Shown one piece after another: positions 1 to 64,000 of a stretch of DNA of 64,000 nt. The translations under genes were made by a program, and so were the position numbers. Location of the stretch: NCBI GenBank assembly GCA_029944565.1, contig GCA_029944565.1_4115.1; one strand, written 5' to 3'. The notes under the pieces were generated by a model, which was not told the origin of the DNA, did not search any database, and was given only the letters and a program-made list of their open reading frames with translations. Origin of the DNA: a phage. The stretch's first letter is position 1; the number at the start of each line of letters is the position of its first letter.

Positions 1-25
1 AATCCTCATAAATTTAGACAAAAAA

Positions 26-157
26 TTAGTCTAGAATAAATCTCGACTTGTGTTTTACTTTACCATTTTTCATTTCTTTTTTACGATCCACATGTGTGTG
101 AGGCTTGTTAAACTCATTCATGTGTTTCTGTACGAAATTGTTTACTTTCTTAGCCAT
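26..157 (-). CDS. small basic hypothetical protein (43 aa)
   Basis: ATG with SD ggag ~8 nt upstream; Lys-rich; below ORF-track cutoff. Confidence 0.35.
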   Translation of the reverse strand: MAKKVNNFVQKHMNEFNKPHTHVDRKKEMKNGKVKHKSRFILD

Positions 158-159
158 AC

Positions 160-633
160 TTACTCCAAACTGGGATCTTTAACTGTTAGACTTTCTATGT
201 CACTCGCATAAAGAACTACATTGGATTGATTTTCAGACACTTTAAAGTCGTGATAACTGTCTTTGACGATAAAATTATCTAATATAAACCCTTTACTACA
301 GCACATCATAATTTTATCATCTTTGATTGTGTAGGTGTTTTTCTTTTTACGTACTTCAGATTGTGGCGTAATACTATCGTTATTACGAATAACACAATCA
401 ATATATTGTTCATTTGTACTCATAGGCATACCCATGATAAACGAGTTTTCAGTACTGATTGTTAGTATAAAAACGTTAGTATTTGGGTTGTGAAAAAAAT
501 CATGCATTGTCTTGCTACACAAAAATAGACATTGAATAATGTCCTTCACATTAAACATTATATCATGAACTTTGAATGCGTCCAACTCTAAAATGTCATC
601 AATTTTCCCATTTTCAACAGTTTTAATCTCCAT
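160..633 (-). CDS. hypothetical protein
   Basis: 157-aa ORF in minus-strand gene chain; no family A module seen. Confidence 0.55.
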   Translation of the reverse strand: MEIKTVENGKIDDILELDAFKVHDIMFNVKDIIQCLFLCSKTMHDFFHNPNTNVFILTISTENSFIMGMPMSTNEQYIDCVIRNNDSITPQSEVRKKKNTYTIKDDKIMMCCSKGFILDNFIVKDSYHDFKVSENQSNVVLYASDIESLTVKDPSLE

Positions 634-675
634 GATCTATCCTTGATCTTCTAATGCACTCCATGTGCGTTTTTA

Positions 676-1173
676 TTAAGTCACTGCATTATACTTCTCT
701 ATAGCATTAGTAATATTTAATATAGCTTCAGGAACCATTTCTTTATTGTATTCACGTTTTAAATTTTCCATTTTCTTAATAATTTCCAAGAAAAATGGCA
801 AAATACATGAAGTATCTGTAAAATTACATGAGTACAAAGTACTCATTTGAAATAATTCACCTGAATCAATATTAAGAGATTTGTATTCCTTAACAATGTT
901 TTCGTTTGTATTGAAAATATGAAATACTGTTCCCATGTGATGAAGATATACACCATTCTCATTTTGAATATTGCATGGTGTGATTACAATAGCAGTGTTG
1001 TCAATATTATTTACTATTGATAAACGTAGACTATGTAAACCTAAAATAACAGTACAATCACTTGAACTGCTTTGAATTTGGTCAGCAGTTTGTGTAACAC
1101 TTGTAATATTTTCCCCATCAAGACAACTCTTGATTTTATCAAATGAATTTTTCATTGATTTAGTTAGATACAT
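676..1173 (-). CDS. hypothetical protein, family A paralog (EE[LY]FQ-S module)
   Basis: motif SGELFQMSTLY; tandem minus-strand array. Confidence 0.6.
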   Translation of the reverse strand: MYLTKSMKNSFDKIKSCLDGENITSVTQTADQIQSSSSDCTVILGLHSLRLSIVNNIDNTAIVITPCNIQNENGVYLHHMGTVFHIFNTNENIVKEYKSLNIDSGELFQMSTLYSCNFTDTSCILPFFLEIIKKMENLKREYNKEMVPEAILNITNAIEKYNAVT

Positions 1174-1577
1174 TTATGAACACCTTCGAAATATTTGATT
1201 AATGATTTTATCATATCGCTACTAATGCCATGTAAGTCAACACCTAAACACTCGTATTGAAAAAAATCAATATCCTCTAGTGTGTTTAGATCAATTTCCA
1301 CCTTATCATGGCCCAACGAATTCATAATAACGTTTTTATCATTAATTGTCAAGAAAGTTTTTTTATCTGAACCTAAAAAGATTTTTACATGTTTTTTTGG
1401 CATTACATCATAAGATAAAGATTGTGAACCATAAATGTATATGCCTTCCATTGAACCAATATCTATAAAATATAGACGAATCCCTTTGTGGTATTTTGAC
1501 TCCTTAGTGATCGCCTCTATTAGTTCATCTGTGGTTGTTAACCTTGTTTCTTTCTTCTCTAAATTGCTCAAATGCAT
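1164..1577 (-). CDS. hypothetical protein, family A-like (divergent)
   Basis: motif DIDFFQYECLG; start uncertain (overlaps neighbour). Confidence 0.5.
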   Translation of the reverse strand: MHLSNLEKKETRLTTTDELIEAITKESKYHKGIRLYFIDIGSMEGIYIYGSQSLSYDVMPKKHVKIFLGSDKKTFLTINDKNVIMNSLGHDKVEIDLNTLEDIDFFQYECLGVDLHGISSDMIKSLIKYFEGVHKCI

Positions 1578-1998
1578 AAAATAATACCTTGATCATTTGT
1601 AATGTTTCTGACATTACATCAGCAGAAAATTGAACATCAGTGTATTTTACCATAGTACTTTGAGTAAAGAAAGTAGCTTCAATATCATCAAGGTCAAATG
1701 GTTCATCAAATAAATTAGTACTGAACATATCAGTTTTTTTCTTATAAGTCAACATAAACTTAGCACTGTATCTCAATACAATTTCATCTTTACTTACTAA
1801 AATTCGTGCAATGTTCTGTCTACCCAGTGTTGTAATGTTAACATTAAACGTATTCTTTCGTGCCTCAACAATATCAACGAAATAACCATCACCTTGGTAA
1901 ACGTTATGACGAACTTCTAATCCTTGTTGAACTGTATTGAACAGTGCGTCCTGGATAAAATAATTTGCAGTATCGATGTTTCCTAAAATATCTAACAT
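1525..1998 (-). CDS. hypothetical protein, family A-like (divergent)
   Basis: motif EATFFTQSTMV. Confidence 0.5.
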   Translation of the reverse strand: MLDILGNIDTANYFIQDALFNTVQQGLEVRHNVYQGDGYFVDIVEARKNTFNVNITTLGRQNIARILVSKDEIVLRYSAKFMLTYKKKTDMFSTNLFDEPFDLDDIEATFFTQSTMVKYTDVQFSADVMSETLQMIKVLFYAFEQFREERNKVNNHR

Positions 1999-2528
1999 AA
2001 CTTCTCCTTTATAGCTGTCATATTTAGAAGAAATTCAGTAAGCAATTCCTCCGTAACATGCTCTGTATACCAGAATATCACAATATCTTTTGAAAGTCGT
2101 GTATTCATAAAAATATCTACTAACTCTTTGTAGAACTCTAGTGTTTCGAGATTTGTTAGAATTAACGAGTACTGAAAGAGTAATTCTTCCGTTAGATTAA
2201 ATTCTGGATAAAGTAAATCATTGAACTCATGTGATGCAGTTTGAACTTTAATTTCTTTGAAGTTATTGGTTATACAACCGGAATAAATATTTCTGTGCAA
2301 CTCTCTGTACAACGCAGCATAATCTATGAATTTTGCTTTAGGGTTAAAATCAAGAACACTTTCACCTTTATATGACAATCGGTGGAACGCCGAGAACATA
2401 GTCACTTCCCACGGTTGCTTAATATCTAGCTCAGTAATATCAATATTATTGGACAGAAGAACCGTAAAAATCTCACCAATCTTTAATAGTAACTTAGTAC
2501 GTGCCAGTGCTACCATCGGGTCAGTCAT
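1992..2528 (-). CDS. hypothetical protein, family A paralog
   Basis: motif EELLFQYSLIL. Confidence 0.6.
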   Translation of the reverse strand: MTDPMVALARTKLLLKIGEIFTVLLSNNIDITELDIKQPWEVTMFSAFHRLSYKGESVLDFNPKAKFIDYAALYRELHRNIYSGCITNNFKEIKVQTASHEFNDLLYPEFNLTEELLFQYSLILTNLETLEFYKELVDIFMNTRLSKDIVIFWYTEHVTEELLTEFLLNMTAIKEKLC

Positions 2529-2941
2529 TATACACCTTCATATTCATCAAGAAAATCTTCGATAATCATTTCAGCTTCATCCATATGCATAGCATCAACT
2601 TCAATGATGCGAACTTTAGATGCATCCCAAATCATATAACTAGGAACATTATCAGGCTCGTAGTCATTTTTGTACTGAACAGCATCATAACCTTGAGTAG
2701 TGCAATTCTCAATAAGTGAACGCCACTCATCATCACTGCCTAAATCTTCACACAGAAGCACGTTATCAACATCAACTTCTAAGGTATGCAAGTATACTGT
2801 ACATGCGTCTACTACGTTCAGTGGGCTTCTCAGCTTGCGTAACGCAGCTTCCAAAGCACTGTGTTTACCTCCCATATGAAGACCACCATACGGGATATAA
2901 AAGTTATCAATTTTTACAGTACTCGCATGATACAGTTTCAT
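2528..2941 (-). CDS. hypothetical protein
   Basis: 137-aa ORF; no family A module. Confidence 0.55.
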   Translation of the reverse strand: MKLYHASTVKIDNFYIPYGGLHMGGKHSALEAALRKLRSPLNVVDACTVYLHTLEVDVDNVLLCEDLGSDDEWRSLIENCTTQGYDAVQYKNDYEPDNVPSYMIWDASKVRIIEVDAMHMDEAEMIIEDFLDEYEGV

Positions 2942-2950
2942 ATTTCATTC

Positions 2951-3535
2951 CTATTTCAGTACTTTAGTCAATGCTTTCACAGCGGTTTCGAGTTGAGCAT
3001 AGTCGTTAATTGTAAGGTAATGAATACCATGTGCCTTCATTTCAGCATCTATTTTACTATATAAATCAAACATGTCAAGGATATGATTGTATGCATATGA
3101 AGTATTTGAAACACACAATTCTTGGAACAAACGTTCTTCCAAGTCATTCACAACTTCTCCATGAATATCAAGTACTACACCATCTTTGTAAGTGTAGTAC
3201 TCTTCACTCCACTCTTCAGAAAGTCGGAACAGTAACGGATTCCCGCCGAACACTTCCATGTCATAGGAATTTATCTCACTAAGTAGTGTTTCACCTGGTT
3301 CTGGTGTGAAGTCAAAATATGCGAGTGTTGTACCATCATAGTCCTTGAGTGATATACCAGTATGATTTAAGGTTACTTCACCATAATTATTATTCTTGAA
3401 CTTGATTTTGATATTAATCTCAATGTATTTTATTGTCTCATCATCACTGAAATTGTAATCAACTTTATACTTTTTCCAAAGAAGTTTGATATCTTTGAAG
3501 TACTTTAATTTACTTTCAATTTCTTTAAAGTCCAT
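2951..3535 (-). CDS. hypothetical protein, family A paralog
   Basis: motif EERLFQELCVS. Confidence 0.6.
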   Translation of the reverse strand: MDFKEIESKLKYFKDIKLLWKKYKVDYNFSDDETIKYIEINIKIKFKNNNYGEVTLNHTGISLKDYDGTTLAYFDFTPEPGETLLSEINSYDMEVFGGNPLLFRLSEEWSEEYYTYKDGVVLDIHGEVVNDLEERLFQELCVSNTSYAYNHILDMFDLYSKIDAEMKAHGIHYLTINDYAQLETAVKALTKVLK

Positions 3536-4127
3536 CTGGAACCACCATTTCTTGAATGTGCTTACATTTTATATTTGCCATATTGGTATGTAATATAATG
3601 CTGTGTTTACGCAATGATTTTACTTTGTAGCACTCATTGAGTACCGAAATAATTCCCCATAACTCTTCTACACTAATAGTGATAGGTTCACTTGTACTCA
3701 GTTGCATCAGTGCTGCTTGAACATCATCTTTGTTATTAATAGTGAACTGGATTCCTCTTTTGAGAATTTTAGTTTTTGGATTGTACTCAGCTAATACATC
3801 ACCTTCTGGATAACCCTCATGAAGTAATAATGTTGTTTCAAAATCACCGCAGTTGAAGTTAATTTCATCATAATCAGGTACACAAATGTTCCCTTCCCCG
3901 TACTCATTAGGTTCAGATTCTAGTGTTAAAATACGCTGAGTCTCATTGCTCAGGATGATAGAATCATTCCAGTACTGGGTAGTGAATGCTCTACGTTTCT
4001 TTTGAAAGCACATACTCGACATTGAACCATACTTCTTGTATATGGACTTCTTGAACTCAATAGCAGCAGGAGCCACCTTGATAACTTCACGAATTAAGTC
4101 AATAGCTTCTTGATAACTTTTTCTCAT
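3525..4127 (-). CDS. hypothetical protein (possibly divergent family A)
   Basis: 200-aa ORF; weak VEELWGIISV. Confidence 0.55.
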   Translation of the reverse strand: MRKSYQEAIDLIREVIKVAPAAIEFKKSIYKKYGSMSSMCFQKKRRAFTTQYWNDSIILSNETQRILTLESEPNEYGEGNICVPDYDEINFNCGDFETTLLLHEGYPEGDVLAEYNPKTKILKRGIQFTINNKDDVQAALMQLSTSEPITISVEELWGIISVLNECYKVKSLRKHSIILHTNMANIKCKHIQEMVVPDGL

Positions 4128-4675
4128 TTATCGTATCCATATAAAATATGATCTAGTGTACTTTGTACTTCTTCATGAAAGAATGAAGGGTAAACTTGTA
4201 TCAATTTATCTTTAAGTTCAAGGGAATGGCATAGTTCTAATGTTTTGTAACAATCCTCGTACTGTGCCAGATCATGTAATGTACTTAACTGAAAATGTTG
4301 TTCTTCGGAGTACAATAAATCATAAACCATATTATCGGATAAAAGATTAGATTTGATTGAAGGATCAAGTACTGTCTGGTGGTGACCAACCCAAAAGATA
4401 GCTTTTGAGTTAATGTTATTACAACCCCATCCTTTCCCCATCTTTTGGTGAATAGCAAATACACAGGAATCATACAAATTAATGCTCAGACGTTCTTCGT
4501 CTGCATGGATAGTTACACCATCAATAGATAGTGTATATTTGAAATCCATAGCCCCCTCACTTCGTGCACGAGAACTAAAGACCAGATATCGATGAATTAT
4601 GGTATTGATTTTATCTGTCCATCCATCAACACATTTGGATGCACATAATGTAAAAAGATCATGATTGTAGTTCAT
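4124..4675 (-). CDS. hypothetical protein, family A paralog
   Basis: motif EEQHFQLSTLH. Confidence 0.6.
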   Translation of the reverse strand: MNYNHDLFTLCASKCVDGWTDKINTIIHRYLVFSSRARSEGAMDFKYTLSIDGVTIHADEERLSINLYDSCVFAIHQKMGKGWGCNNINSKAIFWVGHHQTVLDPSIKSNLLSDNMVYDLLYSEEQHFQLSTLHDLAQYEDCYKTLELCHSLELKDKLIQVYPSFFHEEVQSTLDHILYGYDK

Positions 4676-4736
4676 AAAATTCTCCTTTAGGACAATGTAT
4701 CATACAAAAATACCAGAGTCAACCCCTGGTACGAAT

Positions 4737-5318
4737 TTAATCCATCATAAGTGGGATAATTGCCCATATCTTTTTCATAATCATATCTTCAGTAAAAACA
4801 AATGTTTTAGGAGCAGTATATGATATTGACACACCAAATGGAAGTTTGATTGCATCATCAATTATATTATGAATATCAAACCATGTTTTAACATAATCAT
4901 ACGGTGGAAGTTCATGAATTGTACTTAACTGAAAGTAATTCTCTTCACCAAAATCACTATATTCAATTTCACAAATTTTAGTGAATTGATGATTCCATTT
5001 AGATATAATACTATTTTTATTATTGTACATAGTAGTTCTATGCATAAAACCATTTTTGCTAGTATGATTTGATATTACGTTTTCTTCAATGTCAGTATCT
5101 ATTTTAAAATTCATATCAAAGTTGTAGTACGGACTTGACGATTCTTTGAATTTTAAATGTAAATTGCGATTGTTATTAATTTCAATTTCAATACAAAACA
5201 CATCTGAATCAAAACGATTAAACTTGTAATCGTTATCTTCCGGTAGATTCTGTATTTTTTTCATAATACTAAGCATAGGGTGTACTACACTTTTAATAAA
5301 ATCATTTGTTATTTTCAT
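4737..5318 (-). CDS. hypothetical protein, family A paralog
   Basis: motif EENYFQLSTIH. Confidence 0.6.
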   Translation of the reverse strand: MKITNDFIKSVVHPMLSIMKKIQNLPEDNDYKFNRFDSDVFCIEIEINNNRNLHLKFKESSSPYYNFDMNFKIDTDIEENVISNHTSKNGFMHRTTMYNNKNSIISKWNHQFTKICEIEYSDFGEENYFQLSTIHELPPYDYVKTWFDIHNIIDDAIKLPFGVSISYTAPKTFVFTEDMIMKKIWAIIPLMMD

Positions 5319-5811
5319 AGTATTCCTTTAGAACTTTATATGATTCAACAATACTATCTTGTGTATAATTTGAACTATATACAACAGCACTTGTTTTAGT
5401 TGACCATAGATATGACATAAAGGTTATAACACTACTACATGGACTTAATGTATTGTTTTGAAATTCAATTTCTTCAATGTTATCAGTACTGGTATAGATG
5501 AATTGGAAAGTACCCATTGATTTATTGGACAGCGATACTATAGTAGAATCCGTACCAGGACTATACATGAATGTCTCATTACTAATTGAACTATCATTAG
5601 TATATGATGGTTTGGGAATATAAATCAAACGCATGATATCGCGTTCAAGACCTGACTTATTACTTTCCACCAAAGAAATCATATCTATATTTGATATATG
5701 TTCAACACTGACATGGAACTTTTTGTCGAGAATCACATCTCCATGAGAATTTTTATATGAAGACAAAATCTCATACATCTCAACTAATTCGCGTGCATTT
5801 AATAAACTCAT
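5302..5811 (-). CDS. hypothetical protein, family A paralog
   Basis: motif EEIEFQNNTLS. Confidence 0.55.
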   Translation of the reverse strand: MSLLNARELVEMYEILSSYKNSHGDVILDKKFHVSVEHISNIDMISLVESNKSGLERDIMRLIYIPKPSYTNDSSISNETFMYSPGTDSTIVSLSNKSMGTFQFIYTSTDNIEEIEFQNNTLSPCSSVITFMSYLWSTKTSAVVYSSNYTQDSIVESYKVLKEYYENNK

Positions 5812-6236
5812 GTTTTGTCTCTTAATGAAAGAATATCCTTAGTATAAACTGAAACAGAAATATGATTATATTTCATCATTAATTTATACACATAAGAAGC
5901 TAGTACTAAATCGTAAATTAATTTAGTATTATACAGTACTTGGTATTGTAACGCAAGTGAATCAATATCATCTTTACTTTCAATATCCAGAAATGTACCG
6001 AAAAATGTAGTACCGTAGAGATGAAAAGTGGAATTAATGCAATCAATGCATTCATTGTCCAATAGAGTAGATGCTGATGCCCTCGGTGAATCCCAAATAG
6101 TCACTGCGTGTATGCCCTCAACGAACAAATCTATCCATATTTTGTGTCGTTGTCTTTTTTTTGTTTTATAATTTTCTGGATTTGAAAGTGTAGTTTCAAT
6201 TATATCCCATATGTACAAACAATCATCTCTTGTCAT
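5808..6236 (-). CDS. hypothetical protein (divergent family A?)
   Basis: 142-aa ORF, coupled to neighbours. Confidence 0.5.
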   Translation of the reverse strand: MTRDDCLYIWDIIETTLSNPENYKTKKRQRHKIWIDLFVEGIHAVTIWDSPRASASTLLDNECIDCINSTFHLYGTTFFGTFLDIESKDDIDSLALQYQVLYNTKLIYDLVLASYVYKLMMKYNHISVSVYTKDILSLRDKT

Positions 6237-6814
6237 TGTAGCACCTTATCCATTGCTGCATTTAATGCTTTTAAACGATCAACATTCAAAGTATTGAAGA
6301 TGTACGTTCCTAAAATGTGGAAATCGAATTGGTTCTTTTTGTATGTATGATAAATTAAACTACAAAAAACAACAGTACTAAGAACCTCTTCAGGTATAAC
6401 AGTGCTCATCTGGAACAGTTCTTCTTCAACTGTACTTGAATCTGGATTGATAGCTTTTAACACATACTCTTCATCACCGAATAGTACTTTAATATTATAT
6501 AAAACACCAATAGTACTAATATGGAATGGGTGATGTGAAAAACTTCCATCATCCTTAATTTGTATATCGGTTCTAATCTCACACTCTTCATTACTTTTAC
6601 TTTTATTTTTTACAATACAAATATTTCTGGCCCCAGAAATAGTAAGAATACCGTGGTCGTAATATTCATTTGACCAACATTTAGATGAAATTGATACATC
6701 ACGGATGAGATATTGTTTTTCAATTTCTTTCGCACTACCAACAATTGATAGCATTTTTTTACTGATATCATATAATAACTGATGGCGTTCTGTCATATAA
6801 CTATAAGCGTTCAT
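6233..6814 (-). CDS. hypothetical protein, family A paralog
   Basis: motif EEELFQMSTVI. Confidence 0.6.
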   Translation of the reverse strand: MNAYSYMTERHQLLYDISKKMLSIVGSAKEIEKQYLIRDVSISSKCWSNEYYDHGILTISGARNICIVKNKSKSNEECEIRTDIQIKDDGSFSHHPFHISTIGVLYNIKVLFGDEEYVLKAINPDSSTVEEELFQMSTVIPEEVLSTVVFCSLIYHTYKKNQFDFHILGTYIFNTLNVDRLKALNAAMDKVLQ

Positions 6815-7385
6815 ATTTTTCCTTAACAGATTCTATATTTTGAAGTAGTGTATTCAGAACATCAGTCTTGCAATTGATAAAATCATTGTACATAACTAGT
6901 TCACCACAATCAAGAATTTTTGCAGTATCGTAACAAAGCATTAAGTACTCGAATTCTTTGTAATTGTCCAACAAGGATTTCTGGAAAATGAATGCATCTC
7001 GAATATCTTCACTTTGGTCTAATTCTGGTGGAACATCCAACCCAATAAATCCATCATCTTCACTGAAATTAGATTCTACAATTTTATTCATTTTTTCATG
7101 TAATGCATTCGCAAATACCATATTAGAAGAAATAGAACCAATACGTTCACGATTTCTGGATGTGCGAATGTACATAGTAATCGTATCCCATGAACTTTTA
7201 ATTTTTTTAGAAAATTCATAAGTTTTATATACATCCAACTGAACTGATCCAAAACGATGTTTGGATTTGTTTTCAATTTTCAGTCGATAATCATCAAATT
7301 CAACAATTTCTGTAATGTCATGAATCTCTGAAAGTTCTGCAATGTCATGCATGAGTCTCAAAATTTTAGTTCTGATATGGTTCAT
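6801..7385 (-). CDS. hypothetical protein, family A paralog
   Basis: motif DAFIFQKSLLD. Confidence 0.55.
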   Translation of the reverse strand: MNHIRTKILRLMHDIAELSEIHDITEIVEFDDYRLKIENKSKHRFGSVQLDVYKTYEFSKKIKSSWDTITMYIRTSRNRERIGSISSNMVFANALHEKMNKIVESNFSEDDGFIGLDVPPELDQSEDIRDAFIFQKSLLDNYKEFEYLMLCYDTAKILDCGELVMYNDFINCKTDVLNTLLQNIESVKEKYERL

Positions 7386-7960
7386 TGTGCATCCTCGAAT
7401 TTAACAGGTACATGTTCATTAATGAAATTCTTAAGAGCCTGTACTAAATCCTCTAATTCTTTTGTACTGTATTTTAAAATAGTTTTAAAGTGAATCAAAT
7501 CTTTTCTTTCCATGATCTTTGGAATTTTATATGCTAACTCTAAACAGCGTACAGTACTGGCATCATACAAAAGGTTTGCGTTGAACATTAGAACATTGTA
7601 TTCATCAGATGAAATTTTATAATTATATGTATCAATCACTTCATGTGTGTATAAATTCTTATACACAATTTTATTCTCACTGAAGTTTGAGCAAACACAC
7701 AGATGATCGTTGTAAAATGAAGAACGATAATCTTGTTTACGTTGTACATCTGCTATGATTTGTAATACTGTATATTTTTCTTCAGAATCCAACTCAATGT
7801 TAGCATAACTGCTCGCAGTTTCAGATACAAGGATATTGATGTTATATTTCTCATTAACTTTAATGTACTGGCGTGAGCCAGTATCAGGAATGAACTTAAA
7901 ACAATGCTTCAGAAGTAATGTGACTTCTTTAATTAATTCAGTACTCATAGATTCCTCCAA
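7382..7960 (-). CDS. hypothetical protein (divergent family A?)
   Basis: 192-aa ORF; SD ggagg before ATG. Confidence 0.55.
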   Translation of the reverse strand: MEESMSTELIKEVTLLLKHCFKFIPDTGSRQYIKVNEKYNINILVSETASSYANIELDSEEKYTVLQIIADVQRKQDYRSSFYNDHLCVCSNFSENKIVYKNLYTHEVIDTYNYKISSDEYNVLMFNANLLYDASTVRCLELAYKIPKIMERKDLIHFKTILKYSTKELEDLVQALKNFINEHVPVKFEDAQ

Positions 7961-7975
7961 CTCTAGTTAAAATCA

Positions 7976-8003
7976 AGTATAACACACCTGAATGCTCTTG
8001 TAA
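7976..8003 (-). promoter_or_regulatory. sigma70-like promoter (TTACAA-16-TATACT)
   Basis: -35/-10 hexamers read on minus strand upstream of 7382..7960. Confidence 0.4.
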
Positions 8004-8008
8004 AGCCA

Positions 8009-8036
8009 TAAACACAAAAAGACCCATACGGGTCTT
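8009..8036 (-). terminator. rho-independent terminator
   Basis: hairpin agacccatacgggtct followed by U-run on minus strand, right after stop of 8036..8602. Confidence 0.6.
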
Positions 8037-8602
8037 TATTTTGGTAAAACACTGTCAATGTACGCTAGAACCTCATCTCGAAGGTACGTTCCATCTATAG
8101 TTAGGTAATAGTTCATGGGAATATCACTCCCAACCTTCTCATAAATTTTCATACATGATATCACATCTTCATCACAAATGGTACTCAATTGAAAAAGAAC
8201 TTCATCGGTTAACGGTACGATATCATGTTTAGATAGGGGATTTGTATTTTCATTCAACACAATATTAATCAAGTTAGGAGTATTCTTTGACGAAATATAA
8301 CGATGCTTACTACGAATTACCATTCTCGATAGTGAAATACTGGAACTCCATCTTGGATCAACATCTTCATATGATAACGATATTAACATCTCGTGAAAAT
8401 CTTGAAATTTCATTGACGCATAATATGTTTTATCCTCACCGTACATACCAAATGATTTAAATTCAATATCCCCCACTTTGTATGTATCGACATCATTATT
8501 TGAGAACTTTATTAAACTATTAATTAGTCTAATTAGAATATCATCTTTATCCATTCTTAAATAACTCCAAGTGCATGTCGTATAAATCTCTGAAGTCTTC
8601 AT
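8036..8602 (-). CDS. hypothetical protein, family A paralog
   Basis: motif DEVLFQLSTIC; start may be internal Met (~8554). Confidence 0.6.
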   Translation of the reverse strand: MKTSEIYTTCTWSYLRMDKDDILIRLINSLIKFSNNDVDTYKVGDIEFKSFGMYGEDKTYYASMKFQDFHEMLISLSYEDVDPRWSSSISLSRMVIRSKHRYISSKNTPNLINIVLNENTNPLSKHDIVPLTDEVLFQLSTICDEDVISCMKIYEKVGSDIPMNYYLTIDGTYLRDEVLAYIDSVLPK

Positions 8603-9110
8603 AGAAATCTTTTTCTACCAGAATATCCTTTAAACTAGGAAACTCTTCCATAATTTCTTCTATATCCGATTCTATGAAAAACCCTGATGGTTTATCGTAG
8701 TTTTGTAACAGATAACTGAAAGTAATAATGTAAAGAAGTTCATTAGGATTGTGAATTAAACTTAGCTGGAACATAGCTGATTCTAAATCGGATTCAGTAC
8801 TAAGATCAACCCAACGTGAATTTCTATAATCAATTCGTACTTGACTTGTATTTGGATTCCATGTGAAGCAATGTGTACCAATATGACCTATACAACCAAC
8901 CCTTGTACTGTCTCCGGTATCAACACTGATATCAACAAATAGTTCAACACAGATATCGGATGATGTTACACGACCTTTTTTCAGAAATAAATCATTATCC
9001 TTACGAAATTGTTTGGATGAAAGAGTGTCAATGATGCACATCAATGTTTTTGCAAATGCAACACAATGACGAAATTCAAGCCTATGAAATTGGTAATCAT
9101 TGATATTCAT
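8547..9110 (-). CDS. hypothetical protein, family A paralog
   Basis: motif ESAMFQLSLIH. Confidence 0.6.
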   Translation of the reverse strand: MNINDYQFHRLEFRHCVAFAKTLMCIIDTLSSKQFRKDNDLFLKKGRVTSSDICVELFVDISVDTGDSTRVGCIGHIGTHCFTWNPNTSQVRIDYRNSRWVDLSTESDLESAMFQLSLIHNPNELLYIITFSYLLQNYDKPSGFFIESDIEEIMEEFPSLKDILVEKDFYEDFRDLYDMHLELFKNG

Positions 9111-9649
9111 AATTCAACCCCCAATATTTTATCAGCAATTGATATAACCTTATCATTGAATACATTACCAATCTCAATCCTTATATACATAGCAGGTGGA
9201 ATCTTTCCTTGTAGTGAATAATATGTTTGTATACCTAAGTACTCATTATCTGATAATGAAAATTTGATTCTCTCCATATCAATGTCTGTTACTGGTAAAT
9301 CAATCATTTCATAATGGTAGTCAACGTTTTCAGTGTATATTTTATCGAAGTAATTTGAATAATCACTACTAATATAGATGCTATCATCACGAATAATCAC
9401 TTTATAATCAGAAGGTTCAAATTTATCTTTAGAAGAAAAGAATGCATCATCTATCTTCTCTTCTCTTATACCGAATAACATTTTACCATCATATTTTACA
9501 TCAAGAATACTACCTAGTATATTAATGGTACAATGCTCATCAATATTATGACGTAAAGAACGAGTCTTGTATTTTGGGTTAATGAAAATTTTCATTAATT
9601 TTATACAAATGTCAGTAATGCATTTTACATTCTCATTTTCTATGTACAT
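9107..9649 (-). CDS. hypothetical protein (divergent family A?)
   Basis: 180-aa ORF, ATGA-coupled. Confidence 0.5.
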   Translation of the reverse strand: MYIENENVKCITDICIKLMKIFINPKYKTRSLRHNIDEHCTINILGSILDVKYDGKMLFGIREEKIDDAFFSSKDKFEPSDYKVIIRDDSIYISSDYSNYFDKIYTENVDYHYEMIDLPVTDIDMERIKFSLSDNEYLGIQTYYSLQGKIPPAMYIRIEIGNVFNDKVISIADKILGVEL

Positions 9650-10136
9650 TAAAAGCCCTCTTTAATTCTTTTACATTTTTAATGAATACTTTCATTGCAG
9701 AAATCTCAAAAGATAATGTATTAAATTTGCAGTACTTTTTAAAGTACGACATTATGAATAACATTTTGAGTTCTTTTTCTGTATAAATTAAACTGTTTTG
9801 AAAGTAACTTTCTTCGGAAATGTCCGTAAGAAAAGAATAAAATGTATTTTGCTTGTGCACAATTTTAATACTATCAGACCAAGATTTGTATGAAACGTAA
9901 TCAGTACGTGCAAAATCATATAGTGAATTAGATGTATCTGTGTATGTTTCCGAGAACACAATCTTATATATCTTATCTTGAATTCGAGAACATATGTACC
10001 TATGGTCATCTGTCTCACTGATTGCAATGTATCTATGGAGTAAATCTTTATGAGCATTGATGAACTCAAACACTTCTAAACACTCCTTAGCGAACTTCAT
10101 AGTTTCTCTGTACTTTCGGTTCATTAGTCTCTCCAA
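9633..10136 (-). CDS. hypothetical protein, family A paralog
   Basis: motif EESYFQNSLIY. Confidence 0.6.
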   Translation of the reverse strand: MERLMNRKYRETMKFAKECLEVFEFINAHKDLLHRYIAISETDDHRYICSRIQDKIYKIVFSETYTDTSNSLYDFARTDYVSYKSWSDSIKIVHKQNTFYSFLTDISEESYFQNSLIYTEKELKMLFIMSYFKKYCKFNTLSFEISAMKVFIKNVKELKRAFNVHRK

Positions 10137-10537
10137 ACTTTACCAGGGAAGTGTTTTTCGTAGTACTCATCATCACTTAACATATAATCAGGAGTTTCTA
10201 CTTCTATGGTTTTGAAGATTGTTTCTGGAATGTGTGTGACTTTATTGGGTTGTACTTTATGTTCGCGTAAAACCTTCTGTATCGCTCCTAGACGTTGTAA
10301 ATCGATACATGTAGGAAGAACTAAGCTGTACTGGAATAACTCATCAGGGGTCATTATAGACACATCCTTAGCTTGTTTGATTTTATTGTTGGCATCAATG
10401 AATATATCAAATCCATGTACAGCATTATAGCTTACATAGGTTGTTTTATTTTTGTCAATAGGAGCACTTAAACGATATCCATATACCCCGTGTTGATCAA
10501 CAAGACAGCGTTGCATAATTTTAATCATTTCTAACAT
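10124..10537 (-). CDS. hypothetical protein, family A paralog
   Basis: motif PDELFQYSLVL. Confidence 0.6.
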   Translation of the reverse strand: MLEMIKIMQRCLVDQHGVYGYRLSAPIDKNKTTYVSYNAVHGFDIFIDANNKIKQAKDVSIMTPDELFQYSLVLPTCIDLQRLGAIQKVLREHKVQPNKVTHIPETIFKTIEVETPDYMLSDDEYYEKHFPGKVWRD

Positions 10538-10883
10538 AATTTACCTCATATGTATTGTAACACCACGGTTTAACAATATCTATTTGTATATCATTTGCTT
10601 CATGAAAATGTTTAAGTACCTTCTGGTATTCCATTATTTCGTACACATCTTCAGTACTTATAGTGTTCTCCTGAAACAATTCCTCTTCTGATAAAGTACT
10701 ATAATCAGGGATTTTTATTTCTGAATATATATCATTTATCTTTCCATTATTTTGATAAATCTGAATATAAAATTGATTGTACTCTGGAATATAGGTTACA
10801 TAATGGTTGTAGTTGATTACATATCTTGAAACAAAGTATTCAGAACCATCAGTCATGTACTGAATTGTTTTCTTATTTTGCAT
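10521..10883 (-). CDS. hypothetical protein, family A paralog
   Basis: motif EEELFQENTIS. Confidence 0.6.
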   Translation of the reverse strand: MQNKKTIQYMTDGSEYFVSRYVINYNHYVTYIPEYNQFYIQIYQNNGKINDIYSEIKIPDYSTLSEEELFQENTISTEDVYEIMEYQKVLKHFHEANDIQIDIVKPWCYNTYEVNYVRND

Positions 10884-11358
10884 TCAAATAATCCACGCAT
10901 TTATAGTAGACTGCTAAATCTAAAAAGAATCGTTGATTGTATTTGTAATGATTAAGTAGTGCACCATAAAATAACATAGCATTAAGTACTTTTACATCAT
11001 GAATACAAGAACCCTGAAAGTACATTTCCTCTGACATGAAGACTAAATCATTATACGGAACAAATACTGCTTCTCTAAATGTATCAATATTAATCTTCAA
11101 ATCAGACCCAGGGCAATATGAAATGTATTCGGCTTTGTAATGAAAGTCATTATCATCAAAGTACTCCGCGTAGATTTGATTACCTCTACCATTAGTAAAT
11201 GCTAGTCTTCCTTTAGATGAACTGAACTCATCGTATTGAAACATACCACCAAAAGGCATTCCACCAAAAGGCTTAGGACTTCTGAACTCCTTTGCAATGC
11301 GATAGATATTTTCTGTAAATTCTAAAACACCATAGTAATCATATTCTGTAGTAATCAT
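10873..11358 (-). CDS. hypothetical protein, family A paralog
   Basis: motif EEMYFQGSCIH. Confidence 0.6.
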   Translation of the reverse strand: MITTEYDYYGVLEFTENIYRIAKEFRSPKPFGGMPFGGMFQYDEFSSSKGRLAFTNGRGNQIYAEYFDDNDFHYKAEYISYCPGSDLKINIDTFREAVFVPYNDLVFMSEEMYFQGSCIHDVKVLNAMLFYGALLNHYKYNQRFFLDLAVYYKCVDYLNAK

Positions 11359-11831
11359 AAACCATTTTTCTCCAGGTACTCAATAATACAATCGACATTG
11401 TTCAGGTCCAAGTAGAAATGATCACTATCGGAATTTAGTTCATTTTTAAGGGCTGTTAAAATCACTGAACTGAAAACAATCCTCTCTGGATACACAGTAC
11501 TGTACTGGAAGAACTCTTCTTCATTGTTAATTACAATCGTATCAAAGTATTCTCCTATGAGAATACTATTGTAGTATTTGAAATTATCTGAACTTGGAAA
11601 ATGGTATGAAATAAAATCTCCGTTTGGTACAGTATCAAGTACTCTAATACCACAAGATGATTCATCTGAACTATAGAGTAACCCATCCATAAAGGAAAGG
11701 TATCCATTTCGTTTAATAACTTTATTTTTATCAATTAAAAAATCTTCAGTAACATTCGCAAGGAATTTATAAACCCTGATAATGTCTTTTGCTATTTTTT
11801 GTGCATTGGTGAATGTGAGTTCGTTGGACAT
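11355..11831 (-). CDS. hypothetical protein, family A paralog
   Basis: motif EEEFFQYSTVY. Confidence 0.6.
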   Translation of the reverse strand: MSNELTFTNAQKIAKDIIRVYKFLANVTEDFLIDKNKVIKRNGYLSFMDGLLYSSDESSCGIRVLDTVPNGDFISYHFPSSDNFKYYNSILIGEYFDTIVINNEEEFFQYSTVYPERIVFSSVILTALKNELNSDSDHFYLDLNNVDCIIEYLEKNGL

Positions 11832-11890
11832 TGTGTTATAACCCTTTACAATTAATATAAAGGGATTATATCACAAAGAATCGGTGGGTG

Positions 11891-12445
11891 TCAAGAGGGA
11901 TTGCGAAGTTCTACCATTTCTTTCCAAACTAATTGGTAATCTTCTAAGTCCAGATAGAAGTCTTCATTCCAGTGCTCATGAAAGTACTTATACATGAATA
12001 GAACTCCTAAATCGTATGCAGGAAACAATAATGATAGTTGAAAGTAGTATTCCTGATTTAAAACTATATCAATGAACTCTAATGTACGTATGCCACCTTT
12101 CGATGAACGTATCTCAATGTGTGAGGTATCCTTTATACTGTAACACATGAAACCGCCTCTGAATTCTGGATCATATTCACATTCGAACTGCTCACTGTTG
12201 TTATAGAAATCTCTCCCACTTTCTTGATCTTTCGGTCTACGTACTGATACATGAATATTTTTATCACGGTACATTGAACGATTTAGTATTTTCAAACATT
12301 TGAACTTATTTTCTTTAATGAACTTGATAATATCAATTATATCTTGTGCAGTACTGATAGCTGATTCGAATGTATCCAACTTAAGATGATTATATTGTGT
12401 TCCATTGTTCATTTTTTCATCTAACATATAAACCTCATAATTCAT
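11891..12445 (-). CDS. hypothetical protein, family A paralog
   Basis: motif QEYYFQLSLLF. Confidence 0.6.
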   Translation of the reverse strand: MNYEVYMLDEKMNNGTQYNHLKLDTFESAISTAQDIIDIIKFIKENKFKCLKILNRSMYRDKNIHVSVRRPKDQESGRDFYNNSEQFECEYDPEFRGGFMCYSIKDTSHIEIRSSKGGIRTLEFIDIVLNQEYYFQLSLLFPAYDLGVLFMYKYFHEHWNEDFYLDLEDYQLVWKEMVELRNPS

Positions 12446-12770
12446 ACATTTTTGATTTGAACTGCATATGACCTCCTATTTCACATGGATAACAATTCAT
12501 AATTTTGTTCAATAAAATCTGGTATTTTTTAATAACTTCTATATCAATTTTTATATTACTATTAAAAACTAATGATTCTTGAAATAATTCACCCTCGTCA
12601 AGTGAAGTAAAATCATTTATCTTCAACGGTATATTGTTGCATCGCAAGGAGAATGTATTTTCATCACGAATTAAAGTATAGAAATCATTATGTTTTTTAT
12701 TATAATCAAATTTCACAAGTAGTAGTTTAATATGAGTAGCGTACATTACTTTCACTAATTCAGTCTTCAT
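12435..12770 (-). CDS. hypothetical protein, family A paralog
   Basis: motif EGELFQESLVF. Confidence 0.6.
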   Translation of the reverse strand: MKTELVKVMYATHIKLLLVKFDYNKKHNDFYTLIRDENTFSLRCNNIPLKINDFTSLDEGELFQESLVFNSNIKIDIEVIKKYQILLNKIMNCYPCEIGGHMQFKSKMYEL

Positions 12771-13122
12771 AACGGAATAAAATTCTCCTGTACTGCTCCG
12801 GTCCAGTACTCAATCTCTTCACTGGATAATTATCAAAGATTCTTTTCATTTCTTTCTGGATTAAACATAAGAAATCAAAGTTACAATCGTACTTATTATC
12901 CCATACTAAACTTTCTTGGAATAACTCATCCTCTTGCATTAGTGTAGTGTCAATTACATCTTCACGAACATAGCTATATACTTCATAGCTCTTGAAGCCA
13001 TCTTCTGATAATTCTAATTCATATGCAGCCATATCAAACATATCATCATGGTTTGTCTTCAATGATATTAAACAAGTAACTAATTTTTTAGTTGTATAGT
13101 ATGTAATACTTAATGTGTTCAT
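12760..13122 (-). CDS. hypothetical protein, family A paralog
   Basis: motif EDELFQESLVW. Confidence 0.6.
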   Translation of the reverse strand: MNTLSITYYTTKKLVTCLISLKTNHDDMFDMAAYELELSEDGFKSYEVYSYVREDVIDTTLMQEDELFQESLVWDNKYDCNFDFLCLIQKEMKRIFDNYPVKRLSTGPEQYRRILFRYED

Positions 13123-13127
13123 TTGTT

Positions 13128-13730
13128 TTATACCTCAGTATAAAGCTTACAATAGCTTTCATCAAAATCACAAACACTTCTCAAGTACTGACACAGGTCA
13201 TTGAAAATATTTACATTTGATATATATACATTATCAAATTCTGTTCGTTGAAAGAATGTATGCATAGAATTTGTAATATATCGCATTGCATCTTCACGTC
13301 CCATAGTTATATCATTTGTGAACATTGCATCTTCATCAGTACTGATGTGTTCTATTTTAAATGATTTCATAAATGGAATACTCTTTCCTAGGGCATAACC
13401 ATCACCATATGATGCTTCTACTGCACCTTTAGAATAAAGGAATTGATATAAGTCCGAATCACGATTATAAAAAGTACGACATACGGAGGAACATAATTTA
13501 TTATCTATATGAAATAAAAATCTTTTAGCATTTTTGTCTAATACTATTCGCAATGCATCACTCTCTAGAAATATATCACCATCAAGCATAAATGAGAACT
13601 GTACTAATGCTTTTTCTAAATCCGCTCGTTTGTGATAAATCATTTCCTGCATATATATAATATCATTTGCTAATTTCTTAAAAAACAAATGCACATCTGC
13701 ACTACAACATTTATTTGCATTTATTGACAT
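13128..13730 (-). CDS. hypothetical protein (divergent family A?)
   Basis: 200-aa ORF; variant EDAMFTNDITM. Confidence 0.5.
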   Translation of the reverse strand: MSINANKCCSADVHLFFKKLANDIIYMQEMIYHKRADLEKALVQFSFMLDGDIFLESDALRIVLDKNAKRFLFHIDNKLCSSVCRTFYNRDSDLYQFLYSKGAVEASYGDGYALGKSIPFMKSFKIEHISTDEDAMFTNDITMGREDAMRYITNSMHTFFQRTEFDNVYISNVNIFNDLCQYLRSVCDFDESYCKLYTEV

Positions 13731-14281
13731 AATAGTTCCTTATACATATGATGTACTTTACAAATCTCATTATAGTATTTCATATCAATGTCATTTGTAT
13801 TAAAAACGGAAACAGACAATACTGCTAACTTATCAATTAAGTAATTATTATCGGCGTACTCTTTTAACTTATTGAACATATAGATGCATTTTATACTTAA
13901 TTCATCATGCAACACACTGTTCTGAAAAATATTCTCTTCAGTATTAGGAGATAAGTAATCTTCAATTATATACGATAAACTACTATCGCAATCTTTATAG
14001 ATTGAAATTGATGGATGTAATGTGTCATACATTACACTAAACAGATCACCGTCATATGTGGATATTAAACTATTATTGGAAACAGTAGGATGATAATATT
14101 TCAGTACTGAAAACTTTGAACAATCAGTGCAGTAAAAATGATCCATCCCTCGACGACTTTCGTATGAGAATAGTTTACTTGTATATTCAATCCCTTTGGT
14201 GCGACGGATTGTTTCATGCATTTCTGCACATTGCATTAAAATTACCATACGTTCAAACGCAATATCTAAATCATCGTACAT
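13721..14281 (-). CDS. hypothetical protein, family A paralog
   Basis: motif EENIFQNSVLH. Confidence 0.6.
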   Translation of the reverse strand: MYDDLDIAFERMVILMQCAEMHETIRRTKGIEYTSKLFSYESRRGMDHFYCTDCSKFSVLKYYHPTVSNNSLISTYDGDLFSVMYDTLHPSISIYKDCDSSLSYIIEDYLSPNTEENIFQNSVLHDELSIKCIYMFNKLKEYADNNYLIDKLAVLSVSVFNTNDIDMKYYNEICKVHHMYKELLCQ

Positions 14282-14462
14282 AACGGATATCCTTCTTCAG
14301 CGAATTAATATATTCCAAAATAACTTGTTCCTGATATTGGGTTCCCAAGTACATCAGGACTTTCAACTCTTTGAATTCAGTACTATATGAGTCTGTTTGC
14401 ATCATTCTAGTAGAATATATATTGAATAGTTTAGCAATGTCATTTTGGTCTATTATTTTCAT
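14271..14462 (-). CDS. small hypothetical protein, family B paralog
   Basis: motif YLGTQYQEQ; isolated family B member inside family A array. Confidence 0.5.
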   Translation of the reverse strand: MKIIDQNDIAKLFNIYSTRMMQTDSYSTEFKELKVLMYLGTQYQEQVILEYINSLKKDIRYVR

Positions 14463-14661
14463 ATATTCTCTTCTGGATTAGTTCCTGTAAGTGCTGAATA
14501 TAACCCTTCATTGCAACATCCTGTTTGTTAGAGCCAACGAAGAACAAGAGCTTAAAGTCATGGTAATCCATTTTTGGTTTAGTAGTGAACCATATGTCCC
14601 ACACTGCACTCACAGTTCTCATGTATTCAATTCGATTAAATGTTTTTGAATACTTCATCAA
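14440..14661 (-). CDS. small hypothetical protein, family B-like
   Basis: variant FVGSNKQDV. Confidence 0.45.
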   Translation of the reverse strand: MMKYSKTFNRIEYMRTVSAVWDIWFTTKPKMDYHDFKLLFFVGSNKQDVAMKGYIQHLQELIQKRIYENNRPK

Positions 14662-15172
14662 TGTTAATCGCCAATAAGTTAATATACAAATTACTGTTAA
14701 ATGCTATCTGCAATTCCATATAGAACTGAATAATAGCATAGTCAGGGTCAGTACACGATAGTTGAAAACACTGTTCGTCAAATGCATTGTAATTGTACTT
14801 AGGGATGTGAATTTCACGCTTCAAATCAGGTTGACCCCACTTCATCGCATACACACCAATGTTATTGTTCTTTTTCCTTTTCTTAAATGTTAATTGTTGA
14901 ATATTTCCAGCGTTGTCTAGGAAAATAGTATTATTCGACACAGGTGCACCAATAGAAAACAATGATGTATCAATTACGTGTGTCTCACGCACCTCACACT
15001 TCTGGAATGCCCCAGTACCCTGTAATACATAATGAAAATTGTACTTCTCATTAACAACAGTACTAGGATCGATTAAACCAGTACTGCATTTTTTGAGTAC
15101 TGGTACAATGGTGCGAATCTTTTTTGATAAATCTTGTAATGCATCAAAGTCATTGATGTTAACTTTCATCAC
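14636..15172 (-). CDS. hypothetical protein, family A paralog
   Basis: motif DEQCFQLSCTD. Confidence 0.55.
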   Translation of the reverse strand: MMKVNINDFDALQDLSKKIRTIVPVLKKCSTGLIDPSTVVNEKYNFHYVLQGTGAFQKCEVRETHVIDTSLFSIGAPVSNNTIFLDNAGNIQQLTFKKRKKNNNIGVYAMKWGQPDLKREIHIPKYNYNAFDEQCFQLSCTDPDYAIIQFYMELQIAFNSNLYINLLAINIDEVFKNI

Positions 15173-15618
15173 TCGAATGTAGCCTCTTCAGTAGTAACAA
15201 AATTGGTTAGTGTATCCAGTTCAGCAGTGTCAAGATAAAATACATCTAGTACAGATTTCTGATATATTACACTGAATGTGCATAGATTGTCAAGTGTTCC
15301 TTGTTCATAAACAGTACTACCCTGGAAGTACCCTTCTTCAGTACTCAGGGATAAAATATCTGAAATTTTAAAAGATTCTTCAGTTGCATGTCTTTCTATA
15401 TTAACTATATTGCCGTTTCGGTTCAATGAAATATAATCGTATGCTAACTCAATTAGACTATAATTATCCGCATTAGTGTCAAATAAAGCGACAATTTTTC
15501 GTCTCAATCTCTCATCGTGATCATGGTTTTCATCAGCTAAGTATTCAGGATTTTCTTTGAAGAATTTAACGACGCGTAGAATATCATTTGCTTTCTTGAT
15601 TGCACTTTCGTAACTCAT
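15169..15618 (-). CDS. hypothetical protein, family A paralog
   Basis: motif EEGYFQGSTVY. Confidence 0.6.
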   Translation of the reverse strand: MSYESAIKKANDILRVVKFFKENPEYLADENHDHDERLRRKIVALFDTNADNYSLIELAYDYISLNRNGNIVNIERHATEESFKISDILSLSTEEGYFQGSTVYEQGTLDNLCTFSVIYQKSVLDVFYLDTAELDTLTNFVTTEEATFE

Positions 15619-15923
15619 AATAATTCAACCACTCCATCTCTAAAGTACATATAACTACCACCATTGGATACTGTGAATTCTATTGTCCCCAATAATATAT
15701 TATATTTTTTTATTTCACATGTAGTACTTGTAGTGTAAGGCTCACCATCTCCTAAGTACATTGACATATGACATAGAACTTTTCTACCAGCATATTTCTC
15801 TTCAAACGATTGTTCAAAACTATGCATAATTTGATTTAAAGCTGAAATGTAATTAATAAAGTCAGGTATTTCTGTCAATGAATTATAAACCGTACAAAGT
15901 GAATCAAATTCATTTTTAGTCAT
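15615..15923 (-). CDS. hypothetical protein
   Basis: 102-aa ORF; no module. Confidence 0.5.
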   Translation of the reverse strand: MTKNEFDSLCTVYNSLTEIPDFINYISALNQIMHSFEQSFEEKYAGRKVLCHMSMYLGDGEPYTTSTTCEIKKYNILLGTIEFTVSNGGSYMYFRDGVVELL

Positions 15924-16237
15924 TATATTTCTATCTCAATGTAATCCTGTGTGATTAAATAATCCCAATGATACTTCACCTGCTTTTGTAATTCAATTAA
16001 CGTAAAGAAGTTGATCGATTTATCCCATACGAGAGATTCCTGGAAAATAAATGATTCATGTTCATCGTAATAATCACACTCTAAAAAATCAGGTATATAT
16101 TCACTATCGTGAATGTATTCAACAAACGAACTAGCTTGGCATTTCTTTACTACTAGTAATAATGAATTATCATGATCAAACAGATACAATAAACTAATTT
16201 CACCAGGGACGTACTGAACACTGAATAAGTTTTTCAT
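15923..16237 (-). CDS. hypothetical protein, family A paralog
   Basis: motif ESFIFQESLVW. Confidence 0.6.
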   Translation of the reverse strand: MKNLFSVQYVPGEISLLYLFDHDNSLLLVVKKCQASSFVEYIHDSEYIPDFLECDYYDEHESFIFQESLVWDKSINFFTLIELQKQVKYHWDYLITQDYIEIEI

Positions 16238-16686
16238 TCTATACCTTCTGGATCTTTACGAAGTTCTTCGAAATCCAAATAAAATCGAGGACAGTTAACA
16301 CTCTTTAAGTACCACATAATAACTAATGCTTCAAGTACTTCATCATCGTAAACAGTACTGTTTTGGAAGTAATACTCTTCACTATCCCACGGACCTTCCA
16401 GTACTTCATAATTCAAAATTAATGGTTTTTTGCGATTAATAAAACGAATGCTACCATTTTCAACATAACTAATAAATTCTGCATCTCTATTGTATTCAGA
16501 AAACGATATAGGACTATTGGAATTCAACCCAAGAATAACCCTTACACCAACGGAGTTATTATACATTTCATCCTTGTAGTAGTTGCCGTTCTCGGCTTTG
16601 TACACTTCTTTGAACTTTCCTGCCTTTATATCGTCAAAGTATCCATGTAGTTCTTTTGCTTTTTCAAGAGCACTTTGTAATGACAT
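16234..16686 (-). CDS. hypothetical protein, family A paralog (MSLQSALE subgroup)
   Basis: motif EEYYFQNSTVY; N-term MSLQSALEKAK. Confidence 0.6.
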   Translation of the reverse strand: MSLQSALEKAKELHGYFDDIKAGKFKEVYKAENGNYYKDEMYNNSVGVRVILGLNSNSPISFSEYNRDAEFISYVENGSIRFINRKKPLILNYEVLEGPWDSEEYYFQNSTVYDDEVLEALVIMWYLKSVNCPRFYLDFEELRKDPEGIE

Positions 16687-17152
16687 TACCTTCTCCTACA
16701 GTATTCTCTACATATTCATAATCAAAATAGAAACTACTGGAGTCAATACTTTTGAAATACCACATAATTACAATAACATCTAATTCTTCTTCATTGTACA
16801 ACGTACTATTCTGGAAGTAATATTCTTCACTATCCCACGGTCCTTCCAGTACTGAATAAGGAATGATAGTGTCATCAGCATCACTATCTGTGTTGTAGAT
16901 GGTAATATCTTCATTACGGCAATAACTAATGTACTGATTGTACATATGATATTCACAGTTATCACTGTCACCAGTATCAGTGTGCAGTACTAATGTTTCT
17001 GCACATATCTCGGACTCGTCATAATCGTCACGGTCTTTTACAAAAAATTCAGTATCAGATGTTTTATATACACCTGGTACTGAACCTTCCTGTACCATAA
17101 TCATGTACTCATGAATCTTCTTTGCTTCTTTCAATGCACTTTGTAATGACAT
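16664..17152 (-). CDS. hypothetical protein, family A paralog (MSLQSALE subgroup)
   Basis: motif EEYYFQNSTLY. Confidence 0.6.
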   Translation of the reverse strand: MSLQSALKEAKKIHEYMIMVQEGSVPGVYKTSDTEFFVKDRDDYDESEICAETLVLHTDTGDSDNCEYHMYNQYISYCRNEDITIYNTDSDADDTIIPYSVLEGPWDSEEYYFQNSTLYNEEELDVIVIMWYFKSIDSSSFYFDYEYVENTVGEGNVITKCS

Positions 17153-17596
17153 TACAAATCCCCTGTACTTAAATATTCACATGCTCCCCAGTCAAGAAAG
17201 AATGGTTCAAAATTCAATTCCTTAAAGTACCACAACACAACCAAGGAATCAAGAATTTCTTGGTTAAAAATGAGACTCTGTTGGAAGTAATACTCTTCAG
17301 TACCCCACGGGCCATCAAGTACCCCGAAGTCAACAGGTGTATTTGTTGTGTCAAAAGTAATCTTAGTACCTGGAATATATACAAAAAAAATTAGTATATT
17401 GACTACATGAAGAGTACTGTATAGTATTGTCTTTATCCTGTCCCATAAGTAAAATATCATCAGAGTATGTCTTTATACCTGATAGATAATACTCATTACC
17501 AAATGCACTTACTTTATCACCATAGAAACCACTTTTTATGTTATCGTGGAAGTGATGTATTCTGTGTGCTAGTTCAAGTGCACTTGCTAAACTCAT
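17152..17596 (-). pseudogene. family A paralog split by frameshift
   Basis: N-terminal ORF 17363..17596 (MSLASALE...) and C-terminal ORF 17152..17460 (EEYYFQQSLIF) overlap out of frame at A8/T8 run 17383-17390. Confidence 0.5.
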
Positions 17597-18063
17597 ATAT
17601 CCTCTTTAATAACTCGTAGTAGATCCAAGTCCAAATAGAAGCTAGGACAATCTGTATTATTAAAGTACCACAGAATGACAAGCTTGTCAAGTACATCTTC
17701 CTCGTAGATAGTATTCTGCTGGAAGTAGTACTCTTCACTTCCCCAGTCATTATCCAGTACTGAATACGGAAGATGTTTCTCTGCTGCACCAGATATAATG
17801 TCAGAATCTTGTATTAAAATATCAGCATCACGACAGAAGTACATGTAATTATCTTCCAAATTAACATCACACCCATTGAGTGTTGTTTCAGAAGAATCTA
17901 AGTTTTCTTCATACATGTGAATGTACTCACTACTGTCATCGTATCTCATTCGACAATATGATTTACCTTCCTTGAATAGATATCCATTAAGACAATTTGC
18001 TACAATTTCTTTGCTGCATAAATCAATTAACTTCGCAATCTCTAATGCTCTTTCTAAACTCAT
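17593..18063 (-). CDS. hypothetical protein, family A paralog (MSLQSALE subgroup)
   Basis: motif EEYYFQQNTIY. Confidence 0.6.
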   Translation of the reverse strand: MSLERALEIAKLIDLCSKEIVANCLNGYLFKEGKSYCRMRYDDSSEYIHMYEENLDSSETTLNGCDVNLEDNYMYFCRDADILIQDSDIISGAAEKHLPYSVLDNDWGSEEYYFQQNTIYEEDVLDKLVILWYFNNTDCPSFYLDLDLLRVIKEDI

Positions 18064-18064
18064 T

Positions 18065-18556
18065 TCAACCCCTGTTAATACCGTTATCTACAGTTTTCTT
18101 TACGTATTTGTAATCGAAATAGAAGTTCCCAGAACCAATACTTTTAAAGTACCACATAATTATAATAACATCAAGTACTTCATTATCATATACAGTACTT
18201 TGTTGGAAGTAATACTCTTCACTATCCCACGGACCTTCCAGTACTTCACTCGGAATTATAATGTCATTGGAATCGCTGTCAGTACTGTTGATGGTATCTG
18301 TATCATTAATATAGACCATGTACTCATTATGCATATTAATGAAGCATTCATAATCATTAGGGTCGGTATCTAGTATGCACGTTTCTGTATCCAGTACGCA
18401 CGTTTCTGTATCTGAGCAGTCATTATAAAGGAGGTTATCCGGTACATAATATTGAGTACTTGTGTCTTTGAAAACACCGTAAACTGAACCTTCTTTTGCC
18501 ATATTCATGTACTCATGAATCTTCTTTGCTTTTTCCAATGAACTCTGTAATGTCAT
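18065..18556 (-). CDS. hypothetical protein, family A paralog (MSLQSALE subgroup)
   Basis: motif EEYYFQQSTVY. Confidence 0.6.
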   Translation of the reverse strand: MTLQSSLEKAKKIHEYMNMAKEGSVYGVFKDTSTQYYVPDNLLYNDCSDTETCVLDTETCILDTDPNDYECFINMHNEYMVYINDTDTINSTDSDSNDIIIPSEVLEGPWDSEEYYFQQSTVYDNEVLDVIIIMWYFKSIGSGNFYFDYKYVKKTVDNGINRG

Positions 18557-18565
18557 TTTATAATC

Positions 18566-18925
18566 TCATATATTGAAATAATAATTATTCGTTCTTGATG
18601 GGGATGGATTAAATACGTTTTCTTTTTCAAATCTCTTCATTTCATTTTGCAAAGAAACCATTTCTTCAAATGTACAGGAGTACTTATTCTTATCAAACAC
18701 TAATGCAGCCTGAAATAGTTCACCATCGTCCAGTACTGTATAATCTATAAGACTCTCAGATTCATAGTCATAGTCGTCATGTGATACATGAATAAATTTA
18801 AAACAAGAATCTTTGTAATGCATATATAAACTCAACTCATGTTCCGAGTCGCCCTTAATAAGATTACAGCACAAGTCCCATCCTTTAGGTAACTTATAAT
18901 AGTACATAGAATAATCATATGTCAT
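18566..18925 (-). CDS. hypothetical protein, family A paralog
   Basis: motif DGELFQAALVF. Confidence 0.6.
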   Translation of the reverse strand: MTYDYSMYYYKLPKGWDLCCNLIKGDSEHELSLYMHYKDSCFKFIHVSHDDYDYESESLIDYTVLDDGELFQAALVFDKNKYSCTFEEMVSLQNEMKRFEKENVFNPSPSRTNNYYFNI

Positions 18926-19278
18926 TCTTGAATTCCTAAATTGAATTTGTATTCTTGATTAATACTTGCATTGGGTTTATGCAAAGCAGCATACTCTTTC
19001 ATTTCATTTTGTATTGCAATAACTTCTTCAAATGTACACAAGTACTTCTTATCAAATACTAATGATTCTTGGAATAGTTCTGCGGTATCCATTAATGTAT
19101 AGTCCGGCATATCTTGGTGTGGATACTGTAATGAACTGTAATCAATGAATGTAAATTTACCCTGAGTGTAATGAATATACTCATTTGCACTGTGCATTAA
19201 ATCACCTTTGTTTAAATTACAAAAGTACTGATAACTGTGCTTGAAAGTATGTACTGATATTAAAAAATCAAATTCCAT
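18922..19278 (-). CDS. hypothetical protein, family A paralog
   Basis: motif TAELFQESLVF. Confidence 0.6.
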   Translation of the reverse strand: MEFDFLISVHTFKHSYQYFCNLNKGDLMHSANEYIHYTQGKFTFIDYSSLQYPHQDMPDYTLMDTAELFQESLVFDKKYLCTFEEVIAIQNEMKEYAALHKPNASINQEYKFNLGIQE

Positions 19279-19649
19279 CAGTACTCAACCTCTACATAAA
19301 TAGATTCAGGAAACTTAGTCATATAATCTTCTGGATAGTTCTGCATTACTTTGATCATTTCTGCCTGTGTAGCACGGACGTATTCAATTGGTGCTCCTGG
19401 TAAATTCCAGACAGTACTTTCCTGAAAGAATTCCTCTTCTGACAGTACTGTCAGATTTACAAAATCATTACGGTAATTTTTTGAATCATCATATGTGAAG
19501 ATTTTAAAAGACCCATTTTCATATAGTACAAGAACAAAATGGGAGAATTTTTGTAATGCACCACCAAGGCTTTCCACGACCGCATGATTCAGTGTACAGA
19601 TGACCTCTTTTTTCCTCATACCGAATTGAATTCTAATTTCTTTTTTCAT
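19278..19649 (-). CDS. hypothetical protein, family A paralog
   Basis: motif EEEFFQESTVW. Confidence 0.6.
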   Translation of the reverse strand: MKKEIRIQFGMRKKEVICTLNHAVVESLGGALQKFSHFVLVLYENGSFKIFTYDDSKNYRNDFVNLTVLSEEEFFQESTVWNLPGAPIEYVRATQAEMIKVMQNYPEDYMTKFPESIYVEVEY

Positions 19650-19807
19650 AAAATCTCCTTCAGATTAGTACTGAATTTGTACAGAATATTAGAACTGTAT
19701 ACAGCCTCTGTATCTGTATCCATAATCAAATCACCTTTGTTTAAATTACAAAAGTACTGATAACTGTGCTTAAAAGAATGTACTGATATTAAAAAATCAA
19801 ATTCCAT
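19646..19807 (-). pseudogene. truncated duplicate of the N-terminus of 18922..19278
   Basis: ~85-bp direct repeat of 19195-19280 at 19727-19810 gives a 53-aa ORF MEFDFLISVHSFKHSYQYFCNLNKGDL... lacking the module. Confidence 0.45.
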
Positions 19808-20184
19808 CACACTTCCCCTAGATTGAAATGATTACAAAAATCATCTTCACCAGTACTGCACCAGATATCTATACATTCCCTGTGAATACATTTAATTCTA
19901 CGCTGTAATTCAATCATCTCTTCTAATGTACAGATGTACTTCTTATCAAATACTAATGCCGCCTGAAACAGTGCAGCATCATCAAGTACTGTATAGTCCA
20001 ACATCTCGGTTGCTTTACCCCTAAACCCAGTACTAAAATCCATCAAATAAAAGTCAGCATTCCAGTACTTTAAAATCTTGTCCCTAGCGTAGTTTAAATC
20101 ACCCTTGTATAAGTTAGAGTGCGTAACTAACTCACCAGTGTACATCCATGTCCTTGCACAAAATTCATTATATTTTATTTCCAT
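19807..20184 (-). CDS. hypothetical protein, family A paralog
   Basis: motif DAALFQAALVF; start taken at MEIKYNEF by analogy with paralogs, track ORF extends further. Confidence 0.55.
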   Translation of the reverse strand: MEIKYNEFCARTWMYTGELVTHSNLYKGDLNYARDKILKYWNADFYLMDFSTGFRGKATEMLDYTVLDDAALFQAALVFDKKYICTLEEMIELQRRIKCIHRECIDIWCSTGEDDFCNHFNLGEV

Positions 20185-20383
20185 CTTAATCTCTACTATA
20201 ATTAATAAGGTAAACTCCAATATAAGGAGAACGTTCGCCAGCGGGGTATTTTTTGTTTCAAGAAACATGAACTGTACTCTGAAAAACACAATATAAAACT
20301 TTATATTAAACATATACCTTAGCATGTTTTTCAGCGGAAATTTTTTTGACCCCCCCCCTGCGGCCTGTCAAAATGAAACGTCT

Positions 20384-20608
20384 CTATTTATTCAGCCTAG
20401 AAACCTTGATTTCTTCAATCCTTTTCATTGCACAAAGCCTTCGACTCGTCCTCTCGTATATATTCAATACTCGCTGTAATGCATTATCTGTATTATCTGC
20501 AACTGCAATCTGAACCAAATATGTATCCTTCAAAATAGAATCCATCATGAATTCAAAACCTTTCACACTAAAGCAATATGCCACTTCCGGCTCTTCAAAC
20601 GTAATCAT
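20384..20608 (-). CDS. hypothetical protein
   Basis: 74-aa ORF. Confidence 0.45.
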   Translation of the reverse strand: MITFEEPEVAYCFSVKGFEFMMDSILKDTYLVQIAVADNTDNALQRVLNIYERTSRRLCAMKRIEEIKVSRLNK

Positions 20609-20798
20609 AATTCCAATCCCCTATTCCCTCTAACCTTCTAAGATATCTTGCGTAAATTATTTCGAAATATCTGTGCAACGAAATTACGGATTGCTCATAA
20701 TCATCATTCCTGTACATTGTGCATGTCAGAAAATCATTTAACCCAAAATCTAAACTGCACTTGAACTTCTCCTTAGCAACATCTCTAAAATTATTCAT
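20595..20798 (-). CDS. hypothetical protein
   Basis: 67-aa ORF. Confidence 0.45.
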   Translation of the reverse strand: MNNFRDVAKEKFKCSLDFGLNDFLTCTMYRNDDYEQSVISLHRYFEIIYARYLRRLEGIGDWNYDYV

Positions 20799-20980
20799 AA
20801 TATGTCCTCTGTACAGCGTAGGTGTACTGTGAACTCAGCACCACTAATAGGTAATCTATATTGTAAGCACGATTTCCTCGTTGACTAGCACGGCTGGAAT
20901 AAAGAATATTATCCACATATGTATTGAACTGATCTTCAAATAACTCTTTCATCAGCATTATACCATCACATAATCATACA

Positions 20981-21523
20981 TCATACATTAACAACTTTAT
21001 CGATGTAATCTTCTAACATATCAATATATCTGGTATTGGTTCTAACTAAAAGGTATGCAAATCCAGAAAACTCCTGTGTATAATGCTTTACAGCGTACAT
21101 ACAACGAAGCTTATCATTGTCATACATTGTACTGTACTGAAACAAACTCTCGTCTGATAGCTCTAATAACGCTTGGGCTTCACTTCTCGTGAACTTCATA
21201 GGGTCATGTACTGCATCACAAAAACAAACCTGTGTCTCGCTATTGAAACCCTGTGATAGATATATACCTTCACACTCTGAACGCACCGATACTGCATTAT
21301 AACTATGTGTTGCCCCCATCATATCTGAACTCAAAACTAAAATCAACCCATTTTTATTTTTAATCAACAAATCTGACTTAAGGGATTTGATCTCCGTATG
21401 GGAAATATCACCAAATCTTCCTGGGACTTCAAACTTATCAACGTTGTATACAATCTTTTGTACTTGCTCTTTTAAACGCTTAATTGCACTTCTGTCTTTT
21501 TCTAATGTATCTAATAAACTCAT
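20981..21523 (-). CDS. hypothetical protein, family A paralog
   Basis: motif DESLFQYSTMY; start at MSLLDTLEK (internal Met of track ORF). Confidence 0.55.
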   Translation of the reverse strand: MSLLDTLEKDRSAIKRLKEQVQKIVYNVDKFEVPGRFGDISHTEIKSLKSDLLIKNKNGLILVLSSDMMGATHSYNAVSVRSECEGIYLSQGFNSETQVCFCDAVHDPMKFTRSEAQALLELSDESLFQYSTMYDNDKLRCMYAVKHYTQEFSGFAYLLVRTNTRYIDMLEDYIDKVVNV

Positions 21524-21533
21524 TGTACTTTCC

Positions 21534-21878
21534 TTACATATTTGTACCGAACAAAACGGAACTTTGAATGCCATTAATCGACACTTCATGTACATATATA
21601 TTTTGTCTGAACAAAGGAACTAATTGAACTAAACTCGTTTGCATAATAATATGCATATGTACATTGTCATATGCCGTTTCGTATTGGAATCGTGCAGCTT
21701 CATCTTCTATGAAATTCGGAACTTGGACTGGATTCTCAAAATTTGTCCTTGTACTGAACTGTACATCATTGTCCTGTACCTTAATACCATATGAATTATC
21801 ATTGTTATCAACTACATCAAATTCAATTAAACTACCATCTTTACTGACGTTTACTATATAAACCGAAAATCGACTCAT
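21534..21878 (-). CDS. hypothetical protein, family A-like
   Basis: motif EAARFQYETAY. Confidence 0.5.
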   Translation of the reverse strand: MSRFSVYIVNVSKDGSLIEFDVVDNNDNSYGIKVQDNDVQFSTRTNFENPVQVPNFIEDEAARFQYETAYDNVHMHIIMQTSLVQLVPLFRQNIYVHEVSINGIQSSVLFGTNM

Positions 21879-22423
21879 AAACCTATTTCCTCTAAATCTT
21901 TGACAAATGTATCATAATCCGATAATGACAAAAATATGTCTGTACTGATGTTTTGACGTAATGTATTAAACAAATTATGTACCTGTAATAAATCAGGTGC
22001 ATAAATCAGGGATTGCTGGAAATACGATTCTTCTGTATCTAATATATCCCTGCACTCAATTTCACGAACTCGTTGGTATATTGAATTTAATAATACATTT
22101 TCATCTTTGAGCATTGGAAGGTATCGGATGTACATGTGCTCCATCAACTCATCCTGGATTGAACCCCTGAACTGCAACACGTATTCAAAACACATCACTA
22201 CATCTTGTAGGTAATTGGCACTGTAATTATTGCTGTAAACAATCTTATGACTTCTGAACTCATCATCATTTCTGAACCAATTGTCACCTACTTTGGTGTA
22301 CTTATGACTAAGCTTCCCATCCTCCAACGCTCGAATGAACTTCATAATGTTAATTGCAAAATCATATGAATGATGCTTGTGTTGATGCATTTTTACCTCA
22401 ATTCTGTCCGAAAAAATAACCAA
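21875..22423 (-). CDS. hypothetical protein, family A paralog
   Basis: motif EESYFQQSLIY. Confidence 0.6.
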   Translation of the reverse strand: MVIFSDRIEVKMHQHKHHSYDFAINIMKFIRALEDGKLSHKYTKVGDNWFRNDDEFRSHKIVYSNNYSANYLQDVVMCFEYVLQFRGSIQDELMEHMYIRYLPMLKDENVLLNSIYQRVREIECRDILDTEESYFQQSLIYAPDLLQVHNLFNTLRQNISTDIFLSLSDYDTFVKDLEEIGL

Positions 22424-22592
22424 AATGTTTAAAGCAAGAAATCATTACTATGTTCATCACTCTATCATCAAATTCATCTTGTGTTTCTGCACATAATGTT
22501 TCACAGATATTCAAATGTAATAATTCAAGCTGGAAACTGTCGGTGAACCAATCAAACTTACGGTATTTTTGTTTAACATCAACTGTAAGCAT
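22398..22592 (-). CDS. hypothetical protein
   Basis: 64-aa ORF. Confidence 0.4.
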   Translation of the reverse strand: MLTVDVKQKYRKFDWFTDSFQLELLHLNICETLCAETQDEFDDRVMNIVMISCFKHFGYFFGQN

Positions 22593-22593
22593 A

Positions 22594-23217
22594 CTATATA
22601 TCCAACCCTTTTACAACATCTACGAAATGTTCAAACACTTCTTTTGAAAAATAACCACCTTCACAAAAAAGCATACTAAACGGTGGCAGCATGTCCGATA
22701 ACTCTTTAGCTAAATTGATTTCTGCTCTTAACTCTTGAACATCAATGATATCATGTACTAAAGATAATTGAAACATGAATGCATCTACATCTTCATTCAT
22801 TTCTGAATTGTAATATAACTCTTCAGGGAATTTGTCGGTTTCGTAATAATAAAAAACTTTATTGTTGAACACACCACTAATAGGAACATCATTTTCATCT
22901 TTCTTTGAAATGTTTGTTTCCCATGACTCTATATTATTAGGAACAAAAAAATCATAGGCTGATTTTGAACCCTGTACTGAATCCAACTTTATTCCATAAT
23001 ATTCCGTATCCATGTATTTCTGCTGTAATGTAATACCACGTGTACTGACATTCACTTGGAATATATCATCTTTATCTGGAACACTAAATGGAATACATAA
23101 CACTGAATTCTCAGGGTATTTGGCAATGAATGCATCCAGCACTTTATTAAGCACTGGAATGGCAATTTTACTGTACTGCATCAAATCATACATTTTAATT
23201 CTGGTCATATCATTCAC
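22594..23217 (-). CDS. hypothetical protein, family A paralog
   Basis: motif DAFMFQLSLVH. Confidence 0.6.
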   Translation of the reverse strand: MNDMTRIKMYDLMQYSKIAIPVLNKVLDAFIAKYPENSVLCIPFSVPDKDDIFQVNVSTRGITLQQKYMDTEYYGIKLDSVQGSKSAYDFFVPNNIESWETNISKKDENDVPISGVFNNKVFYYYETDKFPEELYYNSEMNEDVDAFMFQLSLVHDIIDVQELRAEINLAKELSDMLPPFSMLFCEGGYFSKEVFEHFVDVVKGLDI

Positions 23218-23749
23218 CTGTGTATGTTTTCACCCTTAGCGATTCAAAATCCCATACATCACTGATTGTACCATTGTGCCTGTAATCATAATATTCTACT
23301 AATACATTATACAATAACTTCAACGATACAAATTCATGATTCCACGGAGCTTTATTCTCATGAACACATTTGGTGATATAAGGTATAATATATAAACTAA
23401 ACAACACTAATGGTGAATGTATACATTGCATTTGAAAATATTCTTCTTCTTTCATACAATGCTCAGGAATAATCAATTCCGTATGTGACCCTAAGCTATA
23501 CGAACCTGCTGTGTATTTTTTCGTATCACATGCGTACCATATTGTACTATCCGAAATAAATGGAATGATACCATTATTGTTTGCAATGTACATCATATGG
23601 TAAGAGCGATTTGTCTTGTTAAATATCTCGATACTTTCGATATTACTACAAATCATGTATTCAAGGCAATCAATGATCTTATCTTTAAATGTACCAATTT
23701 CATTGAATGACATTGCTTTCTGTACTTTTGATACTGTTGTACTGCTCAT
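23210..23749 (-). CDS. hypothetical protein, family A paralog
   Basis: motif EEEYFQMQCIH. Confidence 0.6.
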   Translation of the reverse strand: MSSTTVSKVQKAMSFNEIGTFKDKIIDCLEYMICSNIESIEIFNKTNRSYHMMYIANNNGIIPFISDSTIWYACDTKKYTAGSYSLGSHTELIIPEHCMKEEEYFQMQCIHSPLVLFSLYIIPYITKCVHENKAPWNHEFVSLKLLYNVLVEYYDYRHNGTISDVWDFESLRVKTYTGE

Positions 23750-24288
23750 ATGTTATCCTTAAAAAAATCCAAATACTCTTCATTGAAAGCATATGTATCA
23801 TCTTTTTTGTTATGCACCACATAATCATAAAGAGCTATGAATGCAGGGATTATGATCTTACATGATTTATTATTGTATTTGTGGTACTCCAAATCAACGG
23901 TGTTCAATTTAGCAATAAGCATAGCAACAAAGATATCTTCATGGCGATGTACTGTACTGTACTGAAAATACTCATCCTCTCCAATATCTGGATGATATAA
24001 CGGTATAACCAAATTATTACGAATTGACATCTTATATTTTTGTAATGCAGCTAAATGTATGAACCACAATCTATCTTCATTGAAATATGGAAAAATAATT
24101 TTGTCTGTGCTAATAAAAATTTCTTCATTTCGATTATTTGTCACAAGAGGTGCATACATTTTAATTTTTGCAGATCTAATAATTAAATTAAAAATATAAT
24201 GAATCTTATGAACTGCACTTGATGCATCTTCGTATGTACTTGGGATTATGAAACTCACTATATGTTCTCCTTTAAAATGATTACACAT
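23746..24288 (-). CDS. hypothetical protein, family A paralog
   Basis: motif EDEYFQYSTVH; start at internal Met MCNHFKGEH. Confidence 0.55.
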   Translation of the reverse strand: MCNHFKGEHIVSFIIPSTYEDASSAVHKIHYIFNLIIRSAKIKMYAPLVTNNRNEEIFISTDKIIFPYFNEDRLWFIHLAALQKYKMSIRNNLVIPLYHPDIGEDEYFQYSTVHRHEDIFVAMLIAKLNTVDLEYHKYNNKSCKIIIPAFIALYDYVVHNKKDDTYAFNEEYLDFFKDNI

Positions 24289-24311
24289 GATAACAGCTTT
24301 GCACTTCTTTG

Positions 24312-24352
24312 TCAATACCAAAACGAAAAAAGCCCATATCTTACGATACAGG
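24312..24352 (-). terminator. candidate rho-independent terminator
   Basis: hairpin gccca-N21-tgggc followed by UUUUUUCGUUUU on minus strand, overlapping end of 24341..24847. Confidence 0.35.
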
Positions 24353-24847
24353 CGTGCTGGGCATGTTGATTTGAATTTCATTGTACAAATCATCAATATA
24401 TAGACATGAAAAAAACACACTATCTTGTACTATATTGTTGTGATAAAGCATTTTAAATACTACATAAAAAAATAAATCAATATCATCGTGGACTAAATTC
24501 TGCTGGAACCACCACTCGTCTGTTAAATCTTGTGCATTAAAATCATCAGGAACTTCAATGAACGACATATCACAATCTTCTTTGTACTCAAACCACATGT
24601 CGTCATTCGGATAACGTTCATGCTTCTCTGGGTAACAATTGCTGGGATTAAATGTTAAAATATTAAACCCCGTAGAGCAACGTTCTTTATTTAAAAATGT
24701 ATTATTCCATACCTGATATTTTTCACCAACATCAAGCTCTTCTGTTACTGATTTTATTGCACATAATGTACTGTATATTGTTTCTATCTTGTGAACATAT
24801 TTAAATGCAGCATCTAAGCTGAACTCTAAATCATACATGTACTGCAT
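24341..24847 (-). CDS. hypothetical protein, family A paralog
   Basis: motif DEWWFQQNLVH. Confidence 0.6.
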   Translation of the reverse strand: MQYMYDLEFSLDAAFKYVHKIETIYSTLCAIKSVTEELDVGEKYQVWNNTFLNKERCSTGFNILTFNPSNCYPEKHERYPNDDMWFEYKEDCDMSFIEVPDDFNAQDLTDEWWFQQNLVHDDIDLFFYVVFKMLYHNNIVQDSVFFSCLYIDDLYNEIQINMPSTPVS

Positions 24848-25167
24848 AAAATTACCTCAACTAAAGCAAGGACTGTATTGAATTCCACTATACTTGTAAT
24901 TCCTTGAAGGTACATGTACTTTGCTACTACATATTTCTGTACTAAATTATAATTTTTAAATTCCTCAAAATTGTAATTTAGAACAAAATCTGTACTCAAA
25001 AATAACTTATGCATCTCTAATGCACTTTGATAATACGCGTACAACTCACTGATATCAATACTGGTTAAATTATATTGTTCATATCTATGATACGGGATGG
25101 CTTCAATTTCAATACTATAAAACCATTCTCTTAACTTATTAATATCAAATGTATTATTCAGCTTCAT
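24826..25167 (-). CDS. hypothetical protein
   Basis: 113-aa ORF; no module. Confidence 0.5.
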   Translation of the reverse strand: MKLNNTFDINKLREWFYSIEIEAIPYHRYEQYNLTSIDISELYAYYQSALEMHKLFLSTDFVLNYNFEEFKNYNLVQKYVVAKYMYLQGITSIVEFNTVLALVEVILCSTCMI

Positions 25168-25720
25168 AACTCAATACCTCCATTAAACACTCATACACAC
25201 CATCAATCGCATAAGCACAAAAATTGAAATTAATTTTGTGATTCTTGTGTAATGGACTATTGTGTACTGTACTCATTATGACATTATAAAATAACAAACG
25301 CACTGGTACAAGCATTGAACCTTGGAAAAATTCTTCCTCTGATTTATATGTATTGTACTCTATTGTTTTGTTCGTTTCTTTATCATATGTTACCATTACT
25401 AATGGGGCATTTTTATTATACCATGCGTACTCTAAATCATTCTTTCCAATAACAGCACCAGGTGCGAAATCCAAAAGACCAATAACACTACGGGAATTTG
25501 GGGTATCAGGTGTATTGAATCGTTTATCAAAATGACTCGTGCACGCAATATATGTATTGTACTTCGATGGAATAATACCAATACATTTGTGGAAATGACG
25601 CTTGTGATATTTCTGGGCATTATATAAGGCTGCAACAATACAAGCTAACTTTTGTCCCATAAGGATTGCATTAGCGTAGGTGTACTGAATTTCATTGCTG
25701 GTACGGTACTTCGAGGTCAT
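25154..25720 (-). CDS. hypothetical protein, family A paralog
   Basis: motif EEEFFQGSMLV. Confidence 0.6.
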   Translation of the reverse strand: MTSKYRTSNEIQYTYANAILMGQKLACIVAALYNAQKYHKRHFHKCIGIIPSKYNTYIACTSHFDKRFNTPDTPNSRSVIGLLDFAPGAVIGKNDLEYAWYNKNAPLVMVTYDKETNKTIEYNTYKSEEEFFQGSMLVPVRLLFYNVIMSTVHNSPLHKNHKINFNFCAYAIDGVYECLMEVLSYEAE

Positions 25721-26003
25721 AATATTTCCTTTGCCATATCATGGGCTTAAAATCAATAACAGCTTTCTGTATCTTTTTTAATAATAAGACATCATAACCA
25801 CCCGTGTCAATCACTAATTGCTGTTGGAACAATTCTTCATCGGATAATGTATTGAAATCTACAAAATAATCTGTAACTATCGAATCATTTAAATGTGCCA
25901 TGTACCAACCTGAACTTCTTGAATAAATCAAATTCCACCCATCGTCATCATCTTCTAATTCAACATAAATCATATCTGGGGTATACATCATTTTATACTT
26001 CAT
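25692..26003 (-). CDS. hypothetical protein, family A paralog
   Basis: motif DEELFQQQLVI. Confidence 0.6.
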   Translation of the reverse strand: MKYKMMYTPDMIYVELEDDDDGWNLIYSRSSGWYMAHLNDSIVTDYFVDFNTLSDEELFQQQLVIDTGGYDVLLLKKIQKAVIDFKPMIWQRKYYDLEVPYQQ

Positions 26004-26541
26004 AACTATATCCTTGCATTAATAAATCATAAACTACATGGACTAAATTTAATTGAATATAAAATTTTAAACCTTTAATTAATGGATTCAAATGCATTGT
26101 ACTGAATAACATTAGATACATCATCTCATGCGGTTTTGTGATTAATGATTGTTGGAATACGCCAGCTTCATCATAAGGGTCTATGAACTGAAATTTGTCT
26201 TCATCATAATTTGTATTGGAATGCTGATATATAAAATAATCATCATTGGTATTGTACCACAAATATCCTTCGAATCCTGTACTAACATCTTTGGTCAATG
26301 GGGATGCTGATACTGGATTTGAACTGATTAATGCACCTACATCAACAATCCCCGTTGTATCATATTCGATTTCAACATCAATATCAATGTATTTCCTTGC
26401 GATATCTGCGTTTATGGACAAATATAAACTACCACCTGTCCTCTGACTCAGGATTCCATCTATATGCGATATAGGATGGTTGTTATTGAGGATAAGCATT
26501 ATTGTACTTATCTTGTGTGCTAATAACTCTATCTCATTCAT
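25993..26541 (-). CDS. hypothetical protein, family A paralog
   Basis: motif EAGVFQQSLIT. Confidence 0.6.
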   Translation of the reverse strand: MNEIELLAHKISTIMLILNNNHPISHIDGILSQRTGGSLYLSINADIARKYIDIDVEIEYDTTGIVDVGALISSNPVSASPLTKDVSTGFEGYLWYNTNDDYFIYQHSNTNYDEDKFQFIDPYDEAGVFQQSLITKPHEMMYLMLFSTMHLNPLIKGLKFYIQLNLVHVVYDLLMQGYSYEV

Positions 26542-26741
26542 AATTTACCTATCGATGGATACCTAGGATTTGTAGGATGTAAAATCCTGTCCTGTACTGA
26601 AAGGTGCTCAAATGTAATTAAACTCAAATAATAATCGTAATTATCAATACCACCCTTCAAATGTATATTGTAATACATCTTAATACTATCTAATAATGAA
26701 TCCTGTAATGCATTTAATGTTATCGTATTAATCTTTTGCAT
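26538..26741 (-). CDS. hypothetical protein
   Basis: 67-aa ORF. Confidence 0.4.
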   Translation of the reverse strand: MQKINTITLNALQDSLLDSIKMYYNIHLKGGIDNYDYYLSLITFEHLSVQDRILHPTNPRYPSIGKL

Positions 26742-26889
26742 TAATGTTCTTCTCTTAAAAATCGTTTGATAGCATAATCTAAATAAAATTCATAACACAT
26801 GCTATCTCTGTTCTTTATCCATATTTTGTAATCGGATTTTATATTACGCAACAAATAATTTGTATTAATTGTGTAATAATCTAATCGCC

Positions 26890-27282
26890 CTAATCTTTCC
26901 ATTTAATAGGATACTCCTTTCCTTGTACTATATATGACAAAATCCATCCGTAATGAATAGGATGATTTTTGTCTGAATCAGGAATAAAATATAAAGCTGT
27001 ACTTGGATTATGACTGAATAAATCTTTATTGTCAAATGTAAAATGTGATAATATAATTTTCCTTGCACTTGGACGAATAACATTCTTAACACTGAACTCT
27101 GAACCTTTGTATTTCTCCGATAATTCAAATAATGCATCTGTAATTAAATCACTGATCTCTTGGATTACAAAATTCTGATAAAATGCATTAATCTCTTTTA
27201 ACTCTGTATACAATTCACTTCTGGTATTCAAAAGAAATATTACTTTTTTAAGATCCTGAACTATTTCTGGATTCATATTCAT
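26890..27282 (-). CDS. hypothetical protein
   Basis: 130-aa ORF. Confidence 0.5.
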   Translation of the reverse strand: MNMNPEIVQDLKKVIFLLNTRSELYTELKEINAFYQNFVIQEISDLITDALFELSEKYKGSEFSVKNVIRPSARKIILSHFTFDNKDLFSHNPSTALYFIPDSDKNHPIHYGWILSYIVQGKEYPIKWKD

Positions 27283-27514
27283 TTATCTCATTCTGTAACT
27301 TAAGCATCAAAATTTGCATATTAATTTTTTGTAAAAGGTGCTTGATAAATTTCTGTGCCATTTCTTCTTGTTCTTTTGTACCAAGATAAAATAACAGATT
27401 AAATTCTGATAATCGCAAAGAAAAATCTTCATCACCACCCTTTAAACAAAAATCCCTGTACTTTGTAGCGTACAAATATTGGTTTACCTTTTTATAATAC
27501 CCTGTGTTTTGCAT
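27248..27514 (-). CDS. small hypothetical protein, family B paralog
   Basis: motif YLGTKEQEE. Confidence 0.5.
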   Translation of the reverse strand: MQNTGYYKKVNQYLYATKYRDFCLKGGDEDFSLRLSEFNLLFYLGTKEQEEMAQKFIKHLLQKINMQILMLKLQNEINEYESRNSSGS

Positions 27515-27702
27515 ACTATCTCCGTTCGCAACGAATTTATATAATAATGAACAAATTGTTCTTGTGAACGTGTTCCAAGAAAAATAAACATATCAAACTC
27601 TGTTGTTTTTAAATTCAATGCATCTTTTGTAAAACTCCTGTTGAATTCCCTGTACTTTTGGGTCTTCCATTCTTGATTAATTGTCTTGTATATCGATTTC
27701 AA
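27484..27702 (-). CDS. small hypothetical protein, family B paralog
   Basis: motif FLGTRSQEQ. Confidence 0.5.
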   Translation of the reverse strand: MKSIYKTINQEWKTQKYREFNRSFTKDALNLKTTEFDMFIFLGTRSQEQFVHYYINSLRTEIVCKTQGIIKR

Positions 27703-28003
27703 TGATTCTCCCTGATGTACCTTGTATTAGCTTATCATACATATCGAGCATCACTTTTTGAATACTAATTAGTACTGGCATCGTGCAAATATCAATGTCG
27801 TATATTAAGCTGTACTGGAATAATTCATCTTCCTGCATTTGTACTAAATTAGGTAAAGGATAATTGTCTGCCTCTTCATCCTGGTACTTGAAATGCATAA
27901 CACCATCCTTTTTGTACAAAAGAATGTCAATATCACCTAACTCTTCTGCATAACCAAAAATACATATACTCGATGTTTTTGCTATATTAAATTTCATCTC
28001 CAC
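27677..28003 (-). CDS. hypothetical protein, family A paralog
   Basis: motif EDELFQYSLIY. Confidence 0.6.
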   Translation of the reverse strand: MEMKFNIAKTSSICIFGYAEELGDIDILLYKKDGVMHFKYQDEEADNYPLPNLVQMQEDELFQYSLIYDIDICTMPVLISIQKVMLDMYDKLIQGTSGRIIEIDIQDN

Positions 28004-28239
28004 CTCTCTCCGTCAGCACAAGAGTACTGGTACGTTGTCGTTAGGGTAGGGACCATGTTTGTAATGGGCATGTTGTTAACAATAACCGTAACAGGCATAA
28101 GAATCGTCTCTTCTCTACTCTGTCCTGTCCTTGTGCAATTCATCTTCTGCATTTCATCTGAATCCATGAAATACAATACAAATGGTGCAATCCCAAGAAC
28201 AATACACAAAACGATAAGGAAATTTAAAAAATTTAACAT
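27994..28239 (-). CDS. small membrane protein (predicted)
   Basis: N-terminal hydrophobic stretch LNFLNFLIVLCIVLGIAPFVLYF. Confidence 0.45.
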   Translation of the reverse strand: MLNFLNFLIVLCIVLGIAPFVLYFMDSDEMQKMNCTRTGQSREETILMPVTVIVNNMPITNMVPTLTTTYQYSCADGERWR

Positions 28240-28268
28240 AATTTTTACCCTATGATTAACGTTAGTGT

Positions 28269-28297
28269 ACTATATCAGTAATGAAAAGTACTGTCAA
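28269..28297 (-). promoter_or_regulatory. sigma70-like promoter (TTGACA-17-TATAGT)
   Basis: hexamers on minus strand in the gap upstream of 27994..28239. Confidence 0.45.
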
Positions 28298-28298
28298 G

Positions 28299-28703
28299 CT
28301 AGTATTGCACTGTTCTAATGAAAGTACCTGAACTCATGGATTTAAGCTTATGAACCTCTTCCTGCATACCCTTGATTAACCCTAAAGGTATAGGTACATC
28401 ATGTACTAAGCTGTACTGAAAGTATTCTTCTTCAGATAAAGTACTAACATCTGGAACGCCAATTTTAGTTATATAATCTTGATGTGTTGACCAATAAATT
28501 ATATCTTCAGTACTATTGTACTCCCCATATACTGAACAATATTGATGAATATCTTTCCTGTACCCTTGAGCAATAAAGAACTTATCTACTGCATTACCAG
28601 CATTAATAGAATTCACTTCGATTGTCACAGTACTTGAGCTTGTATAACTCTTAGTATTATCAGTACTTTTAATACTCAACTGTGTGTTCTTCATAATCAC
28701 CAT
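28299..28703 (-). CDS. hypothetical protein, family A paralog
   Basis: motif EEEYFQYSLVH. Confidence 0.6.
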   Translation of the reverse strand: MVIMKNTQLSIKSTDNTKSYTSSSTVTIEVNSINAGNAVDKFFIAQGYRKDIHQYCSVYGEYNSTEDIIYWSTHQDYITKIGVPDVSTLSEEEYFQYSLVHDVPIPLGLIKGMQEEVHKLKSMSSGTFIRTVQY

Positions 28704-29013
28704 TAGGCTCCTGTTTAGATTCTTTCATTAGTACTATCATCTTATGTACTAATGGCATAGGAAACTCTAAATCCCATACTAATGATTCCTGAAAGTATTC
28801 CTCTGGTGATAAAGTACTTAAATCTTTAATATCAACGTGCTTGTATATTTTATTTTCGTAATTAACAAATGATATATATAAATCACTAACATAAGAATCA
28901 TAGGTAATTGTGAATGGCTTACCCTTGTAATCCATTACATCTCTACATAGACTACTTTTGATATATGTATGTTCAAATGATTTATATACCTTGAGTTGTA
29001 TATTAGTTTTCAT
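28669..29013 (-). CDS. hypothetical protein, family A paralog
   Basis: motif PEEYFQESLVW. Confidence 0.6.
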   Translation of the reverse strand: MKTNIQLKVYKSFEHTYIKSSLCRDVMDYKGKPFTITYDSYVSDLYISFVNYENKIYKHVDIKDLSTLSPEEYFQESLVWDLEFPMPLVHKMIVLMKESKQEPNGDYEEHTVEY

Positions 29014-29278
29014 ATTTCTCTTTATTAGCTTGTTTGGTTTTATAGTGAATTAAATCTATTAATGTAATCAAGTACAACGTCAAATAGTACTCTTGTTGAT
29101 CTGTACCTAATGATACAAAGAACTTGTGCTCATAGATTAAAACCTGTTTCTCTTCAAATGGACATTTAATCCTCTGTATAGGCTTAAGTAAATGATAGTA
29201 CTTATTAAATCTATGATACATTTCTAGTTCTGTCAGTACTTTCATATTAAACACATACTCCATTAGCAGTAGCATCAC
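29003..29278 (-). CDS. small hypothetical protein, family B paralog
   Basis: motif SLGTDQQEY. Confidence 0.5.
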   Translation of the reverse strand: MMLLLMEYVFNMKVLTELEMYHRFNKYYHLLKPIQRIKCPFEEKQVLIYEHKFFVSLGTDQQEYYLTLYLITLIDLIHYKTKQANKEKYEN

Positions 29279-29468
29279 GTAAAGCTGTCAAATACTTCTG
29301 TACGGCTTGCTCTTGCTTATTTGTACCTAAAAGTATATACATCCATAATTCACTGTAATGTACATCTTGTGTATAAGGGTCATTGTAACTTTTTGATAAT
29401 ATAGCATCAAATTCAGATGCATAATCCCTTGTGAACTTAAACATATCTTGTTGTGTTATGATTCTCAT
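29247..29468 (-). CDS. small hypothetical protein, family B paralog
   Basis: motif LLGTNKQEQ. Confidence 0.5.
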   Translation of the reverse strand: MRIITQQDMFKFTRDYASEFDAILSKSYNDPYTQDVHYSELWMYILLGTNKQEQAVQKYLTALRDATANGVCV

Positions 29469-29680
29469 AACTTTTCCTGTATAAGCTTCTTAAGTATTTC
29501 TATGTGTGAATTAACAGTTCTTTCTTGATGCTGTGTTCCTAAGAGTGTCAGTACTATCATCTCTGAACGCAAAAGATTTTTTTCAAGTTCACTTATATCA
29601 GTTCTTGAATCAAGTGCCATATATTTGTGATTATTCTTCCTGAATAGTGCCAAGTACTCTTGGTTTGATATTATCTTCAT
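29465..29680 (-). CDS. small hypothetical protein, family B paralog
   Basis: motif LLGTQHQER. Confidence 0.5.
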   Translation of the reverse strand: MKIISNQEYLALFRKNNHKYMALDSRTDISELEKNLLRSEMIVLTLLGTQHQERTVNSHIEILKKLIQEKL

Positions 29681-29892
29681 AGTTTACTTTTAATTTCCAT
29701 TAAAAGTGCTCTAATGTGCTCATTGACAAAACGCTCTTGGGAATCTGTGTCTAGGGTGAGAAGCATTCTTAAATCTGAACCTCTGATGGTATATTCTAAA
29801 TCATTCTTTGATTCTCGCATAAGTTTCTGAAAGGATGAGAAGTGTAATCCCATGAGTTCAATGTATTCTGCTGTTCCTAGTGGTTTTGGCAT
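29677..29892 (-). CDS. small hypothetical protein, family B paralog
   Basis: motif TLDTDSQER. Confidence 0.5.
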   Translation of the reverse strand: MPKPLGTAEYIELMGLHFSSFQKLMRESKNDLEYTIRGSDLRMLLTLDTDSQERFVNEHIRALLMEIKSKL

Positions 29893-30104
29893 TTTAGTTC
29901 AATCGCTCGTTTAAGTGTATTAATATAATCATTAATATCGTATTCTTGATAGTTAGTTCCCAGGGTAGCTAGAACATAGATTTCATTTCTCTTAATAATT
30001 TTATCCATATCTGGTATATCTGATGTGTTAATAACAAACAACTTCAAAAACAATCCATTTATAATTGTTAGGTATTCTTCGTCGGTAATCATTCGCATTT
30101 GCAT
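29877..30104 (-). CDS. small hypothetical protein, family B paralog
   Basis: motif TLGTNYQEY. Confidence 0.5.
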   Translation of the reverse strand: MQMRMITDEEYLTIINGLFLKLFVINTSDIPDMDKIIKRNEIYVLATLGTNYQEYDINDYINTLKRAIELKCQNH

Positions 30105-30310
30105 CTTCTCAGTACTGATTCTTTAAGTTCATTGATGTAGCACTCTACATATTCTTCTTGTAGGTTTGTTCCGATATGTAACAGTACTCTTAAATCTGCT
30201 CTCAGTACTTCTTTATCATCTTCATCTATATCAGACAGTGTTATGTTTAAGAATTTACTTGAACTCTCTATAAGTAATATTACTGAATCACCTTTGCTTA
30301 AAATTTTCAT
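30089..30310 (-). CDS. small hypothetical protein, family B paralog
   Basis: motif HIGTNLQEE. Confidence 0.5.
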   Translation of the reverse strand: MKILSKGDSVILLIESSSKFLNITLSDIDEDDKEVLRADLRVLLHIGTNLQEEYVECYINELKESVLRRCKCE

Positions 30311-30518
30311 AATCTCTTTTTGCTTTCCTCGCCAAAAGGTACATATACGATTCTTCGTATTGTGCTTGGTAGTTTGTGTTTAAGAGTCGAAACAACTTCT
30401 GTTCTGCTAGAACGAGTTGCTTATCTTCATAACAACGATAGCGTATCAACTTTTTGTATTCGATGTTGATTACATCCATTACTATAAGCCCATGTTCATC
30501 ATCTGTCAAGTGTTTCAT
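30288..30518 (-). CDS. small hypothetical protein, family B paralog
   Basis: motif LLNTNYQAQ. Confidence 0.5.
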   Translation of the reverse strand: MKHLTDDEHGLIVMDVINIEYKKLIRYRCYEDKQLVLAEQKLFRLLNTNYQAQYEESYMYLLARKAKRDYENFKQR

Positions 30519-30757
30519 GCATTTTTTCTTTTTCTTATATGTTTAGTTAAAAGGTATATTAGTTTTCTATTGTATTCTTCCTGATAGTTTGTTCCTAATA
30601 GTGCAAGAAGTTTTGCTTCAACTAAAGCTAATTGACGTTCTTCAAATGTGTGTTCCAGTATGTACTTTGGGTTTGATTTTTTAGCGTAAGCACTATTAGT
30701 CTTCATTACAATCTTATGATATTCATTAGCAGTTAGGATTTTTAAATACTTGATCAT
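30515..30757 (-). CDS. small hypothetical protein, family B paralog
   Basis: motif LLGTNYQEE. Confidence 0.5.
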   Translation of the reverse strand: MIKYLKILTANEYHKIVMKTNSAYAKKSNPKYILEHTFEERQLALVEAKLLALLGTNYQEEYNRKLIYLLTKHIRKRKNA

Positions 30758-30977
30758 GTATCTTTTCCTTTATAGAGAATTTAAGATATCGAAGCATACT
30801 TTCAATGTAATACTCTTGTCTGTCAGTGCCAAGAAAGTACATGAGTTGAATGTATAAAACTTCTGCACTCCTTTCCGCTGGAGACTTGTTTGTGTCGTTT
30901 TGAAGTTGATTTGTATGTTTTCTTGATTTAATTAGTCGTTCTTTTAACTCATCGTCTGTTAAGTATTTCATTTGCAT
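30726..30977 (-). CDS. small hypothetical protein, family B paralog
   Basis: motif FLGTDRQEY. Confidence 0.5.
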   Translation of the reverse strand: MQMKYLTDDELKERLIKSRKHTNQLQNDTNKSPAERSAEVLYIQLMYFLGTDRQEYYIESMLRYLKFSIKEKIHDQVFKNPNC

Positions 30978-31203
30978 TTACTTTTTCCTTAATAGTGATT
31001 TTAAGATATCTAATCATACGTGCAACATATTCCTCTTGTCTATCAGTTCCCAGAAGATATGGTAGTGATTGGAATAATACTTCTGCACTCCTTTCTGCTG
31101 GGGTTTGGTTTAGGTCAATTGGACGTTTATTGGTATATCTCTTGGCACGAACTAATCTCTCGACGTATTCATTATAGGTTAAGTATATCATTTCATTTTG
31201 CAT
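30949..31203 (-). CDS. small hypothetical protein, family B paralog
   Basis: motif LLGTDRQEE. Confidence 0.5.
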   Translation of the reverse strand: MQNEMIYLTYNEYVERLVRAKRYTNKRPIDLNQTPAERSAEVLFQSLPYLLGTDRQEEYVARMIRYLKITIKEKVNANEILNRR

Positions 31204-31439
31204 TTAATGTTCCTTACATGAATTGTCTGGATTAAACAATCAATCCAAGTTTGAACATATCTTGTTTGATATTGTGTTCCTAAGAGACTCTGCATTTTAA
31301 ACTCTGTTTCCAGTTCATATCTCTTTTCTATAGAAAAGCTTAAATGACCATATTCCTTTTCGTATCTTTTCAGAGCTTCCCCCATTCTGGCAAAACTTTC
31401 TGCTAAGTCGATTTTATTAATTTTATTCATAGTATTCAT
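31188..31439 (-). CDS. small hypothetical protein, family B paralog
   Basis: motif LLGTQYQTR. Confidence 0.5.
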   Translation of the reverse strand: MNTMNKINKIDLAESFARMGEALKRYEKEYGHLSFSIEKRYELETEFKMQSLLGTQYQTRYVQTWIDCLIQTIHVRNIKCKMK

Positions 31440-31726
31440 CGATCAGTACACCTTAGTGGTTGGGTCATTTGATAAAAGTACAGCTTACCTTTGATTTCCA
31501 GTAGTAACTCCGCGATTAAGCGATTTACTTCTGTATCTTGATAGTTTGTTCCTAAGAATACACCCATCTTTAACTCACGCATCATAATCATTTTCTTACT
31601 GTGTTGAATTTCTGGGTTGTGATAGATTGTATTACGTTTGTGCGTAATTTTTGTCATACGCTCGGTATATTCATCTTTACTTAAATTGATCATTTGCATG
31701 TTCATCAACCTCACATTTATTTTCAA
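31436..31726 (-). CDS. small hypothetical protein, family B paralog
   Basis: motif FLGTNYQDT. Confidence 0.5.
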   Translation of the reverse strand: MKINVRLMNMQMINLSKDEYTERMTKITHKRNTIYHNPEIQHSKKMIMMRELKMGVFLGTNYQDTEVNRLIAELLLEIKGKLYFYQMTQPLRCTDR

Positions 31727-31728
31727 TA

Positions 31729-31995
31729 CTATTCTTTAGTTTGTAGATATAGTTTTCTTCCAATGTATCTCTTAAGTGCGATTATGTATTCATCTACATA
31801 ATACTCCTGATAGTTTGTTCCTATGAATGCACCCACCTTTAACTCAAGTTTCATAATCATCTTATTTCCGTGTTTAATGACTTCTCCGTGATGGATTTCA
31901 TTAAGTCCAGGTGCAATTTTCACCAGGCGTTCTTTATATTTTGCTTGAGATAATTTAATCATTTTCATGTTAATTACCCTTACATTTATTTTCAA
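31729..31995 (-). CDS. small hypothetical protein, family B paralog
   Basis: motif FIGTNYQEY. Confidence 0.5.
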   Translation of the reverse strand: MKINVRVINMKMIKLSQAKYKERLVKIAPGLNEIHHGEVIKHGNKMIMKLELKVGAFIGTNYQEYYVDEYIIALKRYIGRKLYLQTKE

Positions 31996-32200
31996 TACTA
32001 TTCATGAGTTCTATAAGATAGTTTTCTACCTTACCTTCCTGATAGTTAGTCCCTAGGAAGTTGCACAACACGGCTTCTATGATTTTGATTTTCCTGATAT
32101 CAGGCTTCAATCTTTTGTTATTGAATATTTGAATCCTTATATCTCTGGATGCATTTAAACGTTTTTGATATTCATGGTAAGTTAAATGAATCATTTTCAT
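31970..32200 (-). CDS. small hypothetical protein, family B paralog
   Basis: motif FLGTNYQEG. Confidence 0.5.
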   Translation of the reverse strand: MKMIHLTYHEYQKRLNASRDIRIQIFNNKRLKPDIRKIKIIEAVLCNFLGTNYQEGKVENYLIELMNSIENKCKGN

Positions 32201-32415
32201 TTACGTTTAACCTCTCGCTGGAGGGCATCAATTAACATCAGTACAGCATTCTCTTGATAGTTTGTTCCTAAGACTGAAAGCATCTTTATCTCATTTACTA
32301 AAATCAACTTCTTTGAGGGTTCAATAATGTGACTATCATAAACGGCCTTACGTGCTGGATAAGTTTTCGCCAGTATAACATAAAATTCGTCTTTACTTAA
32401 ATTAATCATTTGCAT
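32197..32415 (-). CDS. small hypothetical protein, family B paralog
   Basis: motif VLGTNYQEN. Confidence 0.5.
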   Translation of the reverse strand: MQMINLSKDEFYVILAKTYPARKAVYDSHIIEPSKKLILVNEIKMLSVLGTNYQENAVLMLIDALQREVKRK

Positions 32416-32624
32416 TTACTTTTAACCTCTTTCTGTAGAGCGTCAATCCATAGATCTACATACATTTGTTGATAGTTTGTGCCTAAGAGTGCACCTACAT
32501 AGAGTTCAGTTACTAGTGCGTGCTTAAGGTTAGCTTGGATGCTCTTATCGCTTGATATCATTCTCCTTCTGCTTCCACATGTTTTCAGGAGTCTGATGTA
32601 TTCAAAGCCTTGTAAATTTCTCAT
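32406..32624 (-). CDS. small hypothetical protein, family B paralog
   Basis: motif LLGTNYQQM. Confidence 0.5.
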   Translation of the reverse strand: MRNLQGFEYIRLLKTCGSRRRMISSDKSIQANLKHALVTELYVGALLGTNYQQMYVDLWIDALQKEVKSKCK

Positions 32625-32836
32625 ATTTTGGATACTACCTTGTTACGTAAGGAACTTAATAATACGTCAGTGTAGATGTTTTGATAGTTTGTCCCTACGA
32701 ATACACCCAACTTCATTTCAGCTATTATAACACATTTGTCCTCTTGTGCAATAGATTTGTTTAACACAATACTATACACTTTTGATTTGATAGTTTGTAA
32801 CCTCCAATGATACTGATACTCATTAAGGATTATCAT
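32621..32836 (-). CDS. small hypothetical protein, family B paralog
   Basis: motif FVGTNYQNI. Confidence 0.5.
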   Translation of the reverse strand: MIILNEYQYHWRLQTIKSKVYSIVLNKSIAQEDKCVIIAEMKLGVFVGTNYQNIYTDVLLSSLRNKVVSKI

Positions 32837-33071
32837 TCTCTTTCCTCCAGATTTCGGTTCTCATGTGTTGGCAGTGTGCATCAATATATTGCTCTATCGA
32901 TCTGGCGATTGCTGTTTTATCAGTGCCTGTCATCAGTACAAGCATCTCGGCCTCACAGTGAAGTAAACGCATGATATCATAGGGTAATATTTCAGATACC
33001 GTGTCATAGTGTTTCTGTGCCAGTGTCTGCAATAGTTTACAATACATTTTGTGATTTAGTCTTTGTCGCAT
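32823..33071 (-). CDS. small hypothetical protein, family B-like
   Basis: variant MTGTDKTAI. Confidence 0.45.
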   Translation of the reverse strand: MRQRLNHKMYCKLLQTLAQKHYDTVSEILPYDIMRLLHCEAEMLVLMTGTDKTAIARSIEQYIDAHCQHMRTEIWRKENDNP

Positions 33072-33328
33072 TGTTTATTCCATTCTTTTTTGGCTCTCTG
33101 GGTTTTATATTGGATTTGGTTTCTTAATGATGCCAAGTATCGTTGAATGAACAGATCTTGATAGTTTGTTCCAATGAATTTCATAAGATAAACATCACCG
33201 TTGATAACATCCACTTCAGGTGCACCATGTAATACATTGTTTTTTCTAAGGGTGTTAATAAGAGAGAAGAGGGCAGTTTGATACTCAACTCCTGATAAAG
33301 TCTTCATGTTTTGCGAGCCAATATTCAT
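33056..33328 (-). CDS. small hypothetical protein, family B paralog
   Basis: motif FIGTNYQDL. Confidence 0.5.
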   Translation of the reverse strand: MNIGSQNMKTLSGVEYQTALFSLINTLRKNNVLHGAPEVDVINGDVYLMKFIGTNYQDLFIQRYLASLRNQIQYKTQRAKKEWNKQCDKD

Positions 33329-33548
33329 CTAGTTTATCCTGTATAACATTCATTAATTGATCGACAAATTCTTTGCAAAACTTATCTTGATATTGAGTCC
33401 CCATAAAGTACAGCAACCATAGCTCATTAACTTTAGCTCGCATTTGGTTCCATGTAAGGGTGGGGTCATCGTAGATTACTCTTGCTTCTGGGGTGAGCTT
33501 TCGAATTCTAAGTGAATATTCATCTTGTGTTAAGTATTTCATTTGCAT
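33285..33548 (-). CDS. small hypothetical protein, family B paralog
   Basis: motif FMGTQYQDK. Confidence 0.5.
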   Translation of the reverse strand: MQMKYLTQDEYSLRIRKLTPEARVIYDDPTLTWNQMRAKVNELWLLYFMGTQYQDKFCKEFVDQLMNVIQDKLDEYWLAKHEDFIRS

Positions 33549-33697
33549 TTGTCCATAATGTAATTCTTGAGTGCAACTATGTGTTCATGGATATAAAAAT
33601 TCTGATGAGAAGTTCCAAGAAAGTACAGCATCCATCCCTCACTCTGCTCGACTTCTAGTTTAGTATCGAGTTGGTCAGATATGTTAATGAAAACCAT
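33539..33697 (-). CDS. short family B member (52 aa), possibly truncated
   Basis: motif FLGTSHQNF; below ORF-track cutoff; start shares duplicated 45-bp block with neighbour. Confidence 0.4.
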   Translation of the reverse strand: MVFINISDQLDTKLEVEQSEGWMLYFLGTSHQNFYIHEHIVALKNYIMDKCK

Positions 33698-33954
33698 TAG
33701 TTCTTTTCCTTTCTTTCTATTTGTTTCATAAGAACATTGATATACTCACCCGCAAACCTATTCTGATACTGCGTCCCCATGAATTCCAACATCCATACTT
33801 CAGCAACCTTTTCTTCAATTTCAGTCCATTGTAAGTACATCATAGTGAAGTAAATGGTGTTCTCTTTTTTTCTGGCACTCTTAGCACGGGCCTCGTATTC
33901 AAAGTTATTAATGATGTTCATTACATTTGTCCATAATGTAATTCTTGAGTGCAA
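33697..33954 (-). CDS. small hypothetical protein, family B paralog
   Basis: motif FMGTQYQNR. Confidence 0.5.
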   Translation of the reverse strand: MHSRITLWTNVMNIINNFEYEARAKSARKKENTIYFTMMYLQWTEIEEKVAEVWMLEFMGTQYQNRFAGEYINVLMKQIERKEKN

Positions 33955-34135
33955 CTATGTGTGCAATAACATACTCTTCCTGGAAGTTCGTCCCCAGTAC
34001 AGCCATCATGCGTTTATCGGTGGTGTTTATCCTGTGTTCCCTTACACATAAACCTTCTTTGTGAGGAAGTGTAAAATATTTGTTTATTGCAGCTATGATA
34101 ATTTTATTCTTCTCTATATTACTTAAATGTTTCAT
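33908..34135 (-). CDS. small hypothetical protein, family B paralog
   Basis: motif VLGTNFQEE. Confidence 0.5.
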   Translation of the reverse strand: MKHLSNIEKNKIIIAAINKYFTLPHKEGLCVREHRINTTDKRMMAVLGTNFQEEYVIAHIVALKNYIMDKCNEHH

Positions 34136-34344
34136 AGTTTACTCTTAATGTAGTTCTGAAGTTCAATTAAGTATTTCCCTACATAATACTCCTGAAAGTC
34201 TGTATCCAAAAATGCACCCATAAGTAAATCCTTCTCCATTGCCCTTGATAAGTTAAGGTCTGCATTTGAAAGGTATATAAGTAATATTTCAGTCTGGACA
34301 GAATTAAAACGTTTCTTATATTCTTCAGGTGTTAATATAATCAT
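34132..34344 (-). CDS. small hypothetical protein, family B paralog
   Basis: motif FLDTDFQEY. Confidence 0.5.
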   Translation of the reverse strand: MIILTPEEYKKRFNSVQTEILLIYLSNADLNLSRAMEKDLLMGAFLDTDFQEYYVGKYLIELQNYIKSKL

Positions 34345-34556
34345 AATTTGCTCCTGATGTATTTCTCAAGAGATGACAAATACTTTTCCTCATAATACTC
34401 CTGATAGTCTGTTCCCAAGAATGCACCCAAAAGTATTTCATTTTCCAATACCTCGGCTAAGTTTAAATCAGACGTCTCTTCGTATATTATGAGGATTTCA
34501 AGTTGTCTGGCAGCGATGCGTTCAGTATATTGATATGAGTTTTCTATAATAATCAT
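34341..34556 (-). CDS. small hypothetical protein, family B paralog
   Basis: motif FLGTDYQEY. Confidence 0.5.
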   Translation of the reverse strand: MIIIENSYQYTERIAARQLEILIIYEETSDLNLAEVLENEILLGAFLGTDYQEYYEEKYLSSLEKYIRSKL

Positions 34557-34762
34557 ATTTTACTCTTAATATCTTCTATTAAAAATCGAATCCATTCTTC
34601 AACATAATCTTCCTGATGGTTTGTGTTCAGTACAGCCAACATGCGGATCTCTGCTCTTGCAACTTCAATTTCAGTTTTAGGCAGGTCTTTGCTGATATCC
34701 ACCATTAAGTCCATGTATTTCAAGATAAGACCGTATGATTGGGTTCGTGTTATAGTTTTCAT
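34553..34762 (-). CDS. small hypothetical protein, family B paralog
   Basis: motif VLNTNHQED. Confidence 0.5.
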   Translation of the reverse strand: MKTITRTQSYGLILKYMDLMVDISKDLPKTEIEVARAEIRMLAVLNTNHQEDYVEEWIRFLIEDIKSKI

Positions 34763-34959
34763 TGTTTCCTCGTGGACAATATTTTATTTTTCAATGTATC
34801 CATATATTGCCACACCCATCTACCCTGATAGTTTGTTCCCAATGTAATCAAAAGGTATAACTCCATTCGTTCTACGTGTGTGTCTGTGTTGTAAATCTTT
34901 ACGTAGTTTTTACGTAACAGTGATTGATATTCTTCTTTATTTAAAATACGCATTTTCAT
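34759..34959 (-). CDS. small hypothetical protein, family B paralog
   Basis: motif TLGTNYQGR. Confidence 0.5.
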   Translation of the reverse strand: MKMRILNKEEYQSLLRKNYVKIYNTDTHVERMELYLLITLGTNYQGRWVWQYMDTLKNKILSTRKQ

Positions 34960-35153
34960 AGTTTACTCGTTATATCTTCAATTAAATACCAAATCCAATC
35001 GTTGACATACCTTTCCTGAAAGTTAGTTCCAATGAATAGTGCCATAATTAATTCACGCTTATAGGCAATACCACGGTCATGGGACTTATACATTATCATA
35101 GCCATGTTATTGATAAGTCTTTCGTGGTGCTGTTCTTTAGTTAAAATACGCAT
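34956..35153 (-). CDS. small hypothetical protein, family B paralog (first gene of array)
   Basis: motif FIGTNFQER; start at MRILTKEQ with SD aagggag, track ORF extends 10 codons further. Confidence 0.5.
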   Translation of the reverse strand: MRILTKEQHHERLINNMAMIMYKSHDRGIAYKRELIMALFIGTNFQERYVNDWIWYLIEDITSKL

Positions 35154-35183
35154 AGGGACTCCCTTAAAATTAATATCAATCAT

Positions 35184-35211
35184 ATTTTATACGATTCATA
35201 TAAAAAGTCAA
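35184..35211 (-). promoter_or_regulatory. sigma70-like promoter of the family B array (TTGACT-16-TAAAAT)
   Basis: hexamers on minus strand upstream of 34956..35153. Confidence 0.5.
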
Positions 35212-35402
35212 TAACATTTTATTCGTAATACCCCTTTATCGAAGTCGCTAAGGTTACCCGCCCTTTAGCCCCCTACGCATTTTGCCATAGTCCAATCCCT
35301 TTTATTTCAAAAAAGTCAAGGGATTACCTATGCATTTTTTTAACGCATAATTTTAAAAACGCCTTGACTTTTTTCTGAATCAGTACTAGATCCCTTTACG
35401 CA
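35212..35402. promoter_or_regulatory. repeat-rich upstream region of the family B array
   Basis: four ACGCAT-type repeats (ctacgcatttt, ctatgcatttt, aacgcataatttt, ttacgcattaat), inverted repeat TATGC-N11-GCATA, 8-bp stem aatccctt/aagggatt. Confidence 0.4.
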
Positions 35403-35612
35403 TTAATCCTTCGTTACGCTAACGATTATCTGTGTATCCCCGTAGTCCTGCCATACTTCCACGCCATCGGTCGCCCTGGTTAGTCGTGCTGTCATCTGCT
35501 TAATGGTCTTAGGCTTTAGTGGAACCTGTTGCAGTACTGTACGCATAGCATCATTGACGTTATCATGTACGCCTGCAATAGTGCCTAGGACGCTGTATAC
35601 TGTATAGAACAT
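35403..35612 (-). CDS. hypothetical protein
   Basis: 69-aa ORF; SD aggag 8 nt upstream. Confidence 0.55.
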   Translation of the reverse strand: MFYTVYSVLGTIAGVHDNVNDAMRTVLQQVPLKPKTIKQMTARLTRATDGVEVWQDYGDTQIIVSVTKD

Positions 35613-35624
35613 ATGTATGTACTC

Positions 35625-35657
35625 CTGATATAGTTAAGGCCGCTACAAGGCGGCCTA
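35625..35657 (-). terminator. candidate terminator hairpin
   Basis: ggccgc-tacaag-gcggcc stem-loop followed by U-rich tract on minus strand. Confidence 0.35.
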
Positions 35658-35680
35658 TGATGTTTGGTGATGTGTAACGC

Positions 35681-36082
35681 TTACAGTCCTAAGATAGTGC
35701 GTGCTTCGTTACGTTCCGTACACAGCTGCATGATGTGAGCAAGTAAGTCCTTGCTAATGTATCCGGTGTTCATAGCTTCACGAATAGATACATCATAAGC
35801 ACCGAACCCCGTGCGAACGATACGCACATCATTCAGGTTAGTATTATAGATACCGCCGAGATCAACGGCTTCGAATACTACATCAACAGAATATTCATTG
35901 TTGCCATCGTGGAAGTTTTCCAGTGCAATAGTATTGGATACCGCCCAACGTTTGCAGTTTCCAATGATGCGGCACTGTTCCGGTTGGATAGTACCATTAC
36001 TTACAGCGTACTCCAGTGCATCTTTACCAAAAGTCCGAGCCAGTACTAAAACGTCAGCGAAGGAATTGATTGAGAAGGTCAT
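35681..36082 (-). CDS. hypothetical protein
   Basis: start MTFSINSF with SD aaggag; track ORF extended through leader hairpin. Confidence 0.6.
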   Translation of the reverse strand: MTFSINSFADVLVLARTFGKDALEYAVSNGTIQPEQCRIIGNCKRWAVSNTIALENFHDGNNEYSVDVVFEAVDLGGIYNTNLNDVRIVRTGFGAYDVSIREAMNTGYISKDLLAHIMQLCTERNEARTILGL

Positions 36083-36103
36083 GATAAAACTCCTTAATTT
36101 AGG

Positions 36104-36165
36104 AGGGAGAACCATTTCCCCCTCTCTATGTAAAACATTATACTTGATTCTAAGTACTATGCAAG
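36104..36165 (-). promoter_or_regulatory. early promoter (TTGCAT-16-TATAAT) plus 5' leader hairpin
   Basis: plus-strand cattatac at 36136-36143 and atgcaa at 36159-36164; GC hairpin gggagaaccatttccccctc between TSS and SD. Confidence 0.65.
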
Positions 36166-36171
36166 TACTTT

Positions 36172-36504
36172 TTACATTTTAATACCTGGATTCAGGTAGC
36201 GGTGAGATCCATATTCTGGATCGGTTTCGGTCCAGTACTGTAAATCGATAGTACCTTTCGCGTTAATCTTGTCTACCAGCTTATTCATCTTAGCGTATAC
36301 TACGTCAGCATCGATGCGTTTAAAGCCAGTAGCTTTAGTGAAGTAGTAGTGATTTGCTTCACTATCATTAAGGATATACCGAGCACCGTTTGCAGTCTGT
36401 GCGATAATGATTGAGTATTCTACTTCCCGATCCAGACCGTCGATGAATACAGATGAAACATTGGTACGGATGAAAGCTTTAACGATAGCGATTGAAGTAC
36501 TCAT
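36172..36504 (-). CDS. hypothetical protein
   Basis: 110-aa ORF; SD aggag. Confidence 0.6.
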   Translation of the reverse strand: MSTSIAIVKAFIRTNVSSVFIDGLDREVEYSIIIAQTANGARYILNDSEANHYYFTKATGFKRIDADVVYAKMNKLVDKINAKGTIDLQYWTETDPEYGSHRYLNPGIKM

Positions 36505-36557
36505 TTTGAATCTCCTAACTTTGTGGGCCGTCGCACCATTGCCGCCCTACGAGATAC

Positions 36558-36586
36558 ATTATCGCAGTACTGATATACTTTGTCAA
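36558..36586 (-). promoter_or_regulatory. early promoter (TTGACA-17-GATAAT)
   Basis: hexamers on minus strand upstream of 36172..36504. Confidence 0.6.
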
Positions 36587-36612
36587 TACTTTTTTTATTA
36601 ATAGTTTTAGTT

Positions 36613-36620
36613 CCACCAGC
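36613..36620. other. Chi octamer (CCACCAGC, complement of GCTGGTGG)
   Basis: exact 8-mer in intergenic DNA. Confidence 0.5.
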
Positions 36621-36652
36621 AGATAGTTACTCACCGTTATTAACTATATATT

Positions 36653-36732
36653 TTAGATACACCTATGCACCCTGTGGGCTAGTTTTTGTCTATGCGTATA
36701 TAGTACTAAAGGAGCGGACCGAAGTCAACTCC
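36653..36732 (-). promoter_or_regulatory. conserved intergenic element, copy 1 (promoter TTGACT-17-TACTAT inside UUCG hairpin, then conserved core)
   Basis: core ...tgcaccctgtgggct... at 36653-36681; hairpin ggagcggac-cgaa-gtcaactcc at 36711-36732. Confidence 0.5.
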
Positions 36733-36751
36733 TTTTTTTATTCTTTTTTTG

Positions 36752-36952
36752 TTAGATGATTCTCCAATCATCAACGATCATGGTAAGATACCGAACCAGT
36801 GATTCGAGTGATTCGTGTTCTCGATAGTCTGCCGCTCCACCAGCGGTACAAGTACAGCCGATTAAGCCGTTTTGTAGTTCCTGGATCTTTACGTCGATCT
36901 GGTTGGCTTTAGCTTCTTTCAGTACTTCAACCAGGGCGATAGCGATAGACAT
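36752..36952 (-). CDS. hypothetical protein
   Basis: 66-aa ORF; SD ggag. Confidence 0.55.
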   Translation of the reverse strand: MSIAIALVEVLKEAKANQIDVKIQELQNGLIGCTCTAGGAADYREHESLESLVRYLTMIVDDWRII

Positions 36953-36974
36953 AATGTTTTACTCCAAACTATTG

Positions 36975-37035
36975 GCGGGAGAACTATTCCCCCGCTCTAT
37001 GTAAAACATTATACATTACTGGTTAGTACTGTCAA
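36975..37035 (-). promoter_or_regulatory. early promoter (TTGACA-16-TATAAT) plus leader hairpin
   Basis: perfect hexamers; hairpin gcgggagaactattcccccgc. Confidence 0.7.
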
Positions 37036-37041
37036 ATAGTT

Positions 37042-37299
37042 TTATGAAATATCTTCGATGTAGTCGGCCCATTTCATTTTTTCAGTACTGTCAATGGCTA
37101 CCGGATTATTTGGATCAAACCATTCACCATTCCCGCAATACATACCCACGCCAGCGGTAGTATATCCATCCTGGGCCGTATTCCATGACATTGCACGATA
37201 GATATGGCCTTTAATTGGTGTTAGTACTGGTAACGTTTTATGGTCTTCTACGTAGGCCATAGCTTGAGGATTTACCCGATATTGTGTGAACTGTTCCAT
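37042..37299 (-). CDS. hypothetical protein
   Basis: 85-aa ORF. Confidence 0.55.
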   Translation of the reverse strand: MEQFTQYRVNPQAMAYVEDHKTLPVLTPIKGHIYRAMSWNTAQDGYTTAGVGMYCGNGEWFDPNNPVAIDSTEKMKWADYIEDIS

Positions 37300-37327
37300 T
37301 ATGTTTCCCCTTGTAGTTAGTAAAGTT

Positions 37328-37356
37328 ATTACATCAGTACTATCAAGCTATGTCAA
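37328..37356 (-). promoter_or_regulatory. early promoter (TTGACA-17-TGTAAT)
   Basis: hexamers on minus strand. Confidence 0.45.
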
Positions 37357-37375
37357 TAGTACTGAAATAAAACTT

Positions 37376-37600
37376 TTAGATTAGATTATTGATGCCGTTG
37401 ATGGTAGACTCGCTTTCTTCTTTCTCCCATTGGCGGTAGTACTTCCATGCTTCATGATATGTGGCGATTAGTTCATCTTTTTGATCCTGAGTACATGCCA
37501 GTACTGAATCACGGTGAGCGGTGTTATAGATAGAATCGAATGATTTCTTCTCTTCTGCCAGGTTAGCTACTTCCCGCATCAGTTCATCAAAGTTAGCCAT
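37376..37600 (-). CDS. hypothetical protein
   Basis: 74-aa ORF; SD aaggag. Confidence 0.6.
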   Translation of the reverse strand: MANFDELMREVANLAEEKKSFDSIYNTAHRDSVLACTQDQKDELIATYHEAWKYYRQWEKEESESTINGINNLI

Positions 37601-37618
37601 TTTATTACTCCTTTTAGT

Positions 37619-37675
37619 GGGGGAGGATATCTCCCCCTATGCAAAACATTATACTTTGTTTTAGTTATTATGCAA
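37619..37675 (-). promoter_or_regulatory. early promoter (TTGCAT-16-TATAAT) plus leader hairpin
   Basis: hairpin gggggag-gatat-ctccccc. Confidence 0.65.
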
Positions 37676-37931
37676 GTACTTTTTTCATATAAAGATTATA
37701 TTCTACACCGCCGTAACCTTCTACGATGATATGTTTTGCGTTATCACGTTTGCACATAGTGAAACCGTTGTTGATGTGTTCTGCATTTTCCAGGGCGACA
37801 TCACCGATAGCGGCACATACGGCACTAATAACAGTATTCCGCAAAGTACTGGTATCATTAGCGGTCATAGTAGTTTGCAGTACTACGTTGTCGTATACGT
37901 GTGCATTGATAGTGATTTCGATAGTGTTCAT
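37668..37931 (-). CDS. hypothetical protein
   Basis: 87-aa ORF; SD aggag. Confidence 0.6.
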   Translation of the reverse strand: MNTIEITINAHVYDNVVLQTTMTANDTSTLRNTVISAVCAAIGDVALENAEHINNGFTMCKRDNAKHIIVEGYGGVEYNLYMKKVLA

Positions 37932-37949
37932 GGTGTATCTCCTGGACTG

Positions 37950-38010
37950 GCGGGAGAACTATTCCCCCGCTCTATGTAAAACATTATACGTTAATCTAAC
38001 TACAATGCAA
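37950..38010 (-). promoter_or_regulatory. early promoter (TTGCAT-16-TATAAT) plus leader hairpin
   Basis: same architecture as 36975..37035. Confidence 0.65.
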
Positions 38011-38017
38011 GTACTTT

Positions 38018-38209
38018 TTAAATTTTATTTCCGATATAGTCCGGTCTATTCTTTTCGGTCATACGCTTTGCTAATGTTTGCATATGGCTTATTGCGTTTA
38101 ATGTGTCTTCCTCCAGGGATGAATCAACATAATCAGGATCATTCTTCACCTTGCAATGATTATGATAGCGTAGTACTGCCAGTACTTTTTTAACTTCTTC
38201 TACTGTCAT
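38018..38209 (-). CDS. hypothetical protein
   Basis: 63-aa ORF, ATGA-coupled to upstream gene. Confidence 0.5.
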   Translation of the reverse strand: MTVEEVKKVLAVLRYHNHCKVKNDPDYVDSSLEEDTLNAISHMQTLAKRMTEKNRPDYIGNKI

Positions 38210-38478
38210 AATAAGTACCCCACTTCGTTAGCTTTCAGGTTAGTATCAATCATCAGTGGATTTTTGTAGTTCACAAAACGATTAGTTTTCTCGATAGCGA
38301 ATCCCATATAATCCAGCTTACTAACAGTACATTCATTCTTAAAAACTTCTTTCGCTGCATCGATGGCTGATTGCATGGATAACCGACCATCTAAATTAAT
38401 GTTTCCAAATGATCCACCAGCAGAAGTAGGATTACCGTTCATATCTTTAATGATCATAGTAGCGGAGTAGCTGGACAT
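38206..38478 (-). CDS. hypothetical protein
   Basis: 90-aa ORF. Confidence 0.6.
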   Translation of the reverse strand: MSSYSATMIIKDMNGNPTSAGGSFGNINLDGRLSMQSAIDAAKEVFKNECTVSKLDYMGFAIEKTNRFVNYKNPLMIDTNLKANEVGYLL

Positions 38479-38500
38479 AATTTTGTTTCCTTTTAGTATC

Positions 38501-38559
38501 GGGGAGAACTATTCTCCCCTTGATGTAAACTATTATACAGTACTGATATACTTTGTCAA
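38501..38559 (-). promoter_or_regulatory. early promoter (TTGACA-16-TATAAT) plus leader hairpin
   Basis: hairpin ggggagaa-ctat-tctcccc. Confidence 0.7.
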
Positions 38560-38565
38560 ATACTT

Positions 38566-38973
38566 TTATTCGCCCATATAGATTAAGTTATCATCGCCTA
38601 CATAGGGATCGCAAACGTTGATTTCTTCGCAGTACTTCGTGAATACATCGCCATAGTGACCTAAACCACGATCCCAAAAACCAGTTCCGTGACCTTCGCG
38701 GGTAAGGAACAGATCATGACCAGCTTGCTCATAACCGTAATCAATAAACATACCGCGAACTACTTCCAGATCATTACCGTGTTTCTCAATGAAGCGAGAA
38801 CATGCAATCACCGCCGCTTGACGTGCTTCATCAGATAACTCATAATCTTCCAGGTAATCGCCGTTATCATTATGTACAGTACTGAATTGCATAGCTTCAA
38901 TGTAAGCTACAACCATTGCAGCATGATTTTTATCGTTAGTGATGTTCCGAGCGAGATTAGTAGTAGTAGACAT
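38566..38973 (-). CDS. hypothetical protein
   Basis: 135-aa ORF. Confidence 0.6.
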   Translation of the reverse strand: MSTTTNLARNITNDKNHAAMVVAYIEAMQFSTVHNDNGDYLEDYELSDEARQAAVIACSRFIEKHGNDLEVVRGMFIDYGYEQAGHDLFLTREGHGTGFWDRGLGHYGDVFTKYCEEINVCDPYVGDDNLIYMGE

Positions 38974-38994
38974 GATTTTATTCCTTATTGTATT

Positions 38995-39053
38995 GGGGAG
39001 AACTATTCTCCCCTTGATGTAAACTATTATACAGTACTGATATACTTTGTCAA
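38995..39053 (-). promoter_or_regulatory. early promoter (TTGACA-16-TATAAT) plus leader hairpin
   Basis: near-identical copy of 38501..38559. Confidence 0.7.
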
Positions 39054-39056
39054 TAC

Positions 39057-39278
39057 TTAATTACGTTTAAAATGATATGTGCCTTTATCATCCTGTACGC
39101 CCCACACTGATTTACCATCAACACCAGTGAAACCGGATTGTAATTCAATATGGAAACCATTATTATCAACTACAAAAACTTTTTTATTTTCATCCCGATA
39201 ACATTGATATTCTGAATCAACATTAAAGGCCGCATCATTCAGAAGATTGGAAGCGTAAATGCAAGTCATTGTAGTCAT
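39057..39278 (-). CDS. hypothetical protein
   Basis: start MTTMTCIYAS; track ORF extended through leader hairpin. Confidence 0.55.
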   Translation of the reverse strand: MTTMTCIYASNLLNDAAFNVDSEYQCYRDENKKVFVVDNNGFHIELQSGFTGVDGKSVWGVQDDKGTYHFKRN

Positions 39279-39301
39279 GATTTTATTCCTTATTCTTTGA
39301 G

Positions 39302-39360
39302 GGAGAACCATTTCCCCCTCTCGATATAAAACATTATACTTGATTCTAAGTACAATGCAA
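39302..39360 (-). promoter_or_regulatory. early promoter (TTGCAT-16-TATAAT) plus leader hairpin
   Basis: hexamers and hairpin gggagaaccatttccccctc. Confidence 0.65.
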
Positions 39361-39402
39361 GTACTTTTTTAAAAATAGTTTTCAGTACTGAATACTTATA
39401 TA

Positions 39403-39487
39403 ATAGATACATTTATGCACCCTGTGGGTCAGTGAGCTATCTCTCAATGAATATATAATAGCAAAGGGACTGACCGAAGTCAATCCC
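39403..39487 (-). promoter_or_regulatory. conserved intergenic element, copy 2 (promoter TTGACT-17-TATTAT inside UUCG hairpin, then conserved core)
   Basis: core at 39403-39432; hairpin gggactgac-cgaa-gtcaatccc at 39465-39487. Confidence 0.5.
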
Positions 39488-39501
39488 TTTTTTAATCTTT
39501 T

Positions 39502-40086
39502 TTATCGTGTTATAGTTACGGCTTTTACATCCCGCTTTTTATAGTACTGATTCCAGATATTGCGGGTTAAACCGTAATCAAGTACTTTAATAAGGCCGTT
39601 GCGATCCTGGCCGATATTCTGTTTTCTGATATCTCTTATCGTTAGTGTTGACAGTGTATCATCAACGTGTTGTAGTGCATCAGCAAAGCGGTGCTGGCGT
39701 TCAATTGCATTACGTTTAATATTGTACTTTAATTCGTTGCACGCGTTAACGTGCTTTACACTGCCTTTGCTTGCAGTACTCAACCGATCCATAACGATAA
39801 ACATATTATCAGGATCGCTTAAATGCATATGCACTTTAGCAAAGTACTGTTTCAATTGAGGGCGGTCATAGTCTAAAAAATTCCATACCTTACATTCAGT
39901 TTCATTTTGTTCTACACCCGCATCACAATTGGCGACCTTAATCACTAACCGATCATTTAAAGCGAAAACTATACGGGAAGATCCCGCCCCGATGATCTCC
40001 AGGCCAGCTAACCGACAAGCTGAAAGGATCTCTTTGTTGGTTTCCATTTCTGACAGTGTACGGATGAATTTAGTATAATTACGCAT
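39502..40086 (-). CDS. protein kinase-like protein (putative)
   Basis: glycine-rich loop IGAGSSRIVF then VIKV; catalytic-loop-like NIGQDRNGLIKVLDYG; start MRNYTKF with SD aaggag. Confidence 0.4.
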   Translation of the reverse strand: MRNYTKFIRTLSEMETNKEILSACRLAGLEIIGAGSSRIVFALNDRLVIKVANCDAGVEQNETECKVWNFLDYDRPQLKQYFAKVHMHLSDPDNMFIVMDRLSTASKGSVKHVNACNELKYNIKRNAIERQHRFADALQHVDDTLSTLTIRDIRKQNIGQDRNGLIKVLDYGLTRNIWNQYYKKRDVKAVTITR

Positions 40087-40114
40087 TGCATGTTCTCCTT
40101 GAGTTAATGAAACT

Positions 40115-40143
40115 ATATTACAGTACTTTACTATCAATTGCAA
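40115..40143 (-). promoter_or_regulatory. early promoter (TTGCAA-17-TAATAT)
   Basis: hexamers on minus strand. Confidence 0.5.
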
Positions 40144-40360
40144 CTACTTTTTTAACATTAACGGCGTGGATCACTTCCTTAGTGTTTTTAGTACTGAATA
40201 CTTTCGCCGCTCCTTGTTCGACCGTGATACGATAGCGACCATTAACATCAACCATATTAATAAAGTCCGGCGTGCTGAATGGTGTTGTTTTACATTTCAG
40301 TACTGTTAACAATTCCACCAGCGATGTAGTTTCTTTGATACGTTTTTCTAAAGTAATCAT
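40118..40360 (-). CDS. hypothetical protein
   Basis: 80-aa ORF. Confidence 0.55.
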   Translation of the reverse strand: MITLEKRIKETTSLVELLTVLKCKTTPFSTPDFINMVDVNGRYRITVEQGAAKVFSTKNTKEVIHAVNVKKVVAIDSKVL

Positions 40361-40389
40361 TTTGTTTTTCCCCGTGTTGGTATGTACAT

Positions 40390-40418
40390 ATAGTACTAAA
40401 ACATTTGAGTACTGTCAA
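40390..40418 (-). promoter_or_regulatory. early promoter (TTGACA-17-TACTAT)
   Basis: ~60-bp block duplicated at 40640-40694. Confidence 0.55.
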
Positions 40419-40637
40419 TTAGATAATTGCATATTTCTTTAAAGATAATGCGTCTTGGGTTGGCTGATACTCAATGCCGTTACCGTTATCTACTTTAACT
40501 AATAAACCTTTGTCAATTAGTTTTTTAATAGTCCTTTGGCCTTGTTGAAAATTGGTAAAATGTGAATCATTACGAAAGGTATAACCGTGCTTAACTGCTT
40601 CATCAATAGTTTTCTTTTCGATTTTAGATAATTTCAT
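40419..40637 (-). CDS. hypothetical protein
   Basis: start MKLSKIEKK; track ORF extended upstream. Confidence 0.55.
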   Translation of the reverse strand: MKLSKIEKKTIDEAVKHGYTFRNDSHFTNFQQGQRTIKKLIDKGLLVKVDNGNGIEYQPTQDALSLKKYAII

Positions 40638-40665
40638 TTTGTTTCTCCCGTGTTGGTATGTGTAC

Positions 40666-40694
40666 ATAATACTAAAACAATTGAGTACTGTCAA
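40666..40694 (-). promoter_or_regulatory. early promoter (TTGACA-17-TATTAT)
   Basis: duplicate of 40390..40418 block. Confidence 0.55.
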
Positions 40695-40945
40695 CGTGAT
40701 ATTAGTTTTATTTTCTTATTATATTGTTGGTGTTCATATAGGTTTATCTTTCCTGTGTTCTCAATTACTATTCTGTTGTTAGTGTCTACATCGATTACAC
40801 GCAGTTTTCCGTTGCTTAACTTCCTTGGTAATAGGTTACCATTAATAAACTCATTAGCAAGCTGTACGGCCTTTGTGATGATTCTCTGTGGTGCTTTATA
40901 GTGTACCCGCAAGATATTATCTTTAGATAGTTGTACCTTAATCAT
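40691..40945 (-). CDS. hypothetical protein
   Basis: 84-aa ORF. Confidence 0.55.
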   Translation of the reverse strand: MIKVQLSKDNILRVHYKAPQRIITKAVQLANEFINGNLLPRKLSNGKLRVIDVDTNNRIVIENTGKINLYEHQQYNKKIKLISR

Positions 40946-40959
40946 TTTAGTTTATCCTA

Positions 40960-40986
40960 TAAAAAAGGCGGGAACTGATCCCGCCG
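40960..40986 (-). terminator. rho-independent terminator
   Basis: hairpin ggcggga-actga-tcccgcc followed by UUUUUU on minus strand. Confidence 0.55.
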
Positions 40987-41007
40987 TGTTGTTAGTACTG
41001 CAAGTTA

Positions 41008-41403
41008 TTAGATAACCTGGCGGCGTTTACTGTATACTGTTACACGATTACCCTTACGGTCGTGTCGGATCTCTTTCTGGTTGCGTACCAGTTCACTTGG
41101 ACGCTTAAGGTTTGCCAGGTGATCCGCGTGAGTCCAAGCGGTATGGTTTGTCTGTACTTTGATATCAGAATCAGCGATAAATTCATCTTGTGCGTTAAGT
41201 ACTGCCGCCAGTAAATCCGCTCGTTTTAGTTCTGCTGCTGTTAGTACTGGCTCCGGTGAATTCACGATATCAGAGATTTCTTTGAACTGTACGGCCCAGC
41301 GTTGACCTTTCGGTGCATCTTTGCCCATGTCTTTAAATGCTGCTCCTTCCTCGCGTGCAACAATACGGGCAGCTTCACGGGTAGCGTAGAATTTAGTAAT
41401 CAT
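41008..41403 (-). CDS. hypothetical protein (paralog of 52725..52991)
   Basis: shared YATREAARIAAR, FKDMG, DRKGNRVTVY; start MITKFYATRE. Confidence 0.6.
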   Translation of the reverse strand: MITKFYATREAARIVAREEGAAFKDMGKDAPKGQRWAVQFKEISDIVNSPEPVLTAAELKRADLLAAVLNAQDEFIADSDIKVQTNHTAWTHADHLANLKRPSELVRNQKEIRHDRKGNRVTVYSKRRQVI

Positions 41404-41447
41404 GGTATACATCCTATTAGTTGAGTTAGTACTACAAGTTAGAGTCT

Positions 41448-41476
41448 ATTATAAAGTACTATCTGGGCAATGTCAA
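41448..41476 (-). promoter_or_regulatory. early promoter (TTGACA-17-TATAAT)
   Basis: perfect hexamers. Confidence 0.65.
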
Positions 41477-41498
41477 ATAGTACTTTAAATGGATTCTA

Positions 41499-41822
41499 TT
41501 ACATGTCTTTCTTACGTTTTACATCGTTGTATCGAACTGTTATTTCTTTGTTAATCTCTTTTTCGATGCGGTGAATAACTTTTTCTTTCGGGTTGAAACC
41601 TATAACGGTTTCTTTAATGATCTCCAAGCCCGTGTATTCGCCTTGTGTGCCGTAACCGTATGTAAAGGTTTCATGTCCCAGGTCTTCCCAACGATCACCA
41701 ATTAACGCAGACACGTAGCAAGAGTGGTAAGTATTGCCGTGTGAATCAGTCCACCGATTAACTTTAATGTCAAAGGAGGTTACAATTTTCAGTTCTACTT
41801 TCTGGGCAAGGATCATAGCCAT
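41499..41822 (-). CDS. hypothetical protein (paralog of 48459..48782)
   Basis: shared RWTDSxGNTYHSC, FTYGY, DVKRKKD; start MAMILAQ. Confidence 0.6.
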   Translation of the reverse strand: MAMILAQKVELKIVTSFDIKVNRWTDSHGNTYHSCYVSALIGDRWEDLGHETFTYGYGTQGEYTGLEIIKETVIGFNPKEKVIHRIEKEINKEITVRYNDVKRKKDM

Positions 41823-41844
41823 TTTTATTTCTCTCTCTTTGTTA

Positions 41845-41907
41845 GGAGGGGAACCGTTTCCCCTCACTTGATGTAAACTATTATACAGTACTAAGATACT
41901 TTGTCAA
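41845..41907 (-). promoter_or_regulatory. early promoter (TTGACA-16-TATAAT) plus leader hairpin
   Basis: hairpin gaggggaaccgtttcccctc. Confidence 0.7.
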
Positions 41908-41910
41908 TAC

Positions 41911-42093
41911 TTATTTTTTGGAAAGTTTACGCATTAATTCTACGCTTTCTTGTGAACGTTTTGCTACCTGGCAAGCTGCATGGACAGTAAACATTTTTGT
42001 ATAGTCTGACGGTTTGCCACCGAACCGAGCGGCACGTTCACGGGCACTTGGAACTAATACGATTTCTTTCTTACAGATAGTGCATTTAGCCAT
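41911..42093 (-). CDS. small Cys-containing hypothetical protein
   Basis: 60-aa ORF MAKCTICKK... Confidence 0.5.
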   Translation of the reverse strand: MAKCTICKKEIVLVPSARERAARFGGKPSDYTKMFTVHAACQVAKRSQESVELMRKLSKK

Positions 42094-42113
42094 TTTTATT
42101 TCTCTCTCTTTGT

Positions 42114-42176
42114 TAGGAGGGGAACCATTCCCCCTCTCGATGTAAACTATTATACAGTACTAAGATACTTTGTCAA
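42114..42176 (-). promoter_or_regulatory. early promoter (TTGACA-16-TATAAT) plus leader hairpin
   Basis: near-identical copy of 41845..41907. Confidence 0.7.
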
Positions 42177-42179
42177 TAC

Positions 42180-42455
42180 TTAATTATTGTAAATGTCGTG
42201 AATAGTGATAAAGTTTTTACGACCGTAAACCTGCAAATCAATATCAATGTAGTGCTTATCTAGTACATCCTCGACGCTTAACGCGGTGTCGTGGATATCT
42301 TCGTAGAATTGAGGATCTACAATCTTGCTTAAGTCATCCGGCGTTAACTCATCGTTAAGCCGTTGAACCGCCTGGATATCTGCTTCACGTTTCCAGTCTT
42401 CCAGGTTAGTAGTCAGTACTTGTTCGATTTCGTTAGCTGTCAGTAGAATCCGCAT
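42180..42455 (-). CDS. hypothetical protein
   Basis: 91-aa acidic ORF. Confidence 0.6.
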   Translation of the reverse strand: MRILLTANEIEQVLTTNLEDWKREADIQAVQRLNDELTPDDLSKIVDPQFYEDIHDTALSVEDVLDKHYIDIDLQVYGRKNFITIHDIYNN

Positions 42456-42488
42456 TTTAATGTTTCCTTATCAGTGGTTGATGTAAGT

Positions 42489-42516
42489 ATTATACTCGTT
42501 TACTTTCTATTGTCAA
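42489..42516 (-). promoter_or_regulatory. early promoter (TTGACA-16-TATAAT)
   Basis: proximal of three tandem promoters. Confidence 0.6.
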
Positions 42517-42604
42517 ACTATTTTATCAGGGGAGGTTTTCTTATGTCTTACTCCTGGACTACTTAACGGGGTTACTTGTTTCGTTCCCCGTCCTGATGTA
42601 AAAT

Positions 42605-42632
42605 ATTATACTTGATTCTAAGTACAATGCAA
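42605..42632 (-). promoter_or_regulatory. early promoter (TTGCAT-16-TATAAT)
   Basis: second tandem promoter; 70-nt leader with hairpin acgggg-N14-ccccgt. Confidence 0.55.
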
Positions 42633-42662
42633 GTACTTTTTAAAAATAGTTTTCAGTACTAG

Positions 42663-42670
42663 CCACCAGC
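42663..42670. other. Chi octamer (CCACCAGC)
   Basis: exact 8-mer next to conserved element. Confidence 0.5.
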
Positions 42671-42675
42671 AAACA

Positions 42676-42755
42676 ATAGATACATTTATGCACCCTGTGG
42701 GCTGATTTGTTTCTATGCGTATATAATAGCAAAGGGACTGACCGGAGTCAATCCC
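42676..42755 (-). promoter_or_regulatory. conserved intergenic element, copy 3 (promoter TTGACT-17-TATTAT inside hairpin, then core)
   Basis: core at 42676-42704; hairpin gggactgac-cgga-gtcaatccc. Confidence 0.5.
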
Positions 42756-42769
42756 TTTTTCAATTATTT

Positions 42770-42919
42770 TTAAACTTGTTTCGGGTTGCGATAGGTGATA
42801 GCGTTCGGGTACATTTGTTTAATGTTATTCCATGCCTGGTTAACATTGTAACCACTTGAGCGAATCAGTTGGTTGCTACCGACACCTTGAAACACTACTT
42901 CGAATAAGAATTCTTTCAT
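42770..42919 (-). CDS. small hypothetical protein (~49 aa)
   Basis: ATGA-coupled to upstream small ORF; below ORF-track cutoff. Confidence 0.35.
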   Translation of the reverse strand: MKEFLFEVVFQGVGSNQLIRSSGYNVNQAWNNIKQMYPNAITYRNPKQV

Positions 42920-43092
42920 GCTTTCACCTCGCTATCTTCTTTACCTTTACGCCAGGACATTACTAATTGTTCGCGTTGCCATAAGTCGAGTGATACAAAA
43001 AGTTTTGCGGTATCACTTTTAGGATACTCGCCATTAGTACCTAACCGATAAAACAGATCTTTCAGTACTGATAATTCTACTTGGATCATTTT
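42916..43092 (-). CDS. small hypothetical protein (~58 aa)
   Basis: ATGA-coupled on both sides. Confidence 0.35.
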   Translation of the reverse strand, partial: KMIQVELSVLKDLFYRLGTNGEYPKSDTAKLFVSLDLWQREQLVMSWRKGKEDSEVKA

Positions 43093-43178
43093 ATTACTCC
43101 TGATTGCGTTAATACTTCTACTATTGCATGAATGATCATAAGTACAGCTAAAACAATAATCATCGGATTCATTTGCAT
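43089..43178 (-). CDS. hydrophobic micro-protein (29 aa, MQMNPMIIVLAVLMIIHAIVEVL...)
   Basis: SD aaggag 8 nt upstream; single predicted TM helix. Confidence 0.35.
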
Positions 43179-43195
43179 AAGCTGTACTCCTTATA

Positions 43196-43408
43196 TTAAT
43201 CTTTCAGCCAATGATCTTGAATGAATTTTTCACAGAATCCCTGTTTCATGGATTCTAACAGGCGTTCGCGGTGAGCGTTGGCAAATTGCTCAGTACTATG
43301 CGTTACGCCAGGCTGATAACGTGATACCCCATCCGGTCCGATGTATTGAACATCCCACGGTTTTTCATTAGTATCAGACCATTTACGAACGATTAGTTGA
43401 CCTTGCAT
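43196..43408 (-). CDS. hypothetical protein
   Basis: 70-aa ORF. Confidence 0.6.
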   Translation of the reverse strand: MQGQLIVRKWSDTNEKPWDVQYIGPDGVSRYQPGVTHSTEQFANAHRERLLESMKQGFCEKFIQDHWLKD

Positions 43409-43425
43409 TTTTCTTTCCTCTCAGT

Positions 43426-43485
43426 GGGGAGAATCATTTCTCCCCTTCATGTAACTTATTATACAGTACTAGATTACATTGTCAA
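43426..43485 (-). promoter_or_regulatory. early promoter (TTGACA-16-TATAAT) plus leader hairpin
   Basis: hairpin ggggagaa-tcat-ttctcccc. Confidence 0.7.
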
Positions 43486-43491
43486 TAGTTT

Positions 43492-43815
43492 TTATTCACC
43501 TTGTTTGAATTTAGTTTTCTCCATTGATTCCATGATTGCAACCAATACGCCGTGGATCTCGCTTAACGTGGAATCACTAAAAGCATTAATGAATAGTCGA
43601 TCATTCTCACGAATATTTTTAATGTACTTTTCAGCAGTAGTTGCGAATTCATTCAACGGTAGATCAAATGCTTTATCCCATGATGGATGGCGTAATTGTA
43701 ACAGTACTGGATTATCACGATCACCAGGGGAAAACGTACCAGTGATGAAACATACGCCCGGAATACTTTCGAACTGGCAACGGACTTCCTTTGTGATAGT
43801 AGTATGAATGTACAT
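43492..43815 (-). CDS. hypothetical protein
   Basis: 107-aa ORF. Confidence 0.6.
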   Translation of the reverse strand: MYIHTTITKEVRCQFESIPGVCFITGTFSPGDRDNPVLLQLRHPSWDKAFDLPLNEFATTAEKYIKNIRENDRLFINAFSDSTLSEIHGVLVAIMESMEKTKFKQGE

Positions 43816-43842
43816 TTATTGTTATCCTCTATTAAATTAATA

Positions 43843-44031
43843 TTACAGTTTATGAATCAATTCTTTATCTAAGCGATAGCGTACATTATTAATAGTAACG
43901 GCATTGTTTTTAATGCTACGCTGTACAGGTCCACCAGCAATAACAAACGTTGCTTTATTACCCCGAACAATGATAGCACTTCCAGGATTACCGAAATCAT
44001 CTTGTACTAAAATACTTGATAAGTTTTCCAT
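43843..44031 (-). CDS. hypothetical protein
   Basis: 62-aa ORF. Confidence 0.55.
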   Translation of the reverse strand: MENLSSILVQDDFGNPGSAIIVRGNKATFVIAGGPVQRSIKNNAVTINNVRYRLDKELIHKL

Positions 44032-44050
44032 TTTTTATTTCCTCTTAGTA

Positions 44051-44107
44051 GGGGAAGATGTTTCCCCTTGATGTAAGTATTATAACAGTACTGAAAACTA
44101 AATGCAA
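44051..44107 (-). promoter_or_regulatory. early promoter (TTGCAT-17-TATAAT) plus leader hairpin
   Basis: hairpin ggggaa-gatgt-ttcccc. Confidence 0.6.
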
Positions 44108-44110
44108 GTA

Positions 44111-44467
44111 CTATGATAAAATCATGATAGGATATTCACTATCGATCAGTACCTCGAATCCGAAACCTTCGTACCATTCTTTAAGATTGAAGGCGTTATC
44201 TTCTCCTGTATCGCATTCTAAAATGATACAATCTGAATCATCGGCGGCATCAATAAAGGCATTCATTAATTCGTTACCTTCACCATTGCCCCGACTATCA
44301 GGATCAACATAAAGAGAATCAATAAACGCTACACGGTCATAATCAAGATCCGGTGCAATGATTCCACGTTTAACAAACCAGTACTGCAATTGTGCTACTT
44401 TGCCCTGTACTTGATAGCCAGTGATCTCGCCATTGTCAGTAGTACGCGTGATATGTTGTATTCCCAT
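44111..44467 (-). CDS. GNAT-like N-acetyltransferase (tentative)
   Basis: LYVDPDSRGNGEGNELMNAFIDAA resembles GNAT motif A; by eye only. Confidence 0.3.
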   Translation of the reverse strand: MGIQHITRTTDNGEITGYQVQGKVAQLQYWFVKRGIIAPDLDYDRVAFIDSLYVDPDSRGNGEGNELMNAFIDAADDSDCIILECDTGEDNAFNLKEWYEGFGFEVLIDSEYPIMILS

Positions 44468-44496
44468 GATTTCAATCCTCAGTTAAGATATAAAAT

Positions 44497-44524
44497 ATTA
44501 TACACTATCTTTCAGTACTGTCAA
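44497..44524 (-). promoter_or_regulatory. early promoter (TTGACA-16-TATAAT)
   Basis: perfect hexamers, no leader hairpin. Confidence 0.65.
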
Positions 44525-44530
44525 TACTTT

Positions 44531-44788
44531 TTATCTCATAGATCTATGCCAACAATTACGCGGGGGACGTTTAAAAGTACTATCATGATCCTCCTGGCAA
44601 GTTATGCAGTACTTACATCCCTTAACGGCCTGGCGTCGATTCTCAGGGATTATATCGCCGCAGTCGAGGCAATGTATCAGTGATTCTATTTGTGCGTTAA
44701 TTTGCTTTCTAGCGTGGTTAACGGCGGCCTGAATCACTGCGTTAATCTCGTCTTGTTCGGCCCCATCTTTCGCGAATCCTACAGCCAT
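44531..44788 (-). CDS. TraR/DksA-family C4 zinc-finger protein (putative)
   Basis: CLDCG-N17-CKYCITC spacing (CxxC-N17-CxxC). Confidence 0.5.
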   Translation of the reverse strand: MAVGFAKDGAEQDEINAVIQAAVNHARKQINAQIESLIHCLDCGDIIPENRRQAVKGCKYCITCQEDHDSTFKRPPRNCWHRSMR

Positions 44789-45039
44789 TATTTTAACCTC
44801 ATTATAAAAATACTATAGTACTGTAATGCGACAATAATATTACTTGTTCTTACTTTTTCCAATCCACATGATACCACATATTCATCCCCATATGTGCGAA
44901 ACGATACACCATGAAAATTTTTATACACTTGCACTACTAATCATAACCTTTCGTCTAACCAACTGCATAGAATTATACTACTTTACGCAAATTGATCAAG
45001 TATTGATCAGATCATTTTTTGATCAATATTATACAGTTA

Positions 45040-45115
45040 CATTTGTGCACCCTATGGGTTAGTGACGTTCTCGTCTTGATGTAAGTATTATGCCAGTACT
45101 TGATGATATTGTCAA
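45040..45115 (-). promoter_or_regulatory. orphan promoter (TTGACA-17-CATAAT) with conserved transcribed core, no ORF downstream
   Basis: hexamers at 45087-45115; transcript begins acttacatcaagacgagaacgtcactaacccatagggtgc. Confidence 0.5.
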
Positions 45116-45119
45116 TAGT

Positions 45120-45317
45120 TTATTTTAATTTTTTTCTGTCATTGATTAATGCTTTCAGTACTATACTAATGATTTGCAATGATTCATCAATGACTATAAA
45201 ATTATTCTCTTTCATTAGATGATAGTTACCATTGATTGTATATTCTAAGGAGTACTGTTTACGTTTAATTTTTGATAATGTTTCTATTTGTTTTTGTACT
45301 GATTTCATGCTAATCAT
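45120..45317 (-). CDS. hypothetical protein
   Basis: 65-aa ORF. Confidence 0.5.
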   Translation of the reverse strand: MISMKSVQKQIETLSKIKRKQYSLEYTINGNYHLMKENNFIVIDESLQIISIVLKALINDRKKLK

Positions 45318-45393
45318 TGTTAAACGTCCTGTAACGCATTCTAACGAGATAAACGGTTTAGTACTGGCATTGTATAGGGTAATGAATTAAAGC

Positions 45394-45401
45394 CCACCAG
45401 C
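45394..45401. other. Chi octamer (CCACCAGC)
   Basis: exact 8-mer within hairpin agcccaccagcg... Confidence 0.45.
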
Positions 45402-45422
45402 GTTAACCAGTGGGCTATAATC

Positions 45423-45557
45423 TTACATCTTGCGGATAATCTTAACAGTATCTTTCACCGATTTACCGTCTTGCTGGCATTGCTCGATCATTGCGTATTG
45501 TTCTGCTGTAAGATCCTCGCCAGTTTTTGCCAGTACTGCGTCGATGAATGAATCCAG
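45423..45557 (-). CDS. small hypothetical protein (~44 aa)
   Basis: downstream of promoter 45602..45629; below ORF-track cutoff. Confidence 0.4.
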   Translation of the reverse strand: MDSFIDAVLAKTGEDLTAEQYAMIEQCQQDGKSVKDTVKIIRKM

Positions 45558-45601
45558 TGCGATCATTTTGTTTCTCTCTTAGGTTAAGTTAACTACTGTT
45601 T

Positions 45602-45629
45602 ATAAAACTTATTATACAGTACTATCAAA
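45602..45629 (-). promoter_or_regulatory. early promoter (TTGACA-16-TATAAT)
   Basis: perfect hexamers. Confidence 0.65.
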
Positions 45630-45665
45630 CGTTGTCAATATCTTTAATAGTACTGGTAATATATT

Positions 45666-45845
45666 TTAGCGGTAATCGTCGTATGCTTTATTCACCTGGC
45701 GAATGTAACTTTCAAAGGCTTCGTCTACCGTTTCATACTCCCGAACATAATCACCATAGGAAACTACATACATACCTTTTTGATCTTCAAACGACATGAT
45801 GATAGAATCCAGGCCGATGATTTCAGTTTTTGCGATGATAGCCAT
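45666..45845 (-). CDS. hypothetical protein
   Basis: start MAIIAKTEI with SD aaggaa; track ORF extends upstream. Confidence 0.55.
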   Translation of the reverse strand: MAIIAKTEIIGLDSIIMSFEDQKGMYVVSYGDYVREYETVDEAFESYIRQVNKAYDDYR

Positions 45846-45879
45846 TTTTAATTCCTTAGTAGTGTAGTTGATAAAAGTT

Positions 45880-45908
45880 ATTATGCCAGTACTATCAATC
45901 AGTGTCAA
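45880..45908 (-). promoter_or_regulatory. early promoter (TTGACA-17-CATAAT)
   Basis: same subtype as 45087..45115 and 48826..48854. Confidence 0.55.
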
Positions 45909-45928
45909 TAGTACTGTGATAATATTTT

Positions 45929-46141
45929 TTAGTTAATAATAGTCAGTGTAAAATTGTAATCCCCTGCCTGGTATAGTACTTTATCGCCGAACGTTCCAAC
46001 ACGTTTCATATTGCAATAGATACCCATAACACTTTTTACATCTTTGATATTCCGAACGCCAGTAATATCCTTGTTTAAATGATCGTGATCAGAAAATAAA
46101 ACTTGTTTTGCATTTTTCAGTACAGTGCAGATATTAGCCAT
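45929..46141 (-). CDS. hypothetical protein
   Basis: 70-aa ORF. Confidence 0.6.
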   Translation of the reverse strand: MANICTVLKNAKQVLFSDHDHLNKDITGVRNIKDVKSVMGIYCNMKRVGTFGDKVLYQAGDYNFTLTIIN

Positions 46142-46161
46142 TTTGTTTTCTCTCTGTTAGT

Positions 46162-46221
46162 GGGGAGAATCATTTCTCCCCTTCATGTAACTTATTATAC
46201 AGTACTATAATCTATTGTCAA
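46162..46221 (-). promoter_or_regulatory. early promoter (TTGACA-16-TATAAT) plus leader hairpin
   Basis: hairpin ggggagaa-tcat-ttctcccc. Confidence 0.7.
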
Positions 46222-46235
46222 ACTATTTTTTTATA

Positions 46236-46577
46236 TTATTCGAAATCTTCTGGACCGGACTGATAATCATCTTCACCGTATGCACTTTCTAACTTCTCGC
46301 CAGTGTGATCATCAGTTAGTGAATCATCCTCATAATTCACGTCTACGCCTACAATGTAAAACTGGCTATCGTCTGGATCATTGAAATTAATTTTCTGAAT
46401 GTTTACAATAACTGTATTGATGCCCAGGACACAGCCATCAGCCGTTACAAAGTACTGATAGTTTTCACAACCGCCTGAATTGAAACCGTAATTGATTTCG
46501 GCCCGACCATCATTTAAACGCAGTGCCTGGGCGATGATTTCGTTTTCAAAGTTAGATTGAGCAATTGAGATAGTCAT
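46236..46577 (-). CDS. hypothetical acidic protein
   Basis: 113-aa ORF, Asp/Glu-rich C-terminus. Confidence 0.6.
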   Translation of the reverse strand: MTISIAQSNFENEIIAQALRLNDGRAEINYGFNSGGCENYQYFVTADGCVLGINTVIVNIQKINFNDPDDSQFYIVGVDVNYEDDSLTDDHTGEKLESAYGEDDYQSGPEDFE

Positions 46578-46597
46578 GATTCGTTTCCTTATTACTA

Positions 46598-46656
46598 GGG
46601 GAAACCGTTTCCCCTTTCGATGTAAAACATTATACGCTTATTGAGATAGTTTGCAA
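46598..46656 (-). promoter_or_regulatory. early promoter (TTGCAA-16-TATAAT) plus leader hairpin
   Basis: hairpin ggggaaa-ccg-tttcccc. Confidence 0.65.
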
Positions 46657-46709
46657 GTACTTTTTATCAAATACTTTAAAATAGTTTTCAGTACTCAAAC
46701 ATTATACAA

Positions 46710-46792
46710 TAGATACACTCCTGCACCCTGTGGGCTAGTGAGCTATCTCTCAATGATTATATAATAACAAAATGGCTGACCGAAGTCAACCA
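46710..46792 (-). promoter_or_regulatory. conserved intergenic element, copy 4 (promoter TTGACT-17-TATTAT inside UUCG hairpin, then core)
   Basis: core at 46710-46755; hairpin tggctgac-cgaa-gtcaacca. Confidence 0.5.
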
Positions 46793-46802
46793 CTTTTTTC
46801 AT

Positions 46803-46937
46803 TTATTTTTTAGCTTTAAGTACTGCGGCCTTTCGTGTCATGCCTTGCTTGATGTATTCCTGTACTTTCGCTTTACGTGCTTTAGCTTTATCTGCTTTAG
46901 TTTTAGGAGTACTGTAAACTATACCGTTAGGATTCAT
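46803..46937 (-). CDS. small basic hypothetical protein (44 aa)
   Basis: Lys/Ala-rich; follows stop of upstream micro-ORF directly. Confidence 0.35.
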   Translation of the reverse strand: MNPNGIVYSTPKTKADKAKARKAKVQEYIKQGMTRKAAVLKAKK

Positions 46938-47027
46938 TTAAATCACCATAAAGAATAGATAGGTTACTAACAACGCCGCGATCAATGCACCGACCAGGGC
47001 CGAACTGTAATAAGCTAAGGATCTCAT
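46938..47027 (-). CDS. hydrophobic micro-protein (29 aa, MRSLAYYSSALVGALIAALLV...)
   Basis: ATGA overlap with 47024..47176; single predicted TM helix. Confidence 0.35.
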   Translation of the reverse strand: MRSLAYYSSALVGALIAALLVTYLFFMVI

Positions 47028-47176
47028 TTTTTAGCCTGAAAATAATGTTTAATTTGTGCGGCGGTCAGTGCACAATTACGCAGGAAGTTTTCTGTATAAC
47101 TGCGGCGAGTATTAAAAGAGAATTGACCTTTACCGTTACCGATAGTTACATCCATCCGAGCGTTGTATTGTTTCAT
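47024..47176 (-). CDS. small hypothetical protein (50 aa)
   Basis: start MKQYNARMDV with SD aggag; track ORF extended through leader hairpin. Confidence 0.5.
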   Translation of the reverse strand: MKQYNARMDVTIGNGKGQFSFNTRRSYTENFLRNCALTAAQIKHYFQAKK

Positions 47177-47194
47177 TTTGTATCTCCTGTTATC

Positions 47195-47254
47195 GGGGAG
47201 AATCATTTCTCCCCTTCATGTAAAACATTATACAGTACTAAAAACTAATTGCAA
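47195..47254 (-). promoter_or_regulatory. early promoter (TTGCAA-16-TATAAT) plus leader hairpin
   Basis: hairpin ggggagaa-tcat-ttctcccc. Confidence 0.65.
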
Positions 47255-47257
47255 GTA

Positions 47258-47500
47258 TTATTTTAAACTTTGTGCGACTAATTTCGCACGGTCAATCATA
47301 TACTGCCATTTTTGGATCTCTTCTGGCAGAAAACGATATTCACCAATAACAATAGTGATACACTTTTCAGCTTGGTCAATGTATGTAGTATCAATCTCGA
47401 CTTGAACGGGTACACGTTCGCCGTATTCAGTCCCTGGGATAATGCAATCATTATCATAAGTTACAGTAGTAGTAGTGTCTTTGATTAAAATTGTTTCCAT
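47258..47500 (-). CDS. hypothetical protein
   Basis: 80-aa ORF. Confidence 0.6.
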   Translation of the reverse strand: METILIKDTTTTVTYDNDCIIPGTEYGERVPVQVEIDTTYIDQAEKCITIVIGEYRFLPEEIQKWQYMIDRAKLVAQSLK

Positions 47501-47523
47501 TATACTTTCCTCGTTAGGTGTAA

Positions 47524-47579
47524 GGGGAACGTTTTCCCCTTCATGTAAAACATTATACAGTACTGAAAACTAATTGCAA
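47524..47579 (-). promoter_or_regulatory. early promoter (TTGCAA-16-TATAAT) plus leader hairpin
   Basis: hairpin ggggaa-cgtt-ttcccc. Confidence 0.65.
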
Positions 47580-47779
47580 GTACTTTCCGAAAGTAAATGC
47601 TCATACGCTGCATTAACTACATTTTCAATAACCGACTGTACAGAAAGATCCCCCACGTCCTGGCTATAGTAGAAATTGCTTACAGTGGTGTCATCGTATG
47701 CAAATACTTTACCAGGTACTGCATCAATCACATACATATTAACCTTTAAGATGTCGATCTTATCCTGTACAGTAAGCAT
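47570..47779 (-). CDS. hypothetical protein
   Basis: 69-aa ORF. Confidence 0.5.
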   Translation of the reverse strand: MLTVQDKIDILKVNMYVIDAVPGKVFAYDDTTVSNFYYSQDVGDLSVQSVIENVVNAAYEHLLSESTCN

Positions 47780-47784
47780 ATTAA

Positions 47785-48057
47785 TTAACCTTTTAAGTAC
47801 TGGCTTAAGTAGTCTTTTTGATCTTCGGTGATTGCAGTCATCTTCCCTAGTACTGGATTGATGATATAATCCCCTGTAACGTCCTGTAACGCATTCTCAG
47901 GCGGTTTAACGGCTGGGGTAGCCATAGCCATTGCCTGGACTTGTTCGACGCTGTAACGCTCATAAAGGCGGCATTCTTCCGGTGTTAACATAGCATCAGT
48001 ACGCTTCATCGGTTTAATGATGCTTTCGATCTCATTCAGTACTTGATTAACGTTCAT
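47785..48057 (-). CDS. hypothetical protein
   Basis: 90-aa ORF. Confidence 0.55.
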   Translation of the reverse strand: MNVNQVLNEIESIIKPMKRTDAMLTPEECRLYERYSVEQVQAMAMATPAVKPPENALQDVTGDYIINPVLGKMTAITEDQKDYLSQYLKG

Positions 48058-48108
48058 GGTATAATCCCCAATATAAGCGGCCTAAATCGACCGCTAACGA
48101 TGTTTTGA

Positions 48109-48378
48109 TTAATAGGTGTAAGGTTGACGCTCAAACAATGATTGTACGCTGTACGCCCCGCTAATGGGCTTCGCTGGCAAATCAATTTTATATTGTTCAC
48201 GCTTAAAGATAATAAAACGGCAATTGTTTTTAACATCAAAATTGATTGAACGTTCCAGGAGTTTTCCATCGTGCACAAATACAAGATAACCGCTTGGTAC
48301 TTGTTTTGTAGAACTGGTTGCAACCATAGACCGACGAACATGTGTACCTGCATCGATTAAAGTACTGATATTTTTCAT
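48109..48378 (-). CDS. hypothetical protein
   Basis: 89-aa ORF with SD gagga; preferred over overlapping ORF 48054..48353. Confidence 0.5.
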   Translation of the reverse strand: MKNISTLIDAGTHVRRSMVATSSTKQVPSGYLVFVHDGKLLERSINFDVKNNCRFIIFKREQYKIDLPAKPISGAYSVQSLFERQPYTY

Positions 48379-48458
48379 TTTACTATCCTCTTAAGTTGAT
48401 TTAATTTCTTTCCCCTATGCAGACACTGTATCAAAGTATCTGCATAAAGTAAAGCTAA

Positions 48459-48782
48459 TTAAAGATCTTTTTTACGTTTTACATCCTGTACAGTACAATG
48501 CAACGGGATAGACAAATCATTACACAAACGAGTAAGGGAGGTTTCAACAGTATCAAGCCCGTCTACTGATTCCTTTAAGAGATCAAACGCCGTTTGTTGA
48601 TATGCATCTTCATAGCCATAAGTAAATGATTCAACCGCCAGATCATTCAAACCGTTATCCAGTTCAACGCTTACATGACAAGAATGATAAGTATTGCCAT
48701 ATGAATCAGTCCAACGTTTACCGTCAACATTGATTGCATGGATTGCAGCCAGGGAAACGGTATTGATGATAGTTTTAGCCAT
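48459..48782 (-). CDS. hypothetical protein (paralog of 41499..41822)
   Basis: shared RWTDSYGNTYHSC, FTYGY, DVKRKKD. Confidence 0.6.
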   Translation of the reverse strand: MAKTIINTVSLAAIHAINVDGKRWTDSYGNTYHSCHVSVELDNGLNDLAVESFTYGYEDAYQQTAFDLLKESVDGLDTVETSLTRLCNDLSIPLHCTVQDVKRKKDL

Positions 48783-48825
48783 TTTAGTATTCCTTAAATT
48801 AATATGTGTCGTCTTGATAAAATCT

Positions 48826-48854
48826 ATTATGCCAGTACTATCAAACTATGTCAA
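48826..48854 (-). promoter_or_regulatory. early promoter (TTGACA-17-CATAAT)
   Basis: hexamers on minus strand. Confidence 0.55.
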
Positions 48855-48873
48855 TAGTACTGTGATAATATTT

Positions 48874-49086
48874 TTACTTACTTTCTTTCGCTGCTTTATA
48901 TGTTGCCACTGCCATAACCACATCAGCACGAACAAAGTTTTTAACCGTGTCACTGTAATAATTGATCGCATCATCTATATCTGCGAACGTCCGATACATA
49001 CCGCACCAAGATACTTTATAACCTTCTTTCACTTCTGCCAGTTTAACGATAGTCTTGTTAACTTTGATTTTAGTAATGATAGCCAT
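48874..49086 (-). CDS. hypothetical protein
   Basis: start MAIITKIKV; track ORF extended through leader. Confidence 0.55.
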   Translation of the reverse strand: MAIITKIKVNKTIVKLAEVKEGYKVSWCGMYRTFADIDDAINYYSDTVKNFVRADVVMAVATYKAAKESK

Positions 49087-49105
49087 TTTAGTTTCCTCAT
49101 TATCA

Positions 49106-49164
49106 GGGAGAACCATTTCTCCCCTTGATGTAATGTATTATACTTTATTCGATTTACTTTGCAA
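49106..49164 (-). promoter_or_regulatory. early promoter (TTGCAA-16-TATAAT) plus leader hairpin
   Basis: hairpin gggagaaccatttctcccc. Confidence 0.65.
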
Positions 49165-49173
49165 GTACTTTTT

Positions 49174-49401
49174 TTAATTTAATTCATCCAGGCAAAGGAT
49201 ACGCTCAACGCCCAAATCAGTTAAACTAATCGACGGCACTTGATAGGTTTCAATGTATGCTACACTTGCCCACTGACCGAACTCATTAACGGCCCAGGTA
49301 TTCATTGCATTTTGCAATTCCGCACCTGCCTTGTTAGTAATGACTGCAACTACTTGTTCGTTGCCAGTAGTACCAGATACGCGAGTAATGATAATAGCCA
49401 T
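49174..49401 (-). CDS. hypothetical protein
   Basis: start MAIIITRVSG. Confidence 0.55.
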   Translation of the reverse strand: MAIIITRVSGTTGNEQVVAVITNKAGAELQNAMNTWAVNEFGQWASVAYIETYQVPSISLTDLGVERILCLDELN

Positions 49402-49421
49402 TGTTTTGATTCCTTTGATTT

Positions 49422-49484
49422 GGAAGGAGAACCGTTTCCCCCTCTCGATGTAAAACATTATACGCTAATCTCTTAATCGTGCAA
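49422..49484 (-). promoter_or_regulatory. early promoter (TTGCAC-16-TATAAT) plus leader hairpin
   Basis: hexamers and hairpin ggagaaccgtttcccc. Confidence 0.6.
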
Positions 49485-49549
49485 GTACTTTTTATTACTT
49501 TTTGCAAAATACTTTAAACGCTCTCAATCGCATTCTAACGACCTTAACG

Positions 49550-49557
49550 CCACCAGC
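49550..49557. other. Chi octamer (CCACCAGC)
   Basis: exact 8-mer; partner in opposite orientation at 49612. Confidence 0.5.
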
Positions 49558-49611
49558 TAGGGCGATGTATCAGATAATCAGTTTAATGCGTTAGAATCGA
49601 TTCTAGGCGGT

Positions 49612-49619
49612 GCTGGTGG
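49612..49619. other. Chi octamer (GCTGGTGG)
   Basis: exact 8-mer. Confidence 0.5.
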
Positions 49620-49635
49620 ACTGGAATACTACAGA

Positions 49636-49666
49636 CACAAAAAAGCCCACTGTTTAAGGTGGGCTA
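49636..49666 (-). terminator. rho-independent terminator
   Basis: hairpin agcccac-tgtttaag-gtgggct followed by UUUUUUGUGU on minus strand. Confidence 0.65.
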
Positions 49667-49686
49667 GTGATTCAGTACTTTAATTG

Positions 49687-50169
49687 TTATGCTTCAACTT
49701 TGCGATGAGCTTCGATCCATTCCTCGCGAGTCATACCGCTTTCTTTGATAGCGTCCAGTACTACCGCAATGCAGTTACCGCGTACAGGAATCATATGTTC
49801 TTCCCCGTTATCAAGTACTACAGTAACACGTTCTTGAATCCATTTTTTAGGTTTAGATTCTGGCTTATCTTCACCATACTTAACCGCCAGGGCTTTATGT
49901 GCCATTTCTACAACTACTTCCAGATCCAATCCAGCCACCGCCGCCTGGATACTTTCGATTGTTGCTTGCAGTTCGGCTTCACGGGCTTTTTTCTGTTCTT
50001 CCAGTTCTGCTACCTTTTTGGCTTGCAGTTCTTTAGCTTCACTGTACGCAATGTTAAAATTGTTGCGTACTGCTTTCATGGTATCGTTATCCAGGTCAGC
50101 CAACAATTCAGCAGCAATAACAGTATCGTTTGAAATCAGTGCTTTCAGGAATGATTTTACATTAGCCAT
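49687..50169 (-). CDS. hypothetical protein with central coiled-coil-like segment
   Basis: start MANVKSFLKAL with SD gagga; Ala/Glu/Lys-rich heptad-like middle. Confidence 0.6.
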   Translation of the reverse strand: MANVKSFLKALISNDTVIAAELLADLDNDTMKAVRNNFNIAYSEAKELQAKKVAELEEQKKAREAELQATIESIQAAVAGLDLEVVVEMAHKALAVKYGEDKPESKPKKWIQERVTVVLDNGEEHMIPVRGNCIAVVLDAIKESGMTREEWIEAHRKVEA

Positions 50170-50292
50170 TTTATAAATCCTCAATTAAAGTTTAGTTTAC
50201 GTTTATTAGTGTATCAAAGTTTTATCGACGTGTCCAGTTTTTCGTTCGACTTACTGGCGGTCTACTTAGTGCTCCCCGTCTTGATGTAATAC

Positions 50293-50320
50293 ATTCTACG
50301 CCTTTTTGTGGTAATGTCAA
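50293..50320 (-). promoter_or_regulatory. promoter (TTGACA-16-TAGAAT) with ~110-nt leader
   Basis: leader starts ...catcaagacgg... like other conserved-core transcripts. Confidence 0.5.
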
Positions 50321-50369
50321 CTACTATTTTAAAACTATTTTTAAAGTATGCAGTACTACGATAATACAA

Positions 50370-50401
50370 AAACAAAAAAGCCCACTGTTTAAGGTGGGCT
50401 A
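50370..50401 (-). terminator. rho-independent terminator (identical copy of 49636..49666)
   Basis: same hairpin agcccactgtttaaggtgggct plus U-run. Confidence 0.65.
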
Positions 50402-50417
50402 GTGATTCAGTACTATA

Positions 50418-50717
50418 TTATAAACAGTTAATTACTCCGGTGTGCGTTACTTTCTCAGTATCCATAACCGTGACCGATCCACGCTTAGTACTTACATCGT
50501 AATAAATTGTCGTGCTACCTTTTTCGTCTTCTTCATGGAACGGGCCGCTTTTAAATGCTTCTGGCTGGATCTCTAAATCCTTTAAAACAATCTCGCCAGT
50601 ACTTTCATCTGTCATCGCAACAGTGCACTGAATGAATTTTTCACTACTTACATCTAACGACGCATTAACAGCGAAAGAGGAAACAGATAAAGCCAGGGCG
50701 ATGATTGCAATTTTCAT
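50418..50717 (-). CDS. secreted/periplasmic protein (predicted signal peptide)
   Basis: N-terminus MKIAIIALALSVSSFAVNA with AxA-type cleavage site. Confidence 0.55.
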   Translation of the reverse strand: MKIAIIALALSVSSFAVNASLDVSSEKFIQCTVAMTDESTGEIVLKDLEIQPEAFKSGPFHEEDEKGSTTIYYDVSTKRGSVTVMDTEKVTHTGVINCL

Positions 50718-50728
50718 TTGATTATCCT

Positions 50729-50796
50729 TAGTTACCAGGGGGAACCGCTCCCCCGTGCGATGTAAAATATTGTACAGTACTAAAAACTAATTGCAA
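50729..50796 (-). promoter_or_regulatory. early promoter (TTGCAA-16-TACAAT) plus leader hairpin
   Basis: hairpin ggggga-accgc-tccccc. Confidence 0.6.
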
Positions 50797-50801
50797 GTAC
50801 T

Positions 50802-51038
50802 TTATGATTTTTTATAAAACATTTCGGCAGTAATATTTTTACCCGTTGGTTGTACTTTATCCAGAATTTTTTGATGCCCTGGCCGTCCAAATGAATATGA
50901 TCCGTAAACCGTAAACCAGTAGTTACCCTCAGTGTTTACATGTACAGCACAATAGGGAACGCCCCGCGATTCATCACCAATAAAGTGTGATACCGTTCCC
51001 GTTACATTAGCAGACGTTGATTTGATTTGTTCAAGCAT
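50802..51038 (-). CDS. hypothetical protein
   Basis: 78-aa ORF. Confidence 0.55.
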   Translation of the reverse strand: MLEQIKSTSANVTGTVSHFIGDESRGVPYCAVHVNTEGNYWFTVYGSYSFGRPGHQKILDKVQPTGKNITAEMFYKKS

Positions 51039-51058
51039 TTTCTTATTCCTTAGTTACC

Positions 51059-51114
51059 AGGGGGAACCGCTCCCCCTATGCAAAACATTATACGCGTTTA
51101 AAAACTAATAGCAA
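51059..51114 (-). promoter_or_regulatory. early promoter (TTGCTA-16-TATAAT) plus leader hairpin
   Basis: duplicate of the 50729..50796 block. Confidence 0.6.
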
Positions 51115-51147
51115 GTATTTTAATAAAAAGTATTTGAAAAATAATTG

Positions 51148-51176
51148 TTGACAACTGCATCCAGTACTGGCATAAT
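51148..51176 (+). promoter_or_regulatory. plus-strand promoter (TTGACA-17-CATAAT)
   Basis: hexamers read on plus strand; drives conserved-core transcript. Confidence 0.55.
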
Positions 51177-51182
51177 TACTAC

Positions 51183-51275
51183 ATCAAGACGAAACAGTCA
51201 CTAACCCACCGGGTGCCGAGATCCGTCTATTAAATGATTCAGTACTTAACAATAAAGGGGATCAATCGATCCCCT
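51183..51275 (+). ncRNA. candidate small RNA carrying the conserved promoter-proximal core
   Basis: no ORF; GAC-gaaaca-GTC hairpin then ACTAACCCACCGGGTGC; ends at hairpin ggggatc-aatc-gatcccc. Confidence 0.35.
51248..51275 (-). terminator. candidate rho-independent terminator
   Basis: same hairpin read on minus strand is followed by UUUAUUGUU after stop of 51281..51502. Confidence 0.45.
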
Positions 51276-51280
51276 ATGTA

Positions 51281-51502
51281 TTACTTAGTAAGGTATAAAC
51301 AGAAGTCACCTTTATTTGCTACGCCGCCAGTGTAACGCGATGAATAGTTAGAAACGTCCTGGACTTCTGCTATTACCAGTGTATCATCATTCAATTCGTC
51401 GCAGAAGCAAACGGCTGGATCTTTTACGCCGATCTTGTCGGCATGTTCCCGCATAGATTTAACCAGTGCTTCCAGTTGAGAAAGAGTAGTGATATTAGCC
51501 AT
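51281..51502 (-). CDS. hypothetical protein
   Basis: start MANITTLSQ; track ORF extended through leader. Confidence 0.55.
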   Translation of the reverse strand: MANITTLSQLEALVKSMREHADKIGVKDPAVCFCDELNDDTLVIAEVQDVSNYSSRYTGGVANKGDFCLYLTK

Positions 51503-51521
51503 TGTATTTTCCTCATTACCA

Positions 51522-51580
51522 GGGAGAACCATTTCTCCCCTCTATGTAAACTATTATACAGTACTGAAAACTAATTGCAA
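51522..51580 (-). promoter_or_regulatory. early promoter (TTGCAA-16-TATAAT) plus leader hairpin
   Basis: hairpin gggagaaccatttctcccc. Confidence 0.65.
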
Positions 51581-51586
51581 GTACTT

Positions 51587-51775
51587 TTAATTAAATTCCA
51601 TAAAATCATTCTCAACGTGCACAACAATTTGATTGTTTTTAAAGTCCGCAGCGAACTCGATGCAATCATAAACCGCTTTTTGTGTTACAATGCTATGAGT
51701 ACCAATCGGATTAATAGGGGATTGAATTGTTTCAATCTCGTTCCCTTGCTCATTAACAATTAAAATATTAAACAT
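51587..51775 (-). CDS. hypothetical protein
   Basis: 62-aa ORF; SD aggag. Confidence 0.5.
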   Translation of the reverse strand: MFNILIVNEQGNEIETIQSPINPIGTHSIVTQKAVYDCIEFAADFKNNQIVVHVENDFMEFN

Positions 51776-51813
51776 CGCTGTTACTCCTGGGTAGTGTTAA
51801 CTCGATATAAAGT

Positions 51814-51841
51814 ATTATACGCCTTTATTGCTTAGTGTCCA
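51814..51841 (-). promoter_or_regulatory. early promoter (TGGACA-16-TATAAT)
   Basis: hexamers on minus strand. Confidence 0.5.
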
Positions 51842-52038
51842 GTACTTTTTAAAACATATTCATAAACACTACGCACATCATTGATCATCGCCTGGCGGTT
51901 AGCAGGTAACGCACCAGGATCGCCACTATCCCAGGCATTGATAAAACTCCCCAAATCATGAAAGATTTTATTCTGTAAGCCGATTAACTGCAATTCTTTT
52001 TCTTCAAGCTCTTTGATACGGTCAATTAAAAGACTCAT
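51832..52038 (-). CDS. hypothetical protein
   Basis: start MSLLIDRIKE with RBS ctgaggattatcta identical to next gene. Confidence 0.5.
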   Translation of the reverse strand: MSLLIDRIKELEEKELQLIGLQNKIFHDLGSFINAWDSGDPGALPANRQAMINDVRSVYEYVLKSTGH

Positions 52039-52055
52039 TAGATAATCCTCAGTAC

Positions 52056-52337
52056 TTAATTGTAAGATCCGCAACGGTTACAATAGTGCCCGTCTTCCTC
52101 GTCAACGAATTGACCGACGAAATTATCTACTTTCTCTTTGAGATTCTGATAATTGTTTTCAACTTCCTTTAGACGTTCCTGGTAGTATTCCAGGGCTTGC
52201 ACATACGCCGCCTCAGCCGTTTTCGCTCTTAAGGCTAAATTCATGCCACGCGTTTCATCGTACATCCAAAAGCCATCGGTGCACTCACTGATTGACAATG
52301 ATTTGGTTAACACTTTATAGTCAATTACTTTGCTCAT
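52056..52337 (-). CDS. hypothetical protein
   Basis: start MSKVIDYKV; C-terminal CNRCGSYN. Confidence 0.5.
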   Translation of the reverse strand: MSKVIDYKVLTKSLSISECTDGFWMYDETRGMNLALRAKTAEAAYVQALEYYQERLKEVENNYQNLKEKVDNFVGQFVDEEDGHYCNRCGSYN

Positions 52338-52393
52338 TAGATAATCCTCAGTAAAGGCGGGAACCACACCCGCCATTGATTCAGTACTGAATG

Positions 52394-52633
52394 TTACATT
52401 CCAACCATTGCAGCACGGATCGCCGTAGTGCTATACTTGAATCCGTCCGGTGTTGTAGTAGTACCGTTGGCTTTTAATCTGCGGTACATACATTGGGCCG
52501 CAATATCTTTAGTTTTACATTGTGCGATGCAACTTTGAGCAAGCCGATATAATGACTCACCGTTATTAATCCACAATGAAACATTCCAATGAGTTTTGTT
52601 TTTGTGCCCGTTGTAAGTTTTAGTAGTAGCCAT
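52394..52633 (-). CDS. hypothetical protein (paralog of 53077..53316)
   Basis: shared GHKNKTxWNVSLWINN and TPDGFKYSTTAIRAAMVGM. Confidence 0.6.
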   Translation of the reverse strand: MATTKTYNGHKNKTHWNVSLWINNGESLYRLAQSCIAQCKTKDIAAQCMYRRLKANGTTTTPDGFKYSTTAIRAAMVGM

Positions 52634-52655
52634 TTTTAAATCCTCGTTTAATTGA

Positions 52656-52717
52656 GCGGGAGAACCATTCCCCCGCCTCGATATAAAGTATTATACGCTT
52701 TTAAACTTAGTTTGCAA
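52656..52717 (-). promoter_or_regulatory. early promoter (TTGCAA-16-TATAAT) plus leader hairpin
   Basis: hairpin gcgggagaaccattcccccgc. Confidence 0.65.
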
Positions 52718-52724
52718 GTACTTT

Positions 52725-52991
52725 TTATTCAAGTACTGCGATCTTTTTAATACGGTACACGGTCACGCGGTTGCCCTTTCGGTCGAGCTTTATTTCTACC
52801 ACTCGACGCGATACACTATCAGGACTTTTCAACGCCGCTAACCAGTACTGTAATGATCTGGCGGTACTACGCTTTACAATGGCCCAACGTTTACCACGTT
52901 CCGATTGTACGCCCATATCTTTAAACGTTGCCCCGTCCTGGCGTGCGGCGATCCGAGCTTGTTCACGCGTCGCAAAATACTTAATATTCAT
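52725..52991 (-). CDS. hypothetical protein (paralog of 41008..41403)
   Basis: shared FATREQARIAAR and DRKGNRVTVY; start MNIKYFATRE. Confidence 0.6.
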   Translation of the reverse strand: MNIKYFATREQARIAARQDGATFKDMGVQSERGKRWAIVKRSTARSLQYWLAALKSPDSVSRRVVEIKLDRKGNRVTVYRIKKIAVLE

Positions 52992-53022
52992 GCTGTTGCC
53001 CTTATCGTTGGTGTATGAATAA

Positions 53023-53060
53023 AACACTATTATAAAGTACTATCGCAAAAAATGATAGTA
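53023..53060. promoter_or_regulatory. perfect palindrome AGTACTATC-N9-GATAGTACT next to a -10-like TATAAT
   Basis: 9-bp inverted arms upstream of 52725..52991; candidate operator. Confidence 0.35.
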
Positions 53061-53076
53061 CTTTAAATCTATTCTA

Positions 53077-53316
53077 TTACATTCCAACCATTGCAGCACG
53101 GATCGCCGTAGTACTGTACTTGAATCCGTCCGGCGTTTTATCTTGTCCAGTCTGTTCTAAAAATAGCATCATATGACGGGCCGCATCATTGCGATTAGTG
53201 TTAGCGGCAATAAAGTCCTGGGCCAACCGGTATAATGATTCATCGTTATTAATCCAAAGGCTTACATTCCATTGAGTTTTGTTTTTGTGACCTAAGAACA
53301 TTTTTGATTTAGCCAT
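53077..53316 (-). CDS. hypothetical protein (paralog of 52394..52633)
   Basis: identical C-terminal 19 aa. Confidence 0.6.
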   Translation of the reverse strand: MAKSKMFLGHKNKTQWNVSLWINNDESLYRLAQDFIAANTNRNDAARHMMLFLEQTGQDKTPDGFKYSTTAIRAAMVGM

Positions 53317-53337
53317 TTTTAAATCCTCTTAATTATA

Positions 53338-53396
53338 GTGGGGAACTATTCCCCACCTGATGTAAAACATTATACGCTTTTAAACTTAGTTTGCAA
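53338..53396 (-). promoter_or_regulatory. early promoter (TTGCAA-16-TATAAT) plus leader hairpin
   Basis: hairpin gtgggga-actat-tccccac. Confidence 0.65.
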
Positions 53397-53410
53397 GTAC
53401 TTTTTAAAAC

Positions 53411-53773
53411 TTATTCGTAAATCTTGCCACTGTCAGCCCATACCAGGAAACGAGGCATATTATCCCATGCATCTTGCTTTAAATTTAAACCGTGTAATAC
53501 TTCTGTACTTTCCATTCCTGGTACTGGTTTACTATACACCGCAAATAGTTCACCCATATACTGATAAGCCATCGTTAAATCACTGGCGATCATCTTATGG
53601 ATCATCGCATCAAGCATCACGGTAGCGGCGTATTGTTCACGCTTAAGCGGTAACATTGCAATAAGTTCCCGATAAGCTGAAATGTGAATTTTTACCGTTT
53701 CAGCCGGAAGACCTTTCATCTCTTCACGGAAGTTAACCAGGTTAGCAATAATTTTATTGATTTGAGTCGCCAT
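53411..53773 (-). CDS. hypothetical protein
   Basis: start MATQINKII; track ORF extended through leader. Confidence 0.6.
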   Translation of the reverse strand: MATQINKIIANLVNFREEMKGLPAETVKIHISAYRELIAMLPLKREQYAATVMLDAMIHKMIASDLTMAYQYMGELFAVYSKPVPGMESTEVLHGLNLKQDAWDNMPRFLVWADSGKIYE

Positions 53774-53797
53774 CGTTTTCATCTCTCTTACAGTGTA

Positions 53798-53856
53798 GCG
53801 GGAAGTGTTCCCGCTCTCGATGTAAAACATTATACGCTTTTAAACATAGTTTGCAA
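53798..53856 (-). promoter_or_regulatory. early promoter (TTGCAA-16-TATAAT) plus leader hairpin
   Basis: hairpin agcggga-agtgt-tcccgct. Confidence 0.65.
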
Positions 53857-53886
53857 GTACTTTCTACATGTACTTTTAAAATAGTT

Positions 53887-53975
53887 TTCTTTCTATATAG
53901 GAGTACTATTATTCAGTACTGCAACCATCCAGGGGAACTATCTTTCTATATAGGAGTACTATGATTCAGTACTGA
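53887..53975. repeat. two ~33-bp direct repeats (tctttctatataggagtactatNattcagtactg)
   Basis: copies at ~53889-53920 and ~53942-53975. Confidence 0.6.
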
Positions 53976-54136
53976 ATCAATCCACCAAATCATCCCGATA
54001 CCCCGTAAAACGGCCTCAGACGCATTCTAACGCATTAATACACCTAAGCTATACATTTGCACCATTCCAATCATTCCAGGGCTTTACGGGCCGTTTAAAC
54101 GCGTTAAATTATTTTCAATTATTTTGTTTTTAGCTA

Positions 54137-54164
54137 TTGACTCAGTACTGAAAAAGCGTATAAT
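54137..54164 (+). promoter_or_regulatory. plus-strand promoter (TTGACT-16-TATAAT)
   Basis: hexamers on plus strand; followed by conserved-core transcript. Confidence 0.55.
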
Positions 54165-54351
54165 TACTATATAGACGCGAGAAAGCGGATACCCCAGGGG
54201 GTGGGAAGATCCGTCCAAAATTCAAGATATAAAAAAAGGATAGACTCCCGCACCCTAGCAGGTTAACGCACTTTCTCAGTACTGAATTATAGTACCATAG
54301 TCCGGCCCAGGATGGCAAGCAAATTAATTAAAACTTTTTTCATCCAGGGTA

Positions 54352-54380
54352 TTGCTTTATTTTTCCAGTACTGCTATAAT
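54352..54380 (+). promoter_or_regulatory. plus-strand promoter (TTGCTT-17-TATAAT)
   Basis: followed by GTC-gagaaa-GAC hairpin and CCCACCGGGTGCATAGTTGTATCTA core. Confidence 0.5.
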
Positions 54381-54477
54381 ATTTTTATCAAGTCGAGAAA
54401 GACTCTAGCCCACCGGGTGCATAGTTGTATCTAAAATTCAGTACTAGATTATTTTTTAAAATTATTCATCCAAGCGG

Positions 54478-54506
54478 TTGACATACCAGGCGAAAACGGG
54501 GATAAT
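54478..54506 (+). promoter_or_regulatory. plus-strand promoter (TTGACA-17-GATAAT)
   Basis: hexamers on plus strand, no ORF downstream. Confidence 0.5.
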
Positions 54507-54599
54507 GATTCCAGATTCAGAAAAATCTAACTCCAGATACTGCGGGGAAACCATCCCCACGCGGTAGGGGAACTATTGGAAAAAATAAAATAAAAATTT

Positions 54600-54770
54600 T
54601 GATTTAGCCGTCTATACATCCAGACGTGTAACCATCTAGCCGTTTAGCCGTCCAAACGTCTAGCAGTACAGCCATCTAGAAATCTAGCCATCCAGCCGCC
54701 TAGAGGGATAGCCATCTTTACTTCCAGCCATCTGGAGGTCTAGACATCTCTACGTCTAAATTTAACCTAG
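54600..54770. repeat. iteron-like cluster of short GC-rich repeats (CCATCTAG / CGTCTA / TCTAGC)
   Basis: at least 10 degenerate units with CTAG cores in 170 bp, GC-rich against AT-rich background. Confidence 0.6.
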
Positions 54771-54914
54771 GGTTACTACACCCAAAATCCGTCAGTACTA
54801 TACCATAGATCTATCTTTTGAAAGGGAGTATTCAGTACTGCCATCATAGCCCTCACTATGTTACCCTAGGAGGATGAAGACTATCATGTAGTACTGAATA
54901 CTGTTAGGGGGAAT

Positions 54915-54934
54915 CCACCAGCACAAGCTGGTGG
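54915..54934. other. back-to-back Chi octamers CCACCAGC-acaa-GCTGGTGG
   Basis: perfect 8-bp inverted pair, Chi in both orientations. Confidence 0.55.
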
Positions 54935-55570
54935 CATAATGCTTTAGATTAAAATCAGTACTGACACCATTCTGTTAATATCAGTACTGTTATTACGATT
55001 TTCATATGAGGTTCAAAAAGATGTACCACCACAGGAGGAACTATCTTTTCTGTACTGTCTCACGACAGGAGGTAGAGTAAATGAATTGTTCGCAGCAACT
55101 CATCACCCTATGTAGAACATTATACAGTACTGAATCATAATGTCAATAACTTTCTTTCACCATTCAGTACTGATATTCTTGAGAACTACCCGACTACAAA
55201 CATCATTATATCCCACAAATCATAAACGTCCCAACGTAAATTTCAACTTTCGAAGATCCAACTTTTATTTCATAGGTACTCCAAAATTTTTAGGATCGAG
55301 ATTTAGAATGGAGTACTAACCAACTTTTTGCTGGAGCCTCAAGGGGTAATGGAATTTTACCCCGAAGGGTAAAAGGGTAATTGTAATTAAGGTGAAAGTA
55401 ATAATTCAGTACTAATCATTGCGTGATTACTTTTGATTACATTTGATGTAATTTGCAAAATGGAAAAGGAGCTTGGAAACTACAAAGTACGGCAGACTTC
55501 CTCTGCCTACTTAGTGGCATATCAGTACTGCTACGTTCTTGATTAAACGTGAACATTCCTGTACTCTAGT

Positions 55571-55610
55571 ACTCACTACTGTTCACTACTGTTCACTACT
55601 GATCACTACA
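55571..55610. repeat. four tandem 10-bp repeats (CTCACTACT/GTTCACTACT/GTTCACTACT/GATCACTACA)
   Basis: helical-pitch spacing, followed by ATGATTAC-type repeats at 55619-55670. Confidence 0.65.
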
Positions 55611-55721
55611 GTGATTATAAATGATTACTTAAATGTTTATATATGATTACTTATGACTACCTATGATTACGGGGTTTAGCCTGGGGAGAATCCTAGTGAT
55701 CGCATTTGTCCAGGCTGAATT

Positions 55722-55756
55722 TTAACATATGCAACATATGTTAAAGCCTGTATAAT
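55722..55756 (+). promoter_or_regulatory. perfect palindrome TTAACATATG-caa-CATATGTTAA next to -10 TATAAT
   Basis: 10-bp inverted arms at 55722-55744; TATAAT at 55751-55756 preceded by TG. Confidence 0.45.
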
Positions 55757-55786
55757 GCTTCCACTACGGAGCTTCCCCTAGCTATA

Positions 55787-55978
55787 TTACTTCCTATATA
55801 TAAGCATTAAGATATAGTAGTACTGATTATACTGTACATTCTCTTTAATATTATAAGGGTCTATAGCAATCTCGGTACATCTGTTAAATGCATATCTATT
55901 AAATGCCAGTGGAATTATAGATCTAATCCATACTTGTTCATTTTCTTTTAGTTTACTTATATAGAAGTTTTTATACAT
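55787..55978 (-). CDS. small hypothetical protein, family C paralog
   Basis: ends LMLIYRK; tandem array. Confidence 0.45.
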   Translation of the reverse strand: MYKNFYISKLKENEQVWIRSIIPLAFNRYAFNRCTEIAIDPYNIKENVQYNQYYYILMLIYRK

Positions 55979-55993
55979 AGTATTCTCTATTAA

Positions 55994-56176
55994 TTAATAT
56001 GGTAGTACTAGTGTTAGTACTGAGCACAATTGTTCTTTGTAGTTCTTAGGGTATATAGAATCTTTTATGCACTCATTGAAGTGCCATAGGTATAATCTTG
56101 GGTCGCATTCTTTATATATTCTTACGGGGACGAATGTTAGTTTTCGTATATAGAATTCTTTATGTTCTTTATTCAT
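55994..56176 (-). CDS. small hypothetical protein, family C paralog
   Basis: MNKEHKEFY start. Confidence 0.45.
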   Translation of the reverse strand: MNKEHKEFYIRKLTFVPVRIYKECDPRLYLWHFNECIKDSIYPKNYKEQLCSVLTLVLPY

Positions 56177-56177
56177 A

Positions 56178-56366
56178 TTAGTACCTGAATATAAGTAGGA
56201 TTATGTTATAGTACTGGTTAGTACTGCAATGATTCTCTATACATCGATTAACAGTTATGGAATAGCTATATCTGGCGTAAGCATTATCCAGCGGGATTTT
56301 ACATTGAGCACTTAGAGAAAGTACAGTAGGTAGTGTATTCAAATAGAAGTCTTTGTAATTATTCAT
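56178..56366 (-). CDS. small hypothetical protein, family C paralog
   Basis: ends ILLIFRY. Confidence 0.45.
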   Translation of the reverse strand: MNNYKDFYLNTLPTVLSLSAQCKIPLDNAYARYSYSITVNRCIENHCSTNQYYNIILLIFRY

Positions 56367-56568
56367 ACAGGAATAGTATACCTATGATACCTGAGTACAG
56401 GTTAGTACTGTTACCATCTTCGTTTGCGTTTAAAGTCATTTGAATACAATTATTGTAGCATACTCTGCCGAAAAATGTATTAGTACTTAAAGGTGGAGTA
56501 GTCCTTAGAAACATTTGTTCTGAGGGGCTTATGTATTTGGAGTAGAATTCTTTATGTTCTTTATTCAT
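56359..56568 (-). CDS. small hypothetical protein, family C paralog
   Basis: MNKEHKEFY start. Confidence 0.45.
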   Translation of the reverse strand: MNKEHKEFYSKYISPSEQMFLRTTPPLSTNTFFGRVCYNNCIQMTLNANEDGNSTNLYSGIIGILFLYE

Positions 56569-56573
56569 ATTAG

Positions 56574-56759
56574 TTAGTGTCTGTATATAAGTAATAGTAA
56601 GAATACGTACTGCACATCTTCATCTTTAGTATTGAGTACTGTACGTATTGCGTCATTAAACAAGAATATAGTACTTGGGTCATGAGAATTTAAAGGGGTT
56701 CTGGGTACGGCATGTTTGTAGTTCCCTTTAACAAATTGTGTGTAGTATTCTCTATGCAT
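56574..56759 (-). CDS. small hypothetical protein, family C paralog
   Basis: MHREYY start, ends LLLIYRH. Confidence 0.45.
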   Translation of the reverse strand: MHREYYTQFVKGNYKHAVPRTPLNSHDPSTIFLFNDAIRTVLNTKDEDVQYVFLLLLIYRH

Positions 56760-56760
56760 A

Positions 56761-56946
56761 TTAGTACCTATATATTAGGGCGAGAATGTAGTACAATTCA
56801 TATGGAATGTAATTTGGGGTGATCGCACACTGTGTATGGTAAATGAATTGTTCGGTATTTTTCTTATCCTTGATATCTATTGGGATTTGTGGTATAAGCA
56901 TTTGGGAGTTTAGATCGAGATGGCTTAAGTAGAATTCTTTATGCAT
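56761..56946 (-). CDS. small hypothetical protein, family C paralog
   Basis: MHKEFY start, ends LALIYRY. Confidence 0.45.
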   Translation of the reverse strand: MHKEFYLSHLDLNSQMLIPQIPIDIKDKKNTEQFIYHTQCAITPNYIPYELYYILALIYRY

Positions 56947-56955
56947 ATTGTTCTC

Positions 56956-57144
56956 TTAGAATACGAAAGCTAGGTACAGGGTATGATACAGTACTTGATT
57001 ATAGTTGTAATAATTTATCACGCATTTAGTGCACGTAATGAAGTAGTCTTTTTTGTAGTTTATTTCTATACCGCTAGGTTCATCTTCTAACAGATTACCT
57101 TGAAGGTGCGGAGGTAAATCTTTTATGTAGTATTCTTTATGCAT
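56956..57144 (-). CDS. small hypothetical protein, family C paralog
   Basis: start at internal MHKEYYIKDL of track ORF. Confidence 0.45.
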   Translation of the reverse strand: MHKEYYIKDLPPHLQGNLLEDEPSGIEINYKKDYFITCTKCVINYYNYNQVLYHTLYLAFVF

Positions 57145-57145
57145 G

Positions 57146-57328
57146 TTAGTACCTGAATATAAGTAGGATAGTGTTATATAGCTGGTCATAACTACTACTA
57201 TTTTCTATACTTCGTTCTATGCAGTTATTGAATCCCAGTACTGCCAAATCGTTATCCATAGGGACTTTATATCTGGCGTAGTGTTCAAAAATGCTGGGGA
57301 GAAATTGTGTGTAGTATTCTTTGTGCAT
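57146..57328 (-). CDS. small hypothetical protein, family C paralog
   Basis: MHKEYY start, ends ILLIFRY. Confidence 0.45.
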   Translation of the reverse strand: MHKEYYTQFLPSIFEHYARYKVPMDNDLAVLGFNNCIERSIENSSSYDQLYNTILLIFRY

Positions 57329-57329
57329 A

Positions 57330-57521
57330 TTAGTACCTATATATTAGTAAAAGGATGTGATACAGTACTCGATTATAGTCGTCAATATATATCGAGGATT
57401 TAGTGCACTGAATGAAGTAGTCTTTTTCGTAGTTTTTTTCTATACCCAATGCAACGTTTGGTACAAGGTGTTGGAGATACATTGGGAGTTTCTCTATGTA
57501 GTATTCTTTGTGGTTATTCAT
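57330..57521 (-). CDS. small hypothetical protein, family C paralog
   Basis: MNNHKEYY start, ends LLLIYRY. Confidence 0.45.
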   Translation of the reverse strand: MNNHKEYYIEKLPMYLQHLVPNVALGIEKNYEKDYFIQCTKSSIYIDDYNRVLYHILLLIYRY

Positions 57522-57529
57522 ATTATGTG

Positions 57530-57709
57530 TTATTTCGTGAAAACAAGGGTTAGTACTGCATAGTACAAGTCATACGTATCTTTAGGGTTAATAGCACCTT
57601 TAATACATTCTTTTATTAATTCATTATAGATAATTTTAGTACTGAAGGTATTGGATGTTACTATATCGGAATTAAGGTACGAGAGGTAGAATTCTTTATG
57701 TTTGTGCAT
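57530..57709 (-). CDS. small hypothetical protein, family C paralog (59 aa)
   Basis: MHKHKEFY start; below ORF-track cutoff. Confidence 0.4.
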   Translation of the reverse strand: MHKHKEFYLSYLNSDIVTSNTFSTKIIYNELIKECIKGAINPKDTYDLYYAVLTLVFTK

Positions 57710-57710
57710 A

Positions 57711-57893
57711 TTAGTACCTGAATGTTAGCATTACTACGTAGTACAGCATATATGGATTATCATCGTATATGAGCGTGTACTTAGTACATTGTTGGAACAT
57801 TATTTTTGCGTGATCTTTTATTCCTATTGGTTCTTTTGGTATATGGTGCTGGAGATGCATTGGGAGATGTTCCCTGTAGTATTCTTTATACAT
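57711..57893 (-). CDS. small hypothetical protein, family C paralog
   Basis: start at internal MYKEYYREHL, ends VMLTFRY. Confidence 0.45.
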   Translation of the reverse strand: MYKEYYREHLPMHLQHHIPKEPIGIKDHAKIMFQQCTKYTLIYDDNPYMLYYVVMLTFRY

Positions 57894-58557
57894 AGTTTGT
57901 AATATACGTAATGAGGTGATGCATTTTCTTATTAGTACTGATAAGTTCCTGTACATGTTTTGTCAGATTGTACGCGTTTTTATAGAGTACTGGATTATCG
58001 ATTACAGTACTGTACATGAATAGTTCTTCTTCCTGTAGTTCTTTGTGTTCTAGTTCTTTGAGGAATTGTAGTACTGTATCAGTTTCTTCTGTACGTTGTG
58101 CTTGCCAGAAGTGCATATTCTCGTGTACTTTTTCTGCATCAGTAGAGTATATGCCACCCATTTGGAATTGTGCTGTATTGACATCGTGGGAGGTGTTACA
58201 ATTCCCGAAGAAGTATGTATTCCCGAAGTATAGCATTAAAGTGCACGGGGTATTATCCAACTGCATATTGATGATGAAGGATGCGTTCTTTAGTACCTTT
58301 GTGCTCGTATTAGTACTCAATACTTTTAAATCAGTATTATAGATATTCATATAATGAACAGCTATATTATTTTTCTTCATGTACAATTCAAGGTTCTTTG
58401 ATACGTTAACTCCATTTGTACTGGATTTTTCCTTTTTATTTCGTTTCTTTAGTACATTCGGGTGATACGTATATGCAGATGTAACTGATTCTGCCTGAAT
58501 ACTATTGAGGTACTTAAAGTGCTTAAGGTATTGTTTGCTGTGTGCATTAAGTTTCAT
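57886..58557 (-). CDS. hypothetical protein with family A module, embedded in family C array
   Basis: 223 aa; C-terminal LQEEELFMYSTVIDNPVLY. Confidence 0.6.
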   Translation of the reverse strand: MKLNAHSKQYLKHFKYLNSIQAESVTSAYTYHPNVLKKRNKKEKSSTNGVNVSKNLELYMKKNNIAVHYMNIYNTDLKVLSTNTSTKVLKNASFIINMQLDNTPCTLMLYFGNTYFFGNCNTSHDVNTAQFQMGGIYSTDAEKVHENMHFWQAQRTEETDTVLQFLKELEHKELQEEELFMYSTVIDNPVLYKNAYNLTKHVQELISTNKKMHHLITYITNYV

Positions 58558-58567
58558 TTGGTTTCCT

Positions 58568-58747
58568 TTATATAGATGCCAGGGCGAGGATTTCCCTGTA
58601 GGGATTATCTTGTGTTAGTACAGCATAAATGCAGTTATTGAGATTAATATTTTTAGTACTTTTTGTTCCTAGTTTGTAGTACTTCACGAAGGTGTCGTAC
58701 ATGAAACGGTCTTTTATGGTTATACGTTCTCTATAGAATTGTTGCAT
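58568..58747 (-). CDS. small hypothetical protein, family C-like (59 aa)
   Basis: MQQFYRERI start; below ORF-track cutoff. Confidence 0.35.
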   Translation of the reverse strand: MQQFYRERITIKDRFMYDTFVKYYKLGTKSTKNINLNNCIYAVLTQDNPYREILALASI

Positions 58748-58755
58748 AGTATTCC

Positions 58756-58938
58756 TTATATAGAGATTAGTTTCATTACTTCTCTGTATGTGTACTTTTC
58801 GTTTTGTGCATCTCTTGTGACGACATATAGGAAGGTGTGTTTATCTTTTTTGTTCCCGCAATTGTAGAAAATATTGAACTTATTGAAGTTGAATCTTTCG
58901 GCGTGTTGTAGTTTAGTTAAATAGAATTCTATGTTCAT
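58756..58938 (-). CDS. small hypothetical protein, family C-like
   Basis: 60-aa ORF ending MKLISI. Confidence 0.4.
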   Translation of the reverse strand: MNIEFYLTKLQHAERFNFNKFNIFYNCGNKKDKHTFLYVVTRDAQNEKYTYREVMKLISI

Positions 58939-58946
58939 TTTCTTCC

Positions 58947-59132
58947 TTACATTTCAATAAGTTTCAGTACTGCTCGGTACGTGTACTTAGTTGTCAGTGC
59001 TTCTTTAATAGAAATACAGAAGTAATGTTGTTTGTCTCTTATACTGCCGCGTTTGTAGTACCACACATGGGAGTTGTGACTGTACTTGTCTCTGTCGGAT
59101 AGTTGTTGGTAGTAGTAGCTTATATGATTCAT
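58947..59132 (-). CDS. small hypothetical protein, family C-like
   Basis: 61-aa ORF ending LKLIEM. Confidence 0.4.
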   Translation of the reverse strand: MNHISYYYQQLSDRDKYSHNSHVWYYKRGSIRDKQHYFCISIKEALTTKYTYRAVLKLIEM

Positions 59133-59341
59133 TATAATGTAATTAGCCTTACTATATTAAAGTACTCGGTCCCTGGTGTACCTTGTAGTATATTACGCAC
59201 GACATTTTTTTGGTGCTGGATGATTGCTGAAGGTGCGGTTCTTTTTAGTTTTTTTAAAGTACTGAATTCTTGTTTAAGTATGAACTGTACATCTTTAGGG
59301 AGAATATCTATGTAGTACTGATGAATGTTTGTAGTTTTCAT
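59132..59341 (-). CDS. small hypothetical protein, family C paralog
   Basis: QYYIDILP start region, ends VRLITL. Confidence 0.45.
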   Translation of the reverse strand: MKTTNIHQYYIDILPKDVQFILKQEFSTLKKLKRTAPSAIIQHQKNVVRNILQGTPGTEYFNIVRLITL

Positions 59342-59351
59342 ATAGCACCTT

Positions 59352-59546
59352 TTAGAACTTAAAGATGAGGTTCAGGATAGAGCGGTACTTAGTTTCAGGG
59401 AACTGATGTTCTATTGCATAACGTGTCGCCATCCTGAAATCGTAATTGTAATATAGATTATCCTTTCTCATAGGTGGTGCTAAAGAGAATGATAGCTGGT
59501 CTTGCTTGTGTAGTTTACTACCATAGAAATCTTTATGATTATTCAT
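59352..59546 (-). CDS. small hypothetical protein, family C paralog
   Basis: MNNHKDFY start, ends LNLIFKF. Confidence 0.45.
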   Translation of the reverse strand: MNNHKDFYGSKLHKQDQLSFSLAPPMRKDNLYYNYDFRMATRYAIEHQFPETKYRSILNLIFKF

Positions 59547-59748
59547 AGAAGTAGATTAGTCCTATTAAACCTGAGTACATAATATTTTTGTTATTGCATT
59601 CGATTGCTTCTAGAGTACTACGTATACAATTATTAAAGCAATCTCTACCGAAGTGAGTATTGGTACTTACAGGTGATACACTCCTTAGAAACAATTGTTC
59701 TTCGTTGCTAAGGTATTTGGTGTAGAATTCTTTATGTTCAGTATTCAT
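59539..59748 (-). CDS. small hypothetical protein, family C paralog
   Basis: MNTEHKEFY start. Confidence 0.45.
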   Translation of the reverse strand: MNTEHKEFYTKYLSNEEQLFLRSVSPVSTNTHFGRDCFNNCIRSTLEAIECNNKNIMYSGLIGLIYFYE

Positions 59749-59749
59749 A

Positions 59750-59953
59750 TTAGTACTCGATTAAAAGGGCAAGGATATAATAGTATTGCATACTTTCTGC
59801 CCCTTGTAAAGCATTTCTTATGATATTACTCCTGTACGAGTTCAGGAGTTTAGGACAACGTTTGTAGTGTATAAAAGTATTTTGTGTATACAGTAGGCTT
59901 TCTCGTAGACCTTTTGTTGGTAGTGCATCGATGTAGTACTGTTCAATGTTCAT
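59750..59953 (-). CDS. small hypothetical protein, family C paralog
   Basis: MNIEQYYIDALP start, ends LALLIEY. Confidence 0.45.
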   Translation of the reverse strand: MNIEQYYIDALPTKGLRESLLYTQNTFIHYKRCPKLLNSYRSNIIRNALQGAESMQYYYILALLIEY

Positions 59954-60177
59954 ATAGATAGCAGTACTAAGATTTTTGATAATTGTTTATTGCTATCCCC
60001 GCAGATGTTGCTGTGTAAAATACTCACAATGAGGGTATCAATTGCATTGTTCATCATAAGGGTGCATCCTGGACTATTATAATTTTTTAGCTCAATTAGC
60101 CACGAACTATCCGAGAGAAATTCCCCGTACTCTAGTTCATTTAGAGTATTGAGGTAGTACTTAAGAGTATTTGTCAT
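59950..60177 (-). CDS. small hypothetical protein (first gene of family C operon)
   Basis: 75-aa ORF with SD aaggag. Confidence 0.45.
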   Translation of the reverse strand: MTNTLKYYLNTLNELEYGEFLSDSSWLIELKNYNSPGCTLMMNNAIDTLIVSILHSNICGDSNKQLSKILVLLSI

Positions 60178-60202
60178 GTGTAGTTCTCCTTATATTCCTT
60201 CT

Positions 60203-60231
60203 ATAGTACACCAGTACTGAAAGGATGTCAA
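60203..60231 (-). promoter_or_regulatory. promoter of family C array (TTGACA-17-TACTAT)
   Basis: hexamers on minus strand upstream of 59950..60177. Confidence 0.55.
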
Positions 60232-60249
60232 GGGTTTTCTTTATGGGGT

Positions 60250-60279
60250 AAATATGATATAATGAATAAGGAGGGAAAT
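60250..60279 (+). promoter_or_regulatory. -10-only promoter-like element and RBS for first RCC1-like gene
   Basis: TGATATAAT then aaggaggg; box aaatatagtataatgaataaggagg repeats before each family D gene. Confidence 0.4.
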
Positions 60280-61428
60280 ATGTTACCTTTTGTTAGAATG
60301 ATTAAGTACGGGAATATTGCCCCTGGTGATGATGGACGTTTTAAAATATATTCCAGTGATTCCATGTATCTTCATGATACTTATACTGATAAGTTGTATG
60401 CATCTTCTGCGACGAATTGGGGTACTGGAACAGGTGTTTCGTCGAGTAAATTTATTCTTAGTGCGGAGAATGTTAAACGAGTTCTATTGGAAAATAACAG
60501 TAGTGATTGTCAATTGTATGAAGAGAAAGGTACTGGAAAAGTTTTTATCACTGGTAACACGAAGGCATTCACTGGTGTAACTGATAGAAAAACTTTGTGG
60601 ACGGAATGTACTACGTGGATAACATCAGGTGGTATTAATGTTTCTGATATAAAATACATGAGTAGTTTTAATGATATGAAGGTAAATTTGATAACAAACG
60701 ATGGTACATTGTATTGTTGTGGAGCTAACAATAACTCTAACCTATCATCATTTGGTGATGGTACAAACATTAATTCTTTTAACACATTCAAAAGGGTAGA
60801 TACTATAACTTCGGTTAAAAAGGCAGTTGGTAACATATACCTAAAAGAAGATAATACTTTATGGGGTTGTGGTTTTAACTATTACTATCAGTTAGGTACA
60901 GGTAATCAAACTTCTATTACTGGGGTGACGATGATTGCTTCGGATGTTATAGATTTTGATGTAAGTTATCAGAGTACATTTTTTATTAAATCAGATAATA
61001 ATTTGTACGCATGTGGTAAACAGTTCGGTGCACAATACGGGAACGAATTTGGCACAGGTGGTACTTCTTCATCTACAGATATACAATACAAAACTCCAAC
61101 ATTATTGAGTCCAGGAGTTTATAGTTTATATACTTGTGTTGGTAACATGGCGTCACATATAGTTAAAGGTGATGAAGTACTTTATGCATCTGGAAGCAAC
61201 TCGTCTGGTCAATTAGGTGTTGGTAATAATATTAATCAGTACTCTTATACCCCTTCATATACTTCGTTTAATACTTCGTGTAATTTGGTACGCACCCCAT
61301 CTGGTTCACTTATACTTACTGACACTTCGAAGTTATATTATTGTGGGGCTTCAATTGTAGTAATGGGAGGTATTGCTGGACAGAACGTTCTTAATTATAC
61401 CGAAGTCGATATGTCATTTTTGCAGTGA
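60280..61428 (+). CDS. RCC1-like repeat (beta-propeller) protein, family D copy 1
   Basis: repeated Gx(N)xxGQLGxG units (LWGCGFNYYYQLGTGN, LYASGSNSSGQLGVGN); start MLPFVRM after SD. Confidence 0.55.
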   Translation: MLPFVRMIKYGNIAPGDDGRFKIYSSDSMYLHDTYTDKLYASSATNWGTGTGVSSSKFILSAENVKRVLLENNSSDCQLYEEKGTGKVFITGNTKAFTGVTDRKTLWTECTTWITSGGINVSDIKYMSSFNDMKVNLITNDGTLYCCGANNNSNLSSFGDGTNINSFNTFKRVDTITSVKKAVGNIYLKEDNTLWGCGFNYYYQLGTGNQTSITGVTMIASDVIDFDVSYQSTFFIKSDNNLYACGKQFGAQYGNEFGTGGTSSSTDIQYKTPTLLSPGVYSLYTCVGNMASHIVKGDEVLYASGSNSSGQLGVGNNINQYSYTPSYTSFNTSCNLVRTPSGSLILTDTSKLYYCGASIVVMGGIAGQNVLNYTEVDMSFLQ

Positions 61429-61435
61429 TTTGATA

Positions 61436-61466
61436 TGCCAGTACTTGATGCTGGCTTTTCTTTTTT
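61436..61466 (+). terminator. rho-independent terminator
   Basis: hairpin gccag-N9-ctggc followed by T-run. Confidence 0.6.
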
Positions 61467-61501
61467 GTATTAAATATAGTATAATGAATAAGGAGGGATT
61501 T

Positions 61502-62611
61502 ATGTTACCTTTTGGAAGAATGGTTAAGTACGGAAATATTGTACCTGGTCCTAAAAATATAATTAAAGTTGGTGCTTCTACACAAGGTCAATTCTTATTG
61601 ACTGATTCACATGATTTATATTACATAGGTAGAAATCAAGGTGGTGAATCTGGAAATGGTAATACCAACACGGTATCTTCATGGATATTAGTAAGTGCAG
61701 ATGTTTCTAATTTTTTCGTGGGTGATCGTACACTTGTTATTATTAAAAATGATAATACGATATGGACATCAGGTCAAACGTACTGGTTCTCATCTTCTAC
61801 AACTACTTCTTACAGTACTGTATTAGTTGAAAGGACTAGTTGGTTTACCACGGCTATACCAGTAAGTGAGATTGCTAATATTGTATGTACAAATGGTTTA
61901 ATATTTGTACTTAGCACTAATTCAGTACTCTATGGTGCAGGAGATAATGGATATCGTGGTTCTTTGGGTATTGGTTCATCATCAATTTATACATTAACTC
62001 AATGTGCTACGAACGTTCGTAAAGTAATGACCAATGCGAATGATAGTATGTATCTTACATTAGATAATAAGCTATATAGTTCTGGATGGAATAGTAGTGG
62101 GCAGCATGGTACGGGGAACCAAACACAAATTAACACTTGGGGATTGCGTAGTTCTGGTGTAATCGATGCAGCCATTGGTGGTAATGCATTAAATTACTAT
62201 AATGGTACATCATATTTCGTATGTGGTCAAACTCCAAACTTTCTTAGTTCAGGTACGACTACATTCCGTGCAGTTCCTGTAAGTACTTTGCCTAATAGTT
62301 CTCCGTTGTTTATGACGAATTCACCTGCATTAAATACTGCTACACAAATGGTAATTACTAGTACATATCAAAAGGGTGTTGGGGCGAACCGTGGTTTGGG
62401 ATTAAACAATTCTCAAACTGGTGCTATATATAGTGCTACCAATTTACAATTACCCGTTGAAGTTAGTGAGATTAGGGATGTTCTTTTTAGTGATGGTTTG
62501 ACATCGATATTAACCAAAAATGGAGATGTGTATAGTACTGGATCGTATTACGCCATTCCAGGTGCAATCGAGGATGTTGCAGTCTTTACTAAAATTGATT
62601 TACCAAAATAA
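61502..62611 (+). CDS. RCC1-like repeat protein, family D copy 2
   Basis: motifs LYGAGDNGYRGSLGIG and LYSSGWNSSGQHGTGN; start MLPFGRM. Confidence 0.55.
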   Translation: MLPFGRMVKYGNIVPGPKNIIKVGASTQGQFLLTDSHDLYYIGRNQGGESGNGNTNTVSSWILVSADVSNFFVGDRTLVIIKNDNTIWTSGQTYWFSSSTTTSYSTVLVERTSWFTTAIPVSEIANIVCTNGLIFVLSTNSVLYGAGDNGYRGSLGIGSSSIYTLTQCATNVRKVMTNANDSMYLTLDNKLYSSGWNSSGQHGTGNQTQINTWGLRSSGVIDAAIGGNALNYYNGTSYFVCGQTPNFLSSGTTTFRAVPVSTLPNSSPLFMTNSPALNTATQMVITSTYQKGVGANRGLGLNNSQTGAIYSATNLQLPVEVSEIRDVLFSDGLTSILTKNGDVYSTGSYYAIPGAIEDVAVFTKIDLPK

Positions 62612-62615
62612 CATA

Positions 62616-62647
62616 ATGCCAGTGCTTGATACTGGCATTCTTATTTG
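62616..62647 (+). terminator. rho-independent terminator
   Basis: hairpin atgccagt-gcttgat-actggcat followed by T-rich tract. Confidence 0.6.
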
Positions 62648-62681
62648 TATTAAATATAGTATAATGAATAAGGAGGGAAAT

Positions 62682-63830
62682 ATGTTACCTTTTGGAAGAA
62701 TGATTAAGTACGGAAATATTGCACCTAACCCGCCTGATCCTAGTACACGTTTTAAAATATATTCCGGCGGTAGTGCTATGTATTTTCATGATACATACAC
62801 GAAAAATTTGTATGCATCAGCGGCAGTCAGTCAGGGTACTGGAACTGGTGTAGCGTCGAGTAAATTTATTCTTAGTGCGACTAATGTTAAAAGAGTCCTT
62901 TTGGAAAATAACAGTAGTGGTTGTCAATTATATGAAGAAGACGGTACTGGAAAAGTGTTTATAACTGGAAGTCCGAGTGCGTTTTCTGGTTCAGGTGCAT
63001 ATTATAACACGTGGACAGATTGTACTTCATGGATAACATCCAGTGGTATTAATGTTTCTGATATAAAATACATGAGTAGTTACAGTGATCTTAAAGTGAA
63101 TTTGATAACAACTGATGGTACTTTATATTGCTGCGGAACAAACAGCACATCAACCAGATCATCTTTTGGTAATGGCACAAATACAAATTCATTTAACGCC
63201 TTTGTTAAGATTGAAGCCATATCATCGGTAAAAAAAGCTGTTGGTAACATATACCTAAAAGAAGATAATACATTATGGGGTTGTGGTATTAACACTTACT
63301 ATCAGTTAGGGACAGGCAATCAAACTGCTAGTACTGGTGTTGTTAGAATACAGACTAATGTTATAGATGTCGATGTAAGTTATCAGAGTACATTTTTTAT
63401 TAAAGATGATAATAAATTGTACGCTTGTGGTACACAATATGGAGTATCATATGGTAATGAATTCGGCACAGGCACAACACTTAAGCAATACACAACACCA
63501 ACTTTATTGAATTCGGATGTACAGAATATATACTGTTGTGTTGGTAATATGGCTTCACATATTCTCAGATTTGGGACTACAATATTTGCATCTGGGGTTA
63601 ACACTGGTGGGCAATTGGGTGTTGGTAATCTTACAAATCAGTTCTATTATACCAAGTCTTATGAAAATTTTAATAGTTCTTACAGTTTAGTACTGAATAA
63701 CATCGGTAGTTTGATTCTCACAGATGAAGGGAAGTTATTTTATACTGGTTTTTCCAATCTAGTAATGGGTGGAAGTTCTGGGCAGTACACTACAAGATAT
63801 ACCGAAGTTGATATGTCATTTATACAATGA
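62682..63830 (+). CDS. RCC1-like repeat protein, family D copy 3
   Basis: close paralog of copy 1 (LWGCGINTYYQLGTGN, IFASGVNTGGQLGVGN). Confidence 0.55.
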   Translation: MLPFGRMIKYGNIAPNPPDPSTRFKIYSGGSAMYFHDTYTKNLYASAAVSQGTGTGVASSKFILSATNVKRVLLENNSSGCQLYEEDGTGKVFITGSPSAFSGSGAYYNTWTDCTSWITSSGINVSDIKYMSSYSDLKVNLITTDGTLYCCGTNSTSTRSSFGNGTNTNSFNAFVKIEAISSVKKAVGNIYLKEDNTLWGCGINTYYQLGTGNQTASTGVVRIQTNVIDVDVSYQSTFFIKDDNKLYACGTQYGVSYGNEFGTGTTLKQYTTPTLLNSDVQNIYCCVGNMASHILRFGTTIFASGVNTGGQLGVGNLTNQFYYTKSYENFNSSYSLVLNNIGSLILTDEGKLFYTGFSNLVMGGSSGQYTTRYTEVDMSFIQ

Positions 63831-63833
63831 ATT

Positions 63834-63866
63834 AAAGCCAGTACTTGATACTGGCTTTTATTTTTT
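63834..63866 (+). terminator. rho-independent terminator
   Basis: hairpin aaagccagta-cttga-tactggcttt followed by T-run. Confidence 0.65.
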
Positions 63867-63900
63867 GATTAAATATAGTATAATGAATAAAGGAGGAATT

Positions 63901-64000
63901 ATGTTACCTTTTACAAGAATGGTTAAGTACGGGAATAAAGTCATTCCATATGTTCCCAATTTTACTAAATTAGTCACCCCAGCAGTTGGTTATTCATTTA
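63901..64000 (+). CDS. RCC1-like repeat protein, family D copy 4 (3' truncated by window)
   Basis: same promoter/RBS box and N-terminus MLPFTRMVKYGN. Confidence 0.5.
   Translation, partial: MLPFTRMVKYGNKVIPYVPNFTKLVTPAVGYSF

Follow-up and report, generated by a model that had tools for sequence, protein, structure and literature searches.

Promoter-linked copies in a phage terminal repeat

The window, the whole 64,000-nucleotide stretch of DNA that was analysed, belongs to a 121Q/G17-type (RaK2-like) E. coli jumbo phage and contains a direct terminal repeat of ~20 kb (~35,250–55,511), inside which all copies of the motif described here reside. Units composed of a strong promoter followed by the motif number 9–12 per terminal repeat. 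Terminators are abundant across the region carrying the copies, 5′ hairpins are also frequent there on early leaders that lack the motif, and the open reading frames (ORFs) flanking the copies are small, mutually unrelated and without assigned function. The terminal-repeat ORF at 44534–44788, the next after P5 promoter B (features are listed below), encodes a DksA/TraR-type zinc finger. Close to the genome terminus lies an array of 19 octamer units, GCCRTCTA, which is kept in CBB and Yen9-03.

Searching the window for the 19-mer GGGTGCATAAATGTATCTA with at most three mismatches returned seven occurrences against 0.01 expected. Flank reading together with a covariance model search brought the window total to seven strong copies (33–57 bits), one divergent copy and one possible degenerate copy, and every copy begins ~5–8 nt beyond the point where transcription from a sigma70-type promoter is inferred to start. 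The original prediction, a promoter-proximal RNA element with a mini-hairpin, had placed all eight of its promoters correctly; the mini-hairpins it listed are present in six of the eight copies, those at 36.7 and 42.7 kb being stemless, as it had indicated.

36654–36687, minus strand: P1 motif, 38.2 bits; hairpin-1 stem absent, an A-rich AGACAAAAA stretch instead
36728–36723 and 36705–36700, minus strand: P1 promoter A, −35 TTGACT within a hairpin and −10 TACTAT
36558–36586, minus strand: P1 promoter B, TTGACA-17-GATAAT, downstream of P1 and followed by a 5′ hairpin, a Shine-Dalgarno site and ATG
39404–39446, minus strand: P2 motif, 54.3 bits; hairpin 1 UGAG-AGAUAG-CUCA, linker CUGA, then hairpin 2 and tail CCC-ACA-GGGUGC-AUAAA-UGUAUCUA
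39483–39455, minus strand: P2 promoter A, with a PeSL-type terminator/promoter hairpin at 39463–39490
39333–39360, minus strand: P2 promoter B, TTGCAT-16-TATAAT, downstream of P2, with AGTACT sites on both flanks
42677–42714, minus strand: P3 motif, 32.8 bits; hairpin-1 stem absent, a Chi site (42663–42670) follows
42751–42723, minus strand: P3 promoter A, with a hairpin at 42731–42758
42605–42632, minus strand: P3 promoter B, TTGCAT-16-TATAAT, downstream of P3
45034–45076, minus strand: P5 motif, 48.7 bits; hairpin 1 GAC-GAGAAC-GUC, hairpin-2 loop AUA, tail UGUAACUG
45115–45087, minus strand: P5 promoter A, TTGACA-17-CATAAT, its spacer containing AGTACTGG
44972–44999, minus strand: P5 promoter B, TTGATC-16-TATAAT, downstream of P5
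46710–46752, minus strand: P4 motif, 51.2 bits; central pentamer AGGAG
46789–46761, minus strand: P4 promoter A, with a hairpin at 46769–46796
46629–46656, minus strand: P4 promoter B, TTGCAA-16-TATAAT, downstream of P4
51187–51229, plus strand: P6 motif, 53.2 bits; tail UCCGUCUA, promoter at 51148–51176
51256–51275, both directions: terminator-type hairpin GGGGATCAATCGATCCCC, closing the P6 unit
54175–54217, plus strand: P8 motif, the eighth copy of the original prediction, divergent and outward-pointing, 16.7 bits (E 0.01); promoter at 54137–54164, hairpin 1 CGC-GAGAAA-GCG at 54176–54187, core CCCCAGGGGGUGGGAAGAUCCGUCCA at 54192–54217
54238–54280, minus strand: P9, tentative and degenerate, from sequence reading and under the model threshold; promoter at 54318–54289, hairpin ACU-GAGAA-AGU, core CCUGCUAGGGUGCGGGAGUCUAUCC at 54262–54238
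54391–54433, plus strand: P7 motif, outward-pointing, 57.0 bits, the highest score in the window; hairpin 1 AGUC-GAGAAA-GACU
54352–54357 and 54375–54380, plus strand: P7 promoter, −35 and −10
54478–54506, plus strand: P7 promoter B, TTGACA-17-GATAAT, aimed at the genome terminus through the octamer array

P9 is convergent with P8, the two tails lying 20 nt apart, and is possibly a ninth, degenerate copy and the convergent partner of P8.

Two hairpins and a gap-free tail

The motif comprises two hairpins with stems of 3–4 bp and a tail, 43–50 nt in all, and a covariance model recovers 169 distinct copies from at least five phage genera and from metagenomes. Hairpin 1 possesses a stem of free sequence (3–5 bp) and an A/G-rich loop of 5–8 nt, mostly the hexaloops GAGAAA and GCGAAA; its stem is absent in ~10–15% of copies. 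A YUAR linker leads to hairpin 2, CCC-AYA-GGG, with an A-U or G·U closing pair and a loop of 3–4 nt. Downstream, the tail U-GC-RGARR-U-N-Y-R-UCUA is 16 nt long and gap-free, 166 of 169 copies having no indel in it; it shows no RNA pairing and is apparently unpaired. The CCC, GGGUGC and UCUA elements are invariant. Position 47 is the last of hairpin 2 and the next residue, G48, never varies; every copy has a pyrimidine at 57 and a purine at 58. From genus to genus the invariant nucleotides persist, in contrast to the flanks and the hairpin-1 stems, which diverge. The predicted 3-bp hairpin is real but usually has 4 bp when the flanking pair is counted. The 25-mer that had been taken as conserved holds for CCC-AYA-GGGUGC and U-N-Y-R-UCUA; it is not uniform, with the five central nucleotides (RGARR) varying, and its CCC and GGG themselves form a hairpin.

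Covariation analysis corroborated the fold. Hairpin 1 is 84–86% paired, with all four pairs changing on both sides, and its covariation reached 0.465 against 0.143 when shuffled in one set and 0.421 against 0.133 in a second, independent set (0/500 shuffles each), while slid controls stayed at or below 0.07. A model-free, gap-free test anchored on CCC found 57.8% paired against 36.7% shuffled (0/1000), and both helices were also predicted by RNAalifold. Two phage genera (CBB, Yen9-03) carry CCU...AGG double changes in hairpin 2, whose loop is 3 or 4 nt long and whose closing pair is either A-U or G·U. Judged by these comparisons, the nascent RNA can form hairpins 1 and 2; the proposed stem covariation is strongly confirmed across 169 distinct copies from related phages, and the covariation tests support a promoter-proximal, RNA-level element.

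Genomic settings and distribution

Copies occur in three settings: i) leaders upstream of a second promoter, ii) convergent pairs, and iii) stand-alone promoter-motif-terminator units with a predicted RNA of ~100 nt. Convergent pairs account for 64/186 loci and have no gene in between; the tail-to-tail gap is exactly 19 nt in 23 of 31 pairs, and longer spacers carry Fur-box-like palindromes. Altogether 86/186 loci (~46%) are convergent or terminator-closed, without downstream genes. P6 (51148–51275) and ~22 related loci display the features of independent small-RNA genes, namely an own promoter, an intrinsic terminator, an intergenic location and no ORF, in keeping with the "small RNA family" among the interpretations first offered. 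The P6 unit runs against the local gene direction, with a predicted RNA of ~95–100 nt, and its terminal hairpin also follows the matching RaK2 copy (L014:2720-2764). Stand-alone units are present in several genera, and the paired and stand-alone architectures are conserved. Leader copies do not have these small-RNA gene features: a second strong promoter sits between motif and gene, no terminator precedes that promoter, and the downstream genes are mutually unrelated. Their RNAs probably run on into mRNA.

The coupling to promoters is near-universal, with a promoter scoring at least 9/12 at a fixed distance in 77/78 loci. The motif is always in the sense orientation, 20–29 nt past the −10 element; no promoter-less copy was found, and each copy is co-oriented with its own promoter. 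This co-orientation, the CCU...AGG double changes and one-nucleotide loop-length change, which fit a hairpin rather than a duplex, and the strand-specific A-U/G·U alternation all speak against hairpin 2 and the tail serving as a duplex-DNA target of a phage or host DNA-binding protein, an operator or roadblock placed just past selected promoters, singly or as inverted pairs, with hairpin 1 a separate 5′ RNA stabiliser. We regard that arrangement as very unlikely, even though it would account for inverted pairs with a fixed 19-bp spacer, for the Fur-box-like palindromes in longer spacers, for a tail without RNA pairing and for the resemblance of the tail's YRTCYA to the octamer GCCRTCTA.

Promoter A of P1–P4 belongs to the T4-type PeSL cassettes, composites of an early promoter and a stem-loop terminator (PMC2839356, PMC4122927). 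Its −35 lies inside a 9–12 bp hairpin followed by a T-rich run (P2, P3 and P4 have 12-pair stems, then a T-rich tail), small variable early ORFs surround both, and identity to elements of KVP40-like Vibrio phages is 86–88% over 42 nt (PMC4122927, PMC2839356). This PeSL identity concerns the promoter and not the motif. The PeSL definition includes no conserved transcribed motif, and the motif also follows ordinary promoters, those of P5–P9 not being of PeSL type. It is very unlikely, in our estimate, that the motif has no dedicated function and merely rides in a mobile PeSL-like cassette, spread by recombination and kept by gene conversion, serving at most as a generic 5′ stabiliser. The Vibrio matches, small unrelated ORFs at the flanks and promoters of the promoter A type that lack the motif would suit such a cassette. 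However, matches in Vibrio and other PeSL elements end before the motif, the same nucleotides are invariant across genera against diverging flanks and hairpin-1 stems, the motif follows the non-PeSL promoters of P5–P8, and conservation extends to the stand-alone and paired architectures.

Genera with copies infect Enterobacterales. The strict motif had zero copies in 100,044 bacterial genomes and in 5,426 E. coli genomes, and no host RNA similar to it was found. An Rfam 15 scan of 35–57 kb in E-value mode, the database search originally proposed, gave four chance-level matches (E 0.46–3.3), none at a copy; a scan for tRNA and tmRNA found none. The searchable literature holds no description of the motif. 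Taken together, the structured RNA motif is real and had not been described before; it belongs to RaK2/121Q-type jumbo phages and appears to occupy the first ~50 nt of the transcripts that some of the host-sigma70 early promoters of the terminal repeat produce.

Candidate functions of the motif

Lambdoid nut sites, to which the motif had been likened, consist of boxA and boxB and are bound by N and Nus factors; boxB is a short hairpin with a GNRA-like purine pentaloop. Hairpin 1 is similar in style, though not in geometry: it lies in an early transcript near a promoter for the host polymerase and has a small, freely covarying stem and a purine-rich loop (GAGAAA, GCGAAA, GAACAA). The conserved linear part of the motif, in contrast, follows the hairpin on its 3′ side and takes in a further hairpin, which is invariant, and nut has two copies against 9–12 per repeat, many of them convergent or terminator-closed. 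Matches to boxA (CGCUCUUA / UGCUCUUUA), queried as YGCTCTTTA with at most one mismatch, numbered 30 against 27.7 expected, none adjoining a copy in sense. No N-like arginine-rich window (at least six R in 18 residues) occurs in the terminal-repeat ORFs, a weak negative given that N proteins are hard to detect, and Pfam and PHROGs identified no antiterminator family (N, Q, NusG-like) among the 49 terminal-repeat ORFs. The ops 12-mer GGCGGTAGnnTG (at most two mismatches) matched 18 times against 13.1 expected, never at a copy.

The put RNA of HK022 needs no phage protein and works in cis, through the zinc-binding domain of the RNA polymerase beta-prime subunit; it is ~65–70 nt long with longer stems. 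Compared by description, put shares two adjacent stem-loops in nascent early RNA and the lack of an obvious dedicated protein gene, and differs from the motif's 43–50 nt, 3–4 bp stems and conserved unpaired tail; put also precedes the genes and terminators under its control, whereas nearly half of the motif copies precede nothing. Membership in nut or put is not supported, nor is membership in ops: boxA and ops are absent, no N-like protein was found, many copies lack downstream genes and a second promoter intervenes at others. The original interpretation as a whole is partly supported.

Action in cis on the motif's own polymerase is possible, if somewhat doubtful. Hairpin 2 would be the pause hairpin of a promoter-proximal, hairpin-stabilised pause, with the invariant Y57-R58 step 10–11 nt downstream and G at −10, and the pause would hold RNA polymerase in place or let an elongation or antitermination factor be loaded, as at nut, put or ops. 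The spacing and the invariant G agree with the elemental pause consensus, G−10 Y−1 G+1, and with the his-type hairpin spacing. The pause signature (hairpin 10–12 nt before the 3′ end, G at −10, pyrimidine at −1, purine at +1) is present at the sequence level only, and the fixed hairpin position, the pyrimidine-purine step, the G at −10 and the promoter-proximal leader are shared with his-type pauses and ops. The constant sense orientation 20–29 nt past the −10, the gap-free spacing from hairpin 2 to the step with its invariant G ten positions upstream, the density of terminators and the DksA/TraR-type polymerase-binding protein encoded in the repeat all favour a pause, as does the exact 19-nt gap of convergent pairs, as would be needed to accommodate two polymerases or a bound factor. 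Yet ~46% of copies precede nothing that could be antiterminated, leader copies are separated from their genes by a second promoter, boxA, ops and an N, Q or NusG-like protein were not found, and pause hairpins, which are not sequence-invariant, have no need of an invariant CCC/GGG, of a conserved A in the loop or of a conserved YUAR linker.

The reading we favour, tentatively and from sequence comparison, is a sequence-specific 5′ RNA handle on immediate-early RNAs that binds a protein or RNA polymerase. The motif would be a binding platform for one partner, either an RNA-binding protein of host or phage origin or RNA polymerase itself. The functional product would be a short motif-bearing RNA, abundant and made from the first DNA entering the cell, that titrates, recruits or marks this partner and would not serve expression of downstream genes. 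Besides the RNA-level covariation and the phage-specific distribution, three lines of evidence suggest this: i) the invariant CCC, GGGUGC and UCUA and the indel-free tail point to sequence-specific recognition, ii) the stand-alone units, geneless convergent pairs, unrelated downstream genes and second promoters point to the RNA as the product, and iii) the location of all copies in the terminal repeat, with near-universal promoters, points to early dosage and timing. Decoy RNAs (CsrB/RsmZ, 6S RNA, phage RNA anti-CRISPRs) likewise combine strong promoters, high dosage and a conserved protein-binding module with a variable remainder, whereas dosage here comes from many separate genes with one module each. 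Counting against the handle, a free RNA needs neither the exact 19-nt pair spacing nor the Y-R/G(−10) pattern, which fit better with an event on DNA or RNA polymerase. Since 5′ hairpins are common on motif-less leaders, hairpin 1 alone could be a generic stabiliser. Start sites, RNA 3′ ends and abundance for these phages are predicted throughout. A more speculative and rather unlikely extension holds that the terminal repeat encodes 18–24 near-identical mini-genes per genome, whose ~50-nt RNA would be the earliest product after DNA entry and would neutralise or hijack a specific host factor, for example RNA polymerase, an RNA chaperone or a nuclease of host defence. The 19-nt convergent pairs would form a novel head-on transcription device that defines RNA ends without terminators.

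RaK2/121Q-type jumbo phages are under development against E. coli and Klebsiella, and no transcript map of them is found in the searchable literature, their early takeover programme being essentially uncharacterised. Conservation in at least five genera, ~10 copies per repeat and near-consensus host promoters point to a specific early interaction of RNA with a protein or with RNA polymerase. The motif offers a clean new family for RNA databases, its fixed-geometry convergent promoter pairs a testable model of head-on transcription, and the motif itself a short, defined and easily mutated handle for finding the interaction partner.

Motif copies and the terminal repeat

With up to 3 mismatches allowed, the window contains the 19-mer GGGTGCATAAATGTATCTA 7 times, where 0.01 occurrences are expected. 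Copies of the motif, a two-hairpin RNA element with a tail ending in UCUA, were called by reading the flanks together with a promoter scan and covariance model R1, which scored seven strong copies (P1–P5 on the minus strand, P6 and P7 on the plus strand) at 33–57 bits. With a divergent eighth copy these support the original prediction of at least eight, while a ninth, degenerate copy is only probable. A further, weak sequence could be either a degraded remnant of the motif or a coincidental match.

54175-54217, plus strand: divergent motif copy (P8), 16.7 bits
54238-54280, minus strand: probable degenerate ninth copy (P9), recognised by eye, below the model threshold, convergent with P8
1165-1213, minus strand: weak motif-like sequence, 11 bits (E 0.39), after a promoter-like TTGACT and outside the terminal repeat

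Every window copy is preceded by a sigma70-type promoter, and 77 of 78 distinct loci in related phages carry a promoter scoring at least 9 out of 12; the promoter-proximal position first proposed for the element therefore holds. Across these 78 loci, the end of the -10 box lies 25–29 nt 5' of the CCC of hairpin 2, or 20–22 nt where hairpin 1 is absent. The A of a recurrent CAT about 7 nt past the -10 box is the probable transcription start, which would place hairpin 1 at +5 to +8.

Megablast assigns the region, at 93–97% identity, to the RaK2-like jumbo phages of E. coli, in the 121Q/PBECO4/G17 group. Window position 55,511 (minus strand) aligns with nucleotide 1 of phage fEgEco12, which possesses a direct terminal repeat of 20,993 bp and experimentally determined termini (PMC13070987); because nucleotide 20,244 of fEgEco12 corresponds to window position 36,000, the repeat should span ~35,250–55,511. 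All motif copies of the window lie within it, and its minus-strand genes run inward. Most of the 49 small minus-strand ORFs of the repeat (34959–53830) have no known function. The few with matches include a zinc finger protein, a ParE-like toxin domain, a GNAT acetyltransferase, DUF7249 (two ORFs) and DUF7247; another ORF has a weak kinase-domain match, and five paralogue pairs are present.

44534-44788, minus strand: DksA/TraR-type zinc finger
54607-54758: tandem array of 19 octamers, consensus GCC(A/G)TCTA, about 750–900 bp from the inferred left terminus
49644-49665 and 50379-50400, minus strand: terminator hairpin AGCCCACCTTAAACAGTGGGCT with T-run, present twice about 735 bp apart

The octamer array is unique in the window (one 200-nt bin with 8 core matches against a mean of 0.4) and is conserved, its orientation unchanged, in CBB (L001 ~660–835) and Yen9-03 (L002 1–105). 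Its YRTCYA core is similar to the 3' tail of the motif, and the outward promoters of P7, P8 and 54478 are directed into it. Eleven Chi sites (GCTGGTGG) at 36613–54934 all fall within the repeat. Nine share an orientation (CCACCAGC on the plus strand) and two are reversed; one of the reversed sites, at 54927, is about 580 bp away from the inferred left terminus. This orientation bias fits shielding of both linear ends from RecBCD. Related phages, too, have Chi in promoter spacers and in the flanks of motif copies.

Promoter and motif recur at 72–81% identity in GAP32, RaK2, K64-1, CBB, Serratia BF, and Erwinia and Yersinia jumbo phages, and more loci emerged when viral and metagenomic collections were scanned for a sequence pattern. 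Model R1 returned 80 and 127 matches, and distinct sequences total 169. The 12 CBB copies are all inside its 22,456-bp terminal repeat, the Yen9-03 copies are confined to the first 16 kb, and records holding both repeat copies have double the matches of records with one. The promoter–motif unit is linked to strong host-type promoters, limited to the terminal repeat and present in high copy number. That it is a passive recombination cassette we regard as improbable, more so than an RNA product or action in cis on polymerase. Mimicry of a host sequence was dropped, as a strict pattern matched only 3 times, at chance level and in unrelated taxa, among 100,044 genomes of bacteria and archaea, and a 61-nt query found no counterpart in 5,426 complete E. 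coli genomes.

The RNA fold and specific unpaired nucleotides are under selection

Hairpin 1 typically has a 4-bp stem of arbitrary sequence and a 6-nt A/G-rich loop (GAGAAA, GCGAAA, GAACAA, AGAUAA). The linker YUAR leads to hairpin 2, formed by CCC, a 3–4 nt loop (ACA, AUA, ACC, UAUA and others) and GGG, with an R-U closing pair. GC, a purine-rich variable pentamer (RGARR) and U-N-Y-R-U-C-U-A follow, and 166 of 169 copies have no indels across the 16 nt 3' of hairpin 2.

On two model alignments, hairpin 1 is paired in 86% and 84% of cases, with both-side changes at all four pairs. Its covariation (0.465 and 0.421) exceeds that of shuffled alignments (0.143 and 0.133; 0/500 shuffles), and slid controls reach at most 0.07. 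Since alignments built with the model are biased towards it, we repeated the analysis alignment-free, anchored on CCC in a single fixed register: 57.8% of cells are paired against 36.7 ± 2.0% when shuffled (0/1000), neighbouring registers give 29–38%, and more than 20 different stem sequences occur. The covarying mini-hairpin of the original prediction is thus upheld with and without the model alignment. Hairpin 2 is less informative because it is almost invariant; the few changes it shows affect both arms together (CCU...AGG in CBB and Yen9-03), its loop varies in length with the stem kept, and its closing pair alternates between A-U and G.U (42/29 and 53/51), which is compatible on the transcribed strand only. 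RNAalifold returned the same two helices.

A third helix (UGCA/UGUA) in the tail was ruled out, the C49:N56 pair being broken in 44% of copies, as was a pseudoknot between the hairpin-1 loop and the tail, for which own-copy duplex energies are no better than cross-copy ones (permutation p 0.23–0.41). Copies without the hairpin-1 stem retain an A-rich stretch, AGAAACAA, so the loop-like sequence seems more important than the stem. From this selection on the RNA fold and on specific unpaired nucleotides, we infer that the motif is a sequence-specific binding handle. An operator in duplex DNA has a low probability, below that of an RNA product or of action in cis on polymerase.

Genomic settings and neighbouring elements

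The motif occurs in three settings. In leaders, represented in the window by P1–P5 and P7, it precedes an AT-rich stretch, often containing AGTACT, and after this a strong second promoter with its 5' hairpin, Shine-Dalgarno site and gene. The genes 3' of leader copies are unrelated to one another, which rules out a gene-family-specific leader. Convergent pairs make up 64 of 186 loci; among the loci classified, there are no divergent pairs. Stand-alone units carry a bidirectional intrinsic terminator 20–30 nt past the motif, giving a predicted RNA of about 95–110 nt.

51148-51275, plus strand: P6 stand-alone unit, terminator stem identical to that of its RaK2 counterpart

Both the window (P8/P9) and CBB have a convergent pair no more than about 1.3 kb from the left terminus; in Yen9-03 the first pair is at 306/392 of a record whose start may differ from the true terminus. 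The tail-to-tail gap is exactly 19 nt in 23 of 31 distinct convergent pairs, and 30, 37 or 40 nt in the remainder. The exact 19-nt gap suggests a constraint on a DNA–polymerase complex and so speaks for the main rival reading, in which the motif acts in cis on the transcribing polymerase. This reading also draws on an invariant pyrimidine–purine step 10–11 nt past the end of hairpin 2 and an invariant G at -10; in hairpin-stabilised pauses, the hairpin precedes a pyrimidine–purine step by 10–11 nt, with G at -10. On balance, we consider action in cis rather unlikely.

Some convergent pairs have Fur-box-like palindromes in their 30–40 nt spacers, and such palindromes also occur close to the termini of RaK2-like relatives. 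One example, GAGAATGATAATCATTTAC, has 3 mismatches to the 19-bp consensus; the terminal repeat of the window holds no convincing one.

L013: Fur-box-like palindromes at 24, 250 and 1084
L022: 6091
L030: 912-1286
L002 (Yen9-03): 344

AGTACT occurs 259 times in the 64 kb, most densely at 36–62 kb and hardly at all at 22–28 kb and 32–36 kb; CAGTACTG occurs 54 times. AGTACT sits in promoter spacers directly 5' of the -10 box (AGTACTGTATAAT), borders second promoters and, at 68% of loci (background 27%), lies no further than 40 nt past the motif tail. It could be the site of a candidate phage regulator or, being its own reverse complement, an RNA pairing element. Transcripts from second promoters and many motif-less promoters begin with ACAU(C/A)GA and a GC-rich hairpin of variable sequence before the Shine-Dalgarno site, which looks like a general 5' hairpin of early mRNAs in this phage.

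39300-39330, 42560-42600, 46590-46625 and 46150-46190: examples of ACAU(C/A)GA-hairpin starts

Known systems and proposed function

In promoter A, the promoter just before the motif, P1–P4 carry the -35 box within a 9–12 bp hairpin followed by a T-rich run. This is the type of PeSL, the composite terminator/promoter of T4-like phages (PMC2839356, PMC4122927).

39463-39490, 42731-42758, 46769-46796 and 36711-36733: PeSL-type hairpins bearing the -35 box of the P1–P4 promoters

The promoter A element is 86–88% identical over 42 nt to KVP40-like Vibrio phages, but the similarity ends before the motif. The -35 hairpins match KVP40-like Vibrio, 50-kb Yersinia and 150-kb Enterobacter phages at 86–92% over about 40 nt, and these sequence matches suggest a regulatory cassette common to unrelated phage groups.

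Kinship with lambdoid nut sites was not borne out: hairpin 1 is boxB-like in style, but boxA does not accompany the motif, its matches being at chance level only, and no N-like, Q-like or NusG-like protein was found in the terminal repeat. Matches to the ops element are likewise at chance level. Rfam 15, the search proposed for recognising a known family, contains no match; searches for tRNA and tmRNA found none, and a full-text literature search, including papers on these phages, returned neither the motif sequence nor a description. Membership of the motif in a known family, HK022 put included, is therefore not demonstrated. Several candidates were rejected. CBB-like phages often have GGAGA as the pentamer and E. 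coli phages AUAAA, which rules out a leader peptide/Shine-Dalgarno role and CsrA-type GGA sites; AUG, present in a minority of copies only, also speaks against a leader peptide. Likenesses noted by eye to type I-F and I-E CRISPR repeats, phage 21 boxB, the tmRNA PK1 region, and Ter, IHF and DnaA sites were abandoned, since each depended on positions that are not conserved.

Our favoured reading, held tentatively, is that the short motif-bearing RNA would be a product in itself. Three observations argue for it: i) close to half of the copies lack a gene that they could serve, ii) the second promoter bypasses the leader copies, and iii) stand-alone units such as P6 have, by their predicted layout, the classical architecture of small-RNA genes, in keeping with the small RNA family offered as an option by the original prediction. 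The terminal repeat of PA5oct, a more distantly related Pseudomonas phage, gives rise to two abundant non-coding RNAs (PMC7318152). The motif is absent from these RNAs (L032 and L033; 8263–8498 and 21951–22401), which rules out that it is their equivalent; abundant early non-coding RNAs encoded in the repeat may therefore be a wider theme, realised with different sequences.

Follow-up and report, generated by a model that had tools for sequence, protein, structure and literature searches.

The stretch of phage DNA analysed here (64,000 nucleotides; the window) comes from the early region of an Asteriusvirus (PBECO4/121Q/G17-like) jumbo coliphage. The motif TTGACTYCGGTC matches the window exactly four times, always on the minus strand (36717-36728, 39472-39483, 42740-42751 and 46778-46789), against a chance expectation of 0.29, and none of 100 shuffles reached four matches. 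Each match is part of an intergenic hairpin on the minus (coding) strand, with a same-strand ORF that stops 7-17 nt ahead of it. Downstream of each hairpin follow a structured unit that we call module B, a second promoter and a start codon about 190-280 nt away. Every ORF that flanks the hairpins between 35.7 and 53.8 kb is encoded on the minus strand, so that no gene converges on a hairpin. Where homology between Asteriusvirus genomes breaks off, it does so at ordinary promoter cassettes and not at the four hairpins, and no tRNA or tmRNA was found in the window. The four copies are as follows.

36708 to 36735, minus strand: copy 1 hairpin, AAAGGAGUUGAC-UUCG-GUCCGCUCCUUU, -14.4 kcal/mol, z -3.5
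36723 to 36728 and 36700 to 36705, minus strand: copy 1 -35 (TTGACT) and -10 (TACTAT)
36752 to 36952, minus strand: ORF upstream of copy 1, stop 17 nt before the stem
39463 to 39490, minus strand: copy 2 hairpin, AAAGGGAUUGAC-UUCG-GUCAGUCCCUUU, -18.5 kcal/mol, z -6.2
39478 to 39483 and 39455 to 39460, minus strand: copy 2 -35 and TG-extended -10 (TATTAT); upstream ORF stop at 39502
42731 to 42758, minus strand: copy 3 hairpin, UCCG loop, -20.6 kcal/mol
42746 to 42751 and 42723 to 42728, minus strand: copy 3 -35 and -10 (TATTAT); upstream ORF stop at 42770
46769 to 46796, minus strand: copy 4 hairpin, AAAGUGGUUGAC-UUCG-GUCAGCCAUUUU, two G·U pairs, -17.5 kcal/mol on the minus strand and -6.4 on the plus strand
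46784 to 46789 and 46761 to 46766, minus strand: copy 4 -35 and -10 (TATTAT); upstream ORF stop at 46803

In minus-strand RNA, the four copies have fold z-scores of -3.5 to -6.3. A sequence-only reading had placed UUCG-loop hairpins at these sites, one of them with UCCG, and all four are present on the minus strand, with cUUCGg loops in three copies and cUCCGg in the 42.7-kb copy. The 9-10-bp stem it described agrees with the nine G/C-rich pairs that we find (with a single internal U/C mismatch in copy 1) but falls short of the full stem, which three further A-U pairs (AAA/UUU) extend. Its placement of the -35 TTGACT in the 5' arm holds: TTGAC forms the final five bases of the arm, and the hexamer's last base opens the loop. 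The A-run and T-run on either side are likewise there, as A5-A7 before the stem and TTT or TTTT after it. The outer stems vary yet pair (GGAG/CUCC, GGGA/UCCC twice, and GUGG/CCAU), in keeping with the covariation it had proposed, although its tggc/gcca example is the plus-strand reading of GUGG/CCAU and is mismatched there.

We aligned 31 distinct homologous hairpins from Rak2-like jumbo phages, namely K64-1, RaK2, CBB, GAP32, 121Q, a Yersinia jumbo phage and metagenomic jumbo contigs. TTGAC was part of the search criterion, so its invariance in the alignment is by construction; separate nhmmer hits were not selected on it. Partner positions were paired in 95.4% of cells, compared with 26.6-61.6% when partners were slid by one to three columns. 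The four outer pairs carried 30 double-sided changes, a number reached by 0 of 500 shuffles, although these shuffle statistics overstate independence because the copies are related. The inner 3' arm reads G-T-Y-R-R, and its pairing with the fixed TTGAC relies on G·U wobbles (U·G in 25 of 31; U-A or U·G in 20 and 10; G-C or G·U in 19 and 12), which leaves A·C mismatches on the other strand. Altogether G·U and U·G pairs occupy 60 of 372 cells and become mismatches on the antisense strand, where only 80.1% of cells are paired; the mean folding energy is -14.8 kcal/mol for the sense and -8.6 kcal/mol for the antisense strand, and the sense hairpin is the more stable in 31 of 31. The wobble pattern reveals the strand under selection. 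A T-run follows the sense stem directly in every homologue, and the extra-stable C(UUCG)G loop occurs in 14 of the 31, with UCCG in four more. At the level of sequence comparison, these observations demonstrate a real, conserved and covarying hairpin, selected on the sense RNA strand and held in fixed promoter geometry.

The same variation bears on whether the palindrome could instead work as DNA, either as an operator across the -35, bound by a dimeric regulator, or as an N4-type cruciform or hairpin promoter. Many ordinary promoters hold their -35 between two AGTACT palindromes (for example CAGTACTATTGAC-atag-TTTGATAGTACTG), and AGTACT is 14-fold over-represented, which suggests a sequence-specific DNA factor for the ordinary promoter class. 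However, the outer stem of the GC-rich class exchanges GC, AU, UA and CG at the same positions with pairing kept, a signature of nucleic-acid pairing rather than of a protein site, and the wobble pairs would be tolerated only in RNA-like pairing, on one strand only. We therefore consider a DNA-level element very improbable.

The promoter geometry extends beyond the stem. A -10 hexamer lies 17 bp from the -35 in all four copies (TATTAT three times, TACTAT once) and is preceded by TG in copies 2-4. Among the homologues, a TAnnnT hexamer stands at 16-18 bp in 31 of 31, although it was not among the selection criteria. In a covariance-model alignment of 69 module B units, the -10 columns are the same for units with a hairpin-type -35 (30) and those with an ordinary -35 (38). 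The 10 nt before the stem contain a mean of 6.4 A in the 31 homologues, and the A-run itself varies from 0 to 7 A. UP-like elements were described at RpoD-like promoters of CBB (PMC5259590), and the upstream A-run is equally explained as such an element.

Termination is suggested by the position of the hairpins with respect to genes. On the sense strand, a GC-rich hairpin is followed at once by a U-run and lies downstream of a stop codon, as in an intrinsic terminator. Equivalent hairpins in G17 lie 15-19 nt past annotated CDS ends, and three on this strand are already annotated as ARNold terminators in its GenBank record; in CBB, nine of nine such hairpins lie roughly 10-25 nt past an annotated CDS end. 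Stop-codon proximity, the GC stem with its U-run, outer-stem covariation, the G17 annotation, the -10 in all 31 homologues and the start of module B together suggest that the cassette of about 40 bp is probably an intrinsic terminator that works in one direction and overlaps with a sigma-70 promoter, similar to the PeSL cassettes of T4-like phages.

PeSL (promoter-early stem-loop) cassettes, known from RB49/phi1, PST/T4 and nt-1/KVP40, join an early sigma-70 promoter to a stem-loop that overlaps it; once cloned they acted as strong promoters, as shown by point mutations in the -35 or -10 of almost every clone obtained (Arbiol et al. 2010, PMC2839356; Comeau et al. 2014, PMC4122927). The cassettes here share with them the -35 and -10 at about 17-bp spacing, a stable stem-loop overlapping the promoter and thought to terminate incoming transcription, AT-rich DNA upstream, and many copies among small ORFan early genes. 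Their AAAGGG...CCCTTT resembles the nt-1 consensus A3-4 G3-loop-C3 T3-4, and in RB49, too, the promoter contains the stem-loop, which lies over the -10 or between it and the -35. Whereas the stem-loops of published PeSLs are located just upstream, over the -10 or in the spacer, the hairpins here have a fixed register in which the -35 itself forms the inner 5' arm; most loops are cUUCGg, and the lineage is that of Rak2-like jumbo phages rather than Tevenvirinae. Moreover, what follows the window copies is not a Shine-Dalgarno sequence and start codon but a non-coding structured unit and then another promoter. With Rho-independent C(UUCG)G terminators such as the T4 intercistronic CUUCGG hairpins they have in common a GC-rich stem, tetraloop and U-run a few nucleotides past a stop, but here the short U-run continues into the -10 and the stem encodes the -35.

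A terminator overlapping a promoter could operate as follows. Host RNA polymerase would read the upstream small early gene into the hairpin region, where the RNA would fold into a stable 9-12-bp hairpin, capped by cUUCGg and followed by UUU(U)G-YUAUUAU, that acts as an intrinsic terminator or, failing that, strongly attenuates transcription and stabilises the 3' end. In the DNA duplex, these bases would double as a sigma-70 promoter: the end of the 5' arm and first loop base supply the TTGACT -35, the 3' arm and U-run supply the 17-bp spacer, which closes in the extended -10 TG in three of four copies, and TATTAT comes next, while the upstream A-run may double as an UP element. Transcription would start about 7 nt past the -10 and produce module B RNA, beginning almost at once with its first hairpin (hp1), before it reaches the next gene's ordinary promoter and 5'UTR. 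Stopping inside the next promoter is an incomplete protection of that promoter from occlusion by the incoming polymerase.

The sequence-only reading had gone further and proposed a bidirectional terminator that carries the next promoter, in which the hairpin with its A-run and T-run halts polymerases from either strand. While a terminator joined to a promoter best fits the comparative evidence, we find the bidirectional part unlikely. The plus strand of all four window copies does present a hairpin with T5-T7, a textbook tail, and its RNA still folds (-6.4 to -13.4 kcal/mol); in one relative (L005:10141) the palindrome is perfect and has a run on either side, and plus-strand module B units at 51169 and 54373 point to some antisense transcription in the region. 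Moreover, the sense U-run of the window copies is short (UUU or UUUU, then G or A) and the plus-strand T-run is longer, so that sequence alone is no proof of which direction terminates better. Nevertheless, the A·C mismatches left by the 3'-arm wobbles make the plus-strand hairpin the weaker in every homologue, the A-run is only 0-3 in 14 of 31 relatives whereas the sense T-run is always there, and the A-rich DNA ahead of the -35 has the look of an UP element. There are no convergent transcription units around the hairpins, and no plus-strand promoter above chance level is aimed at them.

It is also conceivable, although doubtful as a sufficient account, that polymerase reads through and that the cUUCGg hairpin, after cleavage, blocks 3' exonucleases as a stabilising or processing element. 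Tuerk and colleagues reportedly proposed such a role in 1988 for CUUCGG hairpins between T4 cistrons. The selection on sense-strand RNA, the enrichment of C(UUCG)G and UCCG loops and the short U-run of the four window copies are consistent with this idea. However, a U-run comes right after the stem in every instance, which a pure stabiliser does not need, and ARNold scores three of the hairpins as terminators. PeSL stem-loops, whose tails are similar (PMC2839356), reduced expression in lacZ fusions about as much as rrnB T1 (PMC2839356; PMC4122927). Stabilisation is in any case compatible with a terminator overlapping a promoter, and the two are not exclusive.

Module B appears to be a conserved two-hairpin RNA unit started by each of the four hairpin promoters. 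It comprises the short covarying hp1, an R-CCC-NNN-GGG-U hairpin (hp2) and then UGUAUCUAU; the window has seven copies of it, and 224 kb of sequence from relatives has 69. The window units, with covariance-model scores, are listed here.

36643 to 36709, minus strand: module B at the copy 1 promoter, 67 bits, interval including the -10; short form without a good hp1; hp2 box CCCACAGGGTGCA at 36666-36678
39393 to 39464, minus strand: module B at the copy 2 promoter, 79.3 bits; hp1 UGAG-AGAUAG-CUCA; hp2 box at 39416-39428
42666 to 42732, minus strand: module B at the copy 3 promoter, 59.7 bits; short form; hp2 box at 42689-42701
46699 to 46770, minus strand: module B at the copy 4 promoter, 78.3 bits; hp2 box at 46722-46734
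45023 to 45094, minus strand: fifth module B, 59.5 bits; ordinary promoter TTGACA ... CATAAT without a GC hairpin
51169 to 51240, plus strand: antisense module B, 53.3 bits; own promoter, TTGACA at 51148-51153
54373 to 54444, plus strand: module B, 64 bits

The fifth unit, lacking a GC hairpin, indicates that hairpin and module B are separable. Nine of the 31 relatives' hairpins have no module B downstream, and in three (L002:383, 1731 and 7768, judged by eye) the hairpin leads straight to a ribosome-binding site and start codon. The antisense unit at 51169 runs into a hairpin, GGGGATCAATCGATCCCC (51258-51275), that it has in common with a converging minus-strand gene, and has the appearance of a free-standing gene, about 100 nt long, for a small RNA. 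Around the unit at 54373 there is no ORF of at least 50 aa save one weak TTG-start ORF (54142-54318).

Hp1 carries 98 double-sided changes, which 0 of 500 shuffles reached, and on these comparative grounds we regard the structure and the family as real. A pseudoknot or closing helix, pairing the hp1 loop AGAUA or the 5' AUAGA with a downstream UAUCU, was dropped since mutual information in the covariance-model alignment showed only hp1 covarying. A second promoter formed by CCCACAGGGTGC...TATCTAT was rejected too, its "-10" not being conserved in relatives (CCGTCTAT, CCGTTCAG), and the element has no conserved ATG for a small ORF. Rfam gave no matches at the gathering threshold across the whole window, none at E<=5 for 35-48 kb, including the hairpin and module B, and only chance-level hits (<=19 bits) on 170-nt slices. 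Searching the window for the hp2 box returned only the module B units themselves, and possible trans targets of the conserved GUGUAUCUAU elsewhere in the window were at chance level. No similarity to module B that might indicate host mimicry was found in 5,426 E. coli genomes. The related phage PA5oct produces abundant ncRNAs from its DTR according to RNA-seq (PMC7318152); the covariance model found no module B there.

In its place directly after a strong early promoter and its two small hairpins, module B recalls lambda nut (boxA/boxB) and HK022 put (PMC9378689), and its purine-rich hp1 loops (GCGAAA, GAGAAA, AGAACAA, AGAUAA) are reminiscent of boxB-type loops. The parallel is a resemblance only: module B shows no sequence or Rfam similarity and has no boxA, and many copies are antisense, stand-alone or in convergent pairs. 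One might speculate, at rather long odds, that a phage RNA system not yet described is loaded at the hairpin promoter and that module B is a new class of small structured RNA. Host polymerase could then make module B from the terminal-repeat/early region upon DNA entry. In cis, it could act on the transcribing polymerase in a put- or nut-like manner, the cassette stopping unmodified and launching modified polymerases; in trans, it could be an abundant decoy or regulator.

The papers on CBB, fEgEco12, G17 and Asteriusvirus mention neither the hairpin cassette nor module B, a search of the cyanophage literature gave nothing useful, and no description of the Rak2-like small RNA family was found in searchable databases or papers. 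The probable terminator-promoter design has an outline precedent in T4-like phages; the small structured RNA that it would launch here is undescribed. Of 94 sequences in IMG/VR that match TTGACTTCGGTC-N11-TATNNT exactly, 55 had at least eight consecutive stem pairs, among them T4-like cyanophage contigs and a 50-kb Yersinia myophage.

In summary, a jumbo phage would fit "stop" and "start" into about 40 bp, with one sequence being an RNA structure for the polymerase that arrives and a duplex promoter for the one that follows. The recurrence of a -35 within a stem in Rak2-like phages, T4-like cyanophages and a small Yersinia myophage suggests a general phage solution, and the cassette may offer synthetic biology a ready-made insulating part. 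It has also led to a multi-copy small RNA family, supported by covariation, in the early/terminal-repeat region of Rak2-like phages.

The motif TTGACTYCGGTC occurs four times in the window, against 0.29 expected, always on the minus strand, which is the coding strand here. These occurrences confirm the observation of the sequence-only reading, which had placed at these sites four hairpins with a -35 element inside the stem (copies 1 to 4):

36708..36735, minus strand, hairpin copy 1
39463..39490, minus strand, hairpin copy 2
42731..42758, minus strand, hairpin copy 3
46769..46796, minus strand, hairpin copy 4

At each site the minus-strand RNA forms a 12-pair hairpin composed of AAA, a variable 4-bp GC stem, UUGAC, a loop and the complement, with fold energies of -14.4 to -20.6 kcal/mol and z-scores of -3.5 to -6.3. 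The loop is UUCG or UCCG, as claimed, and runs flank the stem of each copy, A before it and T after it. The -10 hexamer lies 17 bp past TTGACT and is directly preceded by TG in copies 2-4. Hairpins of this GC-rich type were found in the window at these four sites only, and their stems start 7-17 nt past the stops of the upstream ORFs (36752, 39502, 42770 and 46803). Three of them carry an ARNold terminator annotation on the same strand in the phage G17 record, 15-19 nt past CDS ends and with the next start codon another 190-280 nt downstream; in the first 20 kb of phage CBB, nine of nine such hairpins lie ~10-25 nt past an annotated CDS end.

Thirty-one distinct hairpin-promoters, with TTGAC among the selection criteria, were aligned without gaps. 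Standard pairs fill 95.4% of cells, a share that drops to 26.6-61.6% once the 3' partners are shifted by 1-3 columns, and the outer-stem covariation proposed earlier is upheld by 30 double-sided changes (GC, AU, UA, CG) in the four outer pairs, a covariation matched by 0 of 500 shuffles. The inner 5' arm is invariant UUGAC in this alignment, where TTGAC was selected for, and TTGAC is also carried by profile-search matches for which it was not a criterion. The inner 3' arm has the pattern G-U-Y-R-R, every variant of which (including GUCAG, GUUAG, GUCGG, GUUGG and GUUAA) pairs with UUGAC via G·U or U·G wobbles. Read on the other strand, the 60 wobble cells turn into A·C mismatches and pairing drops to 80.1%; mean stability is -14.8 kcal/mol for the sense strand versus -8.6 kcal/mol for its opposite, the sense hairpin being the stronger in 31 of 31. 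To judge from the sequences, this asymmetry is what selection on an RNA of one strand classically leaves behind, and it speaks against both a DNA operator or cruciform and a symmetric bidirectional terminator. Of the earlier proposal of a bidirectional terminator that carries the next promoter, the terminator and the promoter are retained and the bidirectionality is not. A T-run follows the stem in every instance and the A-run before it varies from 0 to 7; the latter would be accounted for equally well by an UP element, a feature that the RpoD-like promoters of phage CBB are reported to have (PMC5259590).

A TAnnnT hexamer, which was not a search criterion, is present at 16-18 bp in all 31 hairpins. 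We consider it fairly probable that the cassette is an intrinsic terminator (or a strong attenuator and 3' stabiliser) of the upstream early gene that overlaps a sigma-70 extended -10 promoter. One stretch of sequence would then be both RNA stem and -35, another both U-run and spacer, and the promoter part would serve the next transcription unit; these and all other functional statements here rest on sequence, covariation and analogy. Such a cassette is the kind of element described in T4-like phages as PeSL (promoter-early stem-loop), in which the stem-loop lies between -35 and -10, over -10 or just upstream (PMC2839356; PMC4122927). In lacZ fusions, a PeSL stem-loop and rrnB T1 lowered expression to a similar extent. 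Cloned cassettes acted like strong promoters: of the clones recovered, nearly all had point mutations in -35 or -10 (PMC2839356; PMC4122927). Absent from those papers are a -35 that makes up the inner 5' arm, the cUUCGg loop and the TG-extended -10 past the U-run. A scan of IMG/VR for TTGACTTCGGTC-N11-TATNNT gave 94 matches, of which 55 have at least eight consecutive stem pairs and the remainder look like background. Among the structured matches are two groups of T4-like cyanophage contigs, with the hits near gp43, uvsX and regA, and the -35-in-stem design extends beyond this phage group. A cassette 92% identical to the window's 40-mer, AAAAAAAAGGGGTTGACTTCGGTCAATCCCTTTTCTATTAT, lies at 698-739 of sequence L015 from Yersinia phage vB_YenM_12, an unrelated 50-kb myophage, between two tail-region genes; either convergence or horizontal transfer of the cassette could account for it.

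At 36-47.5 kb the window is 93-97% identical to Asteriusvirus jumbo coliphages (e.g., fEgEco12, Ecwhy_1, G17, UB and 121Q), and in several relatives this stretch is part of the direct terminal repeat or adjoins it. Its credible ORFs are all small and all on the minus strand, and most own an ordinary, near-consensus promoter followed by a 5'UTR hairpin, in cassettes that form repeat families of 9-15 copies:

36116-51600, at least 15 ordinary early-promoter cassettes (repeat families D1-D8, D12 and D13): TTGCAA or TTGACA, 16 bp, TATAAT, hairpin GGGGAGAA...TTCTCCCC, RBS

In the Asteriusvirus genome comparison, homology breakpoints (query positions 976, 2481/2502, 2963 and 8094; window 36976, 38481-38502, 38963 and 44094) coincide with ordinary cassettes, which is what PeSL-type modular shuffling would be expected to produce. 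Separately, a cluster of diverged direct repeats at 30500-35100 (50-226 nt, spacing ~210-270 bp; families D6, D10, D11 and D14-D18) resembles a series of small paralogous genes arrayed in tandem on the minus strand. The palindrome AGTACT is found 259 times in the whole window versus 18.8 expected, with none at ~20.1-27.7 kb and 30.2-35.4 kb. Its typical place is immediately 5' of the -35 and of the -10 in ordinary promoters. Pairs of it form AT-rich dyads that also enclose the -35, such as CAGTACTATTGAC-atag-TTTGATAGTACTG. This pattern points to a sequence-specific factor, or else to a promoter architecture that these phages alone have. Example stretches are:

37336-37363, AGTACT
45888-45915, AGTACT
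48834-48861, AGTACT

A profile of the four copies matches K64-1, RaK2, CBB, GAP32, 121Q, a Yersinia jumbo phage and metagenomic jumbo contigs, and the matches split into a hairpin-promoter (module A) and a downstream transcribed part (module B). Module A occurs without B directly before ordinary genes, and B also occurs with ordinary promoters, on either strand; 22 of 31 distinct hairpin-promoters drive a B unit, and 30 of 68 distinct B units have a hairpin-type promoter. With a covariance model, 69 B units were identified across 224 kb of Rak2-like sequence, and the window has seven of these:

36643-36709, minus strand, module B
39393-39464, minus strand, module B
42666-42732, minus strand, module B
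45023-45094, minus strand, module B
46699-46770, minus strand, module B
51169-51240, plus strand, stand-alone module B with its own promoter, running into a hairpin common with the converging gene
54373-54444, plus strand, module B

Almost at the very start of module B is hp1, a 3-5-bp hairpin with at least 17 different stem sequences, all paired, and a purine-rich loop (GCGAAA, AGAUAA, AGAACAA or GAGAAA). The second hairpin, hp2, follows after 3-5 nt and reads R-CCC-NNN-GGG-U. Its base pair is A-U in one half of the copies and G·U in the remaining ones, CCU...AGG is seen twice, and the hairpin is followed by GC, five purine-rich bases and UGUAUCUAU (or CCGUCUAU). The two hairpins hold 98 double-sided changes, all but two in hp1, which 0 of 500 shuffles reach, and 88.7% of their cells are paired versus 7.8-48.2% when slid. 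Copies 1 and 3 have a short form of module B with a poor hp1. In the alignment of the 69 units the -10 hexamer occupies the same columns whatever the promoter type; the B unit therefore starts at a set distance of ~7 nt from the -10 in every copy, which, as sequence, looks like a transcription start. Some B units stand alone, antisense to their neighbours, and in CBB and other relatives convergent pairs create 15-16-bp perfect inverted repeats of the hp2 box, CCCACAGGGTGCGGA...TCCGCACCCTGTGGG:

971-1113, 3752-3923 and 20804-20944 of CBB (L003), convergent module B pairs
1213-1370 of homologous sequence L005, convergent module B pair
6023-6175 of homologous sequence L014, convergent module B pair

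Either transcript of such a pair would include, besides the hp2 box of its own unit, the complement of the other unit's box, and mutual termination or dsRNA formation could follow.

The E. coli Chi sequence GCTGGTGG is present 11 times in the window versus 0.32 expected, all within 36.6-55 kb and nine on the minus strand:

36613-36620, 36837-36844, 38414-38421, 40315-40322, 42663-42670, 43931-43938, 45394-45401, 49550-49557 and 54915-54922, minus strand, Chi
49612-49619 and 54927-54934, plus strand, Chi

The G17 and WPEC3 records begin ~750 bp left of window 36000, so that minus-strand Chi would be oriented towards RecBCD that comes in from a genome end at about 35 kb, and the cluster may be an anti-RecBCD feature of first-entering DNA. 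Copies 1 and 3 each have a Chi immediately 3' of their module B. At 54915-54941 an inverted Chi pair forms the hairpin CCACCAGC-acaa-GCTGGTGG immediately 5' of CATAAT, and in relatives Chi or its complement lies within promoter spacers, e.g., TTGACAAGCCACCAGC...CATAAT in homologous sequences L014 and L002. The surrounding ~1.3 kb (53830-55140) contains, besides this pair, a module B unit, a consensus plus-strand promoter (54478-54507) and no ORF of at least 50 aa except one weak TTG ORF. The sign of the GC skew flips near 56 kb, suggesting a switch of transcription direction.

Module B has no Rfam match, no counterpart in E. coli genomes or PA5oct and no mention in the papers searched. By resemblance, it might serve as a leader that stabilises the RNA from its 5' end, as a small RNA acting in trans, or as a cis element of the put/nut kind. 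The hairpin represents a known composite element, here in a new phage lineage and in a variant that differs in position; public records already annotate part of it. The small RNA family that it drives is more novel than the hairpin itself.
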